Part shown: positions 1 to 64,000 of the stretch, in pieces
How positions within the stretch are numbered: the first letter of the stretch is position 1
How the letters are laid out: each line of letters opens with the position of its first letter
Source: an uncultured Acidobacteriota bacterium
GTDB lineage: Bacteria; Acidobacteriota; JAQAZP01
Reading direction: 5' to 3'
DNA: 64,000 nucleotides
NCBI GenBank assembly: GCA_963836075.1
Contig: CAWIIB010000009.1
Span: forward strand, 1,792,001-1,856,000
The notes under the pieces: generated by a model
Database searches by the model: none
What the model saw: only the letters and a program-made list of their open reading frames with translations
What the model was told of the DNA's origin: nothing
Translations under genes and position numbers: made by a program

Positions 1-1699
1 GGTTCTGCACCTGCTGCGACACCACGCGAACCCCGGCGGGGGCTGAAGCCGGCGGCTTGATCCACAGCGGCACGTGCAGCAGTTCCCGGTGGACCGAGTG
101 GACATGTCCCCAGGACCCGTGTTCGAAGAACTCTTCGCCATGGTCCGAGCAGATCAGCAGCAGGCAACGGTCCCAGAGCCCCAGTGCCTTCAGCTGTTCG
201 AACAGCTGCCCCAGGGCCTGGTCGGTGTGCCGGACTTCGGCATCGTAGCGGGTGAGGAGCTCATGCCGCTGTGCGGCGCCGACCTCGATGGTTCGCGCCT
301 TTTCCTTCTGGGCGTAGAGAGCGGAGATGGTGATGGTCACCGGGCGATCCGCTCTGGTCATGCCGGCCCCGGGCCTGAAGCCGGGATGATCGTAATACGG
401 GGTGTGGGGGTCCATCAGGTGGAGGTAGAGATAGAATTTCTGCTCCCGGTTTTGTTCGAGCCAGGAGAGCACCGAGGGAAACAGCCGGTCAACCCCCTGG
501 TATCCCTGGTGCAGGGCCCGCAGCAGAATGCTGGTCAGGTTGTAGTTGCCTCGAAACAGCGAGTAGTGGTAGAACCGGCCGGGTTTCCCGGTGGAGTGGA
601 ACTCCCGAAACCCCTGCTGGAACCCGTTGCGCCGTGAAATCAGCTCGTTGTCCGAGAAGGCGGCTGTGCGGTACCCGGCCTGGCCCAGCCGCTCGGCCAG
701 CGTCACTTCCGATTCCTTCAGCGGGCCGGACACGGTCCCCAACCGGCAGGGATGCAGGCCGGTGAGCATGCTCGAGGTGGAGGGAACCGTCCAGGGCGCC
801 TGGCTGGTGCAGTCCGCAAACCTCACCGCCCCGTCCTCCTCGAGGGCGGCCAGCAGCGGTGAGGTATCCTGCGGTCCGCCGTACGCCGACATCCGGTCAG
901 CACGAAGCGTGTCGATGGTCACCATGATGACCGGAGGGCCGTCCGGGTTGTCGCCCGTTGCCGCGGCAGGAACGGGGGGGCGGGCCTTCCTCTCCTGCCA
1001 GCCGGTGATACCCTCCGCCGCCAGGTTCGCACACAGCAGTCCCAGGGCCAGAACGGCCCAGATACGCAGGCTCCGCATCCGGAAGTCCCGCCGATAGCCG
1101 AACAGGGCCAGCCCGCCGGCACAGATGGAAATGCCGGCCAGCACACCGAGGCCGGCAGGCGATAGGCGAGAGAGACCAAGGGTCAGAGGAATGGTCAGCC
1201 CGCTGAACAGCACGGCATTCAGAAAAAAGAGAAGAGCCCGTTGGGCGGCCCATCCCCGTGTCGCGAGGGCCATAGCCCGGGCAAGCTCTACGCTCAAAAT
1301 GAAGTACAGGGTGGGGGGGACGAGAGCGCAGGCCATGGTGTGCACGCTCAAATCGGGATGGATGCGATAGAACGTGGAGAGACGAAGGAAGAGGTGCAGG
1401 CCGGAAGCGGCCCAGCATGCCGTGTAGAACCTGTCGGCATTTGCCTGCCAGAGTGCGCGCCAGCGCAATCCGAAGTACACCGTTCCCGGCAGGGCCCCGA
1501 TTCCAAGGTAGATCAACAGCGCGATGCAGGGCCCTGAACGGAGGGCGGTCAGCGATTCAAAACCCTCCCCGGACATGGTCCCCTGGACGATCATGCCCAG
1601 GGTTTCCAGCATCCAGAGAAGGAGCATGGTCAGGGTGGCGGTCAGCAGGCCGAAGAGCAGTGATCGACCCCATCCAACCTTTTTCGGTGCCTGGGGCAT
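1..1699 (-). CDS. Membrane-anchored sulfatase-like (alkaline phosphatase superfamily) protein, runs off the window edge
   Basis: Translated by hand (absent from the ORF track because no stop falls in the window). ATG at 1699 with GGAG upstream, several N-terminal hydrophobic helices, then VIMVTIDTLRAD, QAPWTVPSTSSMLTG, TLAERLGQAGYRTAAF and LYLHLMDPHTPY motifs. Thr rather than Cys/Ser at the nucleophile position. Confidence 0.8.
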   Translation of the reverse strand, partial: MPQAPKKVGWGRSLLFGLLTATLTMLLLWMLETLGMIVQGTMSGEGFESLTALRSGPCIALLIYLGIGALPGTVYFGLRWRALWQANADRFYTACWAASGLHLFLRLSTFYRIHPDLSVHTMACALVPPTLYFILSVELARAMALATRGWAAQRALLFFLNAVLFSGLTIPLTLGLSRLSPAGLGVLAGISICAGGLALFGYRRDFRMRSLRIWAVLALGLLCANLAAEGITGWQERKARPPVPAAATGDNPDGPPVIMVTIDTLRADRMSAYGGPQDTSPLLAALEEDGAVRFADCTSQAPWTVPSTSSMLTGLHPCRLGTVSGPLKESEVTLAERLGQAGYRTAAFSDNELISRRNGFQQGFREFHSTGKPGRFYHYSLFRGNYNLTSILLRALHQGYQGVDRLFPSVLSWLEQNREQKFYLYLHLMDPHTPYYDHPGFRPGAGMTRADRPVTITISALYAQKEKARTIEVGAAQRHELLTRYDAEVRHTDQALGQLFEQLKALGLWDRCLLLICSDHGEEFFEHGSWGHVHSVHRELLHVPLWIKPPASAPAGVRVVSQQVQN

Positions 1700-1713
1700 T
1701 CGTCGGCTCCGTG

Positions 1714-2958
1714 CTACGGCAGCTCTCCGGCCGCCACGGCCTTGAACAGCTCGCCCAGCAGGGCGGCATTGCGCTTGCGGTCATACTCCCGGAGCACCTT
1801 CTCCCGCCCCGCCTTTCCCATCTGCCGCCGGAGCTCGGGGGCGCGGCCCAGCCGCTCCATCGCCTCGGCCAGCGCCGCGCTGTCACGTTGGGGCACGAGG
1901 ATGCCGGTCACCCCGTTCTCCACTATCTCCGGGATACCGGAGAGCTGGCTGGACACCACCGGCAGGCCGGAGGACATGGCCTCGATGATCACGTTGGGCA
2001 GCCCTTCCCGCAGGCCCTCGGTGGTGTGCACGCTGGGGGTCACGCTGAGGTCGGCCGTGCGCAGGAGCCGGGCCACCTCGTCGCGGGGCAGACTGCCGTG
2101 GATCACGAATTGCTCGCTGAGCCCCGCCGCCGCGATCTGCGCTTCCACCTCGCCGCGCAGCGGCCCGTAACCCACCAGGTGGCAGACGAAGTCCAGGCCG
2201 CGGTCCGCCAGCAGGCGGCAGGCCTCCACCAGGTAGCGGTGGCCCTTCACTTCGAGGAAGGATCCGACGCAGACGATCTGCAGCGGCCCGGAGGGCACCC
2301 GCTGAAAATCGGGCGAGAAGGTGTCGAACTGCACACCGTAGCGGACCACGTTGAACCTGGCCCGCGTCCACTCGCCGTACGATTCGGCCATCAAGTCCCT
2401 GATGTTCTCCGAGCAGCTGACGGCAAAGGATGCGGCGGCGATCTTCCGCTCCAGCATGGTGGTGTCCACGTGCACGTCGTGGCCGTGGGTGGAGAAGCTG
2501 AAGGGCAGGCCGGTGAGCCGGTGGATGATCAGCGCGGCCACGGTGGGGTGGGTGGCGAAGTGGGCGTGGACGTGATCGAAGCCCTGCTCTTCCAGCTCCC
2601 GGGCGAACAGGGTGGCCTTGGGGAAGATCCCGATGGCGCCAACAAAGAAATTGGCGCTGCCCAGGGTGCCGGTGAAAACTTCCCAGAGCACCCTGAAGTA
2701 GGCCACCGGCCGCCGGAACAGATAATAAAGCATGGCCCGGAGGATCTTGAAAGAGAAAAATGGATGGAAATGGGCCTCATCAAGGACTTTTTCCGCTTCT
2801 GGATGGACAATCTTTTCGTTTTCCCGCAGTAGCGGATAGAATTCAACAGAATAGCCCAGCTCCCTCAGGGTCAGAATCTCATAAAGTATGAAAGTTTCCG
2901 TCAGTTTTGGGAAACGGGACATGATGAAGGCGATTTTCAGTGGTTTATTGTCAGTCAA
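1714..2958 (-). CDS. Glycosyltransferase family 4 (WcaL-like)
   Basis: SRFPKLTETFILYEI, HVHAHFA and EGLPNVIIEAMSSGLPVV motifs; probable TTG start at 2958 with GGAG upstream. Confidence 0.9.
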   Translation of the reverse strand: MTDNKPLKIAFIMSRFPKLTETFILYEILTLRELGYSVEFYPLLRENEKIVHPEAEKVLDEAHFHPFFSFKILRAMLYYLFRRPVAYFRVLWEVFTGTLGSANFFVGAIGIFPKATLFARELEEQGFDHVHAHFATHPTVAALIIHRLTGLPFSFSTHGHDVHVDTTMLERKIAAASFAVSCSENIRDLMAESYGEWTRARFNVVRYGVQFDTFSPDFQRVPSGPLQIVCVGSFLEVKGHRYLVEACRLLADRGLDFVCHLVGYGPLRGEVEAQIAAAGLSEQFVIHGSLPRDEVARLLRTADLSVTPSVHTTEGLREGLPNVIIEAMSSGLPVVSSQLSGIPEIVENGVTGILVPQRDSAALAEAMERLGRAPELRRQMGKAGREKVLREYDRKRNAALLGELFKAVAAGELP

Positions 2959-3148
2959 ACAGTGCTGCTCCCGGGATGTGGCCGCCTTCTTTCCGTGGAT
3001 CAACGGATGACCTTTGTCTTTCCTGTTGATAAAAACATAACAGATATGTATATTTGATGGCAAGTGGTCCGGCCAGCGATGGCTCCGGACATCTCCACCA
3101 TCCTTCACCCATTGCACCGGCCTGACGGCCACTGGTCATGAGGTTGAA

Positions 3149-4126
3149 ATGCTCGATCTATCCTCGGTCTATTTCGGGAAGAAGGTCTTCATCACCGGAG
3201 GGTGCGGCTTCATCGGCCACGCCGTGGCCACCAGGCTGGTGGAGCTGGGGGCGCTGGTCACCGTTTACGACTGCCGGTTGAGCCGGAAGAATCCCGAGAT
3301 CAATTACATTGAGGGCGATGTCCGTGATCCGGATCGGCTGGAACAGGCCATGGCGGGCCAGCAATACGTGTTCCACACGTCCGCCATCCTGGGCGTGGAG
3401 AAGATCATCGATATCCCGCTGGAGGTGCTGGAGATCAACCTGGGAGGCACGGTACATGCTCTTCGTGCCGCGGCCGCCGTGGGCGCGGAGCGATTCCTCT
3501 TCACCTCCTCTTCGGAAGTCTATGGCGAGCCGCGCAAAACCCCCATCGCCGAGGATGACCTCACGGCCCCCGTCTCCACCTATGGTGTGGCCAAACTGGC
3601 TGCCGAAGCCTGGTGCCGGGCCTTCTGCCAGGAGGCCGGTCTCAACTGCACCATCATCCGGCTGTTCAATATTTACGGACCGGGGCAGACCGAAAAATTC
3701 GTCATGCCCAAGTTCATCGCCCGGGTGATGGACAACCAGCCGCCGATCATCTTCGGCAACGGTGAGCAGTCGCGGTCCTACACCTTCATCACCGATGCTG
3801 TCCGCGGCATCCTGCTGGCCGCCGCCGCGGACGACGCCGTGGGCCAGACTTTCAACATCGGTAACGACCAGGAGATCAGCCTCAATGAACTGGCCCGGTT
3901 CATCATCAATCACTCGGGCTACGACCTGGAGCCGACCTACCGGCCCTTCGGTGACGGCATCCGGGTGGAAACCCGTGAGATTCTGAGGAGGCAGCCCGAT
4001 ATCAGCAAGGCACGCCGTGTCCTCGGATTCAGAATATCGGTACCCTGGCCCGAAGGCGTGGCGCGGTTCACGGAAAGCTATATCCAACAGAACAAGATGT
4101 CCCGACTGCTGTCCGAGCAGCACTGA
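3149..4126 (+). CDS. NAD-dependent epimerase/dehydratase (extended SDR, nucleotide-sugar)
   Basis: TGGCGFIG, TSSSEVYG, YGVAK and RLFNIYGPGQ motifs. Confidence 0.9.
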   Translation: MLDLSSVYFGKKVFITGGCGFIGHAVATRLVELGALVTVYDCRLSRKNPEINYIEGDVRDPDRLEQAMAGQQYVFHTSAILGVEKIIDIPLEVLEINLGGTVHALRAAAAVGAERFLFTSSSEVYGEPRKTPIAEDDLTAPVSTYGVAKLAAEAWCRAFCQEAGLNCTIIRLFNIYGPGQTEKFVMPKFIARVMDNQPPIIFGNGEQSRSYTFITDAVRGILLAAAADDAVGQTFNIGNDQEISLNELARFIINHSGYDLEPTYRPFGDGIRVETREILRRQPDISKARRVLGFRISVPWPEGVARFTESYIQQNKMSRLLSEQH

Positions 4127-4169
4127 TCATTTCACTCCGCCGCTTCTACGGATGCTGAGAGGACCAACC

Positions 4170-5390
4170 ATGGAACGGATCAGGATCGCCACCCTGTTCA
4201 ACCGGCTGAACATCGGGGGCGATGAGAACCGGGTGCTCAATTACGCCCGTTCCTATGACCGGGACCGCTTCGACTACCGGATGGTGGTGCTGGTCCGTCC
4301 CACAAAGGAGCAGGAAGATGCCGCCGGTCCCATGCTGGCCCGGTTCGAGGAGCATGGCATCCTGGTGGATTTCCTCGACGAGACAGCGCGCTTGACCTAC
4401 CGCCGCCTCCCCTTTCCCCTTTCCACGTTGCGCGACCTTGGCGCCTTCGGCAGGGTGGGGCTCCGGCTGGTCCGCTATTTTCGCCGGCACCGGATCGATG
4501 TGCTGGACACCCGGGGGGTGAACACCATCGCTCTCGGCTCGCTGGCTGCACGGCTGGCCGGCGTGCCGGTGATCCTGGCCACCGAGTATTTCCTCGACAA
4601 TTGGAAATCCGGCTTCGGGCCTTTTCTTCGCCGGCACCTCTTCCGATTCGTTGATGCCCTGGTCACCGACTCGCACACCCGCACCCGCGATTTCCGGGCC
4701 TACTTCCCGCGCAGCGATGGCCGGGTGTACATGGTGCCCAACGGCATCTTTCCCCCGCAGACCGCCCTCAGCCGTGCGGAAGCCAGAACCCGGATGGGTG
4801 TGCCGGACCACCCGGATACCGTGGTGCTGGGCCAGGTCAGCCGGTTGATCAAGTACAAGGGACATGAAGTGCTGCTCCAGGCCGCGCCGCGGATCCTGGA
4901 GCAGGTGCCCGGAGCCTTCTTCATCATCTGCGGATTCGCCGCACGGTTCTCCGACTACGAAGAGCAGTTGAACCGCATGGCGGTGGAGCTGGGCCTTGCG
5001 GACCGCGTGCGCATTGGCGGCTACCCGGGCCCCATCGCCGATGTCTGGGCCGCGGTGGACCTCCACGTCCACGCCACGGTCTACGATTCCTCGCCCATCG
5101 CGATCCACGAGACCATGGCCCTTGGCCTGCCCGCGGTGGCCTCGGCCACCGGAGACATTCCCGACCTGATCGAGGACGGCCGAACCGGGCTGCTGGTCCC
5201 CCCCGGCGATTCCGATGCCCTGGCCGCCGCGGTGATCCGCGTCCTCACCGAGGACGGACTGGCCGCCCGTCTCGGCGCGGCGGCCCGCCTGCGCTACGAG
5301 GCCAACCACCGCCCCGAGATCATGGCCCGCGGCCTGGAGCGGATCATGCTGGAGATTCTGGGGAAGAAGAGGGGACCGCAGTTACCCTGA
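4170..5390 (+). CDS. Glycosyltransferase family 4
   Basis: GT-B motifs SRLIKYKGH, PIAIHETMALGLP and IEDGRTGLLVPPGD; ATG at 4170 after GAGGA. Confidence 0.85.
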   Translation: MERIRIATLFNRLNIGGDENRVLNYARSYDRDRFDYRMVVLVRPTKEQEDAAGPMLARFEEHGILVDFLDETARLTYRRLPFPLSTLRDLGAFGRVGLRLVRYFRRHRIDVLDTRGVNTIALGSLAARLAGVPVILATEYFLDNWKSGFGPFLRRHLFRFVDALVTDSHTRTRDFRAYFPRSDGRVYMVPNGIFPPQTALSRAEARTRMGVPDHPDTVVLGQVSRLIKYKGHEVLLQAAPRILEQVPGAFFIICGFAARFSDYEEQLNRMAVELGLADRVRIGGYPGPIADVWAAVDLHVHATVYDSSPIAIHETMALGLPAVASATGDIPDLIEDGRTGLLVPPGDSDALAAAVIRVLTEDGLAARLGAAARLRYEANHRPEIMARGLERIMLEILGKKRGPQLP

Positions 5391-5416
5391 GTGGCTCGCC
5401 TCGCCGTGGTCGAAAT

Positions 5417-5640
5417 TCAAATCCCCCCGACGATCGTCTTGATGACTGAGCCGTTGTAAGCGATTGCCCAGCCGGTCTGACTGCCTGCGAAGGAGACGCC
5501 CACGAGGGAAGCAGGCGTGGTGGCATCCTGTTCATTCCAGGTGGCACCGCCGTCATTCGTATGGAGAATCATGCTGGTGTTGTCGTTCCATCCCCCGACG
5601 GCCCAGAGTTTGCCGCTGCCCTGGCACGCAAGTAATCCTG
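5417..5640 (-). pseudogene. Remnant 3' end of a YCF48/BNR-repeat gene
   Basis: Minus frame reads KLWAVGGWNDNTSMILHTNDGGATWNEQ...LVGVSFAGSQTGWAIAYNGSVIKTIVGGI*; an in-frame stop lies just upstream and there is no start codon ahead of the repeat. Confidence 0.6.
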
Positions 5641-5995
5641 GGCCAGTTCACCCATTTGTTGCGCCGGATGCATGTCATCCTGAGACGATTGACGCATGCG
5701 TCGGTAAGTGCAACATCATCAAACATTACGGAATTTACAGGAGGGAGGTCCGTCTGAATATGTCCGGTAAAATATTCGTTGCATATAATACCTATAGTGT
5801 ATATATTCAATTGCGCTGCACTGGATGACAAGGAATCTGCAATACAGGTTGACAGACTGTTGTATGCCTTGGCCTCTTTGCGTCCTTCCAACTAAAACCT
5901 GATCGAACTTCAAGGCCCTCGGTATCTGTTTTTCAATGAGTATTGCCGTGGAGCTGAACAACTGCGACACACAACAAACAAGAGGAGTCAGGCCA

Positions 5996-7579
5996 ATGAA
6001 GTTCTCTACCATTATTGCCAAGCGCATCCCAGGTTTACTCTTCTGTGCTCTTTTGACCGGAATCGTTATCATCGCCGTCCCGGTCTGGGGCCAGGTGATC
6101 AATGAGGATACCAAGCTGGTGGCAAACGACGGCGCGGCGTATGACGGGTTCGGCAAGTCCGTCGCCATCGCCGGCGGCATGATCGCCATCGGGGCCTGGG
6201 ATGATGACGACAATGGCCCCGGTTCGGGGTCCGCCTACGTGTTCGATGCGGCCACCGGCGGGCAGTTGGTCAAGCTCCTCCCGAACGACGGGGGTGCCGG
6301 TGAAGCATTTGGCATATCCATCGCCATCGACAACGGGATCGTTGCCGTGGGGGCGTGGAGTGACGGGGATAGCGGCACATGGTCCGGCTCCGCCTATCTC
6401 TTCGATGCTTCCACCGGTACACAGCTCTTCAAGCTCCTCTCCACCGATGGAGCCGCGGACGACTGGTTCGGCAGTTCCATCGCCATCGCTGACGGCATCG
6501 TCGCCGTCGGGGCCTACAAAGACGACGACAACGGCACCAACTCCGGCTCCGCCTATCTCTTCGATGCCTCCACCGGAATGCAGCTCTTCAAACTCCTCCC
6601 CGATGACGGCAGTGAGGACGATGAATTCGGCAACTCCATTGCCATCGCTGGGGGAGTGGTCGCCGTTGGGGCGCACCAGGACAACCCCTACGATTCCTGG
6701 TCCGGGTCAGCATATCTGTTCGATGCGTCCACCGGCCTGCAGCTCGCCAAACTCATCCCGCTTGACGGAGAAGCCCTCGACCAGTTCGGCGAGTCGATCG
6801 ACATCGACGGTGATGTTGTTGCCGTCGGGGCACGGTTCGGCGATACCTTCGGCCATGGCTGGGCGTATCTGTTCGATGCCACCTCCGGCGCTCAGACGGC
6901 CAAACTCGTTCCAGCCGACCCGGCGATCGGAGCCAACTTCGGCATGTCCGTCGGCATCGACAATGGTGAGGTGGTTGTTGGGGCCTTCAAGGACGACGAC
7001 AATGGTTTCCAGTCCGGCTCCGCGTACCGTTTTGATGCTTCCAGCGGAGCAGAGACCGCCAAACTCCTCCCCAGCGACGGAGCGTCGGGAGACTACTTCG
7101 GCCAGTCCATCGCCATCGAAAATGGTGTCGTCGTCGTTGGAGCACTCCAGGACGACGACAACGGCCTCAGCTCCGGCTCCGCCTATGTTTTTGGCACCCC
7201 GGGTTTCACGTCCACGGTGTCGGCAGCGATGACCTGCAAGCCGTCCTCGGGAACGGTGCCCTTCGTGACGCTGATGACGGTGACGCTGAATAACCTATAC
7301 CTGGATCAGATCCGGCGGGTGTCGGCCCATCTGGACGTGGTATTGGCCGGCGGCGCCGAGTACCCCAACTGGCGGGCCGGGTATACCAACGTGGCTGCGG
7401 GGTCCAGCCTCATCTCCTCCTGGAACCAGAACATCCCGTCACTGGGCGCAGTGATCGGGAACAATGTGTTCACGGTGGTGGCCCAGGACGTGACGCCTGC
7501 GCCATACAACCAGCCGCCCTACCCGCCGGCGGGGGACACGGCCACTGCCGGCTGCACGGTTACCGGGGTATCGCCATAG
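5996..7579 (+). CDS. Secreted FG-GAP repeat (beta-propeller) protein with C-terminal PYNQPPYPP domain
   Basis: Signal peptide; about 7 repeats of KLLxxDGxxxDxFGxSIAI...VAVGA...GSAYLFD; ends DVTPAPYNQPPYPPAGDTATAGCTVTGVSP. Confidence 0.85.
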   Translation: MKFSTIIAKRIPGLLFCALLTGIVIIAVPVWGQVINEDTKLVANDGAAYDGFGKSVAIAGGMIAIGAWDDDDNGPGSGSAYVFDAATGGQLVKLLPNDGGAGEAFGISIAIDNGIVAVGAWSDGDSGTWSGSAYLFDASTGTQLFKLLSTDGAADDWFGSSIAIADGIVAVGAYKDDDNGTNSGSAYLFDASTGMQLFKLLPDDGSEDDEFGNSIAIAGGVVAVGAHQDNPYDSWSGSAYLFDASTGLQLAKLIPLDGEALDQFGESIDIDGDVVAVGARFGDTFGHGWAYLFDATSGAQTAKLVPADPAIGANFGMSVGIDNGEVVVGAFKDDDNGFQSGSAYRFDASSGAETAKLLPSDGASGDYFGQSIAIENGVVVVGALQDDDNGLSSGSAYVFGTPGFTSTVSAAMTCKPSSGTVPFVTLMTVTLNNLYLDQIRRVSAHLDVVLAGGAEYPNWRAGYTNVAAGSSLISSWNQNIPSLGAVIGNNVFTVVAQDVTPAPYNQPPYPPAGDTATAGCTVTGVSP

Positions 7580-7605
7580 TGTGAAGCACCACAGGTGCCG
7601 GGACG

Positions 7606-7642
7606 AAAATGGGGACTGGCAGCTTTTTGCCTGTCCCCGATT
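7606..7642. repeat. REP-like palindrome AAAATGGGGACTGGC...GCCTGTCCCCGATT, copy 1
   Basis: Imperfect inverted repeat between convergent genes; same arms at 44679, 45534 and 48614. Confidence 0.75.
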
Positions 7643-7656
7643 ATTTCCCGGGCAGA

Positions 7657-8412
7657 TCATTTCTTCCCCGAAATCCTGGCCTTCAGCCTGGCGATCCGTG
7701 CCTTGCACTCGTCCTGCTCCAGTGACCAGAGCTGCTGCTCCAGTTCCAGACTTACGGCTTCGCCATGGTCGGTCACCGCGGCCATGCCACGCATGGTGGA
7801 CTTGAGACGCCGGGCCAGTTCCGGCGGTGTTGAGGCGGCGTGCCGGGCCAGACGGATGGCTTCCTCGAGCAGCACATCGTCATCGACGCACTTCCAGGCC
7901 AACCCGCGGTCAACTGCCGCCTCGCCGACCAGTGGTTCTCCGCAGAGCACCACCGCCGCCGCTCCCTGGGGACCGAGCAGCTGCTGCATCATCCAGGTGT
8001 GGCCGCCCCCCGGGTGCAGGGCGATGTCGATGAAGCGGGACTCGAATCGGGCTTTACTTGAGGCCACTCTCACGTCGCAGGCCAGGGCGAGGTTCAGCCC
8101 GGCGCCCACGGCCGGACCGTTCACCGCGGCGATGGTGGGGTAGGGGAAGTTGGCCACGGCCAGGAACCCGCTGTAGATCCGCTCCAGCTTTTTCCGGTCG
8201 GCCTGCTCCAGGTCGTCGAGAACCGCGCCGGCGGAAAAGGCCGGCGGCGCGCCGGTGATTACCAGCGCTCCGGTTTCACCCGCGGCCAACAGTCCGTCGA
8301 GGGCGCCGACGATATCTTCGGCCAGGGCCAGTGAGATGGCGTTGCGGCGGCCCGGGTCGTTGAGGGTGAGGACGGCCACGCGGTCCTGGGTTTCGATGCG
8401 GATCAGGTTCAT
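7657..8412 (-). CDS. Enoyl-CoA hydratase/isomerase (crotonase family)
   Basis: AFSAGA and PTIAAVNGPAVGAGLNLALACD motifs; overlaps the stop of the upstream Mo-subunit gene. Confidence 0.9.
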   Translation of the reverse strand: MNLIRIETQDRVAVLTLNDPGRRNAISLALAEDIVGALDGLLAAGETGALVITGAPPAFSAGAVLDDLEQADRKKLERIYSGFLAVANFPYPTIAAVNGPAVGAGLNLALACDVRVASSKARFESRFIDIALHPGGGHTWMMQQLLGPQGAAAVVLCGEPLVGEAAVDRGLAWKCVDDDVLLEEAIRLARHAASTPPELARRLKSTMRGMAAVTDHGEAVSLELEQQLWSLEQDECKARIARLKARISGKK

Positions 8413-11265
8413 TTTTTCCCCTTAAGCGCCTTCAAGATCTTCTCCGGCGTGATCGGCAGGTCCTTGATCCAGACGCCGGTGGCGTTGGCGATGGCGTGGG
8501 CCACCGAGCCGAGCACCGGGAGGGTCGATCCCTCGCCGATCTCCTTGGCGCCGAAGGGTCCCTGGGGTTCGTAGGAGTCGACGATGCCGCTGAAGATCTC
8601 CGGGGCGTCCTTGATGGTCATGATCAGGTAGCCGTGGAGGTCGGGGTTGAGGATGCGGCCCCGTTCGTCGAACTGCACGTCCTCCATCAGCGTTTCGCTG
8701 GCCCCCATGACGATGGCCCCCTCCACCTGGCCGTGCACCGCCTGGGGATTGATCGGCGTGCCGCAGTCGTGGGAGTCGGTGAAGCGCTCGATGTCCACCT
8801 TGCCGGTGCCCATGTCCACCTGCAGCTCGCAGACCGATGAGCCGAAGGAGTAGGCCGGGCTGGTGCCCACCGTGGCGCCCTTGTAGTCGCCGCCCAGGCC
8901 GTCCGGCGGCTTGTAGCAGCCGGTGCCCACCAGCGGGCCCTTGTCGTTGAAGTACTTGCGGGCCGCTTCGGCCCAGGGTTCGCTCTTTTCCTCGTTGCCG
9001 CGGACAAAGACCTTGCCGCCGCCCACCTCCACCTCGTCCTCGCTGCACTCCAGCAGTTTGGCGGCGTAGGGCCGCATCTTGTTCACCACGTCCTCGCCGG
9101 CCCGGGAGACGGCGTGGCCGCCCATCAGGGTGATCCGCGAGGAGTAGGCGCCGAGGTCGATGGGCGAGATGTCGCTGTCCTCGCTGCGCATCCTGAGCTT
9201 GGACACCGGGATGCCCAGCGACTGGGCGCACATCTGGGAGAGCACCGTGTCCGAGCCCTGGCCGATCTCGGCGGCGCCGATCATCAGCACCGCCGCTTCG
9301 CCGTCCTCGGTGACCTTCACCACCGCGTTGGAGTGGGGGAAGATCGACTTCTTCTGGAAGTGCTCGCGCCCCTTCTCGTGGGACAGCTGCACCTGGCCGC
9401 GGTAGATGCTGTAGCCGGCGCCGGAGACAAAGCCGCCGCAGCCGATGCCGATGCCCCGGCCCTCGGGCAGCAGGCCGTACTTCTCCTTCCAGCCGCTGTC
9501 CTTTTCCACCGCGTCGAGGGTGGCCCGGAACTCGCAGCTGTCGATGTCCAGGTCGTTCACCGTCGTCGTCTTCGGCGTCATGGCATTTCTTTTGCGGATG
9601 GTGATCGGGTCGATGCCCATGTCGTCGGCCATCATCGAGAGCAGGCACTCGAAGGCGAAGCGGGGCTGGGGCACGCCGTGGCCGCGCATGGCGCCGCAGG
9701 CCGGCTTGTTGGTCATCACCCGGTAGCCGTCATACTTGTAGTTGGGGATGTGGTAGAGCGTGGGCATCATCGAGCCGGCGTAGTACGCCGTGGCCACGCC
9801 GAACGAGGTGTAGGCCCCGCCATCGAGGTGGATCTCGCTCTGGAAGGCCTTGATCACCCCGTCCTTGTCCAGGCCCAGCTTCATCTTCATGTGCTGCTTG
9901 TGCCGGCCGCGGCCGTAGTGGAACATCTCCGACCGCGAGTAGACCATCTTCACCGGCCGGCCGGTCTCGCGGCTGAGCAGCGCCGAGAGAATGTCCAGCG
10001 GCGTGGTGGCCGCCTTGCCGCCGAACCCGCCGCCCACCGTGGGGCGGATCACCCGGATGCGGCCCAGGGGGATGTGCAGCACGTGGGCCATCATGTACTG
10101 CACGTAGTGCGGGACCTGGGTGGACGAGTAGAGCAGCAGGGAGCCGTCGTGCTCCCAGGTGGAGATGGAGGCGTGGGGCTCCAGCGGCGACTGGTAGATG
10201 CTGTTGCCGGTGAAGGTTTCCTCGCGCACCTGGAATGACTCGGCGAAACCTTGCTCGATGTCACCGAAGTTCTGCTTGACGTGGGTGCCCACGTTCCTGG
10301 TGTAACGGTCGTGGAGCTGGGGTGCGCCTTCGGCCATGGCCGACTGGGGGTCGAGCACCGCCGGCAGTTCCTCGGTACTCCACCTCGATCAGTTCCAGCG
10401 CCTGTTCGGCGGTCTTTTCGTCGATGGCGGCCACCGCGGCCACCTCGTCCCCCACGTGACGCACCTTGCCGCCGATCTTGGCCAGCACGTGCTCGTCGTA
10501 GCGGGCCGGTGAGACGCCGTACTTGGTGTCGGTGACCTCGTCACCGGTGAGCACGCAGAGCACCCCGGGCAGGGCCCGGGCCTTTGACGCGTCCACCTTC
10601 TTCACGATGGCGTGGGCGTAAGGCGAACCGAGGATCTTGCCGTGGATCATGTTCGGCAGCTGGATGTCGGCGGTGTAGACCGCCCGGCCGGTGACTTTGT
10701 CCGCCGAGTCCACCCGGGGGATGGGGACACCCACCCCGCCGTCCTTGGGGTCGGAGATCGGCGGCTTGGTGCCGTGGTCCACCCTGGGCGGAGCGTCGCC
10801 GTCGCCGGCGTATTCCTTGTAGCGCCTCACCGCCCGCATGATGCCGCCGTAGCCGGTGCAGCGGCAGAGGTTGCCGGAGAGCGCGGTCTTGATCTCATCG
10901 TCGGTGGGGTCTGGGTTCTTGCTGATCAGGGCCGTGGCCGAGATCACCGTGCCCGGTGTGCAGAAACCGCACTGGATTCCGCCTTCCTCAACGAAAGCCC
11001 GCTGCATGGCACTCAGCTTGCCGTTATCGGCCAGACCCTCGATGGTGGTGATCTCTTTCCCCTCCATCTCGGCGGCCAGCAGCAGGCAGCTGTTCAGCGG
11101 CTCGCCGTCCACCAGCACGGTGCAGGCGCCGCAGTCGCCCACATTGCAGCCTTTCTTGGTTCCTGTGAGACCGAGTTTCACACGCAGGGCGTCCAGCAGG
11201 GTGTCGCTGGTCTCCACCACTGTCTTGTAAGGCTGGCCATTGACCTTCAGCGTCAGGGTGATCAT
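8409..11265 (-). CDS. Xanthine-dehydrogenase-family molybdenum hydroxylase with [2Fe-2S] subunit fused to the Mo subunit (4-hydroxybenzoyl-CoA reductase HcrC+HcrA-like); frameshift near 10375
   Basis: Starts MITLTLKVNG with GCNVGDCGAC, QCGFCTPG and NLCRCTGY, continues in frame into KVTGRAVYTADI. After a one-base shift (EVEY/ELPAVLDP) it has GGGFGGK, GAMRGHG, GQVEG and GAKEIGEG. Confidence 0.85.
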
Positions 11266-12162
11266 CGGCTCACCTCCCCGGCCCCGGGGCCGCCTGTTGC
11301 CCGACTCAATGCGCCCCCCAGCGCCCTGGTGGCCAGCACTCCAACCACGTCCCGGCGGTAGTCTTTCGAGCCGCGCACGTCGGAGATCGGCTCTGCCGCC
11401 TTCTCCGCCGCAGCGGCCGCCTCGGCGAACGCCGCGGCGTCGGCCTTGCGGCCCGCCAGCAGCGCTCCCGCCTCCTCGGCGTAAAGCGGTATCGGCGCCA
11501 CCGCACCCAGCACCAGTCCGCGCCTCCTCGATCACGCCAGTGCCATCCAGCTTCAGGCCGGCGGCCACCGCGGCCACGGCGATGCCGTTGCCGTTACGCA
11601 GCGCCAGCCGGGCATAGGCCGCGCCGAAACCGGCGGGAGGCTCGGGCACCACCACCGAGGTGAGCACTTCGCCCTCCTTCATCACGGTCTGCCGCGGGCC
11701 GAGGAAGAACGACTCCAGCGGGACATTCCGTTCGCCGCCCGCGGACCAGAGAACGACCTCGGCCTTCATGGTGATCAGCAGCGGGGGCAGGTCGGCGCAG
11801 GGCACGGCGCTGGCGATGTTGCCGCCCACCGTGGCCGCGTTGCGGATCTGGTGCGCCGCCATCCGTGTGGTGGCGTCGCGGAGCGCGGAGAACGCGCCGT
11901 CGAGCAGCGGGGAGGCGTTCAACTGGTTGACCGTGGTCAGCGCGCCGATGCGCAGCGTCCCGCCGTCCATCTCCATGCCGCGCAGCCCGTCGATGCTGTG
12001 CAGCGAAACCACGTGGTCGGCCACCACCCGGCCGGTCTTCAGGTCCACCAGCAGGTCGGTGCCGCCGGCCAGCAGCCGGGCGTCCAGGCCGTATTGCTTC
12101 AGCAGGGCGCCGGCCTGGTCCAGGGTGGACGGTCTGTGAAGTTCAAAATCAGGTATGTACAC
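11262..12162 (-). CDS. FAD-binding subunit of the molybdenum hydroxylase (CoxM/XdhB-type); frameshift near 11518
   Basis: LLAGGTDLL and QIRNAATVGGNI; the C-terminal half (LGAVAPIP...ISDVRGSKDYRR) is in the neighbouring frame and ends with an ATGA overlap onto the next gene. Confidence 0.85.
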
Positions 12163-12707
12163 CGCTCAGTCTCCCGGTTGTCAATTAAGCTTGCGGTCTG
12201 CTTATGGAATTCATTTGCAGAGCCTGGTGACCAAATTTCCGAAACCCGGGGTGGCTACTTGTTCCCCGAGTGTCAGTGAAGATTGCAACCTTGATCTACG
12301 AAAAGTAGACGTTTACATCCTGATTCTATCTTAAAGCTTCTTCCCGCTGTTTCCAACTGCCGGCCCGAACGTAGCCCACCCGGCGATCAGCCCGGTGAAG
12401 GATTGAGGAATATGCTGCCGTCTTTCCGTCAAGATGTTGACGGGCCTTGAGCGGTTCCGCACCTGGAGCCACCCCGGACAAGGAATCGGCCATAGTTGAT
12501 ATTTTTTTGGGGATTTTATTGGCCGGCTGCATCATGGCAAGATCCGGCTCGCCATAATTCGATGAACCACGAATCCGGGGCAAATAAGGGTGAAGTCGGT
12601 CTATAAGGCTTGAATCTGCTGTGATTTGTGCCATAATTCCGTGTATCGCGAAATCGGACCAGTCCGTGGGCCGCAGCACAAATCCTTGAATATTTGTTAC
12701 TTGCGAG

Positions 12708-12725
12708 TTCGAACGTCCGTTCGCA
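12708..12725. promoter_or_regulatory. Palindromic operator TTCGAACGTCCGTTCGCA (putative TetR site)
   Basis: 17/18 match to the reverse complement of the palindrome at 35689-35706; lies between a possible -35 (TTGCGA 12701) and -10 (CATTTT 12724). Confidence 0.7.
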
Positions 12726-12840
12726 TTTTCTTCCCAATTCGCAGGTTGCGGTAAGCAACAACCGAATCGATACCCGAGTCCCGCCTCCGGCGCGGCAGGT
12801 GGCCCGGCGTGACTCACATCCCAAGTGGGCAGGACACATC

Positions 12841-13584
12841 ATGACACTGGAAGGAAAAAAGGCGATCGTCACCGGCGGCAGCCTGGGCATCGGCACTGCC
12901 ATCGCCAAGGAACTGGCCCGGCAGGGCGCCGACGTGGCGATCAACTACCGGAAACACGACACCGAGGCCAACCAGGTGGTGGCCGAGATCGAGGCCATGG
13001 GCCGCAAGGGCCTGGCGGTGAAGGCCGACGTGTCCAGCTTCGACGACGCCCAGCGCATGGTGGATACGGTGGCCGAGACCTTCGGCGGCCTCGACATCCT
13101 GGTCAACAACGCCGGCATCAACCGTGACGGCGTGATCTGGAAGATGACCGAGGAGCAGTGGGACCAGGTGCTGGACATCAACCTCAAGGGCTACTTCAAC
13201 TACACCCGCGCCGCGGTGCCGATCTTCCGCGAGCAGAAGTCGGGCAAGATCATCAACGTCACCTCGATCAACGGCCTGCGGGGCAAGTTCGGCCAGACCA
13301 ACTACTCGGCCTCCAAGGCCGGGATCATCGGCTTCACCAAGGCCCTGGCCCGCGAGCTGGGCCGGGCCAGCGTCAACGTCAACGCCGTGGCCCCGGGCCT
13401 GATCGAGACCGACATGATGCGCGAGGCGCCGCAGAAGGTGCTCGACGCCGCGCTGGCCGAGATCGTTCTGGGACGGCTGGGCCAGCCGGAAGAAGTGGCC
13501 ACCGTGGTGGCCTTCCTCTGCAGCGAGGCGGCGCGGCACGTCACCGGCCAGGTGCTCCAGGTGGACGGCGGACAATACATCTAA
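12841..13584 (+). CDS. FabG-like SDR (3-oxoacyl/3-hydroxyacyl-CoA dehydrogenase)
   Basis: TGGSLGIG, LVNNAGI, YSASK and VTGQVLQVDGG motifs. Confidence 0.9.
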   Translation: MTLEGKKAIVTGGSLGIGTAIAKELARQGADVAINYRKHDTEANQVVAEIEAMGRKGLAVKADVSSFDDAQRMVDTVAETFGGLDILVNNAGINRDGVIWKMTEEQWDQVLDINLKGYFNYTRAAVPIFREQKSGKIINVTSINGLRGKFGQTNYSASKAGIIGFTKALARELGRASVNVNAVAPGLIETDMMREAPQKVLDAALAEIVLGRLGQPEEVATVVAFLCSEAARHVTGQVLQVDGGQYI

Positions 13585-13598
13585 GGGAGAAGCGAACC

Positions 13599-14791
13599 GT
13601 GGAACTTATCCGACATCGTGGCAATCAGCGCCGTGCGCACCCCCATGGGCCGCTTCGGCGGGACCATCCGTGACATCGCCTCCTACGACATCGGGGCGGT
13701 GGCCATCCGGGCGGCCTACGAGCGGGCCGGCATCAGCGGCGGCGACGTGGACGACGTGATCTTCGGCTCCTGCCGCCAGGCGGGCAACGGCCCCAACCCG
13801 GCGCGAACCGCTTCCGTCCGCGGCGGTGTGCCCACCGAAGTGCCGGTGATCACCCTCAACATGGCCTGCCCCTCGGGCATGCGCGCCATTGCCATGGCTG
13901 CCCAGGCGATCCGCCTCGGCGAGAGCAAGGCGGTGCTGGTTGGCGGCATGGACAGCATGAGCACCATTCCCTACCTGATGAAGAACTGCCGCTGGGACGG
14001 CTTCAAGATGGGCGATCGCAAGCTGGAGGACGGCTGGTGCGACAGCGTCGACCCGCTCTGCGGTGTGGGCATGGGCGCCACCGCCGAGAACCTCGTCGAG
14101 AAGTACGGCATCTCCCGCGAAGCCCAGGACCAGTTCGCCGTGGAGAGCCACCACAAGGCGGCCAGGGCCCAGGCCAATGGCTGGTTCGACGATGAGATCG
14201 TCCCGGTGATCGTGCCGGCCAAACGCAAGCAGCCCGAAGTGACCTTTGACAAGGACGAGACCATCCGCGGCGACACCACCCTGGAGAAGATGGCCCGGCT
14301 GAAACCGGTGTTCAAGAAGGACGGCACGGTCACCGCGGCCAACGCCTGCGGCATGTCCGACGGCGCCTGCGGCCTGGTGATCACCTCCCGCGAGCATGCC
14401 GAAAGCCCTGGGGGCAACGCCGCTCTTTTCGCTGGTGACCTATTCCAAGGTGGCCTGTGACCCCCAGACCATGGGCGAGGGGCCTGGCGTGGCCATCCCC
14501 GCGGCCCTCGACGCGGCCGGCATGACCCTGGACCAGATGGATCTGATCGAGGTCAACGAGGCCTTTGCCATCCAGGTGCTGGCCAACGAGGCGGTGCTCG
14601 GCTGGGACCGCAGCAAACTCAACGTCCACGGCGGCGCCATCGCCCTGGGCCATCCCACCGGCATCAGCGGGGCGCGCATCGTGGTCACCCTCTACCACGC
14701 GCTGAAGGGCAACGACAAGGAGCTGGGCATCGCCAGTATCTGCGGCGGCGGCGGTGTGAGCATGGCCCTGATCATCAAGCGGGAGTCCTGA
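13599..14791 (+). CDS. Thiolase (acetyl-CoA C-acyltransferase); +1 frameshifts near 13607 and 14403
   Basis: SAVRTP, NMACPSG, GTVTAANA, EVNEAFA, GAIALGHP and CGGGG motifs spread over two ORFs that join on removing one base. Confidence 0.9.
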
Positions 14792-14794
14792 GTC

Positions 14795-15568
14795 ATGAGC
14801 GATTACGAATTCCTGCAGTTCGAGCGGGCCGGCGGGGTGGCCACCATCACCCTCGACCGCGAGCCGCTCAACGTGCTGCACAACCCGATGATGGCCGAAC
14901 TGAACGCTCTGCTCGACCAGGTGCTGGGCGGCGACGACCTGCCGGCAGCGCTGGTTTTCCGTGCCAATCACAAGGCGTTCTGCGCCGGCGTCGACGTGGC
15001 CGACCACACCGACGACAAGGTCGGTGAGATGATCGACTGCTTCCACGGCATCTTCCGCCGCCTGGCCGCCACCGACGTGCTGACCATCGCCGCGGTGGGC
15101 CGGGCCGCCCTGGGCGGCGGCTGCGAGCTGGCCTGCTTCTGCGACATCGTCCTCGCCTCGGAGAAGGCCAAGTTCGGCCAGCCCGAGGTGCAGGTGGGGG
15201 TGCTGCCCCCGGTGGCCGCCTGCATCCTGCCCCAGCAGGTGGGGCTGAAGAAAGCGGTGGAGCTGAACGCCCTGGGTGCCGTCATCGGTGCGGTCGAGGC
15301 AAAGGAGATCGGTCTGGTGAACCAGGTCTTCCCCGTGGAAGAGTTCGAGACGAAGGTGGACGAGTATCTGGCCCACATCGACACGCTTTCCCGCCCGGTG
15401 GTGCGCATGGCCAAGAAGACCACCGTGTTGGCCGAGCGCGAGCGGATGCTCGAGCACCTCGAACGGGTGGAGAAGATCTATCTCGACGAGCTGATGAAGC
15501 TGGCCGACGCCCACGAAGGGATCGCCGCCTTCCTCGAGAAGCGGGCGCCGGAGTGGAAGCACGAGTAA
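14795..15568 (+). CDS. dch: Cyclohexa-1,5-diene-1-carbonyl-CoA hydratase-like crotonase (Dch/BamR)
   Basis: AFCAGVDVADH, ALGGGCEL and GQPEVQVGV motifs typical of dienoyl-CoA hydratases; bam operon in the same window. Confidence 0.7.
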   Translation: MSDYEFLQFERAGGVATITLDREPLNVLHNPMMAELNALLDQVLGGDDLPAALVFRANHKAFCAGVDVADHTDDKVGEMIDCFHGIFRRLAATDVLTIAAVGRAALGGGCELACFCDIVLASEKAKFGQPEVQVGVLPPVAACILPQQVGLKKAVELNALGAVIGAVEAKEIGLVNQVFPVEEFETKVDEYLAHIDTLSRPVVRMAKKTTVLAERERMLEHLERVEKIYLDELMKLADAHEGIAAFLEKRAPEWKHE

Positions 15569-15572
15569 TCGT

Positions 15573-15670
15573 GTCATCGCGAGGAGCAGGCGTAGCCTGC
15601 GACGTGGCGATCTAGAAGGTCGTTCGGAAAACAGGAGATTGCTTCGTCGCCTTTGGCTCCTCGCAATGAC
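15573..15670. repeat. Palindromic mini-element GTCATCGCGAGGAGC...GCTCCTCGCAATGAC
   Basis: 15-bp imperfect terminal inverted repeat with internal GACGTGGCGATCT / AGATTGCTTCGTC arms; intergenic. Confidence 0.75.
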
Positions 15671-15707
15671 AATCGTTATCACCAATTGTTCCTGAGGGAT
15701 GTAACGC

Positions 15708-18700
15708 ATGCTGAAAGCAGGAGAAGTCGGCGTCCATCCCCCCGGTGCGCTGGGGGTCGCGTTCTTCGTCCACACCAATGCCGAGTGCTTCATCGGCCGG
15801 GGCGGGGACGGTATCACCCAGCCTCTGAAAGATGCCGGCTGCTTTCAGCTGGACGACCACGGCCAGATCCGCACCATCGCCCTGCGCAACAAGATCTTTT
15901 CCAACCTGCTGGAGGCCGAAGCCCTCGACCGGCTCCCCGAACTGCTCTTTGTCTGCTGCAACCCGGACCAGCTGATTCTCTTCACCGCCGAGCTGACCCG
16001 TTTCCTCGAGATTCTCGCCGAACGGGGCCGTTTGAAGAGCGTAGAGGACGTCCGGCGTGAAGTGCCGATCCTGCTCATCCTGCCCAACGGTATCCTCAGC
16101 GAAAAGACGATGACCGACTACGCCGAGCAGCTGCACGAGTCGATCCTGATGCAGCGGCTCCCGGGGGTCACCGAGGAGATGCGCCTGGCCCTGCTGGACC
16201 GGGTGGTGCGCGGGGTCTCGCTGCAGGCCGGCGGCCGGCGGGGCAGCGGTGCCGAAACGATCTACATCCACGAGCGCAAGGGCATGGTGGTCTTTGCCGG
16301 CGGCGGCGAGGAAGAGCGGGAACGGGTGGTCGAACTGTTCTCCACCCACGATTATCCCTTCAAGCATGCCGAGGGGGTGCCGGGCACGCGGGTGGAGTTC
16401 GACAAGGCGATGATCTCCATCGTGCTCAACGTCGGCGGGTTGATCCACACCGTCAACCCCGACGGCTCGCTGATCGACCTGCGGATGGGCGACCTCTGCA
16501 AAGACCCGGACAAGCAGGACTTCGTGCAGAAGATCACCCACGCCGTGTTTGCCACCGGCCAGGCCGCCGGGGCCTATCCGCCCGAGGCGACCTACGACGA
16601 TATCTGGGCCACCCACCGGGCCACCATCCTGGCCCACCAGGGCCATGTCACCAGCTCGCTGAAAACCTTTCGCGATGCCCTGAAATTCGGGCTCTCGGGG
16701 GTCAGCCTCTTCTCCAACGAGGAGTGGATCCTCACCCCGCTGATCGCCTATGCCGCCAGGGCCGGGCTGCAGGAGGAAGAGCGGCTTTTCAAGGATCTCA
16801 AACGCCGGGTTCAGGAGTCGATGGCCAAGGCGATCCGCCACCGCGAGCAGTCCTCTGCAGGCGGGGCGGGCAATCAGAGGACCAGCAAGATGAAACTCAT
16901 CGGGCAGCGCAATTTCAACATCGAGCTATACGAAGACGAATCGGACTACCTGCTGATGGTGGGCACCATGCTCGACGCCCACCACCTGATCAAGCTCGAG
17001 CTGACCCTCTTCCTGCCTGACGAGCAGATCACCCGCAGCAAGCTGCAGATGAGCCGGGTGCCCTTCCCGGTCTGCTGCGAGATCGAGCCGCTGGCCGACC
17101 GGCTGGTGGGGCTGCGCATCCAGCGCGGGGTGGTCAACGAGATCGGCCGCCGGGTGGGCGGACACGCCGGTTGCTCGCACATCAAGGAACTGGCGATGAA
17201 CCTGGTCTACTTCGCCGCGTCCAACCTGGTGGGCCGCCAGGTGAACATCGACGGCAAGTCTCCGGATGAGCGGTTCGAGCTGACCAAGGAACTGCTCAAC
17301 GATTCCTGTCTCGCTTACGGCCAGACCACCGCCTGGGGGCTGGACGAGCGGATCGGGATCAAGAAGGTCGGGGAGGAGCACGGCAACCCCATCCCCCTCG
17401 GCGACTACGAACCCTCCTTCGGAGTGCTGCTCCGCGACCGCACCGAACGGTGGGGGGACAAGGTCTACCTGCGCTACTGCAGCGACGAACAGCCGCAGTC
17501 GTTGAGCTGGAACGAGTTCACCGGCCGGGTGCACAAGATCGCCAGACACTACATCGACCTCGGCATTCGCAAGGGCGACCGGATCGGCATGATCTCGGAG
17601 AACCGGCCGGAGATGTACATGGCCGAGCTGGCGGCGATGATCATCGGCGCGGTCACCGTGCCGATCTTCTCCGACCATACCCCGCAACAGGTGACCTACG
17701 TGCTCAACCGGGCCAAGCCGCGGTTCGCCATCGTTTCCGGAAAGCACCAGCTGGACAAGATCGAGATCGGCAAGCATCCCTGGGTGGACAAGTTCTTCGC
17801 CATGGACTTCGATTCCGACTGCCGCAAGTGGGGGGCGCTCGATTTTGCCGAGCTGCTGGGGGAGGGCGGCGCCTCGGAGGAAGAGTTGACCTCCCGGGTG
17901 GACGGTGTCCGTCCCGACGACCTCTGCGTGATCATGTTCACCTCGGGCACCACCGGTGCGCCCAAGGGCGTTCGGCTGGGACACAGGCACCTGATCTCCC
18001 AGCAGAAGGCGATGTCGCTGATCTGGGACGTCAATGAGAATGATGTCTTCCTCAACTACCTGCCCTGGCACCACAGCTTCGGCGGGCTGTTCGAGCGGTT
18101 CATGAGCCTCTACACTGGCGCCGAGCTCTGCCTCGACGAAGGCCGGGGCAAGGACATCGACCGTCTGATCAGGAACTGGGACGCCTTTGAACCCACGGTT
18201 TTCTTCAGTATCCCGCGGGTCCACGACATGCTGGTGGCCAGGAGCTCCGAGAGCGGTGACGCCGAAGAGATCATCTGGGGTGGGCGCCTGCGCCTCGCCT
18301 TCACCGCAGGGGCGCCGCTCCCCGGCCATGTGGAGGCGGCCTACCGCGAACACGGCATCCCGATCCTCGAGGGCTGGGGGCTGATCGAGGCCGCGCCCTG
18401 CGTCACCGTCTGCACCACCGACCGCGCCTGGCGCCGGGGCTGTGTGGGTTTCCCGCTTCCCGGGGTCAAGATCCGGATCAACCACAACCAGGAGATCCTG
18501 GCCAAGGGGCCCAACGTGATGGACGGCTACCTCCACGACGAGGAGGCCACGGCCCACATGCTCACCGAGGACGGCTGGCTGCGCACCGGCGACCTGGGCG
18601 AGATCACCCCTGACGGGCTCCGCCTGCTTGGCCGCAAGGACGGCACCTTCAAGCTGACCACCGGCGAGAAAGTCCATCCGCCGCGGATCGAGACCGTGCT

Positions 18701-19088
18701 GGTCAACGAGTCGCCGTACATCAGCGAGGCGGTGGTGGTGGGGGCGGGCAAGGACTTTGTCAGCGCGTTGATCTACCCCGATTTCGCCACTCTCGAGCTC
18801 TGGCTGAAAAAGCGACACGTGCCGGTGGAGCAGGCGCTCACCGATCCGGCGGTACACGAGTTGTATGCTTCCGAGATCGCCCGGATCAACCCGATGATCG
18901 ATTACAAGTTCCAGCAGGTGCGGCGGGCCACCGTGGCCCAGCGGATGCCCTCTCTGGACAACGGCGAGCTGACGCCTTCCGGGAAGCTGGTGCGCAAGAC
19001 GATCATGAACAATTTCAAGGCCCAGATCGACGCCCTGTTCGAGGCCGATGTGCCGCCTGAGGTGATCGAGATCCCAAAGACGGGCTGA
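15708..19088 (+). CDS. Three-domain fusion: ketopantoate-reductase-like + DUF2889-like + AMP-dependent acyl-CoA ligase
   Basis: C-terminal IMFTSGTTGAPKG, EGWGLIE and WLRTGDLG; middle PFPVC...GCSHIKEL...SCLAY; N-terminal PGALG, LPNG and TSSL resemble PanE/ApbA (weaker match). Confidence 0.75.
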   Translation: MLKAGEVGVHPPGALGVAFFVHTNAECFIGRGGDGITQPLKDAGCFQLDDHGQIRTIALRNKIFSNLLEAEALDRLPELLFVCCNPDQLILFTAELTRFLEILAERGRLKSVEDVRREVPILLILPNGILSEKTMTDYAEQLHESILMQRLPGVTEEMRLALLDRVVRGVSLQAGGRRGSGAETIYIHERKGMVVFAGGGEEERERVVELFSTHDYPFKHAEGVPGTRVEFDKAMISIVLNVGGLIHTVNPDGSLIDLRMGDLCKDPDKQDFVQKITHAVFATGQAAGAYPPEATYDDIWATHRATILAHQGHVTSSLKTFRDALKFGLSGVSLFSNEEWILTPLIAYAARAGLQEEERLFKDLKRRVQESMAKAIRHREQSSAGGAGNQRTSKMKLIGQRNFNIELYEDESDYLLMVGTMLDAHHLIKLELTLFLPDEQITRSKLQMSRVPFPVCCEIEPLADRLVGLRIQRGVVNEIGRRVGGHAGCSHIKELAMNLVYFAASNLVGRQVNIDGKSPDERFELTKELLNDSCLAYGQTTAWGLDERIGIKKVGEEHGNPIPLGDYEPSFGVLLRDRTERWGDKVYLRYCSDEQPQSLSWNEFTGRVHKIARHYIDLGIRKGDRIGMISENRPEMYMAELAAMIIGAVTVPIFSDHTPQQVTYVLNRAKPRFAIVSGKHQLDKIEIGKHPWVDKFFAMDFDSDCRKWGALDFAELLGEGGASEEELTSRVDGVRPDDLCVIMFTSGTTGAPKGVRLGHRHLISQQKAMSLIWDVNENDVFLNYLPWHHSFGGLFERFMSLYTGAELCLDEGRGKDIDRLIRNWDAFEPTVFFSIPRVHDMLVARSSESGDAEEIIWGGRLRLAFTAGAPLPGHVEAAYREHGIPILEGWGLIEAAPCVTVCTTDRAWRRGCVGFPLPGVKIRINHNQEILAKGPNVMDGYLHDEEATAHMLTEDGWLRTGDLGEITPDGLRLLGRKDGTFKLTTGEKVHPPRIETVLVNESPYISEAVVVGAGKDFVSALIYPDFATLELWLKKRHVPVEQALTDPAVHELYASEIARINPMIDYKFQQVRRATVAQRMPSLDNGELTPSGKLVRKTIMNNFKAQIDALFEADVPPEVIEIPKTG

Positions 19089-19467
19089 CCAACTTGGTCT
19101 CACCGGCCTGACCCTGGAAGCAAGGCCGTTTCACTCCCTTAGAGTAGCGTTGATACTGGCCGGACTGATGATCCATACTGGCTGAAGTGTCCTTCGCAGG
19201 TCTCAGTGCTGACAACCCGGTTTTCCGCCCGGTGCCCAGCAGACTGCCGACTGCACCCTCTGATCTCCGGCCCCGATCGCGCTCTTCCTGGTCCGCATGG
19301 ACCAGGCCGCGACGAGCATTTACCGGCCCCGGCGGCCGGAGCGGACCGACCGGCACCTCGAGCTGTCCCAGCCGGGGTTCCGCGCCATGGTCACGGTGCC
19401 GGGGCACGAGGCCGAAGATGTTATAGTCAGACAGGAGACCTTACAGAACGAAACAGAGAGGGAGAAA

Positions 19468-21969
19468 ATGGAATCCGAAACAGGTGTCTGGTCCGGCTGG
19501 CAGGAAACACCCATATCCCAGGGCGAGATCGATATCAGTCTCGTCGAGGACCGGCTGGCGGAATTTCTGGGTCGCTACGGCGAGAAGAGCGTCGTCGGGC
19601 CGCGGCTGGCCGAGGTGCTGGGCCCGGGCGACGGCGAGGAGCGCCTGGCGCGGCTGATCGCGGCCTGCGGGTTCGAGGACCGGTCCGAGGCCTTTATCCG
19701 CACGGTTCTCGACCAGTTGAGCCGGACGTCGCCCCAATCCGTGGCGGACATCCGCCTGGGGGCCATCGTCCTGCCGCAGGAGATCCTGCTGCTCTTCCTC
19801 GAGGAGCTGCTGCCGGGCTCAGGTTTCGTCAACGTCCGCGAACTGGAGCACTATGAGGCTCTCTGCAACATCACGGTCCCCGATGAAGAGCGCGACCGCA
19901 TCCGCCGGGTGCTCCGCGAATACCCGGTGCGGCTGTCCCACCACACGCTGCGCCAGGTCCGGCTGTCCGAGGGAATCGGCTACCAGTACCTTCCCTTTGC
20001 CGACGAACTCTCGGAGGAGGGGCAGGTCCACACCTGGATTGGCCAGTTCCACCAGGGCGTGGTCGAGCAGATGTACGACAACCGGGTCATCATGGTGCTC
20101 CACATGAGCTGTCCGGTCTACTGCCGCTTCTGCTTCCGCAAGCACAAGGAGACTCGGGAACAGCTGCCGCCCACCATGGAGGACATCGACGCGGCGCTGG
20201 GCTACATCGCGGGCAACGACCACATCAGAGAGGTCGTGCTCACCGGCGGCGAGCCGCTGATGAACCGCAAGACGGTGGAGCAGTCGATCTACGGGCTGGC
20301 GCGCATCCCCCACATCGAGACCGTGCGCCTCGCCGCCCGCACCATCTCCTACCACCCCCAGATGCTGCGCCGCCGCAACGAGTTCTGGATGCGCTTTCTG
20401 ATCAAGGCGCGAGAGGACCTGGCGGTGGTCGGCAAGCACCTCGAGGTGGCCGGGCACTACATCCATCCGGACGAGGCGTCCATCGCCTCGCTCGAGGTCA
20501 TCGCCGAACTGGCACGAAACGGCATCCCGGTCTACGTCCAGACGCCCTTCCTCGCCGGCTGCAACGACGACGGCGAGGTCCTGGCCCGGCTCTATCACGA
20601 GCTGCGGCTGCGCGGGGCGGAGATGCACTACATCTTCTTCCCCTGCAGCGCGATCAAGGGGAACCGCCGCTACTGGAGCCCGATCGCGGCGGCGTTGCGC
20701 GCCGGCAACGAGTTGCGGGCCCTGCTCTCGGACCGGGCGATCCCTCACCTGACCACGGCGACCAGGATCGGCAAGATCGACTGGCTGACCAGCGGCTGGG
20801 CGGTGGAGCGCGACGAGGCGGACACCGCCTTCATCTGGATCCGGACACCCTACACCCGGCAGTACTTCTCCCAGTTCGTCGAGGCCGTGGAAGAGATCGA
20901 CGGTGTGCGCGAGAACGCGGACGGCATGCTCGAGGCGCGATTCATGGCCGATATCGGCGACGAGGCGCTCTTCGTCCGGCCCCGGGTCGAACTGCCGGAT
21001 GTCGACCAGGTGGACGACGAGGACCTGCCCTACGACGAGGAGCAGATCGCCGAGCTTTACGACTACCTGCCTGATATCGGACCCGATATCGTCTCCAGCG
21101 GCCTCGAGAAGCTCTGCCGCGTGCACCGCACCCGCGTCGAGCTGCGCGTGGATTGCGACGACGGGCAGCTCGGGCGGATCGTCGACTACGTGGCGGCCCA
21201 CCCGGCGATCACCGATGCCGTGCTGCGCACCGATACGCCCCTGCCGGACTCCCTGGACGAGATCGAACGCGCCGTCGCCGCCCTGCGAGCCGGCACCGAC
21301 GTGCGGTCGTTCCGGATGCGCAGCCGCATCTTTCACGAGGAGCCTTTGCTCTACGACGCCTCGGTGGTGGAGCGCTATGCGGCCCTGCAGAACCTCGACG
21401 TGGCCGACCCCGTGCGTTTCGAACTGGAGACGCTGGTGCTGAGCGCGGACCAGCTCGACGACAGCCACCGCCGGGTCGTGGAAAGCCTGCACCAGAACGG
21501 CGTGACCATCTATCTCAACAGCTGCCTGCTGCACAACGTCAACGACAGCGCCGCCGCGATGCGGGCGCTGTCGTCGAAGTGCCGCCGTTTCGGTTTCGAG
21601 TTCCACCACCTCTATGTCGCCGGCGCGCAGACCCAGCGTCGCTGGAACGCCGGACGGCCGGTGGACCTGGACACGATCATCGGCATCGCCACCGAGCTGC
21701 GCCGCACCGGCAGCGGCCGCGAACTCCCCCGCCTGATCGTCTCCACCGAACTGGGGGAGGTGGATTTCGGCCCGGGTTGCCACATCCGCCCCGGTCCCGC
21801 GCGCGGCACGGCGGAGATCACGCTGTGGCCCTACACCTTGGACTACTTCCGGGCCATGGACCCCGCCTTCGAGTGGCCGGAAGGGGTCCGCGAGGACGGG
21901 GGGTACCCGGTGGTCACCACGCCCGGGCTGCGCTGCAGGCACAGCTGGGGACCGCCGCGGCGCCCGTAA
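19468..21969 (+). CDS. KamA-family (lysine 2,3-aminomutase-like) radical SAM protein with a degenerate second domain
   Basis: YPVRLS, CPVYCRFCFRK, EVVLTGGEPL and QTPFLAGCND; the C-terminal half repeats the pattern without the Cys motif. Confidence 0.8.
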   Translation: MESETGVWSGWQETPISQGEIDISLVEDRLAEFLGRYGEKSVVGPRLAEVLGPGDGEERLARLIAACGFEDRSEAFIRTVLDQLSRTSPQSVADIRLGAIVLPQEILLLFLEELLPGSGFVNVRELEHYEALCNITVPDEERDRIRRVLREYPVRLSHHTLRQVRLSEGIGYQYLPFADELSEEGQVHTWIGQFHQGVVEQMYDNRVIMVLHMSCPVYCRFCFRKHKETREQLPPTMEDIDAALGYIAGNDHIREVVLTGGEPLMNRKTVEQSIYGLARIPHIETVRLAARTISYHPQMLRRRNEFWMRFLIKAREDLAVVGKHLEVAGHYIHPDEASIASLEVIAELARNGIPVYVQTPFLAGCNDDGEVLARLYHELRLRGAEMHYIFFPCSAIKGNRRYWSPIAAALRAGNELRALLSDRAIPHLTTATRIGKIDWLTSGWAVERDEADTAFIWIRTPYTRQYFSQFVEAVEEIDGVRENADGMLEARFMADIGDEALFVRPRVELPDVDQVDDEDLPYDEEQIAELYDYLPDIGPDIVSSGLEKLCRVHRTRVELRVDCDDGQLGRIVDYVAAHPAITDAVLRTDTPLPDSLDEIERAVAALRAGTDVRSFRMRSRIFHEEPLLYDASVVERYAALQNLDVADPVRFELETLVLSADQLDDSHRRVVESLHQNGVTIYLNSCLLHNVNDSAAAMRALSSKCRRFGFEFHHLYVAGAQTQRRWNAGRPVDLDTIIGIATELRRTGSGRELPRLIVSTELGEVDFGPGCHIRPGPARGTAEITLWPYTLDYFRAMDPAFEWPEGVREDGGYPVVTTPGLRCRHSWGPPRRP

Positions 21970-21973
21970 GGAT

Positions 21974-22048
21974 CAGGGGGATTCCTGTCACCTGGCAACT
22001 GTCCAGGTCAGTGTTTCCGGCCGGCGGATACGGCGGCTGGTTGTAGGG
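21974..22048 (-). pseudogene. Orphan 3' fragment encoding PYNQPPYPPAGNTDLDSCQVTGIP
   Basis: Minus-strand translation matches the C-terminus of the 5996-7579 protein; it sits outside any gene, about 20 bp past the stop at 22069. Confidence 0.75.
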
Positions 22049-22068
22049 AAACGGCGCCCTTCATCCAT

Positions 22069-25000
22069 TCAGAACCTTCCTGCCGCCACCACGGTGCCGT
22101 GGGTCAGGTTATGGTCCCCAAAGGCATCCAGCGAGAACCACTCGGTTACCTGGCCCCCATCATAACGATAAACTTTGACCGGCGTGGCCACTGAAGGATC
22201 AGGGCCCGCACCAACCACCATTTCATCGCTCCCGTCGCCGTCCAGATCGGCCCCGGCAAACACATTTGCGCCGTAGCGGGACTCGCCCGGATCCCAGGCA
22301 AAGAAGTTGATCGATGAGATGGCGGTCAGGGATGCACCATCATAGTTCCAGCCACGGACGTGGGCCCCGAACACAGCCCCGGGTCCGGCACCGGTGATGA
22401 TTTCGTCCAGTCCGTCGCTATCAATATCGCCGCAGGTCACGTTCACGCCAAACTTGTTCGTTCCGTAAGCGAGGAAGCTCACGCCCGATATGGGCGTGAC
22501 GGCGACGTTGTCATAGTTCCAGGCACGGACGTGCGGACCGTAAACCGCACCAGGACCGGCGCCGGTGACGATCTCGTCATACCCGTCACCGTCGATATCA
22601 CCGGTGGTCACGTTCACCCCCCACTTGGGAGTGCCGTAGGCGAAGAAGCTCACATCGGACATTGGGCTCACCGAACCACTACCGTCATAGTTCCAACCTC
22701 GGACATGGGGCCCGAACACGGCTCCGGGACCGGCCCCGGTGATGACTTCGTCAAACCCGTCACCGTCGATGTCGCCGCCGGTCACGTTCACGCCAAACTT
22801 GTTGGTTCCGTAGGCCAGGAAGCTGAGGCCAGGCAGCGGGGTTCCGTCAACCCGGAAGCCCCGGACGTGCGGCCCGTACACCGCCCCCGGGCCCGCCCCG
22901 GTGAGGATCTCGTCGAAATCGGTGCTGGTCAGGTGGGCGCAACTCACGTTGACCCCATACTGGGGAACGCCGTATGCGTCGAACTCGTTGATGAAAGCCC
23001 CATCGGGTTCCGGACGAAACAGGCGGACCAGCGGCGGATTGGTCGGGCCGGGTCCCGGCCCCACCGCCAGTTTCGTCAAACCGGTCGCGTTGAGCAGCAC
23101 CGACACGGTGTCGCTCCCCGAGTTTGCCGTAGCCAGGTCGGGCAGACCGTTGTGGTCCAGATCGCCAACGGCCACCCAGAGGGGATCCACACCGGTGCCA
23201 TAGTGCATGTCCGGCTGAAAGGTGCCGTCCCCGTTACCCCGGAAGATATGGAGTTGACCTTGGCTTTCCATGACGAGGATCAGATCCAGCGCTCCATCCT
23301 GGTCCAGATCCCGGGTGACCAGGGAAATAGGCCCAACCCAGGGGGCCACCTGCAGATACTCGGCAGGGAGGAAGGTGCCGTCACCGTATCCCCGAAGGAT
23401 CGCCACACGTGAATCGTTCGCATGAGCCACGGCCAGATCCAGGTGGCCGTCCTGGTCCAGATCTCCCAGGGCCATGGCGACGGGACGCGATCCCACACCG
23501 AAATGCGATTCGACCTGGAAGGTGCCGTCACCACGGCCCAACCAGACGGTGACATCGCCGCTCATCAGGTTCGTCGCGGCCAGGTCGGGCACACCGTCGC
23601 CGTTCAGGTCTCCCACAGCCACGAAATTGGGCGTGTCGCCGGCGTCATAGTCCACGGCGCTCTCGAAAGAACCGTCACCACGGCCCAGGAGGACGGAGAT
23701 GTTGTCACCCCAGTTGTTCGCCGTCACCAGGTCCAGGTTGGTGTCCCCGTCCAGGTCTGCCATGGCCACGGCACTGGCGCCCCAGTCCACCTCGTGGTTC
23801 ACCGGTGGTCCGAAGCTGCCGTCGCCGTTACCGGGCAGGACGGAAACACTTTTCTGCGGCGCGCTGGTCACCGCCAGGTCGAGATCACCGTCCCGGTCCA
23901 CATCCCCCAGGGCCAGTCCCCGGGGCAGCTCAAAGGTGACGAACTGCGCGGCGTCCCTGAACACGCCGTTCCCAAGGCCCATAAGGATGGAGACCGTGTC
24001 CCCCATGGGGTTTGTCACGGCCAGATCGGGGTGACCGTCACCGTCCAGATCGCCGACGGCCACTGATCCGGGGGACACACCGGCCCCGTACTCCGGTGTG
24101 GTTTGAAACGTTCCGTCGCCGAAGCCCGCCAGGACGCAGATACCGCCACCGGTCATGGCCAGATCAGGGTGGCCGTTTCCGTCGATGTCCTCGGCCACGA
24201 TCCCCGTGGCACCTACCGAGGCCGGGAACTGCACCGCGGGCTGGAATGTGCCGTCCCCGTTGCCGGTCAGAACAGCGACATCGTCACTCCACCTGTTCGC
24301 CACGGCCAGATCCCTGGCGCCATCCCCGTTCAGTTCGGCCACGATGACGGAATTTGATCCCTCTCCGGCGGCGTAATTTACCGCGGCCTGGAATGTGCCG
24401 TCCCCGTATCCGAGTTGGATGGAAACCTGGCCGCCCGACAGAAGGGTCACCGCCAGGTCGGTGTGGCCGTCACCGTCGAGATCGTCAAGGGCGATCCCGT
24501 TGGGCTGTACACCGACACCGTGATCTACTGCGCCCTGAAAAGACCCGTCCCCGTTGCCGAAGAGGATCGAGACGGAATCGCTGCTGAAGTTGACCACCGC
24601 CAGATCCAGGAAGCCGTCTTCGTCGAGATCGTCCGCGGCAATGGCAGAGGGCCAATCTCCCACCGCGTAATTCACAGCGCCCTGAAAGGTGCCATCACCA
24701 TTTCCCAGAAGGACGGCGACATCGTCGCTGGCTTTGTTTGCCGCGGCCAGGTCGGGATGACCGTCCGAATCGAAATCAGCCACGGCGATGTACTCCGGGG
24801 TTTCACCGGTGGGATAGGAAACCGCTTCCCGGAACGTACCGTCGCCATTGCCCGGCAGGATCGAAATGTAGTCCCCCCAGGAATTGGCCACCACCAGGTC
24901 GGGGGCACCGTCGCCATCCAGGTCCTCGGCGGTGACAAATACGGGGCGTTCCCCCGCGCCGTAGTGAACGGCCTCCCGGAAGCTCCATCCACCGTCCCCC

Positions 25001-25300
25001 AGCCTGACTGCAACGGTATCCGCATCCCGGTTGGCCGAGGCCAGGTCCGGACGACCGTCACCATTCAGGTCGGCAACGACCACCGAATACGTCGCCTCGC
25101 CAACCGAGGTACTCGAACTGCCCTTCGAACAGAATGGCCGCTTCAGCCGCCTGGGGCATGGCAACATGGGAGAAGATCGTGAAGAGAATCATAGCCGTGA
25201 GAACGGCCAGGATATTGAAGGGGGGAGTGCGGCGTTCGGCGGAAAAGGCAAGCAACCGGGCAAAGCAGACGACGACCGTGAGTTCTGCTCGTGTATCCAT
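22069..25300 (-). CDS. Secreted FG-GAP/VCBS repeat protein; frameshift near 25108
   Basis: About 13 repeats of DLDGDGxPDLAxAN...GxGDGTF plus a C-terminal GAGPGAVYGPHVR repeat module; the signal peptide is in the adjacent ORF 25058-25300. Confidence 0.85.
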
Positions 25301-25596
25301 GAAAAGCCTCTTAATCTTGGATACTAGGTAAAAGGCTGTTCATTCGTCAAGCCGAACTTTGTCTGCACAGTGCCTGATTGGCGGCCATTCTTGAAGCGGT
25401 TCAGAGCTTGCGGATTTCCTAACGCAGGTTCGATGGCTGGCTGCGGAAGCGGCGCTGGTGAAGGTCATCGGGGAATGATAGCCACCTGAATGATCAGATG
25501 CTCCAATAATCTACACTTTTAGTGTCACACCTGCTATGGTGAGTCAATAGAGTCAATAGTATGTGGGGAGGAAACGAGGATACGCCCGACATCAGG

Positions 25597-26085
25597 CCCG
25601 ATATCGTCTCCAGCGGCCTCGAGAAGCTCTGCCGCGTGCACCGCACCCGTGTCGAGCTGCGCGTGGATTGCGACGACGGGCAGCTCAGGCGGATCGTCGA
25701 CTACGTGGCGGCCCACCCGGCGATCACCGATGCAGTGCTGCGCACCGATACGCCCCTGCCGGACTCCCTGGACGAGATCGAACGCGCCGTCGCCGCCGAG
25801 CTGCGCCGCACCGGCAGCGGCCGCGAACTCCCCCGCCTGATCGTCTCCACCGAACTGGGGGAGGTGGATTTCGGCCCGGGCTGCCACATCCGCCCCGGTC
25901 CCGAGCGCGGCACGGCGGAGATCACGCTGTGGCCCTACACCTTGGACTACTTCCGGGCCATGGACCCCGCCTTCGAGTGGCCGGAAGGGGTCCGCGAGGA
26001 CGGGGGGTACCCGGTGGTCACCACGCCCGGGCTGCGCTGCAGGCACAGCTGGGGACCGCCGCGGCGCCCGTAAGGATCAGGGGGA
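25597..26085 (+). pseudogene. Near-identical direct copy of the kamA-like 3' end (21082-21981) with a 411-bp in-frame deletion
   Basis: Matches 21082-21282 joined to 21694-21981; TCGCCGCC/TCGCCACC microhomology at the junction. Confidence 0.9.
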
Positions 26086-26147
26086 CCGCCACACGACGGC
26101 CCGGTGCAGCTGGACCAGTTCGGCCGGGCGATCGCTCGCTGGGATTC

Positions 26148-26176
26148 TTGACGCCAGGAAAGGAAGTCCCTATCCT
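26148..26176 (+). promoter_or_regulatory. Sigma70-like promoter TTGACG-17bp-TATCCT
   Basis: Canonical spacing; spacer nearly identical to that at 28671-28699. Confidence 0.6.
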
Positions 26177-26285
26177 TTTCCGCATTGGTCTCCGCTGCAG
26201 AAAACTCGGGATTCTCAAATTGTCCGTTATAAAAACCATCTCGGGAAGCTACCACTGGCAAACCGCTGATGCCATCAAGTGGCCT

Positions 26286-27428
26286 GTGACAACCGAAACC
26301 GGCCCAGGTCTGCGCGGCGTCATTGCTTGTGACACACGCGTTAGCTGGCTCGACCCATCCAGCGGACTGCTGATGTATCGCGGCGAACCCGTGGAGCGGT
26401 TGGCGGGGTCGGTAAGTTTCGAAGATGTGGCCTTCTTATTAATCACCGGTGTCCCCGCAACGGTCGACCCCCAGCGCGCCACCGCGTTCGCGCAAAGACT
26501 GCGTTCCAGCCGGGAGTTGCCTCAGGATGTTGTGGCTCTGGTCCGTTCGATCGACCCCGGCGTTCACCCGACACGGATCTTACGCGCCGGTGTGTCGGCC
26601 CTGGGTTGTCACGAACTCTCGGTCACAGATGAACTTTCCGGGTCGAATCACTGGCGTGAGCTGCGCATCGTTGGGCAGGTTGCCGCCCTGGTGGCACTGA
26701 TAGCACGTCATCGCCGCGGGCTCGATCCCATCGCGGTCCCTGCGGACTGCAGCCTTGCCGCGGGCATGCTGCTGGCCCTCACCGGCCGTGAACCGGAACC
26801 CGAGGACGTGCGGGTGCTCGAGATGCTCTGGGTGCTTTACGCCGATCACGGGCTCGACGCGCCGACCTTCACATCCATGATTGTCGCCAGCTGCCACGCC
26901 GATCCGTATTACAACATTGTTGCCGGACTCTCAGCGCTGCGGGGCCCGCTGCTGGGCGGCGCCACCGAGTCGGTGCTTGAGCAGCTGTTGCCGCTGTCCA
27001 CACCCGCTGCTGCCCGCCAGTGGACCCGGCAGACCATCGCCAACGGTGCCCGGATCGCCGGCTTCGGCCACCGCCTGTACCACATGGCCGATCCCCGGGC
27101 GGTCGTGCTGCGCCGCGAGCTGGCCATCAGCGCCCGCCGGCATGGACAATCGAAGCTCTTCGATGTGGCAAGAGCTGTCGAGGAGGAAGCGGGGCGCACT
27201 CTGGCCGCCAGGGGCGTGCACGTCAATATCAATTTCTATGCCGCGCCGTTGTTCCACCTGGTGGGAGCCGAGGCGCCGCTGGTCCCGTGCCTCTATGCGG
27301 TTGGCCGGATGGCCGGTCTGGTGGCGCGCGTGTATGAATCACTCGAGTCGGACCGGCTCTATCGCCCGTTGAGCAACTACGTCGGCCCCGGGACACGGGC
27401 ACTGACCAGCCCTGGGTCATCCTCATGA
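26286..27428 (+). CDS. Citrate synthase family protein with altered catalytic His/Asp
   Basis: GLRGV, LMYRG, ADHG, GFGHRLY and DPR present, but GPLLGGA (not GxxHGGA) and NINF (not NVDF). Confidence 0.85.
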   Translation: MTTETGPGLRGVIACDTRVSWLDPSSGLLMYRGEPVERLAGSVSFEDVAFLLITGVPATVDPQRATAFAQRLRSSRELPQDVVALVRSIDPGVHPTRILRAGVSALGCHELSVTDELSGSNHWRELRIVGQVAALVALIARHRRGLDPIAVPADCSLAAGMLLALTGREPEPEDVRVLEMLWVLYADHGLDAPTFTSMIVASCHADPYYNIVAGLSALRGPLLGGATESVLEQLLPLSTPAAARQWTRQTIANGARIAGFGHRLYHMADPRAVVLRRELAISARRHGQSKLFDVARAVEEEAGRTLAARGVHVNINFYAAPLFHLVGAEAPLVPCLYAVGRMAGLVARVYESLESDRLYRPLSNYVGPGTRALTSPGSSS

Positions 27429-28552
27429 TCGGTAATTCAATAGTGCCGGCCGTGCAGACGTACGGGCAGGGACTGGAGGGGCTGGTCGTGGGCGACACGT
27501 CGATCTCTAATATCGACGGCACCCAGGGCAAGCTGTGGTACCGCGGCTATGATGTCGAAGAACTCGCGCGGAATTGCTGCTTCGAGACGGTCAGCTATCT
27601 GGTGCTCTACGGTGAGCTGCCCAGCGACGAACGCCTCGACGCCTGGCGCCGGGAGCTGGCGCGCTGGCGCGTTCCCCCGAAAAGCGCGCTGGACGCTCTG
27701 ACCCGCGTGCCCGAGGCGGCCCACCCTCTGGCAAAGTATCGAACGATGCTCACTGTGGCGGCGTGTGAAGCCCAGGCCGTAGATGCGTCGAGCGACGATC
27801 TGAACTGGACACGACCGGCTCGCATCCTCTCGTGGTCGTCGAGCCTCGCCGCGGCGGCTGTCCGTCACCTCGATGGTGAAGGACCCGTTCAACCTCGCGA
27901 CGACCTCACCCACGCCGAGGCTTTCCTGTATCAGACCCTGGGACATGTTCCGTCCGAGCCGGAGACGCGGGCATTTGAGGTGTCGCTGATCGTGCAAGCC
28001 GAGCACGGCATTCACGCCGCTGCCCTGGCCGCACTCACCGTCAGTTCAACGGGGGCAGATATGGGCAGCGCGGTGCTGGCGGGCATGGGAGCCCTGTCGG
28101 GGATCCGTCACGGCGGTGCCAATCAACTGGCTTACGAGGCCATGGTGCCGCTGGCCGATGCTGCGGCTGCCAGACAGTGGGTGCGTGCGGGTCTGGAACG
28201 CCGTACGCGTTTCCCAGGTTTCGGACACCGTGTTTACCGCTGTCCCGATCCTCGTGTTCGCGTACTTGAACCGTATGCCGAGGCCTTACTCAGAAGCCAT
28301 GGTCTGGTCGAGCGCTGGGATGTCTACTGCGCACTCAAGAAAGGGGTCGAAGCGGCACTTGGCAGCAAGGGGATTTTCGCCAACGTCGACGGCATCACCG
28401 GTCTGATATACGGCCCGCTGGGTTTGCCGTCGAGCGCATTCCCGATCCCCTTCTGTCTCGCGATTCAAACCGGATGGATGGCCCACTGTCTCGAATATGC
28501 CCCCGGGGGCACCATGCTGGAGCCGGGGGCGGTATATGTTTCGGCACTGTAG
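27425..28552 (+). CDS. Citrate synthase family protein
   Basis: GLEGL, LWYRGY, GIRHGGAN, GFGHRVY, DPR and NVDG; ATGA overlap with the upstream paralog. Confidence 0.85.
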   Translation: MIGNSIVPAVQTYGQGLEGLVVGDTSISNIDGTQGKLWYRGYDVEELARNCCFETVSYLVLYGELPSDERLDAWRRELARWRVPPKSALDALTRVPEAAHPLAKYRTMLTVAACEAQAVDASSDDLNWTRPARILSWSSSLAAAAVRHLDGEGPVQPRDDLTHAEAFLYQTLGHVPSEPETRAFEVSLIVQAEHGIHAAALAALTVSSTGADMGSAVLAGMGALSGIRHGGANQLAYEAMVPLADAAAARQWVRAGLERRTRFPGFGHRVYRCPDPRVRVLEPYAEALLRSHGLVERWDVYCALKKGVEAALGSKGIFANVDGITGLIYGPLGLPSSAFPIPFCLAIQTGWMAHCLEYAPGGTMLEPGAVYVSAL

Positions 28553-28670
28553 GCGGGAAAAAGGGACTTGACCCGGGATGGCAGGGAACGCGCCTGGGCG
28601 TGAGCACGGTTGTTCCCCGGGCCGCCGGGGTGGACTGTGGATAACGAATGGCGGAGGCGGGGCAAAATCG

Positions 28671-28699
28671 TTGACGCTGGGAAAGGAATTCCCTACACT
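28671..28699 (+). promoter_or_regulatory. Sigma70-like promoter TTGACG-17bp-TACACT
   Basis: Canonical spacing; 22/25 identical to 26148-26172. Confidence 0.6.
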
Positions 28700-28772
28700 T
28701 TGGCCGCACGCCGGAAAACGAGTTGATGGTCCGCTGTGACATGGAGTGCGCCCGAATCAGATGTTGGATCAA

Positions 28773-29579
28773 ATGAGACTGCTGCACGGGCCGGCAACGG
28801 CTCTGATCTTCTGCATGGTCCTGGCCGGCTGCCAGGATAGGACTCCGCAGGATGTGGAGCTGGAGCTTCCGCCACCCGAACTCTTCACCTGGACCACGGG
28901 ACAGCCGGTCTCCTTCTCGCCACCGCCGGATACCTGGAATCGCTCCCGATACCAGAACGGCGGGGCGGAGGGCGCGAGCTACGTCCTGGCCGGCTCCAAA
29001 GGCGAGCAGATCCTCGTCGCCGAGCGCTTTTTTCTGGGCCGGCGCGATCGCTGCGCGAAGCTGAAGGAGATCCTGGAGAAGATGCAGGACTACGACCGTT
29101 CCAGCTTTGTTAGCGCCGTCGGCATGGCGCGGCTTTACGATCGCGAACCCTATAATGGCCATGAGAAACGAACCGTCGCCGCGGTCAACGAAACCCTGGA
29201 ACGGGCCAATGAAGCATTCCAGCAGGCGGACACCACGGCGGCGCGTTTGGATCTGGAGTGGGCACTGGAACAGGCCGCCACGATCCGATACACCGTGGAG
29301 GAAACGGTGGAGGAGGTCCTCTTTACCCGCGAGAAGAACACGGTCTACCCGGCGCTCCGGGTGGACGAGCCAGTCCCGGGCGAGGTGGCTGGTGAGCGGG
29401 CGCTGGTGGTGGGCTTCACCTTCCAGGGTCACGGAACGCCGATGGTCGGGCGCAGAGTCTACGTGGTGAAGAACAACCGCATGTTCGAGTTCGGCTTCCA
29501 GGGCCTCCAGGGGAACCTGGCGCTGTTCGAAAAGGTCCTCGATTCGGTGACCTTTCCGCCGGGAGCGTGCGAACATTGA
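28773..29579 (+). CDS. Hypothetical lipoprotein
   Basis: Signal peptide with LAGC lipobox. Confidence 0.65.
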   Translation: MRLLHGPATALIFCMVLAGCQDRTPQDVELELPPPELFTWTTGQPVSFSPPPDTWNRSRYQNGGAEGASYVLAGSKGEQILVAERFFLGRRDRCAKLKEILEKMQDYDRSSFVSAVGMARLYDREPYNGHEKRTVAAVNETLERANEAFQQADTTAARLDLEWALEQAATIRYTVEETVEEVLFTREKNTVYPALRVDEPVPGEVAGERALVVGFTFQGHGTPMVGRRVYVVKNNRMFEFGFQGLQGNLALFEKVLDSVTFPPGACEH

Positions 29580-30331
29580 GACGATTCGGCCCAGCCATCA
29601 CCCTGATCTGCCTGTTGGCCACTGCCTGTGAGCGCGTGCCGGAGCCCCCGCCCTCCCCGACCCGGGTCGATATCGGCATCCACGAAATCTCGTTCCTTGT
29701 TCCGCAGGGGTGGGAGCACCTGGACCACGGCCGGGAGCATCGATTTCACCGTGAGCTTTCGCAGATCTCCGCGGCCGACCTGGGGCCGGTGACTCGCGAA
29801 GGCTATCTGAGGGATCTGCGCCGCGCCTACCAGCTTTTCCGCGAGGATCGCATCGACGATGCGGATGCCCACGTCGGTGGTCTGGATTTGTCACCGGCAT
29901 TCCCCGAGGGGAAGCCGCGAAATGAGTTTCTCGAGTCGTGGCGGAAGGCCCTGGACGGGGGGCGCTCCACCAGCATTTCCTGGGGGGATGCCCAGATCGC
30001 CTGGGAGTACATCCTGGAAGAAGTCGAGTTCCTCCCCGACTCCGCCCCCGACCTGGCGACCCTCGTCAAGGACTTGTTTCCATCGATCGAGACCGCGGCA
30101 CACCGCGAGATCGGCGCGCAAAATCCGGTGGAACTGTCCGGTCGGCCGGCGATCCGGATCGAGACGTGGGACCGTTTGAGCCACGACCACCGCCAGTCCT
30201 ATATCTTCGTGCTCAACGAGGAGAACCTGTTCCTGCTCCGGATGGAAATGGGGCCATACGCCGAGATGAAACCGGCATTCGAGGCGCTTGCGGGCTCGTT
30301 GGCGTTTCACTCCGCGTCGTCCGCCTCGTAA
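29567..30331 (+). CDS. Hypothetical lipoprotein, probable distant paralog of the upstream gene
   Basis: Signal ending LATAC; shares xSFxxPxxW and a similar C-terminus (FExxxxSxxF) with 28773-29579. Confidence 0.65.
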   Translation: MRTLRRFGPAITLICLLATACERVPEPPPSPTRVDIGIHEISFLVPQGWEHLDHGREHRFHRELSQISAADLGPVTREGYLRDLRRAYQLFREDRIDDADAHVGGLDLSPAFPEGKPRNEFLESWRKALDGGRSTSISWGDAQIAWEYILEEVEFLPDSAPDLATLVKDLFPSIETAAHREIGAQNPVELSGRPAIRIETWDRLSHDHRQSYIFVLNEENLFLLRMEMGPYAEMKPAFEALAGSLAFHSASSAS

Positions 30332-31470
30332 CGAAGGAGCTTCTGCGACCCGTCGTCCGGGCCACGCCGCTGCTGCTCGCCCACGGCCCAGGCGTGCCGC
30401 TCGTCCAGGACGTGGATCGACAGCATCGCCTCGGACCCGACCCGCGCCTGCTCGCTCCACGTTTCCCCGGCGTCCGAGGTCCAGAGGACCACAGCCGTGC
30501 CGTTGTCGCGCTCGAAGCCCACGACCCAGCCGCGCATCCCGTCGAGGAAGTCGACGTCGGTCAGGGTGTCACGGACGCCGCTGTTCTGGTGCTCCCAGCC
30601 ATTGCCCCCGTCCGTGGTGTGCAGGATGGTGCCGTTGTCGCCCACCGCCCACCCCTCCAGGCGATCGACGAAGTCCACGCCCCGCAGGTGCGGATTCTCC
30701 GATCGCTGCTCCTGGAGAAGCTCCCAGCTCTCGCCGCCGTCGCTGCTGCGGCGAATCAACCCGTGCCTCCCCACCAGCCAGCCGCGGTCCGGGTCCACGT
30801 AGGACAGAGCCTGACCGTGAGTGGGGCTGGACTTCCTGGCCTCGGGATCAAGCACCAGCGGCCCCCTCCACGTTTCGCCACCGTCCACCGTCCGCACCAG
30901 GCCGCCGCTGCCGATGGCCCAGCCGTGTCTGTGGTCCACGAACTGCAGGTCCTGCAGGTGGGCCCAGACCCGGGTGTCTGACGGGACCCGGTGCCACTGA
31001 ATCCCGCCGTCTATGGTGCGGAGAATCTGGAAGCCGTCTCCGACGATGATGCCGGTCTGCTCGTCCAGGAACCAGATGGCGTTGAGGTGGAAGCTGGTGG
31101 CCCGCCTTGAGGGCCGGCTGAGCCCGCTGTCGAACCTCCACGTCCGACCGCCGTCGGTGGTGCCGCCGAGGATTCCGCCCTCGATGTTGATGCCTCCACC
31201 GACGATCCAGCCACGCTGCTCGTCCAGGAAGAACACGTCCCGGAACGTGGCTTGCGTGCCCAGTTCCTGCACCACCCAGCGCACGGAAGGCTCTTCTTCC
31301 TTATCCACGGCGCAGGCCGAGAGCAGGAGAGTGGAGATGATTGCGACGAGGAGAACTCTCAAAACGAATCCGGAATCTGTTCGCCATGATGCACCGTCCT
31401 CCACCAGCCACCCTCCCCGCAGGGGAGCGGAATATCCTTGTATCTCATTGTTTTCGGAATATTGGAGCAC
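30307..31470 (-). CDS. YCF48-like BNR/Asp-box beta-propeller lipoprotein (start uncertain)
   Basis: Repeats of DVxFxDxxxGWxVG...TxDGGxxW; LSAC lipobox. Confidence 0.85.
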   Translation of the reverse strand: MLQYSENNEIQGYSAPLRGGWLVEDGASWRTDSGFVLRVLLVAIISTLLLSACAVDKEEEPSVRWVVQELGTQATFRDVFFLDEQRGWIVGGGINIEGGILGGTTDGGRTWRFDSGLSRPSRRATSFHLNAIWFLDEQTGIIVGDGFQILRTIDGGIQWHRVPSDTRVWAHLQDLQFVDHRHGWAIGSGGLVRTVDGGETWRGPLVLDPEARKSSPTHGQALSYVDPDRGWLVGRHGLIRRSSDGGESWELLQEQRSENPHLRGVDFVDRLEGWAVGDNGTILHTTDGGNGWEHQNSGVRDTLTDVDFLDGMRGWVVGFERDNGTAVVLWTSDAGETWSEQARVGSEAMLSIHVLDERHAWAVGEQQRRGPDDGSQKLLRYEADDAE

Positions 31471-31557
31471 GGAATCAATGCACGAGCGTTGTGATTTTTC
31501 CGTTCATTCGATGTTCAATCGGGCAAAACCGAGGCCCGCCACACTTTCCGGAAAGCA

Positions 31558-33871
31558 CTAAATCGTCAAGCGGATGGAGCCGTAGGGGGACGGGGAGTGT
31601 GCCAGGTCCTGACCCAACTCCAGGTCGAACTCCGGCTCGCCCACGGTGACGATGCCCAGATGGCCGTCCACGGTGACCAGGTCGCCGTCTGCGAGGAGCT
31701 CCGCGGCCTGGCGCACGCCGTTGACGCAGGGGATGCCCAGCTCGCGGGCGATGATCGCGCCGTGGATCAGCATGCCGCCGCGCCGCTCGACGATGGCGCC
31801 GGCCAGCGGCACGAGGTGGGTCATCGTGGGCTGGATCGCGTCGCAGACCAGGACCTCGCCCCGCCGGAAAGCCCCAGGTCCTCCGCGTCCGCGGATGCAG
31901 CGCACCAGCCCGGTGGCCAGCCCCGGCGAGGCCGGCTGGCCGACCAGCTGCCGCGGCGTCTCGCCCGGGCGCGTGCGCTGACGGCCGGCGTCTCGCGGCC
32001 GGCATCTCGTCCTCGATGACCATCGGCTCTGCCGGCGGTCGCGCAGCGCCTCGGCGAGCTGAGCGGCGTGCTCGCCGGTGACCCGGCCGATCGCCGGTCA
32101 GCCTGCCCGAGCCGCGCGAGCCGCTCCGCAGCCTCGTCCAGCGCGCGCAGGAGCTGGCTCTCCAGCCGCCCCACAGGAGGTTGTCGTCGTCGCGCAGCCG
32201 CCAGCTGAGCCGGCCGGTCTCGATGACCTCCGGTCGCCTCGTCGCGGCGCTCCGGTCCGACCGCCTCGAGCAGGCGCTGCTCCAGCTCGGCACGGCTCGT
32301 GCCGGGCCGTCGGCTGCCGGCTCGCCGCGGTCGGCCGCCTCGCCAGTTCGACGATGTTCCGGAGCACGGCTCGGGCCGGTCGCGCAGCCGCTCCCGCGTA
32401 GGCGATGTCCAGGTAGCGCTCGTCGAGATCCTCGAAGCCGCCGACGAACTCGCCGCGCCTCGGCTGACCGGCCGGCCAGCTCGCCGGCGGCACGCCGTCC
32501 AGTTCGCGACCCGGCATGCGCGGCCAGCAGCGTCTTGCACTGCCCGGCGCAGGGCGCTCGTCCGCCGCCAGCTGCCGGGCCAGTCGTCGATGGCCGCGGT
32601 TGCGCCGGGCGGCCAGCAGCGGCTGGTCCCGGAGCAGGCCGACGAACTCGTAGGGATCCTCCGGCCGGACGGCGTCGTTGTAGTAGGTGGCCAGCCGGCG
32701 GACCCCGTGGGCGAAGGGGATGAACTCGTCCCAGTAGATCTTCTTCCAGCGCGCGAGCGGCCCGGCGCCGCCGTCGATGGCGTCGGCCAGCTGCCGGTCG
32801 TCGCAGCGCGGCCAGGTCCTCGGCGGCGAAACCCGGGCCTTCGCCGCCAGCTCGCGGGATGAGCTCTGCTCGGCCACGCGCTGCCGCAGGTCCCGCAGGC
32901 GCGCGTCGCCGGGCCGCAGGGTCAGGTACCAGTCGCGCTCGTCGTCCGTTCTGGGCCGACGGTGGTGATCGGGCGGGCCTGGAGCAGGGTGAGCGACCGC
33001 TCCGGCCGGTCCACTCCATGTCGGGCGGCCAGCCGAACAGCGCCTCCACGCGACAGCAGGGCGTCGAGGACGCGTCGAGGTCGCCGGGCTGCCAGCAGCG
33101 GTTCGCCGTCCGGTGCCGTCCTCGCGCGCTCCCGGCAGCCAGTTGATGACGGTCTCGCGTGTCGCGGTCGATCTCCCAGCGGTCGGGGTCCACCGCGCCG
33201 TCCACCAGCTGGCTGCAGGGCCCGGGCACGGCCTCGATGATCGCCCGGTCCTGCCGGCGTCCCGCGGGTCGCGGCCGAAGGCGACCCCGGAACGGTCGCG
33301 GTCCACCATCTCCTGGACCAGGACGGCCATGCGGCTGTGCGCCGGGTCGAGCCCCAGTTCCTTGCGGTAGAGCAGGGCGGCGTCGGACCAGAGCGAGGCC
33401 CAGACCAGGCGCACCGCGTCCAGCACCGCCTGCTGGCCGCGGACGCCGATGATGGATTCGTGCAGCCCGGCGAAGACTGCGCCGGCCGAGTCCTCGCCCA
33501 GGCGCCGAGGAGCGGACGGCCAGCGCGGCGCCGTCATCGAAGCGGGTCATCCGCGTCGGCGATGATCTCGCGCAGGTGGCCGGGCAGGGCGTGGCGAGAG
33601 AAGAGGGAGCGGATGCGCAGCGCCGCGTCCCAGATCTCCTCCCAGCGCATCTCCTCGAGCGGCTTGCGCCCGAGCTCCATCCGGATGGCTGTGGTGACTT
33701 CGCCTCGTCGAGAAACGCTCGTAGGCCGCCGTGGTGAGGCAGAACCCGGCGGGCACGGTGAACCCCGCCCCGGCCAGCCGGGCCAGCTTGGCCGCCTTGC
33801 CGCCGATGATCCGTTCGTCGCCGTGCTGCGGTGCGGTCCAGCGGGATCAGGAGCGGGGGTCGGGAACCCAC
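31558..33871 (-). pseudogene. PEP/pyruvate-binding + PEP-utilizer (His swivel) domain gene, heavily frameshifted
   Basis: Fragments IGGKA, PAGFCLTT, AVRSSA, FAGLHES, MAVLVQEM and GGMLIHGAIIARELGIP are scattered over three frames. Confidence 0.7.
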
Positions 33872-34362
33872 TGGCTGACCTCCTGGAACCGCATCACGTG
33901 CAGGAAACGCACGGCATCCACCCGGAAGAGGGCCGAGGTGTCGGCGTGGACGAAGGACCGCAGGTAGGGGTGACGGGCGAGGAGCAGCTCGGCCCAGCGG
34001 TGGAACTCCTCGCCGCCCTCCACGTGGGTCGCCTGCCCGGTGACGGTGACCGCCTCGGTCTTCATCAACTCGCCCACCCGGTCGGGCCGGTTGTCGATGA
34101 GCAGGGCCACCCGGCCGCTCCTGGTGAGCATGCTGAACTTGCGAGTGGCCTTCGGCGTGGCGAACACGGCGTGGCGCAGGTCCGGGGTGAAGGCGAACGC
34201 CACCAGCGCGCCGTACGGCTGCCCCTCCCCCTGGACGCAGAGCACGGCGTAGGGCTGGCTGTCCACCAGGCGCTGGATCCGCTCGCGCACCGTTGCCCGG
34301 GAAGGGGTGCTGTCGTCCCCGGACGTTCCATCATCGATTACCGGCTCGTCAATAGTGCTCAT
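33847..34362 (-). CDS. Pyridoxamine 5'-phosphate oxidase-like FMN-binding protein
   Basis: AVLC...QPYGALVAFA...FATPKATRKF...VALLIDNR pattern. Confidence 0.8.
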   Translation of the reverse strand: MSTIDEPVIDDGTSGDDSTPSRATVRERIQRLVDSQPYAVLCVQGEGQPYGALVAFAFTPDLRHAVFATPKATRKFSMLTRSGRVALLIDNRPDRVGELMKTEAVTVTGQATHVEGGEEFHRWAELLLARHPYLRSFVHADTSALFRVDAVRFLHVMRFQEVSQWVPDPRS

Positions 34363-34485
34363 CGCGTCAAGTCTCCGTGCGGCCCGTTTTCGCTCGTCAG
34401 TGATGATAGTGGTTTCGGCTGCCAAAATCAGGGTATCATATTCAGTCCGAGTCCGCGCAGCAGCGCCCCATCCGGGAGGCATTCC

Positions 34486-34923
34486 ATGGCCGATCTCATT
34501 CTGCTGGCCCAGGCGGCGGCGACCCTGTTCATGGCGGGCCTGATCTGGTTCGTCCAGGTCGTCCACTACCCGCTCTTCGTCCAGGTGGGGCGCGAGCGTT
34601 TCCCGCGCTACGAGACCTCGCACCAGGTGCGCACAACCGTGATCGTCGTGCCGATGATGCTGGCCGAGGCGTTCACCGCCCTGGCCCTGATCTTCTGGCG
34701 CCCGGCGGGGGTCCCCTTGGCCGCCGCGGTGACCGGTTTCGTGATGCTGGCCCTGATCTGGGGCTGCACCCACCTCTGGCAGGTGCCGATCCACACCCGG
34801 CTTTCCAAGGCGTTCGACGTTGCCGCCTACCGCCGCCTGCTGGCCTCCAACTGGGTGCGCACCATCGGTTGGACCCTTCGCGGGTTGCTGGTCTGCTGGA
34901 TGATGCACTCGGCCTGGATCTGA
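34486..34923 (+). CDS. Conserved membrane protein (about 4 TM helices)
   Basis: GLIWFVQVVHYPLF and NWVRTIGW; GGAGG RBS. Confidence 0.75.
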   Translation: MADLILLAQAAATLFMAGLIWFVQVVHYPLFVQVGRERFPRYETSHQVRTTVIVVPMMLAEAFTALALIFWRPAGVPLAAAVTGFVMLALIWGCTHLWQVPIHTRLSKAFDVAAYRRLLASNWVRTIGWTLRGLLVCWMMHSAWI

Positions 34924-34939
34924 CCTGTCCGGGTCCCGA

Positions 34940-35311
34940 TTATGCCTGCTGGAAGAGAATGACGATCAGGCACATCACCAGCACGGTGGCCGCGGGGACC
35001 GATTTCTGCGGCGAGTCCTTTGCTTTGATGTGCATCAGGATGGCTCCGAGCATCAGGACCGCCAGGCCGGCCGCCGCCGGTTTGACCACGACCGAAATCC
35101 ACACCCCGATGATCAGAAGGGCGGCGCAGAGGACCTTGAGAAACCCGATGACACCCACCGACCAGGGGGGCATGCCGTAGACGGCGAACTCCTCTTTCAT
35201 GCTTTTCGCGGCGCCGCCGCGCCAGGCGGTTGGTTTCCCGAAGCGCAGCAGCCAGACATTGAGAATAATCAGAGCGATTACCAGTTGGAGAAGAGTCGTG
35301 AACACCTGCAT
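34940..35311 (-). CDS. DoxX-like membrane protein
   Basis: NVWLLRF...RGGAAKSMKEEFAVYG...MLGAILMHIKAKD; GGAG RBS. Confidence 0.8.
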   Translation of the reverse strand: MQVFTTLLQLVIALIILNVWLLRFGKPTAWRGGAAKSMKEEFAVYGMPPWSVGVIGFLKVLCAALLIIGVWISVVVKPAAAGLAVLMLGAILMHIKAKDSPQKSVPAATVLVMCLIVILFQQA

Positions 35312-35651
35312 GGCGGTCTCCCTCCCGTTAACGGCGGACATTGAACAGCGCGATCCGGTCACTTTGCCTGTTTACTCTATACCGATAAACTGGTCTGCGA
35401 GAGAAAAAAATGTCGTCCCGGTTTCGGACCGGGGTGATACGCACGGCGGCTTGCCTTCGAGGCCTTAACCACTTCCGCTACGACCACCGGGGACGGACCG
35501 GCCACTCCGGTGGCGGGCCGCTCGGGGCGGGGTGGGTCGCGATGAGAGCTTCATCGGGGGAATATGCTGATGGCGTCAGGCCACCGCAGGTGGCCTCGAG
35601 CGGTGGGCGAAAGCAGAAGCGATAGAGGAAAATGATCCGGACGGCTTTCCC

Positions 35652-35706
35652 TTGACTTTGGCCCTGCCGCGTTATAAATTCAACTGTATTCGAACGGACG
35701 TTCGAA
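35652..35706 (+). promoter_or_regulatory. Promoter TTGACT-17bp-TAAATT followed by palindrome TTCGAACG-GA-CGTTCGAA (35689-35706)
   Basis: Perfect 8-bp arms just downstream of the -10 box, ahead of the TetR gene. Confidence 0.75.
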
Positions 35707-35776
35707 CGAATTGAGACTATTTCATCATAAATTATTGATTAATTGACAGATATCCTTGTCCGCCAGAGGCGCAACT

Positions 35777-36551
35777 ATGGGAAACGGAGTGGGAGCATCG
35801 ATCGGCAAGCCTGGCGTGAAACCGGGTGCGAAGCCGGGCAGGAAGCCGGATTCAGGGCCTGGCGTGAAACCGGGCGTCGAATCGGGGGAAAAGCCGGGCA
35901 CGGGTTCCGGGAAAAAACCGGGCGGAAGCGCTGCTGGCGGCAGTGCCGGCCGGCGGGCGCGCACGGCCCGCTACGATGAGAAACTGAACGCCGTGCTTTC
36001 CGCCTCATCCGCACTCTTTGCCAGCAAGGGCTACGAGCGGGCATCGATCCGGGATGTTTCCAAGGCCACGGGGATGAGTCTGGCCGGTCTCTACTACTAC
36101 TTCAGCAGCAAGGAAGAACTGCTCTTCCTGATCCAGTTCCGGGCATTCGAGTCGATCATGCGAAAAGCTGAGAGAGATCATCAAGAGCGAGACCGATCCG
36201 CAAACCTGTCTGCACCGCATGATCAAGATGCACTTCGAATACTTCATCCGCCACATGAACGATCTGAAAATCTGCTCCCGGGAGATCGACTCGCTGGAAG
36301 GGGAGTTCTACCAGGAGGTCGCGGAGAAGCGGAAAGAGTATTTCGACCTGACCCAGTCGATTTTCGAGCGGATGAACGACCTGTCCGGCGGTTCGTCGGC
36401 GGACAGCAGGCTTGCCGCGCTCTACCTCTTCGGCACCCTGAACTGGATCTACCAGTGGTACAGACCGGGGCGCTACCCGGATGCCGGGGAGATGGCCAGC
36501 CAGCTGTCGGGCATCTATCTGCAGGGTTTCCCGCGGATGGCATCGATGTAG
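35777..36551 (+). CDS. TetR-family regulator with KPG-repeat N-terminal extension; +1 frameshift near 36165
   Basis: LFASKGYERASIRDVSKATGMSLAGLYYYFSSKEELL helix-turn-helix; C-terminal FGTLNWIYQWYRP (KstR2/PaaR-like) in the next frame. Confidence 0.9.
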
Positions 36552-36552
36552 G

Positions 36553-37701
36553 ATGATGAGAAGAGAGACACCGCGAGTCAAGCAGCTGCGACGGATGTAT
36601 TCCATCGAGGACGGAAGACTGCGGGGGGATGCCGGCTGGGAGAAACTCGCGTTCTTCTGGTTCCACCTCTTCCTGTCCTACCAGTGCACCAGAAGGTGCG
36701 ACTACTGCTATTCCTTCAACCAGGTGGGCAGCGACAACAAAACCGAAATGGACGAGAACACATTTTCCAGACTGCTGGACTGGATACCGGAAGTCTGGGA
36801 AGCCAACAACGTCAAGGTCAACGCCATCGGCTTCCTCGGCGGCGAGCCGCTTCTGCGCACCGACCGGATCAAGCGCGTGATGGATGCGGTCTACGAGAAC
36901 ACCGACGGCATGCAGGGCTTTGTCTATACCAACGGCGACACCATCGACGACGTGAACTGGGATGATCTGGAGGACATCCAGTGGATATCCACGAACATCA
37001 CCGACATCAGTTTTGATGAGCTGGCCAGAAGAATGAAGGTCGTCAGTGACCGCTCGAACGTCATCGGCCAGACCGTGGTGGCCACCCTGGATGATGAAAA
37101 CCTCGAGCGGGCCCTCGAGATCACCAGGTTCGGCGTCGACCATGGCTACCGGCTGAGGTTTTACCGCAATCTGTACCGCGGGCTGGATGCGGAGTACCGG
37201 GTCAGGTTGCTCAAGACCTATCACGACATCTGTGATCTGCTGGAACACGCGGTAGCCAGGGGATACGACGTTCACACCACCTTCATGATCGATACGCTGA
37301 TCCCCCTCTGGGGCCATGAGACGTCGCCGTACCAGTGCGGGCAGCGGGTGGCCACCGTATTCCCGGACGGGTCGATCGGGCCGTGCATCAGGAACCACTC
37401 CTTGAAGACCGGGACGATCTTCGACGCGGACCCGATGAGCAAACTGCAGTGCGGTTCCTATCACTACGGGTTCAACGAGACGGGCACTCCCGATGAGTGC
37501 CTGGCCTGCGAATCGAAAACCTCCTGCCAGGGGGGGTGCCCGAACGACAAACTGGTCCTCACCGGCTGCGAATCCGGCACGTCGGTGATGTGCGAGATCC
37601 ACCGGGAGATCATTCCGAGGTTGAGACATCTGGAAGAACTGAAAAGGGAACACCGGGACAGGGAAAGCAAGAGTAACCTGGAAGTAGGTTCATTGCGTTA
37701 G
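36553..37701 (+). CDS. Radical SAM protein with SPASM-like domain
   Basis: CTRRCDYC, FLGGEPLL and C...PDGSIGPC...CLACESKTSCQGGC...C. Confidence 0.9.
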   Translation: MMRRETPRVKQLRRMYSIEDGRLRGDAGWEKLAFFWFHLFLSYQCTRRCDYCYSFNQVGSDNKTEMDENTFSRLLDWIPEVWEANNVKVNAIGFLGGEPLLRTDRIKRVMDAVYENTDGMQGFVYTNGDTIDDVNWDDLEDIQWISTNITDISFDELARRMKVVSDRSNVIGQTVVATLDDENLERALEITRFGVDHGYRLRFYRNLYRGLDAEYRVRLLKTYHDICDLLEHAVARGYDVHTTFMIDTLIPLWGHETSPYQCGQRVATVFPDGSIGPCIRNHSLKTGTIFDADPMSKLQCGSYHYGFNETGTPDECLACESKTSCQGGCPNDKLVLTGCESGTSVMCEIHREIIPRLRHLEELKREHRDRESKSNLEVGSLR

Positions 37702-37734
37702 CTGAATGAATTCGTCTGGATAGCGGGGTTGAAC

Positions 37735-39738
37735 ATGAGATACGCGGAAATGGGCTACCACCTGGAGATTGATCTGGCCACGGGCAACATCGAGAAGGTG
37801 GAGACCGACCCGAAGTTGACCGAGCTTCACCTGGGGGGGCTGGGGACCAGCGTCAAGCAGCACTGGGACCGGGTGCCCCCCGAGGTCCAGCCGTTCGATG
37901 ACGAGAACCTGCTGATCTTCAGCACCGGCCTGTTCAACGGCACGCCGGCGTTCAGCGCCAACCGCACCGTGGTTACTTTTGTCTCTCCCCAGTCGGAGCT
38001 GCTGGCCTACCCGATGATGGGCGGGTTCTGGTCGGCCGAACTGAAGCATGCCGGCTACGACAAGGTGATCTTCAGCAACAAGGCCTCGGACTGGGTCTAC
38101 ATCTGGATCAAGGACGGCAAGGTGGAGATCCGCGACGCCCGTCACCTTAAAGGCCGGGGCGCGCTGGAGACCCAGGACCTGATCCGTGAAGAGCTGAACG
38201 AGCCGGCGGCCCAGGTGGCGGCCATCGGCCTGGCCGGCGAGAACCGCTGTTTCACCGCCTCCATCGAGCAGTCGAGGTCCAGCGCCAGCCGGCTGGGCGG
38301 CGGCGCGATCATGGGCGACAAGAAGATCAAGGCCGTGGCGGTGCGCGGCACCGGGGACGTCCACCTCGCCGATGGCGCCAAATTCATGGAGCTGATGAAG
38401 GACGTCACCGAGTACATCAATTTCCGTAACACGCACCCCATCCCCGACGTGATGACCATCCTCTCCGGCATCGGGTCGCCCCAGGAGATGCTCCACACCG
38501 ACGAGAAGTGGCACAGCGAGAGTTTCTCCTGGGGTAACGCCCGCGCGCGCAGAAAAAACTTCTGGACCGACGACATCGAGAAAAGCTGGGCCGGCTCGCA
38601 AACCGACGCCATCAAGCGGCTGATCAGCTGCTACAACTGCCCGCAGAGCTGCGGGGCCTTGATCGATGTGGAGAATCTCCCCCGATACATGATGAAGTGC
38701 TTCTCCAAGCTGACCTACAGCATGGCGGCCTATGTCGACAACCTCGATTTCGGTTTCAAGATCGTCCAGCGCGCCCAGGAATACGGCGTTGACGGTTTCT
38801 CCACCCCGCAGATCCTGGCCTTTGCCGTCGAGCTCAAGGAAAACGGCATCTTCACGGACAAGGATTTCGAAGGCTGCCCGCCGGACGAGGACAAGGAGGG
38901 CCGGTTCTTCTGGCTGCTCGACCGTCTGGCCAACCGCGAGGGGATCGGCGACATCCTTGCCGACGGCACCTACTGGGCGGCCAAGCGCATCGGCAAAGGC
39001 GCCGAAGAATTCGCGCACAACAACATCAAGAAGCACGAGCAGCTGCCGATCAAACTTGGCATGCTCGACCCGCTTTACTACCTGATGTATTCCACCAACG
39101 AGAAGATCAGCATCACCCAGATCGAAGGCAACTGGCCCCAGGCGCCGTTCCCCACACGGGAACAGCGCGAGCGGTTCGTTAAGGACTGGCCCCAGTTGCC
39201 CGACGAAAAGTTCAAACAGTATTTTGTCGACTGGGAACTGCGCGGTGACAACTCGATTCCCCATTTCCCCACACCGCCCATGTGCAGTGAGATCGTCGAC
39301 TGGATGGAGATGCTGCACAACATCGACGATGCCCTGGGGCTCTGTGCCGGCATGGCGTCGTTCTGCCTCAAGCCGCCCTACCACATCAACAACTACCACC
39401 TGCTGGTCTCGGCGGCCTCCGGCATGGACGTGGACCAGGACGAGCTGAAACGGAAGGTCAACCGCAGCCGCAACTTGCACCGGGCGTTCAACAACCGGCG
39501 GGGCATGAACCGCAAGGACGAGAAGCCGCCCGAGGACCACTGGCGGCACCGCTTCCCCGAGCTGGAGGAGGAGCTGCTCACCACTTATTACACGTACAAG
39601 GGCTGGAACTACGACGGCATCCCCACGAGGGAGAGGCTGCATGAACTGGACCTGGATTACGTTGCCGACGATCTTGAACAGAGAGGGATACTGAAAGATG
39701 GCCAAGGTCAAGAAGATAATCAAGCGAATCAAGGTTGA
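37735..39738 (+). CDS. bamB: Class II benzoyl-CoA reductase tungsten catalytic subunit (AOR family)
   Basis: MRYAEMGYHLEIDL...LGGLGT...WDRVPPEV, EMLHTDEKWH, CYNCPQSC and MMKCFSKLTY match the BamB signature as recalled from the Geobacter protein. Confidence 0.92.
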   Translation: MRYAEMGYHLEIDLATGNIEKVETDPKLTELHLGGLGTSVKQHWDRVPPEVQPFDDENLLIFSTGLFNGTPAFSANRTVVTFVSPQSELLAYPMMGGFWSAELKHAGYDKVIFSNKASDWVYIWIKDGKVEIRDARHLKGRGALETQDLIREELNEPAAQVAAIGLAGENRCFTASIEQSRSSASRLGGGAIMGDKKIKAVAVRGTGDVHLADGAKFMELMKDVTEYINFRNTHPIPDVMTILSGIGSPQEMLHTDEKWHSESFSWGNARARRKNFWTDDIEKSWAGSQTDAIKRLISCYNCPQSCGALIDVENLPRYMMKCFSKLTYSMAAYVDNLDFGFKIVQRAQEYGVDGFSTPQILAFAVELKENGIFTDKDFEGCPPDEDKEGRFFWLLDRLANREGIGDILADGTYWAAKRIGKGAEEFAHNNIKKHEQLPIKLGMLDPLYYLMYSTNEKISITQIEGNWPQAPFPTREQRERFVKDWPQLPDEKFKQYFVDWELRGDNSIPHFPTPPMCSEIVDWMEMLHNIDDALGLCAGMASFCLKPPYHINNYHLLVSAASGMDVDQDELKRKVNRSRNLHRAFNNRRGMNRKDEKPPEDHWRHRFPELEEELLTTYYTYKGWNYDGIPTRERLHELDLDYVADDLEQRGILKDGQGQEDNQANQG

Positions 39739-40240
39739 TGCTGACCGCTGCAACGGCTGTCGGGGATGCGAGATCGTCTGCTCCGCCTTTCACGCCGAGC
39801 CGAAATACAGCAGCGTCAATCCGGCGCGGTCCCGCGTCCGGGTGATCAGCCACCGGCTGAAAGACATCTGGCTCCCGCTGTTCGCCGGTGAGTACGTGGC
39901 CACCGAATGTGCCGGCCGCGACATCTACACCATCGACGGCAAGGAATACGACGAGTGCGGTTTCTGCCGGGCCTCCTGCCCGTCGAGGGACCTGTTCAAG
40001 GAACCCGATTCCGGGTTGCCGCTGAAATGCGACATGTGCGAGGGCGAGGAGGGCGGGCCGCTCTGCGTCCAGTGGTGCCTCAACGACGTGCTGGTCTACG
40101 AGGAGGTTGAGGTGGAGGTGGACGAAGAGGACGAAAAGCCGAAGCCGGAGGAGTTGGAAATAGGGCTTGAGTCGCTGGCCGACAAGTATGGGGCGCAGCA
40201 GCTGCTGGACGCCGTGGCTCGAATGAACAAGAAAGACTGA
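39698..40240 (+). CDS. bamC: Class II BCR ferredoxin-like Fe-S subunit
   Basis: CNGCRGCEIVCSAFH, YDECGFCRASCPSR and PLKCDMC; directly after bamB. Confidence 0.9.
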   Translation: MAKVKKIIKRIKVDADRCNGCRGCEIVCSAFHAEPKYSSVNPARSRVRVISHRLKDIWLPLFAGEYVATECAGRDIYTIDGKEYDECGFCRASCPSRDLFKEPDSGLPLKCDMCEGEEGGPLCVQWCLNDVLVYEEVEVEVDEEDEKPKPEELEIGLESLADKYGAQQLLDAVARMNKKD

Positions 40241-40365
40241 CAAAACCTCAGCTTGCGGCCCGATAGCGGCGTTGCCGGCTTCCTCGAAATGCTCACATAC
40301 CATCAGAGTATGCTGCGCTTTCTCGTCAGCCGGCGCCTTGCTCTCGAACCTCAGCTGAGGTTTTG
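40241..40365. repeat. Palindromic MITE-like element
   Basis: Terminal inverted repeat CAAAACCTCAGCT...AGCTGAGGTTTTG with internal arms GCCGGCT/AGCCGGC and CATAC/GTATG. Confidence 0.7.
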
Positions 40366-40417
40366 AAGCCGGTCGGTGGCGAAACTTCGAAATGCAAACA
40401 ACAGGATTCATAAAACA

Positions 40418-41569
40418 GTGGAAACAGTAAACCCGTTCATTGAAGTGCTCGAAGAGATCAAGGAGTCGGGCGGCGACGCCTTCCGGCTCTGCTTCCAGTG
40501 CGGCAAGTGCGACACCGTCTGCCCCTGGAACCATTTTCGGCAATTCAGCATCCGCAAGATCATCCGCGAGGCCTCCTTCGGCCTGACCGAGATCGAAAGC
40601 GAGGACATCTGGCGCTGCACCACCTGCGGTACCTGTGCCGAGCAGTGCCCGCGGGGTGTGGAACAGATCACCCTCGGCGTCTCCCTGCGCAAGATCGCGG
40701 CGAACTACGATGTTGTTCACGCGTCGGCCAAACCGGTGAAAGCGGCACGGACCAGCCTGACCGACGAGGGAAATCCGCTGAACGAGAATCGGGCGGAGCG
40801 GGCCGCCTGGGCCGAGGGCCTGTCGGTGAAACCGTTCACCGAGGAAACGGAAATCCTCTTCTTCGGCTGCTGCTACCTCAGCTATGACCCGCGGATGAAA
40901 AAGGTGGCCCGGGCAACTGCCGAGATCCTGAACAAGGCCGGCGTGAACTACGGCATCCTGGGCAGCAGTGAGAGCTGTTGCGGCGAGAGCATCCGCAAGA
41001 CCGGGGCGGAAGACACGTACAAGAAGCTGGCCAAAGAGAACATCAAGGCCTTCATCGACAACGGGGTGAGAAAGATCGTGGTCTCCTCTCCCCACTGTTA
41101 CGAAGCCTTCAAGAACGAGTACGCCGAGTTCATGGTGAACTTCGAGGTCATTCATATGACCCAGTTCCTGCTCCAGCTGGTCAGGGATGGGCGTCTGGAA
41201 ATCACCGGGAGATACGAAAAGACGCTGACCTACCACGACCCCTGCTACCTGGGCCGGCACAACAACATATTTGACGAGCCCCGGGAACTGCTGAGCAGCG
41301 TGCCGGGCCTGACGCTGCGGGAGATGGCCGCCTCCCGCCGCAACAGCCTCTGTTGCGGCGGCGGCGGCGGACGGGTCTGGATGGAAACACCCAAGGGCGA
41401 GCGGTTTTCCGATCTCCGGGTGGAACAGGCACGCGCCATCGGGGCCGAAGTGCTGGTGACGGCGTGTCCTTATTGCATATCCATGTTCGAGGACAGCCGC
41501 CTGACCCTCGAAGCGGAAGACGATATCGAGATCAAGGACATTACGGAAATCGTTCGGGAAGTTATTTGA
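40418..41569 (+). CDS. bamD: Class II BCR HdrC/HdrB-like (CCG-domain) subunit
   Basis: CFQCGKCDTVCP, CTTCGTCAEQCP, CCGES, YHDPCYLGR and CCGGGG; GTG start. Confidence 0.88.
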   Translation: METVNPFIEVLEEIKESGGDAFRLCFQCGKCDTVCPWNHFRQFSIRKIIREASFGLTEIESEDIWRCTTCGTCAEQCPRGVEQITLGVSLRKIAANYDVVHASAKPVKAARTSLTDEGNPLNENRAERAAWAEGLSVKPFTEETEILFFGCCYLSYDPRMKKVARATAEILNKAGVNYGILGSSESCCGESIRKTGAEDTYKKLAKENIKAFIDNGVRKIVVSSPHCYEAFKNEYAEFMVNFEVIHMTQFLLQLVRDGRLEITGRYEKTLTYHDPCYLGRHNNIFDEPRELLSSVPGLTLREMAASRRNSLCCGGGGGRVWMETPKGERFSDLRVEQARAIGAEVLVTACPYCISMFEDSRLTLEAEDDIEIKDITEIVREVI

Positions 41570-41598
41570 ACGTGGCGTGAAACCACTTCGAAGGAATT

Positions 41599-44500
41599 AT
41601 GAACCCGGAAGGACGAAGGCAAGTGGAAAAAATCTCAGTTGACAGGAATCTCGGAGATGTCCTGGTGGTGGGCGGCGGGATCAGCGGCATTCAGGCCGCC
41701 CTGGACATGGCCGCCGCCGGCTTCAAGGTCTACCTGGTGGAGAAGGGGCCGAGCATCGGCGGTCACATGGCCCAGCTGGACAAGACCTTTCCCACCAATG
41801 ACTGCTCCACGTGAATACTCGCACCTAAAATGGTCGAGTTCGGCCGTCATCAAAATATCGAAGCCCTGACCTACGCTGAAGTTGACAACGTGGAAGGTGA
41901 GGTCGGTGACTTCACGGTCACCGTGACCCGCAAGCCCCGCTACATCGACGAGGACATCTGCACCGGCTGCGGCATCTGTATGAAATACTGCCCGGTGGAT
42001 ATTCCCGATCCCTACAACCAGGGGCTGTCCAGCAACAAAGCGATCCATATCTACTTTTCCCAGGCCATTCCCCTGGTCACCTACATCGATCAGAGCTGCC
42101 TCAAGCTCAAGGAGGGCAAGTGCGACATCTGTACCGGTGTCTGCCAGCCCAGGGCCATCGACTTCAGGCAAACCGCCGAGAAGATCGAACTGAACGTGGG
42201 GACCATCATCCTGTCCGCCGGCATCGCGCCGTTCGATCCCGCCGTGGTGGATGAGTACGGCTACAAGAAATATCAGAACGTGGTCACCAGCATGGACTAC
42301 GAGCGGCTGCTCTCCGCCACCGGCCCGTACCAGGGCGAGATCCTGCGCGCCACCGACCGCAAACATCCCAAAAAGGTGGCCTGGCTGCAGTGCGTCGGCT
42401 CGCGCAAGGTCACCCCGGGGGAGAACAGCTACTGCTCCGGAGTCTGCTGCACCTATACCCAGAAGCAGGTGATCCTGACCAAGGACCACGAGGCCGAGGC
42501 GGAGTGCACGGTATTCCACAACGACATCCGCGCCATCGGCAAGGATTTCGAGCGCTACTACCAGAGAGCCGAAGACCTGCCCGGGGTGCGCTTCATCAGA
42601 AGCTACACCTCGGTGGTGCGGGAAATTCCGGAGAGCGGGAACGTGGTGGTGCGCTACTCCACCCCCGATGAAGGCGTGAAAGAGGAAGAATTCGAGATGG
42701 TGGTGCTGTCGGTGGGATTGAATCCGCCCGCCGACCACCAGGAGCTCTCCCATACCTTCGGCATCGGCCTCAATCCGCACGGGTTTCCCGAAACACCGCT
42801 GGAGAATCCCATGGCCACCACCCGGCCCGGGGTCTTTGTCAGCGGCGCCATGCAGGGGCCCATCGACATTCCGGAGTCGGTGTTCAGCGCCAGCGGCGCC
42901 GGCGCCCAGTGCGGTGAAGCGCTGCACTACCGCCGGGGCAAGTTGACCGAGGAGAAGACCTATCCGCCGGAGCGGGACACGGCCCGGGAGGAGCCGAGAA
43001 TCGGCGTCTTCGTCTGCCACTGCGGGGCGAACATCGGCAGCGTGGTGAACGTGCCTTCCGCCGTGGAATATGCCTGGACACTGCCCAACGTGGTTCACGC
43101 CCAGGAACAGCTCTTCTCCTGCGCCACCAATGCCGTCAGGGAGATCACCGATCTGGCGGAACAGAAAGGGCTCAACCGGGTGGTGATTGCCGCCTGCTCT
43201 CCCAGGACCCTGGAGGAACTGTTCCGCGACACCCTGCGTGAAGCGGGGCTCAACCAGTATTACCTGGAGATGGCCAACATCCGGGAGCAGTGCTCCTGGG
43301 TCCACTCGAAGGAAAAGGAAGCCGCCACCAGGAAATCGAAGGACATCATCAGGATGTCGGTGGCCCGGGCCGCCCACCTGGAGCCGCTGCAGGAGTTCGA
43401 CCTGCCGGTGAACAAGACCACCCTGGTGATCGGCGGCGGGATCGCCGGAATGACCTGTGCGCTGTCCATCGCCAACCAGGGCTACATGGTACACCTGGTG
43501 GAGAAGGACAAGCGTCTGGGCGGGATGGCGCGACGGATCCACAGCACCCTGGAGGGGATGGATGTCCAGGCCTATCTGGACGAGATGATCCAGTCGATCT
43601 ACCGCAACCCGATGATCCATGTATCGCAGGAAGCCAGCATCAGGGACGTTTCCGGATACGTGGGGAACTTCACCACCATCGTCGAATCCCAGGGCCGGGT
43701 GAAGAAGATCGATCACGGCGCCGCGGTCATCGCCATCGGGGCTGACGTCTACCAGCCGGCCGAATACCTCTACGGCGAGGACGACCGGGTGCTGACCCAC
43801 CTCGAACTGGGCGAGAAAATCGCCGGGAAGGACGAGGCGGTGGCCAACGCCCAGAGCCTGGTGATGATCCAGTGCGTGGGGTGCCGGAACGAGGACCGCA
43901 ACTACTGCAGCCGGGTCTGCTGCAGCCACGCTATCAAGAACGCCCTGAAGCTGAAAGAGATCAACCCCGGGATGGCGATCTACATCCTCTTCCGGGACAT
44001 GCGGACTTACGGCTTCAAGGAAGACTACTACCGGGAAGCGGCGGACAAGGGTGTGAACTTCATCCAGTACTCGCCGGAGAACGGGCCCGAAGTGGAAGCG
44101 GGCAAGAACGAGGCGGGCCAGCCCTGCCTCAAGGTCAGCGTGCCGGACCTCATTCTGGGCAACCGTCTGGAGCTGGACGCCGACATCCTGTCCCTGGCCG
44201 CTGCCGTGGTCCCCTCACCGGCGACCAGGGAGGTTGCCGGCCTGTTCAGGGTCACCCTGAATCCGGACCAGTTCTTCAAGGAGGCCCACGTCAAGCTGCG
44301 GCCAGTGGAGTTTGCCGCCGACGGCGTCTATCCTCTGCGGCATGGCGCACTACCCGAAGCACATCGAGGAGACGGTCAACCAGGCGTATGGCGCCGCCGG
44401 CCGGGTGCTGACCATGATGTCCCACGACACCGTGGTGGCTTCGGGTTCCGTGGCCGAGGTGGAAGAGTACGATTGCGTGTCCTGCGGGGCCTGCATCACC

Positions 44501-44701
44501 GCCTGCACCTATGAGGCCATCGAGTTCTGCGACACGCCAAAGGGCAGGAAAGCCCGGGTGAACCCGATCCTCTGCAAGGGGGATGGCCTCTGTGTGGCCA
44601 AGTGTCCCACCAGCGCCATCGCGCTGAAGCACTTCACCGACGAGGCGCTGCTGAGCCAGATCGATGCGGCGGAGGAAGTAAAAATGGGGGCTGGCTCCTG
44701 A
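41599..44701 (+). CDS. bamE: Class II BCR HdrA-like flavoprotein; selenoprotein (UGA 41812-41814); +1 frameshift near 44330
   Basis: GGGISG...[23 protein letters not shown], with UGA at the conserved Cys of HdrA CxxC; GVFVCHCG, second GGGIAG and C-terminal ferredoxin motifs. Confidence 0.88.
41830..41847 (+). promoter_or_regulatory. Putative bacterial SECIS hairpin ATGGTCG-AGTT-CGGCCGT
   Basis: Stem-loop with G in the apical loop about 23 nt downstream of the UGA. Confidence 0.55.
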
Positions 44702-44737
44702 TTTCCGCAGGAAATCGGTACCTGTCCCCGATTTTTA
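44679..44737. repeat. REP-like palindrome, copy 2 (supplies the bamE stop codon)
   Basis: AAAAATGGGGGCTGG...GATTTCC GCA GGAAATC...CCTGTCCCCGATTTTT. Confidence 0.75.
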
Positions 44738-44763
44738 GAAGCTAAAAAAGGAGGTGAATAGCA

Positions 44764-45534
44764 ATGGCCGGCGGTCCTGGATTCAAACCCAAAATCATCG
44801 GGTTCGTGTGCCACTGGTGAGCATACGGAGCCGCTGATGCCGCGGGAGTATCCCGCCTGCAGTACAAGAACGAGATCAGGCTGATTCGCGTCATGTGTTC
44901 CGGCCGGGTGGACCTGGAGTTCATCTTCCGGGCCTTTGCCCGAGGTCAGGACGGCGTGTTGATCGGCGGTTGCAAGCTGAACGAGTGCAACTACGCCACC
45001 CACGGTAATTTCGATGCCCTGAGCAATACATATATCAGTAAAAATATCCTGCAGCGGATCGGCGTGAACCCCGAGAGGCTGAGCATCGAGTTCATGTCCG
45101 GCGGCGAAGGCAACCGCCTGGCTGACGTGATCAACGGTTTCACCGACAAGGTCAAGGAGCTGGGCCCCCTGGGTGAGGCCGAGGGGATCGAGAAGCACGC
45201 ACTGAAACTCTCTCTTGATGCCGTTCGAAAGCTGGTGCCCTACCTCAGGCTGGTGGAACGGGAGAAGCTGAGGGTCCCTGTGCGGTCCGAGGAGGGGTAT
45301 CGCGAGTTCTTTGCCAGCGAGGAAATCAACCGGCTGTTCGACGAGCTGGTGGGCGACAACCTGGCCATCAGCCGGATCGTCATGCTGCTGCGGGAGAAGC
45401 CGCTGTCAACTGCGGAGATATCCACATCTCTTGGCCTGAACCCGTCCGACGTGGCCAGGCATATGAAGAGCTCATCGAGGCAGGGGCTGGTCAATTACGA
45501 CATGGACAGCAGCTGCTATTCCGTGGCCCATTGA
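44764..45534 (+). CDS. bamF: Class II BCR MvhD-like subunit; selenoprotein (UGA 44818-44820)
   Basis: AGGAGGTG RBS, then MAGGPGFKPKIIGFVCHW-UGA-AYGAADAAG...RVMCSGRVD; C-terminal HTH-like extension. Confidence 0.9.
44842..44856 (+). promoter_or_regulatory. Putative bacterial SECIS hairpin GCGGGA-GTA-TCCCGC
   Basis: Perfect 6-bp stem with G-containing loop about 28 nt after the UGA. Confidence 0.65.
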
Positions 45535-45580
45535 AAAATGGGGACTGGCAACCGTCTTCGGGTGCCTGTCCCCGATTTTT
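45534..45580. repeat. REP-like palindrome, copy 3
   Basis: AAAAATGGGGACTGGCAACCGTCTTCGGGTGCCTGTCCCCGATTTTT at the bamF stop. Confidence 0.8.
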
Positions 45581-45624
45581 ACGAAGCAATTTTTGTTGCA
45601 TTCATAACAACACACCATGAGTGA

Positions 45625-46080
45625 ATGATGTGCACCGATAAAATCGACCAGATCATCGACCGGCACCGGGGCGAGGCGAGCCAGCTCAACCAGGTCCTGC
45701 TGGAGATTCAGCGCGAATACAACTGGCTGCCCAAGGCGGCGCTGCAGCGGGTCGGCGAGAGGCTGCAGGTCCCCCTGTCCCTGATCCAGCACATCGCCAC
45801 TTTCTACAAGGCGTTCAGCGTGGTTCCCAAGGGCCGGCACCAGGTGCACGTCTGCGTGGGTACGGCCTGTCATGTCCGCGGGGCCACACGAATCCTGGAC
45901 ACGGTGCAGGAGCACACCGGCATCAACCCCGGGGAAACGGATCTGGAGCTCAAGTACAGCCTGGAAACGGTCAGCTGCCTCGGTTGCTGCGCCCTGGGCC
46001 CGGTGCTGGAAATCGACGGCAAGACCCATGGCAAGGTCACCACCGCTGAAACCGCCGACATCTTGGAACAGTACACCTGA
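45625..46080 (+). CDS. bamG: Class II BCR NuoE-like [2Fe-2S] subunit
   Basis: CVGTACHVRGA and CLGCCALGP. Confidence 0.88.
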   Translation: MMCTDKIDQIIDRHRGEASQLNQVLLEIQREYNWLPKAALQRVGERLQVPLSLIQHIATFYKAFSVVPKGRHQVHVCVGTACHVRGATRILDTVQEHTGINPGETDLELKYSLETVSCLGCCALGPVLEIDGKTHGKVTTAETADILEQYT

Positions 46081-46088
46081 GGAACACT

Positions 46089-48017
46089 ATGGCGTTGCTG
46101 AATTCGCCCCAGGAACTGGAGACCTTCAGGCAGGAGCTGTCCGCCCGGCGAGACCCGGACGCGCCCTGCATCTCCATCTGCGCCGGCACCGGATGTCTGG
46201 CATACGGCGCCGCCGAACTGATCGCCGCATTCGAAGCCGAGCTGCAGAAGCAGGGTCTGGCCGCCACCGTCAGCACCAAGGGCACCGGGTGCCACGGGTT
46301 CTGCGAGCGGGGGCCGGTGGTGGTGATTCACCCCGAGGAGACCTGCTACCTCGGCGTCAAAATCAAAGACGTGCCCGAGATCGTCACCACCACCATTGGG
46401 GAGAAGAAGGTGGTGGACCGGCTGGTTTTCAAGGATCCCAACACCAAGGAGCCGGCCGTCCGCGAGTCGGAGATCACCTTCTACAAGCACCAGCAGCGGC
46501 ACCTGCTCTCCAACAACACCCGGATTGATTCCCGGAGCATCGACGACTACCTGGCCATCGAGGGCTACTCCGCGCTGAGCAAGGCGCTGTTCCAGATGAG
46601 CGATGTGGAGGTGCTGGAGGAAGTGAAGAAGGCCAACCTCCGGGGCCGGGGCGGCGGCGGTTTCCCTGCCGGCCGCAAGTGGGAGGGATCGCGCAATGCG
46701 CCTGAAAAAACGAAATATGTGATCATCAACGCCGACGAGGGCGACCCCGGGGCCTTCATGGACCGGACGCTGCTGGAGGGGAACCCGCACTCGATCCTCG
46801 AGGGGCTGATCATCGGCGGTTATGCCATCGGGGCGCACGAGGGGTTCATTTACGTCCGCCAGGAATACCCGCTGGCGGTGGAAAACTTCAACCGCGCCTT
46901 GGAGCAGGCCGAGGAATACGGCTTCCTGGGCAAGAACATCCTCGGTTCCGGGTTCGACTTCACCGTCCAGGTGCACAAGGGCGCCGGCGCCTTTGTCTGT
47001 GGTGAGTCCACCGCACTGATGACCGCACTGGAAGGCCGGGTGGGCGAGCCCCGGCCAAAGTATGTGCGCTCCAACATCAAGGGGCTGTGGAACAAGCCCA
47101 GTGTGCTGAACAATGTGGAAACATGGGCCAACGTCCCGCTGATCGTCAACCGGGGGGCAGACTGGTTCACCAGTTTCGGCACCGCAGGCAGCAAGGGCAC
47201 CAAGATCTTCTCTCTGGTGGGCAAGATCAACAACACCGGCCTGGTGGAAGTGCCCATGGGCATCACCCTCCGCGACATCATCCACAAGATCGGCGGCGGT
47301 ATCCCCGGCGGTAAGCAGTTCAAGGCGGTGCAGACCGGCGGGCCGTCCGGCGGTTGCATCCCCGAGCGGCTGCTCGACCTGGAAGTCGGTTTCGACGAAC
47401 TGACCGAAGCCGGGTCGATGATGGGCTCCGGCGGGTTGGTGGTGATGGACGAGGACACCTGCATGGTGGATGTGGCCAGGTTTTTCATCCACTTCCTCAC
47501 CGATGAATCGTGCGGCAAGTGTGTCCCCTGCCGTGAAGGCCTGAGGCAGATGGATACGATCCTCACGCGGATCACTGAAGGCCGGGGCCGGGAGGGCGAC
47601 ATCGAGACCCTGGAGGAACTCTCCGAGCTGGCCATGGAGGCCTCGCTCTGCGCCCTGGGCAAGAGCGCCCCCAACCCGCTGCTCAGCACGTTGCGCTACT
47701 TCAAGGACGAGTACGAGGCCCACATCAATGACCAGCGCTGCCCGGCGCTCTCCTGCAAAGAACTGATCAACTTCTACATCGAGCCGGAGAAATGCCTGGC
47801 CTGCATGATCTGCCTCAGGAAGTGCCCGGTGGATGCCATCGACGGCGGCAAGAACAAGATCCATTACATCATCCAGGACAAGTGCACAAACTGCGGGACC
47901 TGCTTCGAGGTCTGCCCGGCCAAGTTCGATGCGGTGAAGAAACTGTCGGCCGAACCGGTTCCTCCCCCGATCCCCGAAGAGCAGCGGACCATCGTCAGAA
48001 AGAGTAAAAAGAAATGA
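46089..48017 (+). CDS. bamH: Class II BCR NuoF-like FMN/NADH subunit
   Basis: LRGRGGGGFP, NADEGDPGAFMDR, SCGKCVPCREG and C-terminal 2x[4Fe-4S] motifs. Confidence 0.9.
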   Translation: MALLNSPQELETFRQELSARRDPDAPCISICAGTGCLAYGAAELIAAFEAELQKQGLAATVSTKGTGCHGFCERGPVVVIHPEETCYLGVKIKDVPEIVTTTIGEKKVVDRLVFKDPNTKEPAVRESEITFYKHQQRHLLSNNTRIDSRSIDDYLAIEGYSALSKALFQMSDVEVLEEVKKANLRGRGGGGFPAGRKWEGSRNAPEKTKYVIINADEGDPGAFMDRTLLEGNPHSILEGLIIGGYAIGAHEGFIYVRQEYPLAVENFNRALEQAEEYGFLGKNILGSGFDFTVQVHKGAGAFVCGESTALMTALEGRVGEPRPKYVRSNIKGLWNKPSVLNNVETWANVPLIVNRGADWFTSFGTAGSKGTKIFSLVGKINNTGLVEVPMGITLRDIIHKIGGGIPGGKQFKAVQTGGPSGGCIPERLLDLEVGFDELTEAGSMMGSGGLVVMDEDTCMVDVARFFIHFLTDESCGKCVPCREGLRQMDTILTRITEGRGREGDIETLEELSELAMEASLCALGKSAPNPLLSTLRYFKDEYEAHINDQRCPALSCKELINFYIEPEKCLACMICLRKCPVDAIDGGKNKIHYIIQDKCTNCGTCFEVCPAKFDAVKKLSAEPVPPPIPEEQRTIVRKSKKK

Positions 48018-48616
48018 GCGAAAAGGTCCACCTGAAGATCGATGGAAGAGACATTGAAGCCGAACTGGGGATGACCGTCCTGGAGGCAGCCCGCAGTGCG
48101 GGGATCCCGATTCCCACCCTCTGTCACCACGAGAGGCTGGAACCGCTGGGCGGGTGCCGACTGTGCATGGTGGAACTGGACTTCGGCGACTGGAAAAAAC
48201 ACGTTGTTTCCTGCGTCTACCCGGTGGAGGAAAACCTGGTGGTCAAGACCAGGACCGAAAAGGTGGACCGGATCCGCAAGGGCCTCCTCGAACTGCTGCT
48301 GGCCCACGCTCCGGACGCACCCCGGCTGCGGGAAATGGCCGAGGAATACGGTGCGGACAAGGACCGCTTTGCCAAGGATACCTCGTTCTGCATTCACTGC
48401 GGCCTCTGTGTCCGATACTGTGCCGAGGTGGTGAAAAAGCATGCCGTGGGATTCATCGACCGCGGCATCCGCAAGGAGATCAGCTTCATTCCCGAGATTG
48501 CCGCCAGGGAGTGCAACGCCTGCAAGGAGTGCTTCCCACTCTGCCCGACCTCGTATCTTCAGGCCGCCTTCGTGCTGGTGGAGTCCCTCGTCTTCCCCCG
48601 CGGAGGGGATGGGTAA
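48014..48616 (+). CDS. bamI: Class II BCR NuoG N-terminal-like Fe-S subunit
   Basis: IPTLC...GGCRLCMVE, CIHCGLCVRYC and CNACKECFPLCP. Confidence 0.88.
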   Translation: MSEKVHLKIDGRDIEAELGMTVLEAARSAGIPIPTLCHHERLEPLGGCRLCMVELDFGDWKKHVVSCVYPVEENLVVKTRTEKVDRIRKGLLELLLAHAPDAPRLREMAEEYGADKDRFAKDTSFCIHCGLCVRYCAEVVKKHAVGFIDRGIRKEISFIPEIAARECNACKECFPLCPTSYLQAAFVLVESLVFPRGGDG

Positions 48617-48660
48617 AATGGGGACTGGCAACCGCCTTCGGGTGCCTGCCCCCGATTTTA
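48614..48660. repeat. REP-like palindrome, copy 4
   Basis: TAAAATGGGGACTGGCAACCGCCTTCGGGTGCCTGCCCCCGATTTTA at the bamI stop. Confidence 0.8.
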
Positions 48661-48673
48661 CAAGGAATCGGCA

Positions 48674-49507
48674 GTGCGCAAGAACACCGAACAGCACCAG
48701 GCCTCCCGCATCGGTGACGGACAGAGCGAACCTCTGACCCTCGACCTGATCGCTGAAGAACCGCTCCTGATCCGGATTGATGACAAGCCCTATTCCACCG
48801 TGATGCGCACACCGGGGGACGAAGTCTTTCACGCGGCCGGCTTCTGCCTTGCGGAGGGGATCATCGATCTGCGGCAGGACATGGCCGACATCATGTACAA
48901 CGAACGCCAGGACGAGAACGAGATCGACGTCCAGCTCAACCCCGAACGGCGTGAGCAGATCCCCGAGGTCCTCAATCGCCGGGTGTATGTCAGCCAGACC
49001 AGCTGCGGTATCTGCGGCAAGCAGCTGGTTGAGGACCTCTACCAGAAACTGACCCCGGTGGAGAGCAGCTTCGAGATCGAGCCGGGCCAGGTGTTCAAAT
49101 GCCTCGACGCCCTGTCCGAACACCAGAAGTGCCACAAGGTGACCCGCAGCGCCCATGCCGCACTGATCCTTGACGAGAACCTGGCCGCCATCGCCTTCGC
49201 CGAGGACGTCGGCCGCCACAACGCCCTGGACAAGGCCATCGGCAAGTGCCTGATGACCGACTGTCTGCCCGACGCCCGTGTCCTGGTCCTCTCCTCCCGG
49301 GTCAGCTACGAGTTGGTGCAAAAGGCCGCCCGGGCCCGCCTGCCGCTGATCATCAGTTTCTCCCGACCCACCGCCATCGCCGCGGAAATGGCTGCGGCCC
49401 TTAACATGACGCTCGCGTTTCCTGGCAAGGGTTCTGAGCTGGTTGTGCTCTGCAACGAAAGACGCATCAGAATTGAGAACTCCAGGGCCTTGGGTGACCG
49501 TACATAA
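48674..49507 (+). CDS. fdhD: Formate dehydrogenase accessory sulfurtransferase
   Basis: EEPL, MRTPG, TSCGICG and EDVGRHNALDKAIG. Confidence 0.92.
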   Translation: MRKNTEQHQASRIGDGQSEPLTLDLIAEEPLLIRIDDKPYSTVMRTPGDEVFHAAGFCLAEGIIDLRQDMADIMYNERQDENEIDVQLNPERREQIPEVLNRRVYVSQTSCGICGKQLVEDLYQKLTPVESSFEIEPGQVFKCLDALSEHQKCHKVTRSAHAALILDENLAAIAFAEDVGRHNALDKAIGKCLMTDCLPDARVLVLSSRVSYELVQKAARARLPLIISFSRPTAIAAEMAAALNMTLAFPGKGSELVVLCNERRIRIENSRALGDRT

Positions 49508-49695
49508 ACTCGTGGTGACAATCGTCCCGGGACCCGGTGCTCTATGGCCCATCGACCCGCGGTCTGGTAATACTGTACAATTCCGACACCAATGGAATGG
49601 TTAGTCGATAGCCGTGACCCGGGGCAGGGCAGCGGTGTTTCCGCCTCCAGTCGCGCGGGAGAACATCAGGGTTTTTAACGTTCGAGGTCGAACTG

Positions 49696-51165
49696 ATGAT
49701 GGACGTTGCCAAGCGGTGGATTTGCCTTTGGAGGTGCGGGCGCCTGCCGGGTGGGCTGCTTCCGGTTGCCATCTGCGCCATGATTCTGGCCGCCGGCCTG
49801 ACCCTTTGGGGATGCGGGTCTGGTGGCGCTTCCGGCGGCGCGGCCGGAGGCACCGGCGCCGGTGAACCGCCGGCCGTGGAGGCGGTGCCGGCCCGGTTCG
49901 GCAGCCTGCCCCTGGAAGAGGTGCTCAGCGGGGTGGTCCGGGCCCGCGACCAGGTGGCCGTCCGCCCCGAGATCTCAGCCCCGGTGGTGGAGGTGCTGGT
50001 GCGCGACGGCGACAGCGTGCGCCGGGGGCAGCCGCTGGTGCGTCTCAACGACGACACCCTGCGCGAACAGCTGGCCCAGTCCGAGGCGAGCCTCCGGCTG
50101 GCCGAAGCCTCGGCCGCCGAGGCCCGGGCCCGGCTGGCCGAGATCACCGCCCGGGTGACCCGGACCAGGGTGATGGCCGGCGAAGAACTGGTCAGTGCCC
50201 TGGACCTGGAGGTCCAGGAGGCGCAGCGGGATGCCACCGCGGCCCAGGCTGACCAGGCTGAAGCACGGGTTGAACAGGTACGGGCCACGGTGGAGGAGCG
50301 ACGCTCGGCCATGGCCCGCACGGTGGTGCGATCGCCGGTGGCGGGCCGGGTGGGGCGCCGCGGCGCCGAAGTGGGCATGCTGGTTAATCCGGCAACCCTG
50401 CTCTTCCTCGTTGGCGACTTCGACGACCTGATCGTCGAGGTCTCCCTGACCCAGTCGATGCTCGATACAGTTGACGTGGGGACCCCGGTGGTGATCGAGA
50501 GCAAGCGTGGCTCAACCGGGGAGCCCTTCCGGGCGGAGATCTCCCGCATCTCGCCGTTTCTCGAGCGGTCCAGCTTCAGCACCACCGCCGAAATCGATGT
50601 GGCCAACCTGGGGGATCGTCTGCGGCCCGGGATGTTTGTCACCGTGCGGCTGAACTACGGCAGCTCCCACGAGGCCGCCCTTGTCCCGCTCAGCGCGGTT
50701 CGCGAAGTCCCGGAAACCGGAGTGATCCAGGTCTATGTGGTCGAGGAGACGGCCGGCCTGACCGAGCCGGAAACGCCGGGAACCGACATCCCCGACAAAC
50801 CCCGCCGGGTGGTCCTGCGGCCGGTGGCCCTGCTGGCCGAGGGCCGCGGCACCGCCGGGCTGCGCGGTGTCGAGGAAGGGGAGTGGGTGGTCACCCTGGG
50901 CCAGCAGCTGCTCGACGAAGCCCGGCGCAGCGCCGGAGCGGACACGGTGCAGGCCCGCGTCAGGCCCACCAGCTGGGAGCGTGTCCTGGGGCTCCAGGCC
51001 CTGCAGCGGGAGGACCTGCTGGAGACATTCCTCGACAAGCAGCAGCGGATTGCCCGCGTCCTGGGTGCCGAGCTTCCCGAGAGCAGGGAAGCGGTGGACG
51101 AAGCACTCCGTGCGGCCGAGGCCTCGGCCGCGCAGTCGCCGGCAGCCCCGGAGAGAGGGGACTGA
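49696..51165 (+). CDS. RND efflux periplasmic adaptor (membrane fusion protein)
   Basis: VLVRDGDSVRRGQPLVRL, coiled hairpin, VRSPVAG and LRPGMF. Confidence 0.9.
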   Translation: MMDVAKRWICLWRCGRLPGGLLPVAICAMILAAGLTLWGCGSGGASGGAAGGTGAGEPPAVEAVPARFGSLPLEEVLSGVVRARDQVAVRPEISAPVVEVLVRDGDSVRRGQPLVRLNDDTLREQLAQSEASLRLAEASAAEARARLAEITARVTRTRVMAGEELVSALDLEVQEAQRDATAAQADQAEARVEQVRATVEERRSAMARTVVRSPVAGRVGRRGAEVGMLVNPATLLFLVGDFDDLIVEVSLTQSMLDTVDVGTPVVIESKRGSTGEPFRAEISRISPFLERSSFSTTAEIDVANLGDRLRPGMFVTVRLNYGSSHEAALVPLSAVREVPETGVIQVYVVEETAGLTEPETPGTDIPDKPRRVVLRPVALLAEGRGTAGLRGVEEGEWVVTLGQQLLDEARRSAGADTVQARVRPTSWERVLGLQALQREDLLETFLDKQQRIARVLGAELPESREAVDEALRAAEASAAQSPAAPERGD

Positions 51166-51166
51166 G

Positions 51167-54100
51167 ATGGCCGGCATTACCGACCTCTCCATACGCCGCC
51201 CGGTGGCCACGGCGATGGTCTACCTCATCCTAATCGTGGTGGGCGTGGTATCGCTGCGCATCCTGCCGGTGGACCTGCTGCCCAGGATCGAGTTCACCGA
51301 GCTCACCGTCCGGACCCGCTACCCCGACGTCGGCCCCGAGGAGGTCGAGCAGATCATCACCGACCCGATCGAGAACGCGGTCTCCGGCCTGCCGAACCTC
51401 GAGCGGATTACCTCCAATTCCGAGGAGGGCTCGAGCCGCATCCGCCTGCGCTTCGCCCGGGGCACCAGCATCGATGAGGCGGCCAACGACCTTCGCGCGG
51501 CCCTTGACCGGCTGCGCGACGAACTGCCGGTGGAGGCCGAGGCCCCGGAGATCTTCAAACTCGACCTGGACATGATCGAGGTGGTTAGCCTGGCCGTCAC
51601 TTCCAGCCGTGATCTGGAGACGCTGACCCGCCTGCTGGAGGACGACCTGGCCCGGCGCTTCGAGCAGATCCCCGGGGTGGGGGCGATCAACGTCCGCGGC
51701 GGCATCTACCGTGAGATCCGGGTGGACCTGGACCGCGACCGCCTGCTGGCCGCCGGGCTGACCGCCCTCGACGTTCAGCAGGCGCTCTCCCGGGAGAACG
51801 TCACCCTGCCGGCGGGCAATGTGAAGAGCGGAATCAGCGACCTCTATGTCCGCGCCCTCGGCGAATACCAGTCGGTGGACCAGGTGGCCCGGACGGTGGT
51901 GGCCAGCCCGGGCGGCCGGCCGATCCGGGTGCGGGACGTGGCGGCAGTGCGTGACAGCTACGAGGATGTCCGCTACCTGGTGGAGATGAACGGCGTCCCC
52001 TCGATCACGCTCTCGATCCAGAAACAGAGCGGGGCCAACACGGTGGCCGTGGCCGAGGCGGTGCGCCGCGAGATGGAGAGGATCAATACTGAGCGTGACG
52101 ATGTCCACTTCGCGGTGATCAGCGACCAGAGCGAGTTCATCCGGCAGTCGATCGCCAATGTCCGCACTTCGGCGCTGTGGGGCTCGCTGCTCGCCGTGGC
52201 CGTGCTCTACTTCTTCCTGCGCAGCCGCTCCAGCACGGCGATCATCGCCCTCTCCATCCCCATCTCGGTGATCGCCACCTTCGGGCTGCTCTACTTCGGC
52301 GGGCTGACCCTGAACCAGATGACCTTCGGCGGGCTAGCCCTCGGGGTGGGGCTGATCGTGGACAATGCCATCGTGGTGCTGGAAAGCATTGTCCGCAAGC
52401 GGGAGGAACGGGGCGAGGAGCCGGTGGCCGCGGCGCGGGTGGGGGCGCGGGAGGTGGCCGGGGCGATAACCGCTTCGACGCTGACCACCTGCGTGATCTT
52501 CCTCCCGGTGGTTTTTGCCCGGACAACCAGCGGGGCCCTGTTCCAGGCCCTGGCCCTGGTGGTGGTTTTTGCCCTGGCCTGTTCGCTGCTGGTGGCGCTG
52601 ACCCTGGTGCCGGTACTCGCCTCGCGGCTGACCCGGGTGCGCAACGGGACGGCGGTCGGCGGCACGCGGTTCTCCCGCGCCTTCAGCCGCGTGGAGAACC
52701 GCTACACCGGGGCGCTGAACGCCGCCATCGGCCGCCGCTACCGGGTCTTCGGCGCAACCGCCCTGCTGCTTGCCGCGGCGTTGCTCTTCTGGCCCCTGAT
52801 CCCGGTGGAACTGGCGCCGCGAACCGACGCCGACGAGATCGACATCGAACTGGAAATGGCCCGGGGGACCAACATCGCCGTGGCCCGTACCTACCTCGAT
52901 GAGCTGGAAGAGAAGGTGCGCAGTGCAGTGCCTCCGGGCAACGTGCAACTGACGGCCACCGAGGTGCGCGGCGACAGCGCGGCGGTTGAACTGAAGCTCC
53001 GGCCGCTGGACCGGCGCAGCCTCGACAGCACCGAACTGGCCGACCTGGTTCGCGAGGCGGTGGACGGACAGGTGCCGGGGGCGGAGATCGACGTCGAGGC
53101 GCAACAGGGCCTCTGGATGCTCAACCGGGTCTTCAGTTCCGGCGGCAGCCAGAACGCCCTGGAGATCGAACTGCGCGGCTGGGACCTCGGCCGCGCCGAT
53201 GTGGTGGCCGCCGACATCCGCCGCCGTATGGAGCAACTGCCCGGGATTACCGACGTGCGGGTCAGCCGGCGGGAGGGGCAGCCGGAGGAACGGCTGATCC
53301 TCGACCGGGACCGCATGGCCCAGCTGGGCCTGACCGTGCGCGAGGTGGGCCGGACCCTGCTGGCCAACGTGGGCGGTCTCGAGGCCGGACGCTACCGCGA
53401 GGGGGGCGACGAGTTTCCGATCACTGTCCGGCTGCGGCCCGAAGACCGGCTCAACTCCCGGGACCTCGACACCGTGGCCCTGCGCACCCCGGCCGGGGCC
53501 ACGGTTCCCCTGTCTGCCGTGGTCCGGCGGCAGCGGGCCCTGGGACCGGTGGAGATCGATCGGGTGGACGGGCAGCGGGTCACCTACCTCACCGCCAACC
53601 TGGAGAGCGGCGTTGCGCTTGGCGACGCGGTGGAGATGGTCCGCAGCGAGCTTGACGGCATCGGCCTGCCTCCGGGCTTCACCCTGCTCTTCGGCGGCCA
53701 GTACGAAGAACAGTTGGCCGCGCAGCGAGACTTCATCATCGCCATCGTCATGGCCCTGGCCCTGGTCTACATGATCATGGCCGCCCAGTTCGAGCGCTTT
53801 ATCGACCCGCTGATCGTGATGCTCTCGGTCCCGGTGGCCCTGGTGGGCGTTGTGCCGATGCTGCTGCTCACCGGCACCACCCTCAACATCCAGAGCGTGA
53901 TGGGGCTGGTGATGCTGATCGGCATCGTGGTCAACAACGCCATCGTGCTGGTGGACGCGATCAACCTGCTGCGCCGGGACTACGGAATGGAGGTCGCAGA
54001 AGCGGTGGTGGAGGCCGGCCGGCTGCGCCTGCGCCCGATCCTGATGACCACTGCCACCACCGTGCTCGGCCTGGTCCCCCTTGCCCTGGGCTGGGGCACC

Positions 54101-54232
54101 GGTGCCGAGATCCAGGCGGCTCTGGCCCGGGTGGTCATTGGCGGCCTGCTCGCCTCGACCCTGGTCACCCTGGTGCTGATCCCGGTGACCTATGCCACTG
54201 TGGCCAATCTGCGGGCCCGGACCGCAGCCTGA
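51167..54232 (+). CDS. RND efflux permease (AcrB/AcrD/AcrF family)
   Basis: [31 protein letters not shown] and RLRPILMT. Confidence 0.95.
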
Positions 54233-54371
54233 TCAGCCCGCCCCCTGGTTCTCGGGCCGCCCAGCAAGATTTTCGTAATCGTGAACACCCTTTTTGTCGA
54301 TAAGTATGGAGATCCCGTGGAAGTGACTTTTGCGGGCGATAATGGTCTGTATCGGCTGGGAGGTGTGTGTG

Positions 54372-54878
54372 GTGAACGGGCGATTGATAACCGGGCTGGT
54401 GGTTTTGCTGATGGCCCTGGGGGTCTGCCTGGCCGTCCTTCCATCCGTTGCCTGTAATTCGAGTTCCACCACCGATCCCGGGGGCGAATCGCGCAGCCAG
54501 GAGTCGGTGCAGACCTTTGGCGCCACTATCACCGGTGACCCGCAGTACGACTCCTTGCCCGCTTCGGTGAAGATCTGCGTCAGCATCCAGAACCTGGTGG
54601 ATTCGCCGCGGACCGTCGATGGCCGGATCGACCTCTGGTTTGGCGGGGGGGAGATGCCGCTCTACGAGTGGCGTTTTCGTGAGGTGGATTTGGCGCCATC
54701 GGGCAGCTGGGATTACTGCTGGAACAACCAGCTTCTCGACCTGCAGAGTCTCGAAGACAAGAACATCGCCCGTCTCCGGGTGGTGGATGTCACCCCGCCT
54801 CCCTACAACCAACCGCCGTACCCACCCTCCGGATATGCTGTTGAAGATGTTTGCATCTTTTGGGGCAGCCAGCCCTGA
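54372..54878 (+). CDS. Small secreted protein that is essentially a stand-alone PYNQPPYPP domain
   Basis: Hydrophobic N-terminus; ends VVDVTPPPYNQPPYPPSGYAVEDVCIFWGSQP. Confidence 0.7.
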   Translation: MNGRLITGLVVLLMALGVCLAVLPSVACNSSSTTDPGGESRSQESVQTFGATITGDPQYDSLPASVKICVSIQNLVDSPRTVDGRIDLWFGGGEMPLYEWRFREVDLAPSGSWDYCWNNQLLDLQSLEDKNIARLRVVDVTPPPYNQPPYPPSGYAVEDVCIFWGSQP

Positions 54879-54890
54879 TGATCGGTCTCC

Positions 54891-54919
54891 TTGACGCCAT
54901 CCGGTGAAGACCGTATTCT
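54891..54919 (+). promoter_or_regulatory. Sigma70-like promoter TTGACG-17bp-TATTCT
   Basis: Canonical spacing about 40 bp upstream of the MscS-family gene. Confidence 0.6.
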
Positions 54920-54961
54920 TTACAAACAAGCAGATCCGCACCCATTTCCGGGAGCTCCGAT

Positions 54962-56419
54962 ATGATCTCCGATCTTCAAGCGTTCGCCTCCAGCGGCATT
55001 CTGCTGCTGTTCATTCTGTTCCTCAGCCTCCTCGGCCGCCGCAACCCGATCATCGGCAAGCGGATAAGCATCCTCCTCCTCGCCCTGCTGATCCAGCTGG
55101 TGAGCGACACGGTGACCTACTTTCACCTGCCGCTGCCCGAGTTCGTCAGCCAGGGGCTGATCGCCCTGCTGCTGATGCTGCTGGCCATCTTCCTGGTCAG
55201 TGTGCTCAAGGCGTTTTCGCTCACCTGGCTCTCTGACAAGGGGGTCAAGGTCTCCAAGCTGATCACCGATGTCTCGGTGGGCCTGATCTACGCCATCCTG
55301 GCCCTCGTCCTGCTCAAGGAGCTGTTCGGGATAAACGTCACCCCGCTGCTGGCCACCTCGGCGGTGCTGACCATGGTTCTCGGCCTGGCCCTGCAGGACA
55401 CCCTGGCCAACCTCATCGCCGGGACGGTTTTTCACTTCGAGAACTCGATCCGCATCGGCGACTGGCTGGAGTTTGACGGGGTGACCGGTGAGGTGCGTGA
55501 GCTCTCCTGGAGGGCAGTGCGGTTGGTCACCACCCGCAAGGACGACATCCTGATCCCCAACACCATCCTGACCAAGCAGAAGTTCAGCAACCTGACCAAG
55601 TTGGGCCGGGCCCGGGAGAAGGATATCGGCACCAGCTACCGCGACGACCCGGACCTGGTGCTGCGGGTGCTGCGCAAGGCGGTGCTCTCCACCCCGGGGG
55701 TGCGCTGGGAGCCGGAGCCGCAGATCTGGATCACCGGTTTCGACGACTTCTCGATCAACTACCGCGTCCGCTTCTACATCAAGCAATACCGCGGATACCA
55801 GAAACTGGAAGGCGCAGTGATGCGCAACATCTGGTACCTGTTCAAGGCCCACGGCATCACCATTCCCTTCCCCATCCGCACCCTGCAGATCGAGCGCCGC
55901 CGCACGCCGGTCCCGGCCGCCCATGGCCCGGAGGAAATCCGCCAGGCGTTGCGCGGTGTCGATATTTTTACGACCTTCAGCGAGAGCGAAATTGCCGAAA
56001 TCGCGGAGTACAGCGAACTGCTGGACTATCCGCGGGGAACGGTGCTCACCGAGGAGGGCGAGTCGGGGGAGAGCATGTTCGCCTTACTCGCCGGGCGGGT
56101 GGAGGTGCTCAAGACCGGCAAACGGATCACCACCCTGGCTGCGGGGGACATCTTCGGCGAGATCTCGCTCTTCTCCGGCGGCGAGCGGACCGCTTCGGTG
56201 CGGGCGCTCACCGGCCTGGAAGTGCTGGTGATCCCCAAGGACGGTTTCGAGACGATCCTGAAAAAGAACAAGGAGTTCATCTCCAAGATAGAATCCATCG
56301 TCGAGGAGCGGCTGGAGACCTATCCCGAATTCTCCGACCTGGAGAAGACCGCCAAGCCGAAGGTCAGCCTGATCAAACAGATTCGAAGTTATCTACTGGG
56401 CGGCGGACAGAAGTCCTGA
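54962..56419 (+). CDS. MscS-family mechanosensitive channel with C-terminal cNMP-binding domain
   Basis: GLALQDTLANLIAG, IRIGDW and IPFP; then FGEISLFSGGERTASV. Confidence 0.92.
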   Translation: MISDLQAFASSGILLLFILFLSLLGRRNPIIGKRISILLLALLIQLVSDTVTYFHLPLPEFVSQGLIALLLMLLAIFLVSVLKAFSLTWLSDKGVKVSKLITDVSVGLIYAILALVLLKELFGINVTPLLATSAVLTMVLGLALQDTLANLIAGTVFHFENSIRIGDWLEFDGVTGEVRELSWRAVRLVTTRKDDILIPNTILTKQKFSNLTKLGRAREKDIGTSYRDDPDLVLRVLRKAVLSTPGVRWEPEPQIWITGFDDFSINYRVRFYIKQYRGYQKLEGAVMRNIWYLFKAHGITIPFPIRTLQIERRRTPVPAAHGPEEIRQALRGVDIFTTFSESEIAEIAEYSELLDYPRGTVLTEEGESGESMFALLAGRVEVLKTGKRITTLAAGDIFGEISLFSGGERTASVRALTGLEVLVIPKDGFETILKKNKEFISKIESIVEERLETYPEFSDLEKTAKPKVSLIKQIRSYLLGGGQKS

Positions 56420-56465
56420 GCCTGTTTGCACAATTCATGGACAATGACATCCCGGCGGAGGCCGC

Positions 56466-56732
56466 ATGAAACAACAGTACGCAGCACCACGGATCCGCAG
56501 CGAGAAATGCTTTGAAACCAGTGCTCTCGGTTGTGCCAAGCAGTCCAGTATGAACCCCGGGTCGTGGCATTTCGCCAACCCGTACGACACCTTCACCGGC
56601 CACCTTGGTTCGGGGCTCGGCGCCAGCGAATCGGTCACCGGGTCGGCGGGGGTGGGGTTCGGACCTGGCGGCACGTCGGCTTCCTATAACTATCCCGGTT
56701 TATGTGAGAACTGGGTCACCATGGTTTCCTGA
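56466..56732 (+). CDS. RiPP-precursor-like peptide, copy 1 (88 aa)
   Basis: Intact ORF with GGAGG RBS: MKQQYAAPRIRSEKCFETSALGCAK...GSWHFANPYDTFTGH...GPGGT...LCENWVTMVS. Confidence 0.75.
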   Translation: MKQQYAAPRIRSEKCFETSALGCAKQSSMNPGSWHFANPYDTFTGHLGSGLGASESVTGSAGVGFGPGGTSASYNYPGLCENWVTMVS

Positions 56733-56786
56733 GGACGGTGGACAATGACGGCTGCCTGGCAAGGCCGGCATCATGAAAGGTTGGCC

Positions 56787-57054
56787 ATGAAAAAAGAGTA
56801 CAGGCTCGCCACGGATCTGCAGTGAAAAGAGTTTCGAAACCAGCGCTCTGTCCTGCGCGAAAACGAACGACCCGCCCATGGGGTCATGGCACTTCGGCAG
56901 TGCGTACGACACCTTTACCGGTCACCTCTCATGGGGGTTTGGCGGCAGTGAGTCGGTTTCCGGGCCCATCGGGGTGGGATACGGCCCTGGCGGTACCACC
57001 GCGTCCTACGGTTACAGCGGGCTGTGCAGCAACTGGGTCACCTTTCACTCCTGA
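56787..57054 (+). CDS. RiPP-precursor-like peptide, copy 2 (88 aa after removing one base at 56802)
   Basis: Corrected: MKKEYGSPRICSEKSFETSALSCAKTNDPPMGSWHFGSAYDTFTGHLSWGFGGSESVSGPIGVGYGPGGTTASYGYSGLCSNWVTFHS. Confidence 0.72.
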
Positions 57055-57108
57055 GGACGGTGGACAACGCCGGCCGCCTGGGTCGGTCGGCATACTGAAA
57101 GGCCGGCC

Positions 57109-57385
57109 ATGAAAAAAGAGTACGGCTCACCACGAATCTGCAGCGAGAAGAGTTTCGAGACTAGCGCGCTGTACCTGCGCCAAGACTCCCGGTGACCCGC
57201 CACCGGGGGCCTGGCATTTCAGCAGCGCTTATGACACCTTCACCGGCCACTTCGGGCCCTCCATGGGCCCTCGAGAATCGGAAACCGGGGCCACCGGTAT
57301 CGGATGGGGTCCGGGGGGCACGACCATGTCCGGTTCTTACGCGGCGTACTTACAATGTACGCACTGGGTTACATATTCCTCCTGA
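57109..57385 (+). CDS. RiPP-precursor-like peptide, copy 3 (91 aa after removing one base at 57172/57173)
   Basis: Corrected: MKKEYGSPRICSEKSFETSAL(S/T)CAKTPGDPPPGAWHFSSAYDTFTGHFGPSMGPRESETGATGIGWGPGGTTMSGSYAAYLQCTHWVTYSS. Confidence 0.72.
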
Positions 57386-57419
57386 TGCCGCGAACTGATC
57401 CTGCAAAACCCCGCCGCAC

Positions 57420-57455
57420 AAAAAACGGGGCCGGACGTTTTCACGCCCGGCCCCG
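57420..57455 (-). terminator. Rho-independent terminator downstream of the S8 peptidase gene
   Basis: CGGGGCCGG...CCGGCCCCG stem followed by a T run on the minus strand, between convergent genes. Confidence 0.75.
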
Positions 57456-57486
57456 CGGTTAGTTCCTCCTTCTATCCCCCAGCAGG

Positions 57487-60400
57487 TCAGTTGACCGTCA
57501 CCGACGTCTGGAAGACCACGTATCCCACCTGCTCGGTGGTGTGCCTCCGCTCATTGTCGTTCACCTGGTCCTCGTCGACCCAGAGGTCCATGCCCGAGGC
57601 GCTGACGCCGCCGACGGTGTTGGCCCAGCCGCCGTTTCCGCCGTCCATGGCCGCCATGGTGATCACGGCCACCGCCGGCACGCCGCCGAAGGCGGTGTCG
57701 AAGGTGTAGGCGTAGGGCCCGCCGTTGTCCGGGCCGCGCACGGAGTCCGCACCAACCTTGGCCTCGAAAGCCGAACCGCCGATGGTGCCGTGACCGGCCT
57801 CGAAGACGATGAAGCCCACCGTCTCGTTGGCCCGGGTGGTGTCCGGGTCTTCAGCGACCTCCTTGCCGGTAATCAGGGCGGTGGCTGTGGGGATGTTGGA
57901 GCGGGCGCTGCCGGCGCACCAGAAGGCTGACCAGTCGGGGTCGTTCTCGGTCATCACCTGACCGAGGACCACCGGGTTGGTGTAGCTCTGGCCGTAGGTC
58001 TGGCTCTCGCCGTTCCAGCTGTTGTTCTCGTCGGTCACCGTGGAGAGGTAGGTCTGGGCCTCGCAGTTGACGCCGTCGATGGTCCAGGTGCCCTCCTCCA
58101 TCACGATGTAGCTCACCGTTTCGGCGGCCACCCCGCTGTCCGAGGGGTTCTGCAGCCGCACGTCGAAGCTGTTGGCCGTGACGTTGCTCACCCGGGTGAC
58201 GATGGGAATGCTGTTGTTGTTGTAGTCGGCGGAGCAGACGACAACCGCACTGGTGTAGGTGTTGTTGAGGTTCACCGTGACGGGGGTTCCGCCCACGGTC
58301 ACCGTGCCGGTTTCCATCCGTGCCTGCGGGCCGGTCTCGCACTCGTCGGGGATGCCGTTGAGGTCGGTGTCCTCGCTGGTGCCGTCGGCGATGTCGCAGG
58401 AATCGGGGGTGCCGTTGCTGTTGCAGTCCGGTTCACCGGCGCAGGCATCACCGATGCCGTCGTTGTCGCAGTCCTCCTGTCCTGGGTTGTAGGTTGCGGG
58501 ACAGTTGTCCACACAGTCGGCCCAGCCGTCGCCGTCACCGTCCGTGTCGGGCACTCCGCAGCCGCAGATGCCGGGGTCAAACTTGTTGGGATCGCTGGGG
58601 CAGCCGTCGATGCAGTCGGCCACGCCGTCACCGTCACTGTCGGTATCCGGGGTGCCGCAGCCGCAGTCGCCGGGAGCGATCTTGTTGGGATCGCTGGGGC
58701 AGCCGTCCATGCAGTCGGCCGTTCCGTCACCGTCACTATCGGTATCCGGGGTGCCGCAGCCGCAGTCGCCGGGGGCCAGTTTGTCGGGATCGGCCGGGCA
58801 GCCGTCGCAGGGGTCGATCACCCCGTCACCGTCGCTGTCGGCCTGGCACTCGTCGGGCACGCCGTTGCCGTCGCAGTCCTGGCTGGTGCCGCCGGAGATA
58901 TCCTCGCTGTCGGGGACGCCGTTGTTGTTGCAGTCGATCATGCCGGCGGGGTAGACCATCGCCGTCTCGAACACCGCGTAGGCCACCTGTTCGGTGATGT
59001 GCCCGCGTTCGGTGTCCATGATCTGGTCTTCGTCGATGGAGAGGTAGAGGTTGGTGGCCGACGCCGGCGTGCCGTGGGTCTGGGCCCAGCCGCCGTTGCT
59101 GCCGTCCATGCCGGCCTGGGTGACCACGTTGACCGCCGGGGCGGAGGCGAAGGCAGTGTTGAAGGTGTAGGTGTAGGGCGGACTGTTGGTCACACCCTCG
59201 ATCAGATCGGAGCCCATCACCGCTTCGAAGTCCACGCCGCCGATGGTGCCGTGGCCGGCCTCGAAGACGATGAAGCCGATGGTTTCGTCGGCGCGGGTGA
59301 TGTCGGTGTCCTCGCAGACGGTCTTGCCGGTTTTGAGGACCGAGGCGCTCGGCGCGCTGGAACGGCTGGAACCGTAGCTCCAGAAGACCGACCAGTCAGA
59401 ATCGTTCTCGCTCATCACCTGGCCCAGCACCACCGGGGTGGTGTAGCCCTGGCCGTAGGCCTGGGTCTCGCCGACCCAACTGCCGTTTTCATCGGTCACC
59501 GTGGAGAGGTAGGTCTGGGCTTCGCAGTTGACGCCGTCGATGGTCCAGACGCCTTCCTCCATCACCAGGTAGCTCACCTCTTCGGCCGACACGGCGCTGC
59601 CCGAGGGGTTCTGCAGCCGGACGTCGAAGCTGTTGGTGGTGACGTTACTCACCCGGGCCACCACCGGGATGGCGTTGGCGCTGTAGTTCACCGCACAGAC
59701 CACCACCGGGCTGACGTAGGTGTTGACCAGGGCCACCGAAGTGGCACTGCCGCCGGCGGTCACCGTGCCGGACTCCATTTTCGCTTCAGGCCCGACCTCG
59801 CACTCGTCGGGGATGCCGTTACTGTTGGTGTCCTGGCTGGTGCCGTCCGTGATGTCGCAGGAATCGGGGATACCGTTCAGGTTGCAGTCCGGTTCGCCGG
59901 CGCAGGCATCGCCAATGCCGTCGTTGTCACAGTCCTCCTGGCCGGGGTTGTAGGTGCCGGGGCAGTTGTCATCGCAGTCGATCCAGCCGTCACCGTCACT
60001 GTCGCCATCGGGCACACCGCAGCCGCAGATGCCGGGGTCGGTCTTGTTGGGATCGTCGGGGCAGCCGTCGTTGCAGTCCAGGGTGCCGTCACCGTCACTG
60101 TCCACGTCGGGCACTCCGCAGCCGCATTCGCCGGGAGCGATCTTGTTCGGGTCACTGGGGCAGCCGTCGATGCAGTCGGCCACGCCGTCACCGTCACTGT
60201 CCACGTCCAGCACTCCGCAGCCGCAGTCGCCGGGAGCGATCTTGTTCGGGTCGTTGGGGCAGCCATCGGCGCAGTCGGCCACGCCGTCGCCGTCGCTGTC
60301 CACGTCGGGCACGCCGCAGCCGCAGTCGCCGGGCGCGATCTTGTTCGGATCGTTGGGGCAGCCGTCGTTGCAGTCGGGCACGCCGTCACCGTCGCTGTCG

Positions 60401-63400
60401 GTGTCCGGAGTGCCGCAGCCGCAGTTGCCGGGGACGGTCTTGTCCGGGTCGGCCGGGCAGCCGTCACAGGGATCGATCAGGCCGTCGCCGTCCGAGTCGG
60501 TCTGGCACTCGTCAGGCACGCCGTTGCCGTCACAGTCCTGGGATGTCCCTTCAGAGATATCCTGTGCATCGGGCACGCCGTTGTTGTTGCAGTCCACCGA
60601 TTCGCACTCGTCGGGGATGCCGTTGCCGTTGCCGTCCAGGCTGGTGCCGTCGGCGATGTCACACTCGTCGGGCACGCCGTTGGAGTTGCAGTCCTCGCTG
60701 GTGCCGTCGGTGATGTCGCACTCGTCGGGCACGCCGTTGTCGTTGCAGTCGCCCGGGCCGCCGCCTGCGGAGGTCCCGGTGACCTCCACGTCGTCGATGT
60801 TCCAGCCGCAATACTGCCAGGAGCTGTCAGTGGTGCCCTGGGTCCAGCGGATGTAGACCGTTCCCTCATAGTCGGCCACCGCCGAGATGTCGTAACTCTG
60901 CAGGGTCCAGGAAGCGTCCTCGGTGGCCGAGTCGGGGTTCTGCCAGATGGTGGTCCAGCTCGATCCGTCGTTGCTCACCCGGATGTAGGCGTGGTCGTAG
61001 GTGCTGCGCTCCACTCCCAGCCAGCGGCGGAAGGAGAGGGAGACATCGTAGATGTTGGAGCAGTCGATGGCCGTGGTGGTCAGGTGCCTCTCGGGCAGGC
61101 TGTTCTCGTAGTCGCCGGAGAGGTTGTAGCCGTAGACATTGCTGCCGGTGTAGGCCGAGGAGGGGTCGGGGCCGCCGTACTGGCCGCCGCCGCCCGTCGG
61201 GGTGCCGAAGCCCCAGAGCCCTTCGATACTCCAGCCGGGGTTGGTGTCGAGCGTGAAGCTGATCGTTGACGCACCCGAGCCGACCTCGCAGTCGTCGGGG
61301 ATGCCGTTGGCGTTGCAGTCTTCACTGGTGCCCAGGGCGATGTCACAGAGGTCGGACTGGCCGTTGTTGTTGCAGTCGTCGCCGCCGCCGGGCTCGCAGT
61401 CGTCGGGGATGCCGTTGCTGTTGCAGTCGGTGCTGGTGCCGTAGCTGATGTCGCACTCGTCGGGCACGCCGTTGCCGTTGCAGTCGAGGCTGGTGCCGCC
61501 GGAGATGTCCTGGTCATCGGGCACACCGTTGTTGTTGCAGTCGGCCGGGCCGGCCACGCCCAGGGTGGGTGAACCGCAGATGGAGAAGGATTGCGGGCCG
61601 TCGGGCACGCTGTAGCCCTGCACGGTCACGGTCCAGGTGCCGGCTTCGGGATTGTCCACCAGCACCTGCTCGATGTTGTTGGTGTGGTCCGCCTGGTTGC
61701 GCACCGCCGAGCTGGAGGGGCTGGTGGGGTTCAGCGTCCAGGGGTAGGCCCGCACGCTGGAGGGGCTCATCACCACCAGGTCGAGATCGTTGACCAGATT
61801 GGGGTTGACGTTGGGCGTTCCGGCCACATCGTCCCAGGCCATGGTGATCTTCAGTTCCGAGGTGCCGCCGGGGACCACCACCTGGTAGGTCACCGTGCCG
61901 CCCTGGCTCACCGAGTTCTCCTCGAACTCGCCGCCGCGCATGAAGTCGATGGTGTCGACAATGCGGATCGAGCCGAAGCCGTACTGGTAGTCCGGGCCGG
62001 TATTGCCCAGGTCAACCGCGTTGTGGGCCAGCAGGATCTTCAGTGTCGAGTTGCGCGGGTCGTTCTGGGCCGGATACTGGGCCCGGAAGTCTTCCAGCAG
62101 CAGGGCCAGGCAGCCGGTGACCGTGGGCGAGGCCATGGAGGTGCCGCACATGGTGGTGTAACCGCCGCTGGAGGAGCAGGAGGTGACGCCGCCGTCGCCG
62201 CCGCTCTGACAGCCCGGGCCGGAGATGTCCGGCTTCATCCGGCCGTCATCGGTGGGGCCCCAGCTGCTGAAATAGGTCATGGAGTCGTTGTCGGAGTTCA
62301 GCGCGCCAACGGCGATCTGGTTTTTCGCTCCGGCCGGGGGCGGGACGCTGTAGTAGTCGCCGTAGCCCTCCACGTCGCAGCGGCTGCCGCCGCGCTCGTT
62401 GCCGTTGGCCCAGACGATGCGGAACGGCGCACCGAGGCTGCCGCCCACGATCTCGTCGATCAGCGCCGCGGTGGCGCCGTAGTCGCCCTGGTAGGCGCAG
62501 TTGAAGCCGTTGGACTCGATGTTCGAGCCGATGGAGTTGTTGGAGATGTCGACGCCGTAGGTGTTGATCGCCTGGTTGTAGTCCGATTCCAGGTCGCCGG
62601 GGTTGGTGTAGAGGAAGGTCCCCGAGCCGTCATACTGGAAGCCGTAGGACTGGATGGTCACCCCCGGCGCCATCCCTTCATAATTGCTGTTGCCCGAACC
62701 GTCGCCGCCAATGGTGCCGGAGACGTGAGTGGCGTGGTCGCCCAGACCCGAGCTGTCGCGCACGGTGAGACGTCCGCTGAAATCGCTGTGGGATGCCAGG
62801 GCATACGCGGCATCGTACACCAGCACGTTTATGCCGCTGCCGTCCAGGTTGTAGGGCGCGGTCTGGGCCGAATCGGCCTGGGTGACCACGCTGTTGCTGT
62901 CATTGGTCTCGGTCATGAAGGGCAGCGGCGGTTCGACCCACATCACCGCGTCTTCGGCGGCCAGGTCGAGCAGTGCCTTGAGCGGCATCTCCACCACCAG
63001 CATGTTGATCGAGACGATCTCGGAAACCACCGTGGCCTTGTGCGCCCGGGCCAGGGCCCAGCCCTTGTCCAGGGGGATGTCCCGGTGGAACATCACATAG
63101 GCCGCCACCAGCGCTTCCTTGGTGTCCGCGTCCACGGCGATGGCATAGTCAGGATACTCGTTGGCCAGGATTGAGGGGGCGAGCTTCCACTCCAGCTCGA
63201 TGGGCATGGCGGATATGAGGGTGGGCGCCGCCCGCAGGTCGGTGGTCTCCAGACCGCCGGTCTTCAGCGTGGCAAAGAAGGCGTTGCTGCCCAGGTAGCT
63301 GTGCAGGCCCACGCCAAGGGTTTCCAGCGCGGCCTTTTCCTCGAGGGTCACCGGCTTGCTGAACTGCACCACGATGTGTTGCCCGGAGCCTGACTTTGAC

Positions 63401-63585
63401 AGCTCGCTGAGCGCCACGAAGGCGGCATCGCCGGTTGGCCGGTCGCCCATTTCAACCCCGCTTCTCCAGCTGATCTCAGCCTGTGCCGTCCAGGCCGGGC
63501 CGAACAGCAGCAGGGCCGTGGTGATGATGGCAGTGATCACCAGGGCTGGGTGGAATCCTCTTCTGTACACAGAACTACCTGACAT
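57487..63585 (-). CDS. Large secreted S8 (subtilisin-like) serine peptidase with Cys/Asp-rich calcium-binding-type repeats and two C-terminal beta-rich domains
   Basis: Signal peptide; triad VLVYD / DHATHVSG / GTSMASP; DCNxNGxPDxC and DGCPxDPNKxxPGxCGCG repeats; duplicated ~280-aa module; ATG at 63585 with AAGGGGGAG RBS. Confidence 0.9.
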   Translation of the reverse strand: MSGSSVYRRGFHPALVITAIITTALLLFGPAWTAQAEISWRSGVEMGDRPTGDAAFVALSELSKSGSGQHIVVQFSKPVTLEEKAALETLGVGLHSYLGSNAFFATLKTGGLETTDLRAAPTLISAMPIELEWKLAPSILANEYPDYAIAVDADTKEALVAAYVMFHRDIPLDKGWALARAHKATVVSEIVSINMLVVEMPLKALLDLAAEDAVMWVEPPLPFMTETNDSNSVVTQADSAQTAPYNLDGSGINVLVYDAAYALASHSDFSGRLTVRDSSGLGDHATHVSGTIGGDGSGNSNYEGMAPGVTIQSYGFQYDGSGTFLYTNPGDLESDYNQAINTYGVDISNNSIGSNIESNGFNCAYQGDYGATAALIDEIVGGSLGAPFRIVWANGNERGGSRCDVEGYGDYYSVPPPAGAKNQIAVGALNSDNDSMTYFSSWGPTDDGRMKPDISGPGCQSGGDGGVTSCSSSGGYTTMCGTSMASPTVTGCLALLLEDFRAQYPAQNDPRNSTLKILLAHNAVDLGNTGPDYQYGFGSIRIVDTIDFMRGGEFEENSVSQGGTVTYQVVVPGGTSELKITMAWDDVAGTPNVNPNLVNDLDLVVMSPSSVRAYPWTLNPTSPSSSAVRNQADHTNNIEQVLVDNPEAGTWTVTVQGYSVPDGPQSFSICGSPTLGVAGPADCNNNGVPDDQDISGGTSLDCNGNGVPDECDISYGTSTDCNSNGIPDDCEPGGGDDCNNNGQSDLCDIALGTSEDCNANGIPDDCEVGSGASTISFTLDTNPGWSIEGLWGFGTPTGGGGQYGGPDPSSAYTGSNVYGYNLSGDYENSLPERHLTTTAIDCSNIYDVSLSFRRWLGVERSTYDHAYIRVSNDGSSWTTIWQNPDSATEDASWTLQSYDISAVADYEGTVYIRWTQGTTDSSWQYCGWNIDDVEVTGTSAGGGPGDCNDNGVPDECDITDGTSEDCNSNGVPDECDIADGTSLDGNGNGIPDECESVDCNNNGVPDAQDISEGTSQDCDGNGVPDECQTDSDGDGLIDPCDGCPADPDKTVPGNCGCGTPDTDSDGDGVPDCNDGCPNDPNKIAPGDCGCGVPDVDSDGDGVADCADGCPNDPNKIAPGDCGCGVLDVDSDGDGVADCIDGCPSDPNKIAPGECGCGVPDVDSDGDGTLDCNDGCPDDPNKTDPGICGCGVPDGDSDGDGWIDCDDNCPGTYNPGQEDCDNDGIGDACAGEPDCNLNGIPDSCDITDGTSQDTNSNGIPDECEVGPEAKMESGTVTAGGSATSVALVNTYVSPVVVCAVNYSANAIPVVARVSNVTTNSFDVRLQNPSGSAVSAEEVSYLVMEEGVWTIDGVNCEAQTYLSTVTDENGSWVGETQAYGQGYTTPVVLGQVMSENDSDWSVFWSYGSSRSSAPSASVLKTGKTVCEDTDITRADETIGFIVFEAGHGTIGGVDFEAVMGSDLIEGVTNSPPYTYTFNTAFASAPAVNVVTQAGMDGSNGGWAQTHGTPASATNLYLSIDEDQIMDTERGHITEQVAYAVFETAMVYPAGMIDCNNNGVPDSEDISGGTSQDCDGNGVPDECQADSDGDGVIDPCDGCPADPDKLAPGDCGCGTPDTDSDGDGTADCMDGCPSDPNKIAPGDCGCGTPDTDSDGDGVADCIDGCPSDPNKFDPGICGCGVPDTDGDGDGWADCVDNCPATYNPGQEDCDNDGIGDACAGEPDCNSNGTPDSCDIADGTSEDTDLNGIPDECETGPQARMETGTVTVGGTPVTVNLNNTYTSAVVVCSADYNNNSIPIVTRVSNVTANSFDVRLQNPSDSGVAAETVSYIVMEEGTWTIDGVNCEAQTYLSTVTDENNSWNGESQTYGQSYTNPVVLGQVMTENDPDWSAFWCAGSARSNIPTATALITGKEVAEDPDTTRANETVGFIVFEAGHGTIGGSAFEAKVGADSVRGPDNGGPYAYTFDTAFGGVPAVAVITMAAMDGGNGGWANTVGGVSASGMDLWVDEDQVNDNERRHTTEQVGYVVFQTSVTVN

Positions 63586-63777
63586 TGGAAACTCCCCCTT
63601 CTTTTGGTTGTAGGTCATACGATCGCTTTGGCAATGACGACAGTTATTTGAGGAGGCAAAACCACTTGGCCGGCAGTTGCTGTGCTGACCGGCCACGACA
63701 CTATTGTCCTTAATATATGGCAAGGAAGGGGGAAATTCAATATTTTGGAGGAGAAAATTGACTTAGAAACAGACATA

Positions 63778-63958
63778 GGGGACGCACATAACTTCTATAA
63801 CTTGCGGATAACCTGTTTTATTTTATCTGGATAGACTTACGTTTTCAGGGGCGTGACTGACGAATCCATGGTTCATGCCCCGCAGCACCTGGTCCGTTCC
63901 CTGCAACGCTCTATAGCTCAACGGAATATGGGAATGTTATAAAGTTATCTGCGTCCCC
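63778..63958. mobile_element. MITE-like element of about 180 bp
   Basis: Imperfect 23-24-bp terminal inverted repeats GGGGACGCACATAACTTCTATAAC / GTTATAAAGTTATCTGCGTCCCC around a non-coding, lower-GC interior. Confidence 0.6.
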
Positions 63959-64000
63959 GGTGTCTAGTTGGCAGCATCGATCATCACCATACCGTCGGTG

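Follow-up and report, generated by a model that had tools for sequence, protein, structure and literature searches.

An inverted repeat as the likely operator of a TetR-type regulator ahead of a class II benzoyl-CoA reductase operon and in a second promoter region

Background

In Thermus thermophilus HB8, phenylacetate catabolism is repressed by the TetR protein PaaR (TTHA0973), for which the excerpted source gives the box CNAACGNNCGTTNG and, from a selection experiment, the differently spaced consensus AACnAACGTTnGTT (PMC6651687); its effector, according to a second partial text, is phenylacetyl-CoA (PMC4424350). In Azoarcus sp. CIB, as described in the same excerpt, the TetR protein MbdR regulates several promoters, one of them its own, through operators that span the -10 box and the transcription start, and is induced by 3-methylbenzoyl-CoA, the first CoA ester of its pathway (PMC4424350). 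In Geobacter, the regulators reported for the bam genes are BamVW and BgeR, the latter a repressor relieved by benzoate (excerpts of PMC4424350, PMC7324539 and PMC6678401).

Here, we follow up a first-pass annotation of a 64-kb stretch of DNA (the window), which had proposed that one palindromic operator places two aromatic-degradation blocks under a single TetR repressor responsive to aroyl-CoA.

Results

Two copies of an inverted repeat in the window

The annotated palindrome TTCGAACGGACGTTCGAA (site 2, O2) and its distant counterpart TTCGAACGTCCGTTCGCA (site 1, O1), which reads TGCGAACGGACGTTCGAA on the minus strand and matches the former at 17 of 18 positions, were both present (Table 1). 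With a central GA that does not pair with itself, the motif falls short of a perfect 18-bp palindrome and forms an 8+2+8 inverted repeat. A search of both strands with the 18-mer at up to 3 mismatches returned four matches, which are the two places read on either strand, compared to a mean of 0.06 and a maximum of 1 in 100 dinucleotide shuffles, none of which reached 4. No third place was found in the 64 kb at this threshold (0.06 expected). Exact copies of the core CGAACGNNCGTTCG in the window occur only at O1 and O2; allowing 2 mismatches adds 5 more, about what chance would give (7 found against 5.3 expected). O1 deviates from the consensus at one of its 16 specified positions, and a position weight matrix derived from the family scored O2 at 26.3 bits and O1 at 20.9 bits, against 8.6 bits for the third-best site of the window and 18.5 for the largest shuffle value, although these scores are partly circular, as the training sites were chosen by likeness to the window motif. 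Both copies lie in low-G+C non-coding DNA, and their flanks have one extra base in common and nothing more; no repeated element is therefore involved.

Table 1 Features of the window around the two sites
Feature	Position	Strand	Description
Hcr-like operon, enoyl-CoA hydratase	7657-8412	-	operon span 7657-12162
Hcr-like fused FAD/2Fe-2S/Mo-subunit enzyme	10261-12162 + 8409-10358	-	xanthine dehydrogenase family; frameshifted in alpha part
Divergent control region with O1	12163-12840		non-coding, 678 bp, 45-59% G+C vs 64% in window
Predicted promoter, control region	12540-12513	-	TTGCCA-16-TAAAAT
Predicted promoter, control region	12610-12637	+	TTGAAT-16-CATAAT, with TG
O1	12708-12725
SDR/FabG-like	12841-13584	+	candidate O1-controlled operon (12841-19088)
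Thiolase	13618-14460 plus 14396-14791	+	frameshifted; candidate O1-controlled operon
Enoyl-CoA hydratase	14795-15568	+	candidate O1-controlled operon
1126-aa fusion	15708-19088	+	domain of no known kind + DUF2889 + acyl-CoA ligase; candidate O1-controlled operon
Sigma70-like promoter of tetR-bam operon	35652-35680	+	TTGACT-17-TAAATT, 9/12; consensus match only
O2	35689-35706		8+2+8 inverted repeat; starts 10 nt past TATAAA box, ends 70 nt before tetR ATG
tetR	35777-36551	+	PF00440 HTH + PF17932 TetR_C_24; split by extra base at 36158
Radical SAM/SPASM-type protein	36481-37701	+	between tetR and bamB; real start probably past 36481
bamB	37729-39738	+	tungsten-containing catalytic subunit, class II benzoyl-CoA reductase
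bamC	39698-40240	+	domain content
bamD	40376-41569	+	domain content
bamE	41830-44514	+	domain content
bamF	44764-45534	+	domain content; in-frame TGA 44818-44820
bamG	45625-46080	+	domain content
bamH	46089-48017	+	domain content
bamI	48014-48616	+	domain content
fdhD	48674-49507	+	domain content

The site precedes the TetR gene across the family

Among the matches listed, a family search gave 80 loci with TetR proteins 37-51% identical to P0003, more distant than the close orthologues (70-93% identity). An TTCGAACGNNCGTTCGAA-like site (3 mismatches or fewer over 16 positions, between -350 and +60 of the TetR match) was found just upstream of the TetR gene in 64 of the 80 loci, usually abutting the -10 box and exact in 13 of the 64, while the remaining ~1.38 Mb of these loci held only 12 such sites. 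Nearly all matches to CNAACGNNCGTTNG in the listed loci (29 of 30) were likewise directly upstream of the TetR gene. A motif-blind count in the upstream regions of the 80 loci returned CGAAC-N4-GTTCG in 46, TCGAA-N6-TTCGA in 44 and GAACG-N2-CGTTC in 39, whereas no repeat occurred in more than 4 of the 70 control regions. This comparison shows a conserved TTCGAACG-NN-CGTTCGAA site before the family's own gene and supports the annotated view of the palindrome as the putative cognate operator of the adjoining TetR. Among the loci nearest in identity, one of two (L001) had no site in the ~200 nt present.

The sites of the listed loci touch or overlap a TATAAT-like -10 box 17 nt past TTGAC, most of them starting 0-5 nt after the -10, which is the classic position for a repressor; at one locus (L002), promoter, ~9-nt gap and site are laid out as at O2 in the window. 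Half-site changes are symmetric, giving ATCGAACACTTGTTCGAA in Blastocatellia and TTCGGACGATCGTCCGAA in Longimicrobiales. Such changes would also keep the stem of an RNA hairpin (a 5' stabiliser, attenuator or terminator), and O1 was flagged as terminator-like by a scan, with a 5-bp stem followed by CATTTTCTTC. We nevertheless find a hairpin hardly credible, since in most listed loci the transcript would lack the 5' arm, O1 has no plus-strand gene before it whose transcription it could terminate, no Rfam family was found in the 678-bp control region, and presence of the site follows the TetR clade. All 9 loci of one TetR clade are without the site, which is what co-variation of protein and site would predict. 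TTCGAA alone is a short palindrome, and other proteins might use it, but a different factor binding next to tetR by coincidence is very improbable given this loss and the joint occurrence of site and TetR gene in Acidobacteriota, Gemmatimonadota/Longimicrobiales, Myxococcota and others, with varying genes downstream.

O2 and the tetR-bam operon

O2 very probably serves tetR-rSAM-bamBCDEFGHI-fdhD as its autoregulatory operator. A promoter scan recovered the sigma70-like promoter that had been annotated ahead of it (1 found against 0.2 expected); TATAAA at 35673-35678 is an alternative -10. A TetR dimer bound at O2 would sit at or just after the transcription start and would repress both its own gene and the class II benzoyl-CoA reductase. 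The bamB product aligned over its full length to PDB 4z3w_A, "Benzoyl-CoA reductase, putative" (978.6 bits), and carries Pfam AFOR_N and AFOR_C, and the genes from bamC to fdhD (39698-49507) encode 4Fe-4S, CCG/HdrD-like, HdrA-like, MvhD/FlpD, NuoE, NuoF, NuoG-like and FdhD domains. The subunit names are putative and follow the Geobacter bam cluster. For the radical SAM/SPASM-type protein, no NCBIfam match came near its cut-off, all being far below.

The regulator belongs to a large PF00440+PF17932 family (2987 matches in all), in which HTH identity was 80-93% in the best ~100 of 120 clusters listed and 65-79% in the last ones, and has an N-terminal tail of ~60 aa rich in Lys, Pro and Gly. As annotated, tetR needs a frame correction: one extra base separates an N piece (35777-36157) from a C piece (36159-36551), with the junction at residues 107/108 of the homologue P0002. 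A genuine insertion would leave the regulon constitutively on, and both sites could be fossils of a regulon now constitutive or decaying, a reading to which the two further frameshifts in genes beside O1, in the thiolase and the Hcr-like alpha part, would lend themselves. We regard a dead repressor as quite unlikely, as the C piece is still 88% identical to P0002 and the N piece 72% overall (nearly identical from residue 61, ~97% in the HTH part) with no other damage, both sites are intact, and three single-base frame errors per 64 kb fit a draft assembly equally well.

O1 and its flanking operons

As annotated, the gap that holds O1 separates divergent genes; it is non-coding, and no tRNA was found in it. 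The SDR gene starts 115 nt from O1 and the Hcr-like gene 545 nt from it. O1 is probably a second operator, upstream of the SDR-thiolase-hydratase-ligase genes, which presumably form one operon under O1. The same TetR would bind here, with that operon as its most likely target and the Hcr-like operon as a less likely one. The geometry is atypical for the family: no -10 box stands just upstream in either orientation, the sole predicted plus-strand promoter would set O1 at ~+65, and the minus-strand one is predicted ~170 nt past O1. Second strong sites (>16 bits, within 10 kb on either side) are also scarce near relatives, with 1 in the 80 loci listed (L069:3712, upstream of a TonB-dependent-receptor-like gene). 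These observations, together with the single consensus mismatch of O1, in an outer half-site, and with flanking genes that have no close orthologues in TetR-following operons of the listed loci (best 30% identity, to ECH_a), would suit a working O2 alone, O1 being a relic, decoy or low-consequence site that controls neither operon. This is rather unlikely, since by arithmetic only ~1e-4 matches of 17/18 would arise by chance in 64 kb, O1 occupies a long regulatory gap with a CoA-ester operon on either side, and an HcrA-like gene recurs in 4 of the 80 TetR-linked clusters listed. As to the proposal that one TetR governs both blocks, the second copy stands far above chance, while the -10-abutting geometry of the family is missing at O1.

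The Hcr-like alpha part scored 419.7 bits to the alpha subunit of 4-hydroxybenzoyl-CoA reductase, 1rm6_A (next match 236 bits), and 719 bits to NCBIfam TIGR03194, under the cut-off of 994.55. Hcr-like enzymes act upstream of ring reduction, and the second block may therefore be a peripheral pathway. The annotation had assigned it to downstream steps, which is not established; equivalogs of bamA, had or dch did not appear. Its "dch" label lacks support, the hydratase of the SDR operon scoring 141 bits against a dienoyl-CoA hydratase cut-off of 292.5.

Gene contexts, structural relatives and the candidate effector

Among the relatives, TetR is followed by genes for class I benzoyl-CoA reductase, BzdN/O/Q, at L002, and its context includes BamB/BamD at L029, a PaaK-like ligase at L001 and, elsewhere, hydratase/aldehyde dehydrogenase/BoxB-like operons. 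An "ECH-first" class, placed by eye during tree labelling, takes in 65 of the 80 loci listed, and an ECH_a-like match falls within -6/+7 kb in 73, an interval that also takes in divergent beta-oxidation loci. The nearest solved relatives among the matches listed (best 60 of 96 in a PDB sequence search, best 49 ranks in Foldseek) were PfmR, AibR, BkaR, FadR and KstR2, and solved complexes hold isovaleryl-CoA (5k7h, AibR), stearoyl-CoA (3whc) and lauroyl-CoA (3anp). By analogy with relatives of 20-31% identity, the effector may be a CoA thioester, with benzoyl-CoA or a close aroyl- or alicyclic-CoA as the best guess, which would bind the C-terminal domain of TetR and relieve repression. Thus, the acyl-CoA part of the annotated aroyl-CoA response is plausible from structures and gene contexts, and the exact ligand is a suggestion drawn from them.

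Comparison with known systems

Taken together, these results make it likely that the TetR encoded just downstream of O2 has the 18-mer as its operator, at O1 as well as at O2, and that a CoA thioester relieves repression. Judging from sequence comparison, the arrangement is most likely a repressor switch of the ordinary acyl-CoA type, here connected to an anaerobic benzoyl-CoA ring-reduction operon and one more promoter region. The earlier interpretation is largely right and less novel than claimed: the scheme had been presented as unrecognised for class II benzoyl-CoA reductase, and no printed case was found for that enzyme, literature on BgeR (Ueki 2011) aside, while PaaR and MbdR work alike as far as the excerpts describe them (PMC6651687, PMC4424350). 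BamVW and BgeR resemble the window TetR, on the partial texts, in controlling the benzoyl-CoA pathway (bam) genes of strict anaerobes, BamVW differing as a two-component system; if BgeR belongs to the family of the window TetR, class II benzoyl-CoA reductase already has a known case of this kind.

The closest solved structure among the matches listed is PfmR of Thermus thermophilus (PDB 3vpr; E 1.5e-22 by sequence, TM 0.88-0.90 target-normalised, 30-31% identity), which in the alignment has the C-terminal W-[FY]-R-P motif in common with the window TetR. AibR, FadR (Bacillus, Thermus), KstR2 and BkaR have the same fold and C-terminal domain class and sense acyl-CoA, but are 16-25% identical and differ in operators and pathways. 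MbdR, which was absent from the best 60 of 96 PDB sequence matches and from Foldseek ranks to 49, is like the window TetR a repressor of an anaerobic aroyl-CoA ring-reduction cluster; by its partial description, it differs in its operator, ATACN10GTAT, and in the ATP-dependent class I type of its cluster. PaaR, compared by its published description in excerpt, likewise controls its own operon and a second one through a pseudopalindrome, and its box CNAACGNNCGTTNG is exactly matched by the core at O1 and O2, whereas its targets are paa genes and those in the window are bam, Hcr-like and beta-oxidation genes.

A palindrome present at two places

The candidate operator element is an inverted repeat of 8+2+8 bases, and its copy at site 2, ahead of tetR-rSAM-bamBCDEFGHI-fdhD, is the 18-mer TTCGAACGGACGTTCGAA, while the complement of site 1 reads TGCGAACGGACGTTCGAA and is identical to it at 17 of 18 positions. 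With up to three mismatches allowed, the 18-mer was found at two places only in the 64-kb window, where 0.06 matches are expected, and the observed count was reached in none of 100 dinucleotide shuffles, indicating that the repeated palindrome reported in the first-pass annotation is real. The 14-base core CGAACGNNCGTTCG was likewise present in exact form at two places only, while with two mismatches it fell to chance level in the window (7 found vs 5.3 expected). A position weight matrix built from 64 family sites scored the two window sites at 26.3 and 20.9 bits, compared to 8.6 bits for the next-best window site, and is partly circular because its training sites were picked by similarity to the window motif; on shuffles, the same matrix gave maxima with a mean of 7.3, a standard deviation of 3.0 and a largest value of 18.5. 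An extended repeat or a mobile element as the origin of the two copies was rejected because their flanks are unrelated and fail to align.

The 8.6-bit match, TCCTAACGCAGGTTCGAT, is a weak operator-like sequence in the intergenic gap ahead of citrate-synthase-like genes, and is not claimed as a third operator since its score lies inside the shuffle range.

Positions of the operator copies and of the genes discussed (window coordinates)
Feature	Position	Strand	Description
Hcr-like gene	8409-12162	minus	FAD (beta), 2Fe-2S (gamma) and Mo (alpha) parts fused
Frame change in Hcr-like gene	near 10260-10360		in the alpha part
Predicted promoter	12610-12637	plus	the only one predicted on the plus strand in the gap
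Site 1 (O1)	12708-12725		second operator copy
Thiolase	13618-14791	plus	two frames: Thiolase_N 13618-14460, Thiolase_C 14396-14791
Hydratase	14795-15568	plus	enoyl-CoA hydratase
Ligase fusion	15708-19088	plus	uninterrupted 1126-aa ORF: ~420-aa domain without Pfam match, DUF2889, acyl-CoA ligase
KamA-type gene	19297-21969		890-aa ORF, aminomutase-like radical SAM core, long extensions
Operator-like sequence	25417-25434		8.6 bits, chance range
Site 2 (O2)	35689-35706		operator copy ahead of tetR
tetR	35777-36551		candidate repressor gene, ATG at 35777
TetR N-terminal tail	35777-35960		~60 residues, Lys/Pro/Gly-rich, KPG-type repeats
TetR_C_24 domain	36219-36551		frame differing from that of the HTH
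Radical SAM/SPASM-type gene	36481-37701		between tetR and bamB
BamF-like gene	44764-45534		MvhD/FlpD protein; in-frame TGA at 44818-44820

Conservation of the element ahead of related TetR genes

To the question of whether the element is conserved upstream of orthologues, raised in the first-pass annotation, relatives at 37-51% identity gave a positive answer for the copy ahead of tetR. Genome contigs were searched with a profile from a 12-sequence alignment, and in 80 loci among the matches listed, the region from -350 to +60 of the TetR match was scanned for the best match to TTCGAACGNNCGTTCGAA, allowing up to three mismatches in 16. Such a site was present in 64 of the 80 loci listed, 13 of them exact, whereas outside that region the same loci contained only 12 such sites in ~1.38 Mb. 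Of 30 matches to the form CNAACGNNCGTTNG in the loci listed, 29 sit immediately 5′ of the TetR gene.

Because this site test began from the window motif, a motif-blind count was also made of all 5+5 inverted repeats with spacers of 0-8 nt, using 70 same-size regions 3 kb away as controls. Upstream of TetR in the 80 loci listed, CGAAC-N4-GTTCG was present in 46, TCGAA-N6-TTCGA in 44 and GAACG-N2-CGTTC in 39, and every repeat was found in at most four of the 70 controls. At a typical locus, the site starts 0-5 nt past a TATAAT-like box, itself 17 nt after TTGAC, and therefore covers the transcription start. Site 2 and L002, one of these loci, share this promoter layout and have 9-10 nt between box and site, and site 1 falls outside the family geometry.

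Nine of the 16 site-less loci among those listed formed a starred clade of their own in a quick tree. Three members of this clade (L050, L063, L066) have, ~300-320 nt ahead of the TetR match, GGCGAAC(A/G)(C/G)GCGTTCGCC; this palindrome is of a related GAAC...GTTC type but differs in its outer bases, and is possibly a diverged operator. In nine of the 80 loci listed (including L049, L055, L060, L067, L071, L078 and L080), a CRP-like palindrome, TGTGA-N6-TCACA, overlaps the TetR promoter at its -35 region, ~35-50 nt ahead of the operator, which suggests a second, global control layer in Acidobacteriaceae. One locus, L069, was the sole clear multi-site case among the 80 listed, having a further strong operator-like sequence, ATCGAACGTACGTTCGCT (22.2 bits, L069:3712-3729), 6.3 kb away from tetR and at the 5′ end of the gene encoding a TonB-dependent-receptor-like outer-membrane protein.

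The TetR protein and the bam operon

Site 2 is preceded by a sigma70-like promoter, TTGACT-17-TAAATT, and ends 70 nt ahead of the tetR start codon. The encoded protein has a TetR_N helix-turn-helix (HTH; PF00440, E = 1.2e-13, 51.1 bits vs a cut-off of 24, residues 81-123 of the 35756 ORF) and a helical ligand/dimerisation domain (TetR_C_24, PF17932, E = 3.5e-17). The gene does not run in a single frame, as one extra base at 36158 splits it; this base is taken to be the sole lesion because its two parts meet at residues 107/108 of the database homologue P0002, to which they are 72% (with a near-identical HTH part) and 88% identical. An AF2 model of a second homologue, P0003, has nine helices at a pLDDT of 80.4. 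The N-terminal tail of the window protein has shorter counterparts in P0002 and P0003; in that model the tail comes out as disordered (pLDDT < 50, residues 1-39), and it might be a DNA-contacting arm.

With the HTH part as query, 2987 proteins of 146-466 aa were recovered, all with PF00440 and PF17932; among the best 120 of these, about 100 were 80-93% identical over 72 residues and the last ones 65-79%. Similar clusters were commonest in Acidobacteriota in an atlas look-up. No curated NCBIfam model scored over its cut-off for this TetR, the best being SACE_7040 at 68.7 bits vs 250. By sequence and fold, the nearest solved proteins were PfmR (3vpr), AibR with isovaleryl-CoA (5k7h), 3ccy, 3dcf, BkaR, FadR and KstR2, which, save for the uncharacterised 3ccy and 3dcf, are mostly CoA-ester sensors. 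In the quick tree, the window protein and ten close database proteins formed a starred clade (99), and this clade was joined with L002 and L029 at a support of 85, a join of which we are unsure because the branches are long.

On the same strand, 3′ of tetR, lie a radical SAM/SPASM gene, bamB, modules with BamC-I domain content, and fdhD. BamB, the tungsten AFOR-family subunit, matched the Geobacter BamB structure 4z3w_A at 978.6 bits (residues 3-658 vs 1-653), followed by AOR (1aor) at 196.5 bits, and the adjoining BamC-I electron-transfer modules are present as a series of HdrD/HdrA/MvhD/NuoEFG-like domains. The TGA codon of the BamF-like gene, in the motif FVCHW*AYGAADAAG, falls where relatives have cysteine and is probably a selenocysteine codon; this reading and the bam subunit names follow the bam cluster of Geobacter. 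Between tetR and bamB sits the radical SAM/SPASM-type gene, which is missing from L029, a TetR-BamB locus; its product might mature a Bam component.

Site 1 and its flanking genes

Site 1 lies inside a 678-bp gap of 45-59% G+C in which no convincing open-reading frame, Rfam family or tRNA was found that would point to a hidden gene or RNA. No -10 box was found ahead of site 1 in either orientation. The lone predicted plus-strand promoter would put site 1 near +65, and a predicted minus-strand promoter lies ~170 nt beyond it. Of the claim that two promoter regions share one TetR operator, the core stands, with site 1 as a candidate of atypical geometry. A sigma54 promoter beside site 1 was considered by eye and dropped because its GG/GC spacing is off by one.

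The candidate plus-strand operon encodes an SDR, a thiolase, an enoyl-CoA hydratase and the ligase fusion, directly followed by the KamA-type gene. The hydratase had been labelled dch; it is not a Dch equivalog, scoring 141.2 bits against TIGR03189 (cut-off 292.5), and generic enoyl-CoA hydratase models scored higher. On the other side, the top PDB match of the Hcr-like gene was the alpha subunit of 4-hydroxybenzoyl-CoA reductase (1rm6_A, 419.7 bits vs 236 for the next), while all three NCBIfam equivalog models remained below cut-off (TIGR03194, 719/994.55 bits; TIGR03193, 187.8/257.8; TIGR03195, 91.6/404.55). A single reading frame encodes its fused subunits, whereas the enzyme of 1rm6 has three separate ones. 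No close orthologues of the genes flanking site 1 were found in TetR-linked operons of the 80 loci listed, the best reaching 30% identity.

Counting tetR, the thiolase gene and the Hcr-like gene, the 64 kb contain three frame breaks of a single base each, which are either assembly errors or signs of decaying genes.

Gene neighbourhoods and a proposed mechanism

Labelling the tree by eye, 65 of the 80 loci listed were classed as TetR followed by a same-strand enoyl-CoA hydratase, and an ECH_a-like match was present within -6/+7 kb in 73. An aldehyde dehydrogenase was found in 41 of the loci listed, and a BoxB-like di-iron protein, at 230 bits below the TIGR03225 cut-off of 499, in 34. At L002, TetR is followed by BzdN, BzdO and BzdQ of a class I benzoyl-CoA reductase (BCR), all over cut-off; at L029 the next genes are BamB-like and BamD-like, at L001 a PaaK-like ligase adjoins TetR, and four of the 80 loci listed carry an HcrA-like gene 4-5 kb downstream.

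At the level of sequence, then, there are two significant copies of the element, it stands family-wide ahead of the TetR gene, and site 2 occupies a repressor-type position. In the mechanism we propose, a TetR dimer would bind sites 1 and 2, repressing tetR-rSAM-bam and probably also the SDR-thiolase-hydratase-ligase operon, and a CoA thioester would free it from DNA. Both class I and class II BCR act on benzoyl-CoA. Our best guess for the effector would be this thioester because relatives adjoin genes of class I BCR and of class II BCR, and also putative BoxB-like genes.

It is possible, if on the doubtful side, that the TetR clade, with its near-invariant TTCGAACG-NN-CGTTCGAA operator, is a portable, cross-phylum aroyl-CoA (benzoyl-CoA) switch wired to three dearomatising systems of different mechanism: ATP-dependent class I BCR (L002), tungsten class II BCR (the window and L029) and BoxB-like epoxidase operons (Acidobacteriota). 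Here it would also couple peripheral routes (the Hcr-like reductase and side-chain beta-oxidation) to central ring reduction via a second operator at a distance of 23 kb, and class II BCR would have its first defined one-component regulator and operator. A TetR whose 18-bp operator is defined would provide a testable regulatory model of bam genes for uncultivated anaerobes, and the motif would let co-regulated aromatic-degradation genes be predicted in metagenome-assembled genomes. The pair is also a candidate CoA-ester-responsive switch for biosensors, and one cross-phylum operator before differing CoA-ester operons would make ligand specificity easy to study against fixed DNA specificity. 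The general understanding of TetR regulation is unchanged.

Comparison with known regulators

Regulators of the class II (strictly anaerobic) benzoyl-CoA pathway are barely described: in the portions of the literature consulted, only BamVW and BgeR of Geobacter are named (PMC4424350, PMC7324539, PMC6678401, PMC6079105), with their inducers stated as unknown (PMC6079105), and a Desulfobacteraceae paper brings up TetR types solely in connection with p-cresol and sulP clusters. Within this open-access subset, no description was found of the present TetR-operator pair, an absence that such a subset leaves unproven. The first-pass annotation had called the scheme unrecognised for class II BCR; as a type, such systems are well established. 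MbdR is a TetR repressor with 3-methylbenzoyl-CoA as its inducer and several mbd promoters as its targets (PMC4424350), and the PaaR (TTHA0973) box, derived from two promoters, is CNAACGNNCGTTNG (PMC6651687). PaaR has this box form at its own and one further promoter, and the window has it exactly at 12710-12723 and 35691-35704. PaaR controls phenylacetate (paa) genes, whereas a search of the window found no paaABCDE. What appears new here, as read from sequence, is the pairing of a class II BCR operon with a candidate PaaR-box-type TetR, and an operator conserved across phyla.

Follow-up and report, generated by a model that had tools for sequence, protein, structure and literature searches.

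The tandem array of three short peptide genes described here probably encodes precursors of an uncatalogued RRE/radical SAM-SPASM RiPP family, the modifying enzymes of which would be encoded elsewhere in the genome. It lies within the window, i.e., the whole stretch of 64,000 nucleotides from an uncultured Acidobacteriota bacterium that was analysed. A preliminary description of this DNA had already read the genes as RiPP precursors, and this reading gains support from a leader shared with many other peptides, from the linkage of related genes to radical SAM and PqqD genes, from the absence of a predicted fold and from a model of the leader bound to PqqD.

The array and its two frame breaks

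The array is composed of three head-to-tail units with ATG codons at 56466, 56787 and 57109, so that the spacing is 321 and 322 bp (Table 1), as had been described before. Copy 1 is intact and is 94% identical to the database protein P0005, whereas a single extra base is present in copy 2 and another in copy 3; the open frames agree with this earlier account, and so does the DNA alignment with the three intact copies of a syntenic locus (L001), in which each extra base is a single-column insertion. Copy 2 reads MKKEY and, after a one-base skip, is open from 56803 to 57054 (83 aa); across the break its closest database relative, the intact P0125 (86% identical), reads MKKRYGSPRISSEK. P0005 and P0125 sit on metagenomic contigs of 1385 bp and 966 bp, respectively. 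In copy 3, 21–22 residues are read from 57109 and, after the skip, the frame is open from 57176 to 57385 (69 aa). This break falls within the ALxC junction and the read-through product would have ~91 aa, the closest intact relatives being P0114 and P0052 (72–74%). The family HMM matches copies 1, 2 and 3 with E = 1e-47, 1e-41 and 3e-28, respectively, and the matches of copy 3 are split over two frames (positions 1-22 and 21-88).

Table 1. Positions of the array, its parts and its neighbours in the window.
Feature	Position	Strand	Description and basis
MscS-type channel with cNMP-binding domain	54962..56419	+	upstream neighbour; Pfam
Copy 1	56466..56732	+	intact precursor gene, 88 aa; ORF and translation
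Copy 1, proposed leader	56466-56531	+	residues 1-22
Copy 1, proposed core	56532-56729	+	C23-S88
Spacer 1	56733..56786	+	between copies 1 and 2; weak AAAGG ribosome-binding stretch 5′ of the ATG
Copy 2	56787..57054	+	precursor gene with one extra base at ~56802
Spacer 2	57055..57108	+	between copies 2 and 3
Copy 3	57109..57385	+	precursor gene with one extra base at ~57173
G+C-rich hairpin	57425..57456	.	terminator scan: 14 pairs, 11 GC; fold z-score -2.64
S8 subtilase, 2078 aa, repeat and lectin domains	57487..63723	-	downstream convergent neighbour; Pfam, NCBIfam

The similarity of the three copies is far beyond chance. The consensus and the WHF, YDTFTGH and WVT motifs, as well as the two invariant Cys residues noticed earlier, were all recovered in the copies; C23 and C80 are 57 residues apart, and 60 residues separate the two in copy 3. 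The coding frames of the array are under purifying selection, as the earlier remark on many synonymous differences had implied: between the window copies pS (0.64–0.70) exceeds pN (0.23–0.33), and dN/dS amounts to 0.14–0.30, with 0.14 for copy 2 versus copy 1. Intact paralogue pairs of L001 and of a second locus from the same MAG (L003) gave dN/dS of 0.20–0.30, as far as dS was computable.

The spacers proved to be related too, as alignment of spacers 1 and 2 indicates. P0125 has a spacer-derived extension, MTAAWHGRHHERLA, that by eye differs from the window spacer translation in one of 14 residues. Spacer hairpins fold no better than shuffles (z-scores -1.12 and -1.16 for spacers 1 and 2), no sigma-70-like promoter was found in 56300-57520, and 55500-58000 has 0 matches in an Rfam E-value scan, so that no known RNA element is seen around the array. 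The G+C-rich hairpin, which separates copy 3 from the converging S8 peptidase gene and has its T-run on the minus strand, is likely a terminator. The flanks, reported earlier as MscS-cNMP and S8 peptidase genes, are assigned in the same way by Pfam. L001 repeats the window order (MscS-cNMP, three intact copies, S8 peptidase), and the window proteins are 86% (MscS-cNMP, over 485 aa, L001:7997-9505) and 87% (S8 peptidase, over 1242 aa, L001:10726-15909) identical to their counterparts there.

That two of the three window copies are frame-broken counts against the explanation given at the outset, under which copies 2 and 3 would be either very recently inactivated or mis-assembled. The chance that the array is decaying, with copies 2 and 3 being true recent pseudogenes of a family that is still RiPP and only copy 1 makeable, is considerable and yet somewhat below even. 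Each of the two insertions is one A that does not lie in a homopolymer run, two breaks fall in ~0.8 kb of coding sequence versus two more found in the other ~63 kb of the contig, and in genomes other than this one 3/18 copies of the full-length loci are disrupted (L008 and L012 by in-frame stops, L004 as a 34-aa fragment). However, all family-invariant residues are kept downstream of each break, the closest database relative of copy 2 is intact, and thiolase and xanthine-dehydrogenase-like genes of the same contig are also frame-broken. Since these other conserved genes are affected, the assembly may have introduced the two extra bases, either as indel errors or through polishing across repeats. 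Any inactivation would have been very recent, because dN/dS among the window copies is like that of the intact paralogue pairs. Programmed +1 ribosomal frameshifting, by which both breaks would be read through, could explain why the same one-base shift occurs twice, each time inside the first 25 codons. It is nevertheless highly improbable: no common slippery or stall motif was noticed at the two sites by reading, the insertions affect different codons in copies 2 and 3, and the homologues listed are near-uniform in length (84–118 aa), fitting single-frame genes, and the 18 that were aligned or read are in one frame.

A long-core family within a leader superfamily

The copy-1-type peptide has 166 homologues of 48–154 aa at E≤0.01, the matches carrying only 'hypothetical protein' names. 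The full 88 aa are 55–94% identical among the 120 homologues listed, so that the core, which had been regarded as a varying Gly/Ser/aromatic stretch, turns out to be conserved across the family. Most multi-precursor RiPPs have hypervariable cores, from which such a 66-residue core differs, and this counts against the RiPP explanation. In 151 long-family sequences the C-terminal residue is Ser in 129, Thr in 17, Cys in 4 and Asn in 1, the YxxP motif is present in 148/151, and residue -1 of the leader/core junction is A, S, G or T in 141/148.

Neither membership in a known family other than RiPPs nor a stable fold, either of which the preliminary description had set against its own reading, emerged from the searches: Pfam and NCBIfam gave 0 hits at E≤10 with the three window peptides, and AlphaFold2 on the 88-aa peptide returned a mean pLDDT of 39, with all 88 residues <50 and a pTM of 0.17. 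The unmodified peptide is thus predicted to have no fold. With 14 long, medium and short representatives at E≤1, NCBIfam gave 0 hits and Pfam nothing meaningful; the ESM Atlas matches (best score 0.93) were 'hypothetical protein' clusters only, without Pfam families. The commonest phylum among these ESM Atlas matches is Acidobacteriota. The family is undescribed in the literature searched, FETSAL and YDTFTGH being absent among the matches listed.

Judged by their sequence, the window peptides fall within a leader superfamily of far greater size. The ~25 N-terminal residues, K-K-x-Y-x-x-P-x-I-x-x-E-x-x-F-E-T-x-A-L-x-C-[G/A]-K, constitute a conserved module that is found on many different C-terminal parts; a profile of residues 1-34 found 667 representatives (clusters at 50% identity) at E≤1e-3 among 1.84 billion. 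The typical superfamily core has 18 aa only, and in the best 150 of the 667 core sizes are 10–19 aa in 116, 20–29 aa in 17 and 40–79 aa in 13. The same best 150 end with Ser in 141/150, contain YxxP in 147/150 and two core Cys in 124/146, and have A, S, G or T as the junction -1 residue in 140/145. From these junction statistics, F-E-T-x-A-L-[ASGT]/C-[GA]-K with the slash marking the cut, the putative leader/core boundary of copy 1 was set. The N-terminal module scores 59–78 bits against one profile in the long, medium and short forms, which also have the C-terminal Ser and the second Cys in common; the near-constant Ser suggests phosphorylation. Neither this Ser nor the linked kinase (see below) had been remarked on in the preliminary description. 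Superfamily members come from MAGs labelled Acidobacteriota (including Terriglobales), Armatimonadota, Rokubacteria, Methylomirabilia, Binataceae, Fermentibacteria and Eisenbacteria, and also from Nevskia.

Linked putative maturation genes and the orphan status of the array

The preliminary description had made its reading depend on co-occurrence of homologues with RRE or modifying enzymes, and such co-occurrence was observed: a radical SAM(/SPASM) gene of one subfamily lies within ~4 kb in 15 of 40 related loci (25/40 are without it), and PqqD is present in nine of these 15. By group, radical SAM and SPASM are found in 2/13 full-length loci (L003, L014), 3/8 medium loci (L018-L020) and 10/19 short loci, and the presence of a maturase near only 2/13 full-length loci is a further point against the RiPP explanation. 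Frequent companions are PqqD, a PEPCK/HprK-like P-loop kinase and an S24-like peptidase, together with a PF14907 (NTP_transf_5) nucleotidyltransferase in some lineages, the last being seen beside short relatives only and never beside the full-length family. In L003 and L014 the order is kinase-like gene, PqqD, radical SAM/SPASM, S24-like gene and then precursors; this operon stands directly 5′ of full-length members in two of the three genomes holding the full-length family (three copies in L003). B12-type and HemN-type radical SAM genes adjoin L004, L007 and L036, each occurring in a single locus. Unnamed 600-1000-aa proteins encoded 5′ of short precursors were considered as S8 peptidase relatives and have no homology to the window S8 peptidase.

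The 13 linked radical SAM enzymes are 35–45% identical across the three groups and all contain CNExCxHC. Their best NCBIfam scores (L003, L014, L018, L020, L026, L032) are 133–159 bits versus cut-offs of 265–850, and none of the named maturase models compared (StsB, AlbA, SkfB, PapB, MftC, PqqE, WgkB, ScmE/F, GeoRSP) reaches its curated cut-off. The kinase-like neighbour has the P-loop GxSGAGKTT and was placed by fold search, because sequence searches gave weak matches: HprK-related NCBIfam models hit it at E 1e-4 to 1e-7, below cut-offs, ScmC is sub-threshold as well, a relaxed Pfam scan gave weak PEPCK_ATP hits only, and in a sequence search of the PDB its profile matched P-loop and PEPCK entries only weakly (E≥0.0086). 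Its structure model (pLDDT 90.9) has ATP-PEPCK as the best PDB fold match (E 3.9e-9, TMq 0.49), an HprK structure being absent among the matches listed in this search.

The absence of an adjacent maturase, pointed out earlier, extends to the whole window, where neither PqqD nor a maturase of the linked radical SAM/SPASM subfamily occurs among the 43 scanned ORFs; the array is therefore an orphan. Two radical SAM genes of the window were considered as the missing maturase: the one at 19297-21969 is KamA-like, and the SPASM-like one at 36481-37701 is unrelated to the linked subfamily (22% identity over 64 aa with the L003 enzyme). The syntenic MAG has both an orphan array (L001) and a maturase-linked one (L003), and MAG_302_bin-08 has 10 copies over 6 loci with just one maturase operon seen. 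Modification in trans is plausible, and by analogy with the syntenic MAG a maturase operon should be present elsewhere in the genome of the window organism.

A model of the leader in complex with an RRE, proposed in the preliminary description, was obtained in silico with the PqqD protein of L003, i.e., of another organism than that of the window. The complex scored 0.68 (runs 0.68, 0.63 and 0.70) versus 0.02 for the best control; the score mark was attained by 58/80 solved complexes and by 2/110 mismatched pairs. Agreement of contacts between the runs is at least 96%, with a partner pLDDT of at least 57, and the modelled contacts join leader residues 2-16 with PqqD residues 31-40 and 62-85. 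Since solved RRE-leader complexes exist, this pass may reflect likeness to them.

These data bear on the question whether the peptides are precursors at all. They might be small Gly-rich disordered proteins that have a role, e.g., in metal binding or as substrate, inhibitor or partner of the S8 peptidase and that merely share the N-terminal motif; the C-terminal part of 66 aa is unusually long and conserved, 11/13 full-length loci are without a maturase nearby, the S8 peptidase neighbour is kept between the window and L001, and the invariant His, Cys and Trp could bind metal. We nevertheless consider it improbable, as it is opposed by the PqqD-radical SAM/SPASM operon directly 5′ of full-length members in L003 and L014, by the match of one profile to the N-terminal module of all three forms, by their common second Cys and C-terminal Ser, and by the PqqD-leader model that passes its controls.

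The peptides could also be taken for lasso-peptide precursors, given that YxxP, a PqqD partner, the C-terminal Ser with its suggested phosphorylation, and kinase and nucleotidyltransferase neighbours recall clusters of the paeninodin and pseudomycoidin type. However, Pfam revealed neither an asparagine-synthetase-like cyclase nor a transglutaminase-like B2 peptidase among 241 neighbour ORFs (125 + 116), the partner enzyme is a radical SAM/SPASM protein instead, and lasso_PqqD models stay below cut-offs, so that a lasso nature is very unlikely. As described in two papers, phosphorylation or phosphoglycosylation of a C-terminal Ser has a precedent in the lasso peptides paeninodin (PadeK) and pseudomycoidin (PsmK, PsmN) (PMC8498205, PMC6993621), and these systems share with ours the C-terminal Ser, a P-loop kinase of the HprK/PEPCK type (putative in the present family), an 'uncharacterised nucleotidyltransferase', a YxxP leader and a PqqD RRE. 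PsmN is likened here to PF14907 by that descriptive name only, as used in the papers. The family differs from paeninodin and pseudomycoidin in that it is without lasso cyclase or B2 peptidase, its kinase-like protein is sub-threshold for HprK, and phosphorylation is proposed from likeness.

Proposed maturation and relation to known systems

Under the preferred RiPP reading, a PqqD protein would bind leader residues 2-16, Y5 and P8 included, as the complex model predicts. The radical SAM/SPASM enzyme would make one or more cross-links, most likely thioethers from C23 and C80, or alternatively other radical links to invariant W, H, Y or T. Cleavage by an S24/S26-like peptidase, directly behind the Ala-x-small site A20-L21-x22, may remove the leader and would leave Cys23 as the first core residue. 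The linked kinase would O-phosphorylate the near-invariant C-terminal Ser and, where the nucleotidyltransferase is present, this Ser could be further decorated, by analogy with paeninodin and pseudomycoidin. Points against this scheme are the lack of the linked maturase genes in the window and near 25/40 loci, the sub-threshold HprK-related matches of the kinase-like protein, the confinement of PF14907 to short relatives, and the long-family members that end in Thr, Cys or Asn.

Several systems resemble this scheme in part. Sactipeptides and ranthipeptides (StsB, AlbA, SkfB, PapB) likewise have Cys in a precursor that bears an N-terminal leader, as well as a radical SAM enzyme with a SPASM domain and PqqD-like recognition, and by NCBIfam the linked enzyme resembles StsB (E ~1e-39), AlbA and PapB, the StsB score being 135 bits versus a cut-off of 625. 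In contrast to them, the RRE is here a separate protein instead of a fused domain, the clusters add a PEPCK/HprK-like kinase, an S24-like peptidase and sometimes a PF14907 nucleotidyltransferase, and the window cores have 66 aa with two Cys only. In the PQQ and mycofactocin pathways (PqqE/PqqD, MftC/MftB) a separate PqqD chaperone and a SPASM radical SAM enzyme also act on a small peptide, and the linked enzyme has MftC and PqqE among its better NCBIfam matches (E 1e-30 to 1e-40; MftC 132–137 bits versus 265). However, one short precursor is there converted to a cofactor, whereas at least 10 paralogous precursors per genome are found here, and we take the family peptides to be without resemblance to PqqA or MftA.

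The SynChlorMet cassette (ScmC, ScmD, ScmE/F) and HPr-rel-A (HprK-related kinase A with PqqD) are in-silico NCBIfam/TIGRFAMs systems. They likewise bring together a ScmC/HprK-related protein, a PqqD chaperone and radical SAM/SPASM, and the kinase-like neighbour takes its best NCBIfam names from them, but the linked genes are below the SynChlorMet cut-offs (ScmC ≤46 versus 125 bits, ScmD ≤46 versus 100, ScmE 114–121 versus 400). As regards organization, prochlorosins have many scattered orphan precursor genes with one leader and one maturase locus. The dispersed precursors and single maturase operon seen in MAG_302_bin-08 are alike in this respect; the enzyme class is different, and the cores of the long branch are conserved, not hypervariable.

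Going further, and with somewhat more doubt than confidence, we suggest a new RiPP class. Its leader would be K-K-x-Y-x-x-P...F-E-T-x-A-L-x/C-G-K, and one operon (PqqD, radical SAM/SPASM, PEPCK/HprK-like kinase, S24-like peptidase) would serve many dispersed precursors, the core being cross-linked and the invariant C-terminal Ser capped by phosphate with or without a sugar. The long branch would comprise 66-residue Gly- and aromatic-rich mini-proteins that are structured only once modified and that derive from at least 10 paralogues per genome with turnover faster than that of flanking genes.

For genome mining there is a practical warning, since single-base breaks hide two of the three array genes from ORF callers. 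If the proposed scheme is true, a superfamily of 667 clusters without a Pfam or NCBIfam model would gain a testable biosynthetic logic, in which a stand-alone PqqD reads a YxxP leader, the core is cross-linked by radical chemistry, the leader is cut in a signal-peptidase-like manner, and the C-terminal Ser is tailored as has hitherto been described for lasso peptides. The long-core branch would then be among the largest radical-SAM RiPP cores, and the array would be a clear case of orphan precursors served in trans that are missed by adjacency-dependent genome mining.

The array, its flanks and the two extra bases

The preliminary description had placed three units at spacings of 321 and 322 bp, with one extra base in copies 2 and 3, and both points are borne out, the first by the ATG positions (Table) and the second by an alignment of the three window units with three intact copies of L001, a syntenic locus in another genome, which places a single inserted A at ~56802 and at ~57173. 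The shared motifs, including the two Cys, are present in all three products, and the family HMM matches the copies at E = 1e-47, 1e-41 and 3e-28. Between the window copies pS (0.64-0.70) lies far above pN (0.23-0.33), and dN/dS (0.14-0.30) resembles that between intact paralogues of L001 or of L003, an array with a maturase operon from the same MAG (0.20-0.30, where dS was computable). The array units are therefore real coding sequences, in line with the coding selection proposed earlier, and the post-break frames of copies 2 and 3 have been under purifying selection through almost all of their divergence.

The extra bases themselves are real mutations with a probability that we put a little under even: each is a lone A outside homopolymers, the break density is high (two within ~0.8 kb), and some family copies in other genomes are disrupted too, by an in-frame stop (L008, L012) or by reduction to a fragment (L004). 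They may instead be assembly errors, since the invariant residues are all retained after each break, P0125, the closest database relative of copy 2 (86% identity), is unbroken and has YGSP where copy 2 breaks, and two unrelated conserved genes on the same contig are likewise frame-broken. No sign of programmed frameshifting was found at either break.

The flanks agree with the earlier description, a MscS-cNMP channel on one side and an S8 peptidase on the other; the peptidase gene is convergent to the array and encodes 2078 aa. In L001 the same two genes surround the three intact copies. The channel is 86% identical between window and L001 over 485 aa and the peptidase 87% over 1242 aa, whereas the best match between the peptides (window 56466-57385, L001 9581-10586) reaches 65%, with pN of 0.24-0.35 and clear one-to-one orthology absent. 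The array peptides thus evolve faster than the neighbour genes, and turnover of the array exceeds that of its surroundings.

The two unrelated frame-broken genes mentioned above also lie in the window. One, a thiolase gene, loses its frame near 14400-14450, through an indel of the assembly or because it is a pseudogene; the other, for the large subunit of a xanthine-dehydrogenase- or CO-dehydrogenase-like enzyme, switches frame near 10380.

Table. Coordinates of the peptide copies and of other features in the window and in related loci (L)
Feature	Location	Strand	Remarks
Three-unit array	window 56440-57385	+	head-to-tail; ATG at 56466, 56787, 57109
Copy 1	window 56466-56732	+	intact ORF, 88 aa
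Copy 2	window 56787-57054	+	MKKEY, then off frame by one base; open from 56803, 83 aa, stop 57052-57054
Copy 3	window 57109-57385	+	21-22 residues from 57109, then off frame by one base; open from 57176, 69 aa
Disrupted copy	L008 10175-10177		in-frame stop at position of Gln in relatives
Disrupted copy	L012 1426-1428		in-frame stop at position of Tyr in relatives; end truncated
Disrupted copy	L004 394-495		C-terminal fragment, 34 aa
Thiolase gene	window 13585-14791	+	Thiolase_N 13585-14460, stop 14458-14460; complete Thiolase_C (profile 2-123 of 123) 14381-14791, different frame
Dehydrogenase-like gene	window 8409-12162	-	FAD, 2Fe-2S, hammerhead domains 10261-12162; molybdopterin-binding domains 8409-10358, other frame
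KamA-like radical SAM	window 19297-21969
Second radical SAM	window 36481-37701	+
Heterodisulfide-reductase-A-like gene	window 41599-44514	+	in-frame TGA 41812-41814
Large upstream proteins	L027 1-3018; L033 5448-7376, 7521-9950; L037 7297-9645; L038 3-1052; L039 4665-6530, 6551-8575
B12-binding radical SAM	L004 781-3012	-
B12-binding radical SAM	L036 3725-5326	-
HemN-like radical SAM	L007 594-2237	-

A common leader with differing cores

The search with copy 1 retrieved 166 proteins of 48-154 aa (E<=0.01); among the matches listed (120 of 166) identity is 55-94% over the full length and the sole source name is 'hypothetical protein'. With copy 2, 143 proteins were found at E<=1e-10. Several contigs carry multiple relatives of copy 1, so that arrays and multiple copies are usual. 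Among species-representative genomes the full-length family occurs in three MAGs: one labelled Acidobacteriota (10 copies at six loci, L001-L003, L005, L006 and L009), one 'uncultured bacterium' (six loci) and one 'PVC group' (one short contig). Medium relatives (~80-85 aa) were met in a genome scan in Fermentibacteria and Eisenbacteria MAGs, and short ones (~40-60 aa) occur in MAGs labelled Armatimonadota, Terriglobales, Rokubacteria, Methylomirabilia and Binataceae, as well as in Nevskia.

Membership of a known non-RiPP family or a stable globular fold had been named as grounds against a RiPP precursor. The window peptides have no match in Pfam and NCBIfam at E<=10, 14 more relatives from the long, medium and short groups gave nothing meaningful there, and the nearest ESM Atlas clusters are all unnamed; the literature covered, which leaves out subscription journals and preprint supplements, yielded no description of the family. 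The AlphaFold2 prediction (37-sequence alignment) gives no sign of a stable fold (mean pLDDT 39, pTM 0.17, no residue above 50).

Medium and short relatives resemble the window peptides only in the N-terminal 25-28 residues. A leader profile of residues 1-34, built from 42 long, medium and short sequences, scores every member at 59-78 bits and finds 667 proteins among 1.84 billion representatives (E<=1e-3). In the best 150 of these 667 the core, counted from the Cys after A-L-x, is mostly 10-19 aa long (116), with 17 cores of 20-29 aa and 13 of 40-79 aa; the C-terminal residue is Ser in 141/150, and 124 of 146 have exactly two core Cys. YxxP is present in 148/151 long-family sequences and in 147 of these 150 representatives. 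At the junction, F-E-T-x-A-L-[A/S/G/T]-C-[G/A]-K, position -1 is taken by a small residue in 141/148 long-family sequences and in 140/145 representatives from the best 150. The long family (n=151) ends in Ser (129), Thr (17), Cys (4) or Asn (1). An N-terminal module that stays conserved in front of C-terminal parts unrelated to one another has a leader-plus-core architecture, with residues 1-22 of copy 1 as the proposed leader and C23-S88 as the core.

Enzymes encoded beside related peptides

The family is linked to an enzyme set at some of the 40 loci, as a Pfam scan of 241 neighbour ORFs shows. The preliminary description would have been refuted by homologues never found beside an RRE or modifying enzymes; at 15 of 40 loci a gene for a radical SAM/SPASM protein stands ~4 kb or less away from the peptide, and PqqD is present at nine of these. 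The radical SAM/SPASM gene accompanies short precursors at 10/19 loci (in L030 cut by the contig end), medium ones at 3/8 (L018-L020, directly upstream) and full-length ones at 2/13 (L003, L014). Across the three groups, identity among the 13 full-length enzymes compared is 35-45%, and CNExCxHC occurs in every one of them. PqqD was detected by Pfam in L014 and seven short loci and, from a + strand reading, in L003, whose protein is 94% identical to that of L014.

Just upstream of PqqD lies a kinase-like protein (270-415 aa, P-loop GxSGAGKTT) with sub-threshold NCBIfam matches to ScmC and HprK-related kinases A and B; its model (pLDDT 90.9) is closest in the PDB to ATP-dependent PEP carboxykinases (E 3.9e-9, TMq 0.49). 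A ~180-aa S24- or signal-peptidase-I-like protein exceeds the Pfam cut-off in L027 and is weakly matched in L003, L014 and L039, and PF14907 ('uncharacterised nucleotidyltransferase') occurs at six short loci. L003 and L014 have one gene order in common: kinase-like protein, PqqD, radical SAM/SPASM, S24-like protein and then full-length precursors (three in L003, at least one in L014 before the contig end). No named NCBIfam model for a maturase, chaperone or kinase reached its curated cut-off.

Other neighbours were also observed. In Terriglobales and Binataceae loci, short precursors are immediately preceded by members of a family of large proteins (600-1000 aa); these have no Pfam match (E<=1e-5), and the three compared with NCBIfam (both of L033, one of L037) had none there either. 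In L033 the pair of large protein and precursor is duplicated in tandem, and in L034 and L040 a sedolisin-like protein (Pro-kumamolisin activation domain) takes the large-protein position. In L015-L017 (~7000-9900 in L015), from Eisenbacteria/Fermentibacteria MAGs, 80-85-aa relatives lie next to, and divergent from, a conserved trio of ECF sigma factor, zf-HC2 anti-sigma factor and trypsin-PDZ protease, which may be a regulatory link. At single loci, family peptides adjoin B12-binding radical SAM genes (L004, L036) or a HemN-like one (L007); that of L004 has 'RiPP maturation radical SAM C-methyltransferase' as its top match (133 bits, cut-off 282).

Proposed maturation and the orphan array

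The L003 PqqD protein was paired in a model with the first 34 residues of window copy 1, so that PqqD comes from another organism than the leader. The pair scored 0.68 (runs 0.68, 0.63 and 0.70) vs 0.02 for the best control, the mark being one reached by 58/80 solved complexes and 2/110 mismatched pairs, with contact agreement between runs of at least 96% and partner pLDDT of at least 57. Leader residues 2-16 are predicted to contact PqqD residues 31-40, 43 and 62-85. The model supports binding rather than showing it, and its pass may reflect likeness, because RRE-leader complexes have already been solved.

We propose that PqqD would bind the leader at its YxxP part and offer the core to the radical SAM/SPASM enzyme, which would install at least one cross-link. 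Thioethers from the two Cys are favoured, since long, medium and short forms have no other core feature in common; the invariant W34, H35, Y40, T42, H46 or W83 would be alternative sites. The S24/S26-like peptidase would cut after A20-L21-x22, leaving Cys23 as the new N-terminus. An Ala-x-small cleavage site follows the type I signal peptidase rule. The kinase-like protein would phosphorylate the C-terminal Ser, and PF14907, where present, may decorate it further. A review and a primary paper describe the precedent: in lasso precursors the C-terminal Ser is phosphorylated by HPr-kinase homologues, and PsmN, an 'uncharacterized nucleotidyltransferase', is needed to add hexose to that phosphate (PMC8498205, PMC6993621). 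The system resembles sacti- or ranthipeptides in its RRE-dependent radical SAM/SPASM pathway, while the tailoring set of precursor-linked loci is reminiscent of lasso peptides that are phosphorylated and of two in-silico systems, SynChlorMet and HPr-rel-A; by curated cut-offs the system lies outside the sacti-/ranthipeptide, SynChlorMet and HPr-rel-A systems. A lasso system was rejected, as Pfam found neither lasso cyclase nor B2 peptidase among the 241 neighbour ORFs.

The earlier statement that no maturase is adjacent to the array holds for the window as a whole, whose 43 scanned ORFs include neither PqqD nor a SPASM-domain match. Two radical SAM proteins were rejected as the missing maturase. 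One is KamA-like; the other, whose gene has a TetR regulator on one side and an aldehyde:ferredoxin oxidoreductase on the other, is no relative of the L003 enzyme (22% identity over 64 aa) and has weak sub-threshold matches to several radical SAM/SPASM peptide-maturase models (PapB, 63 bits vs a cut-off of 340). Elsewhere in the window, a heterodisulfide-reductase-A-like gene, followed by a FlpD/MvhD-like gene, has an in-frame TGA between its FAD-binding N-terminus (71 aa) and an ORF of 894 aa that keeps the frame; this TGA is a possible selenocysteine codon.

The MAG that holds L001 and L003 contains both an orphan array like that of the window and a maturase-linked one. By analogy with this relative, the window's organism is therefore expected to carry a maturase-linked array elsewhere in its genome.
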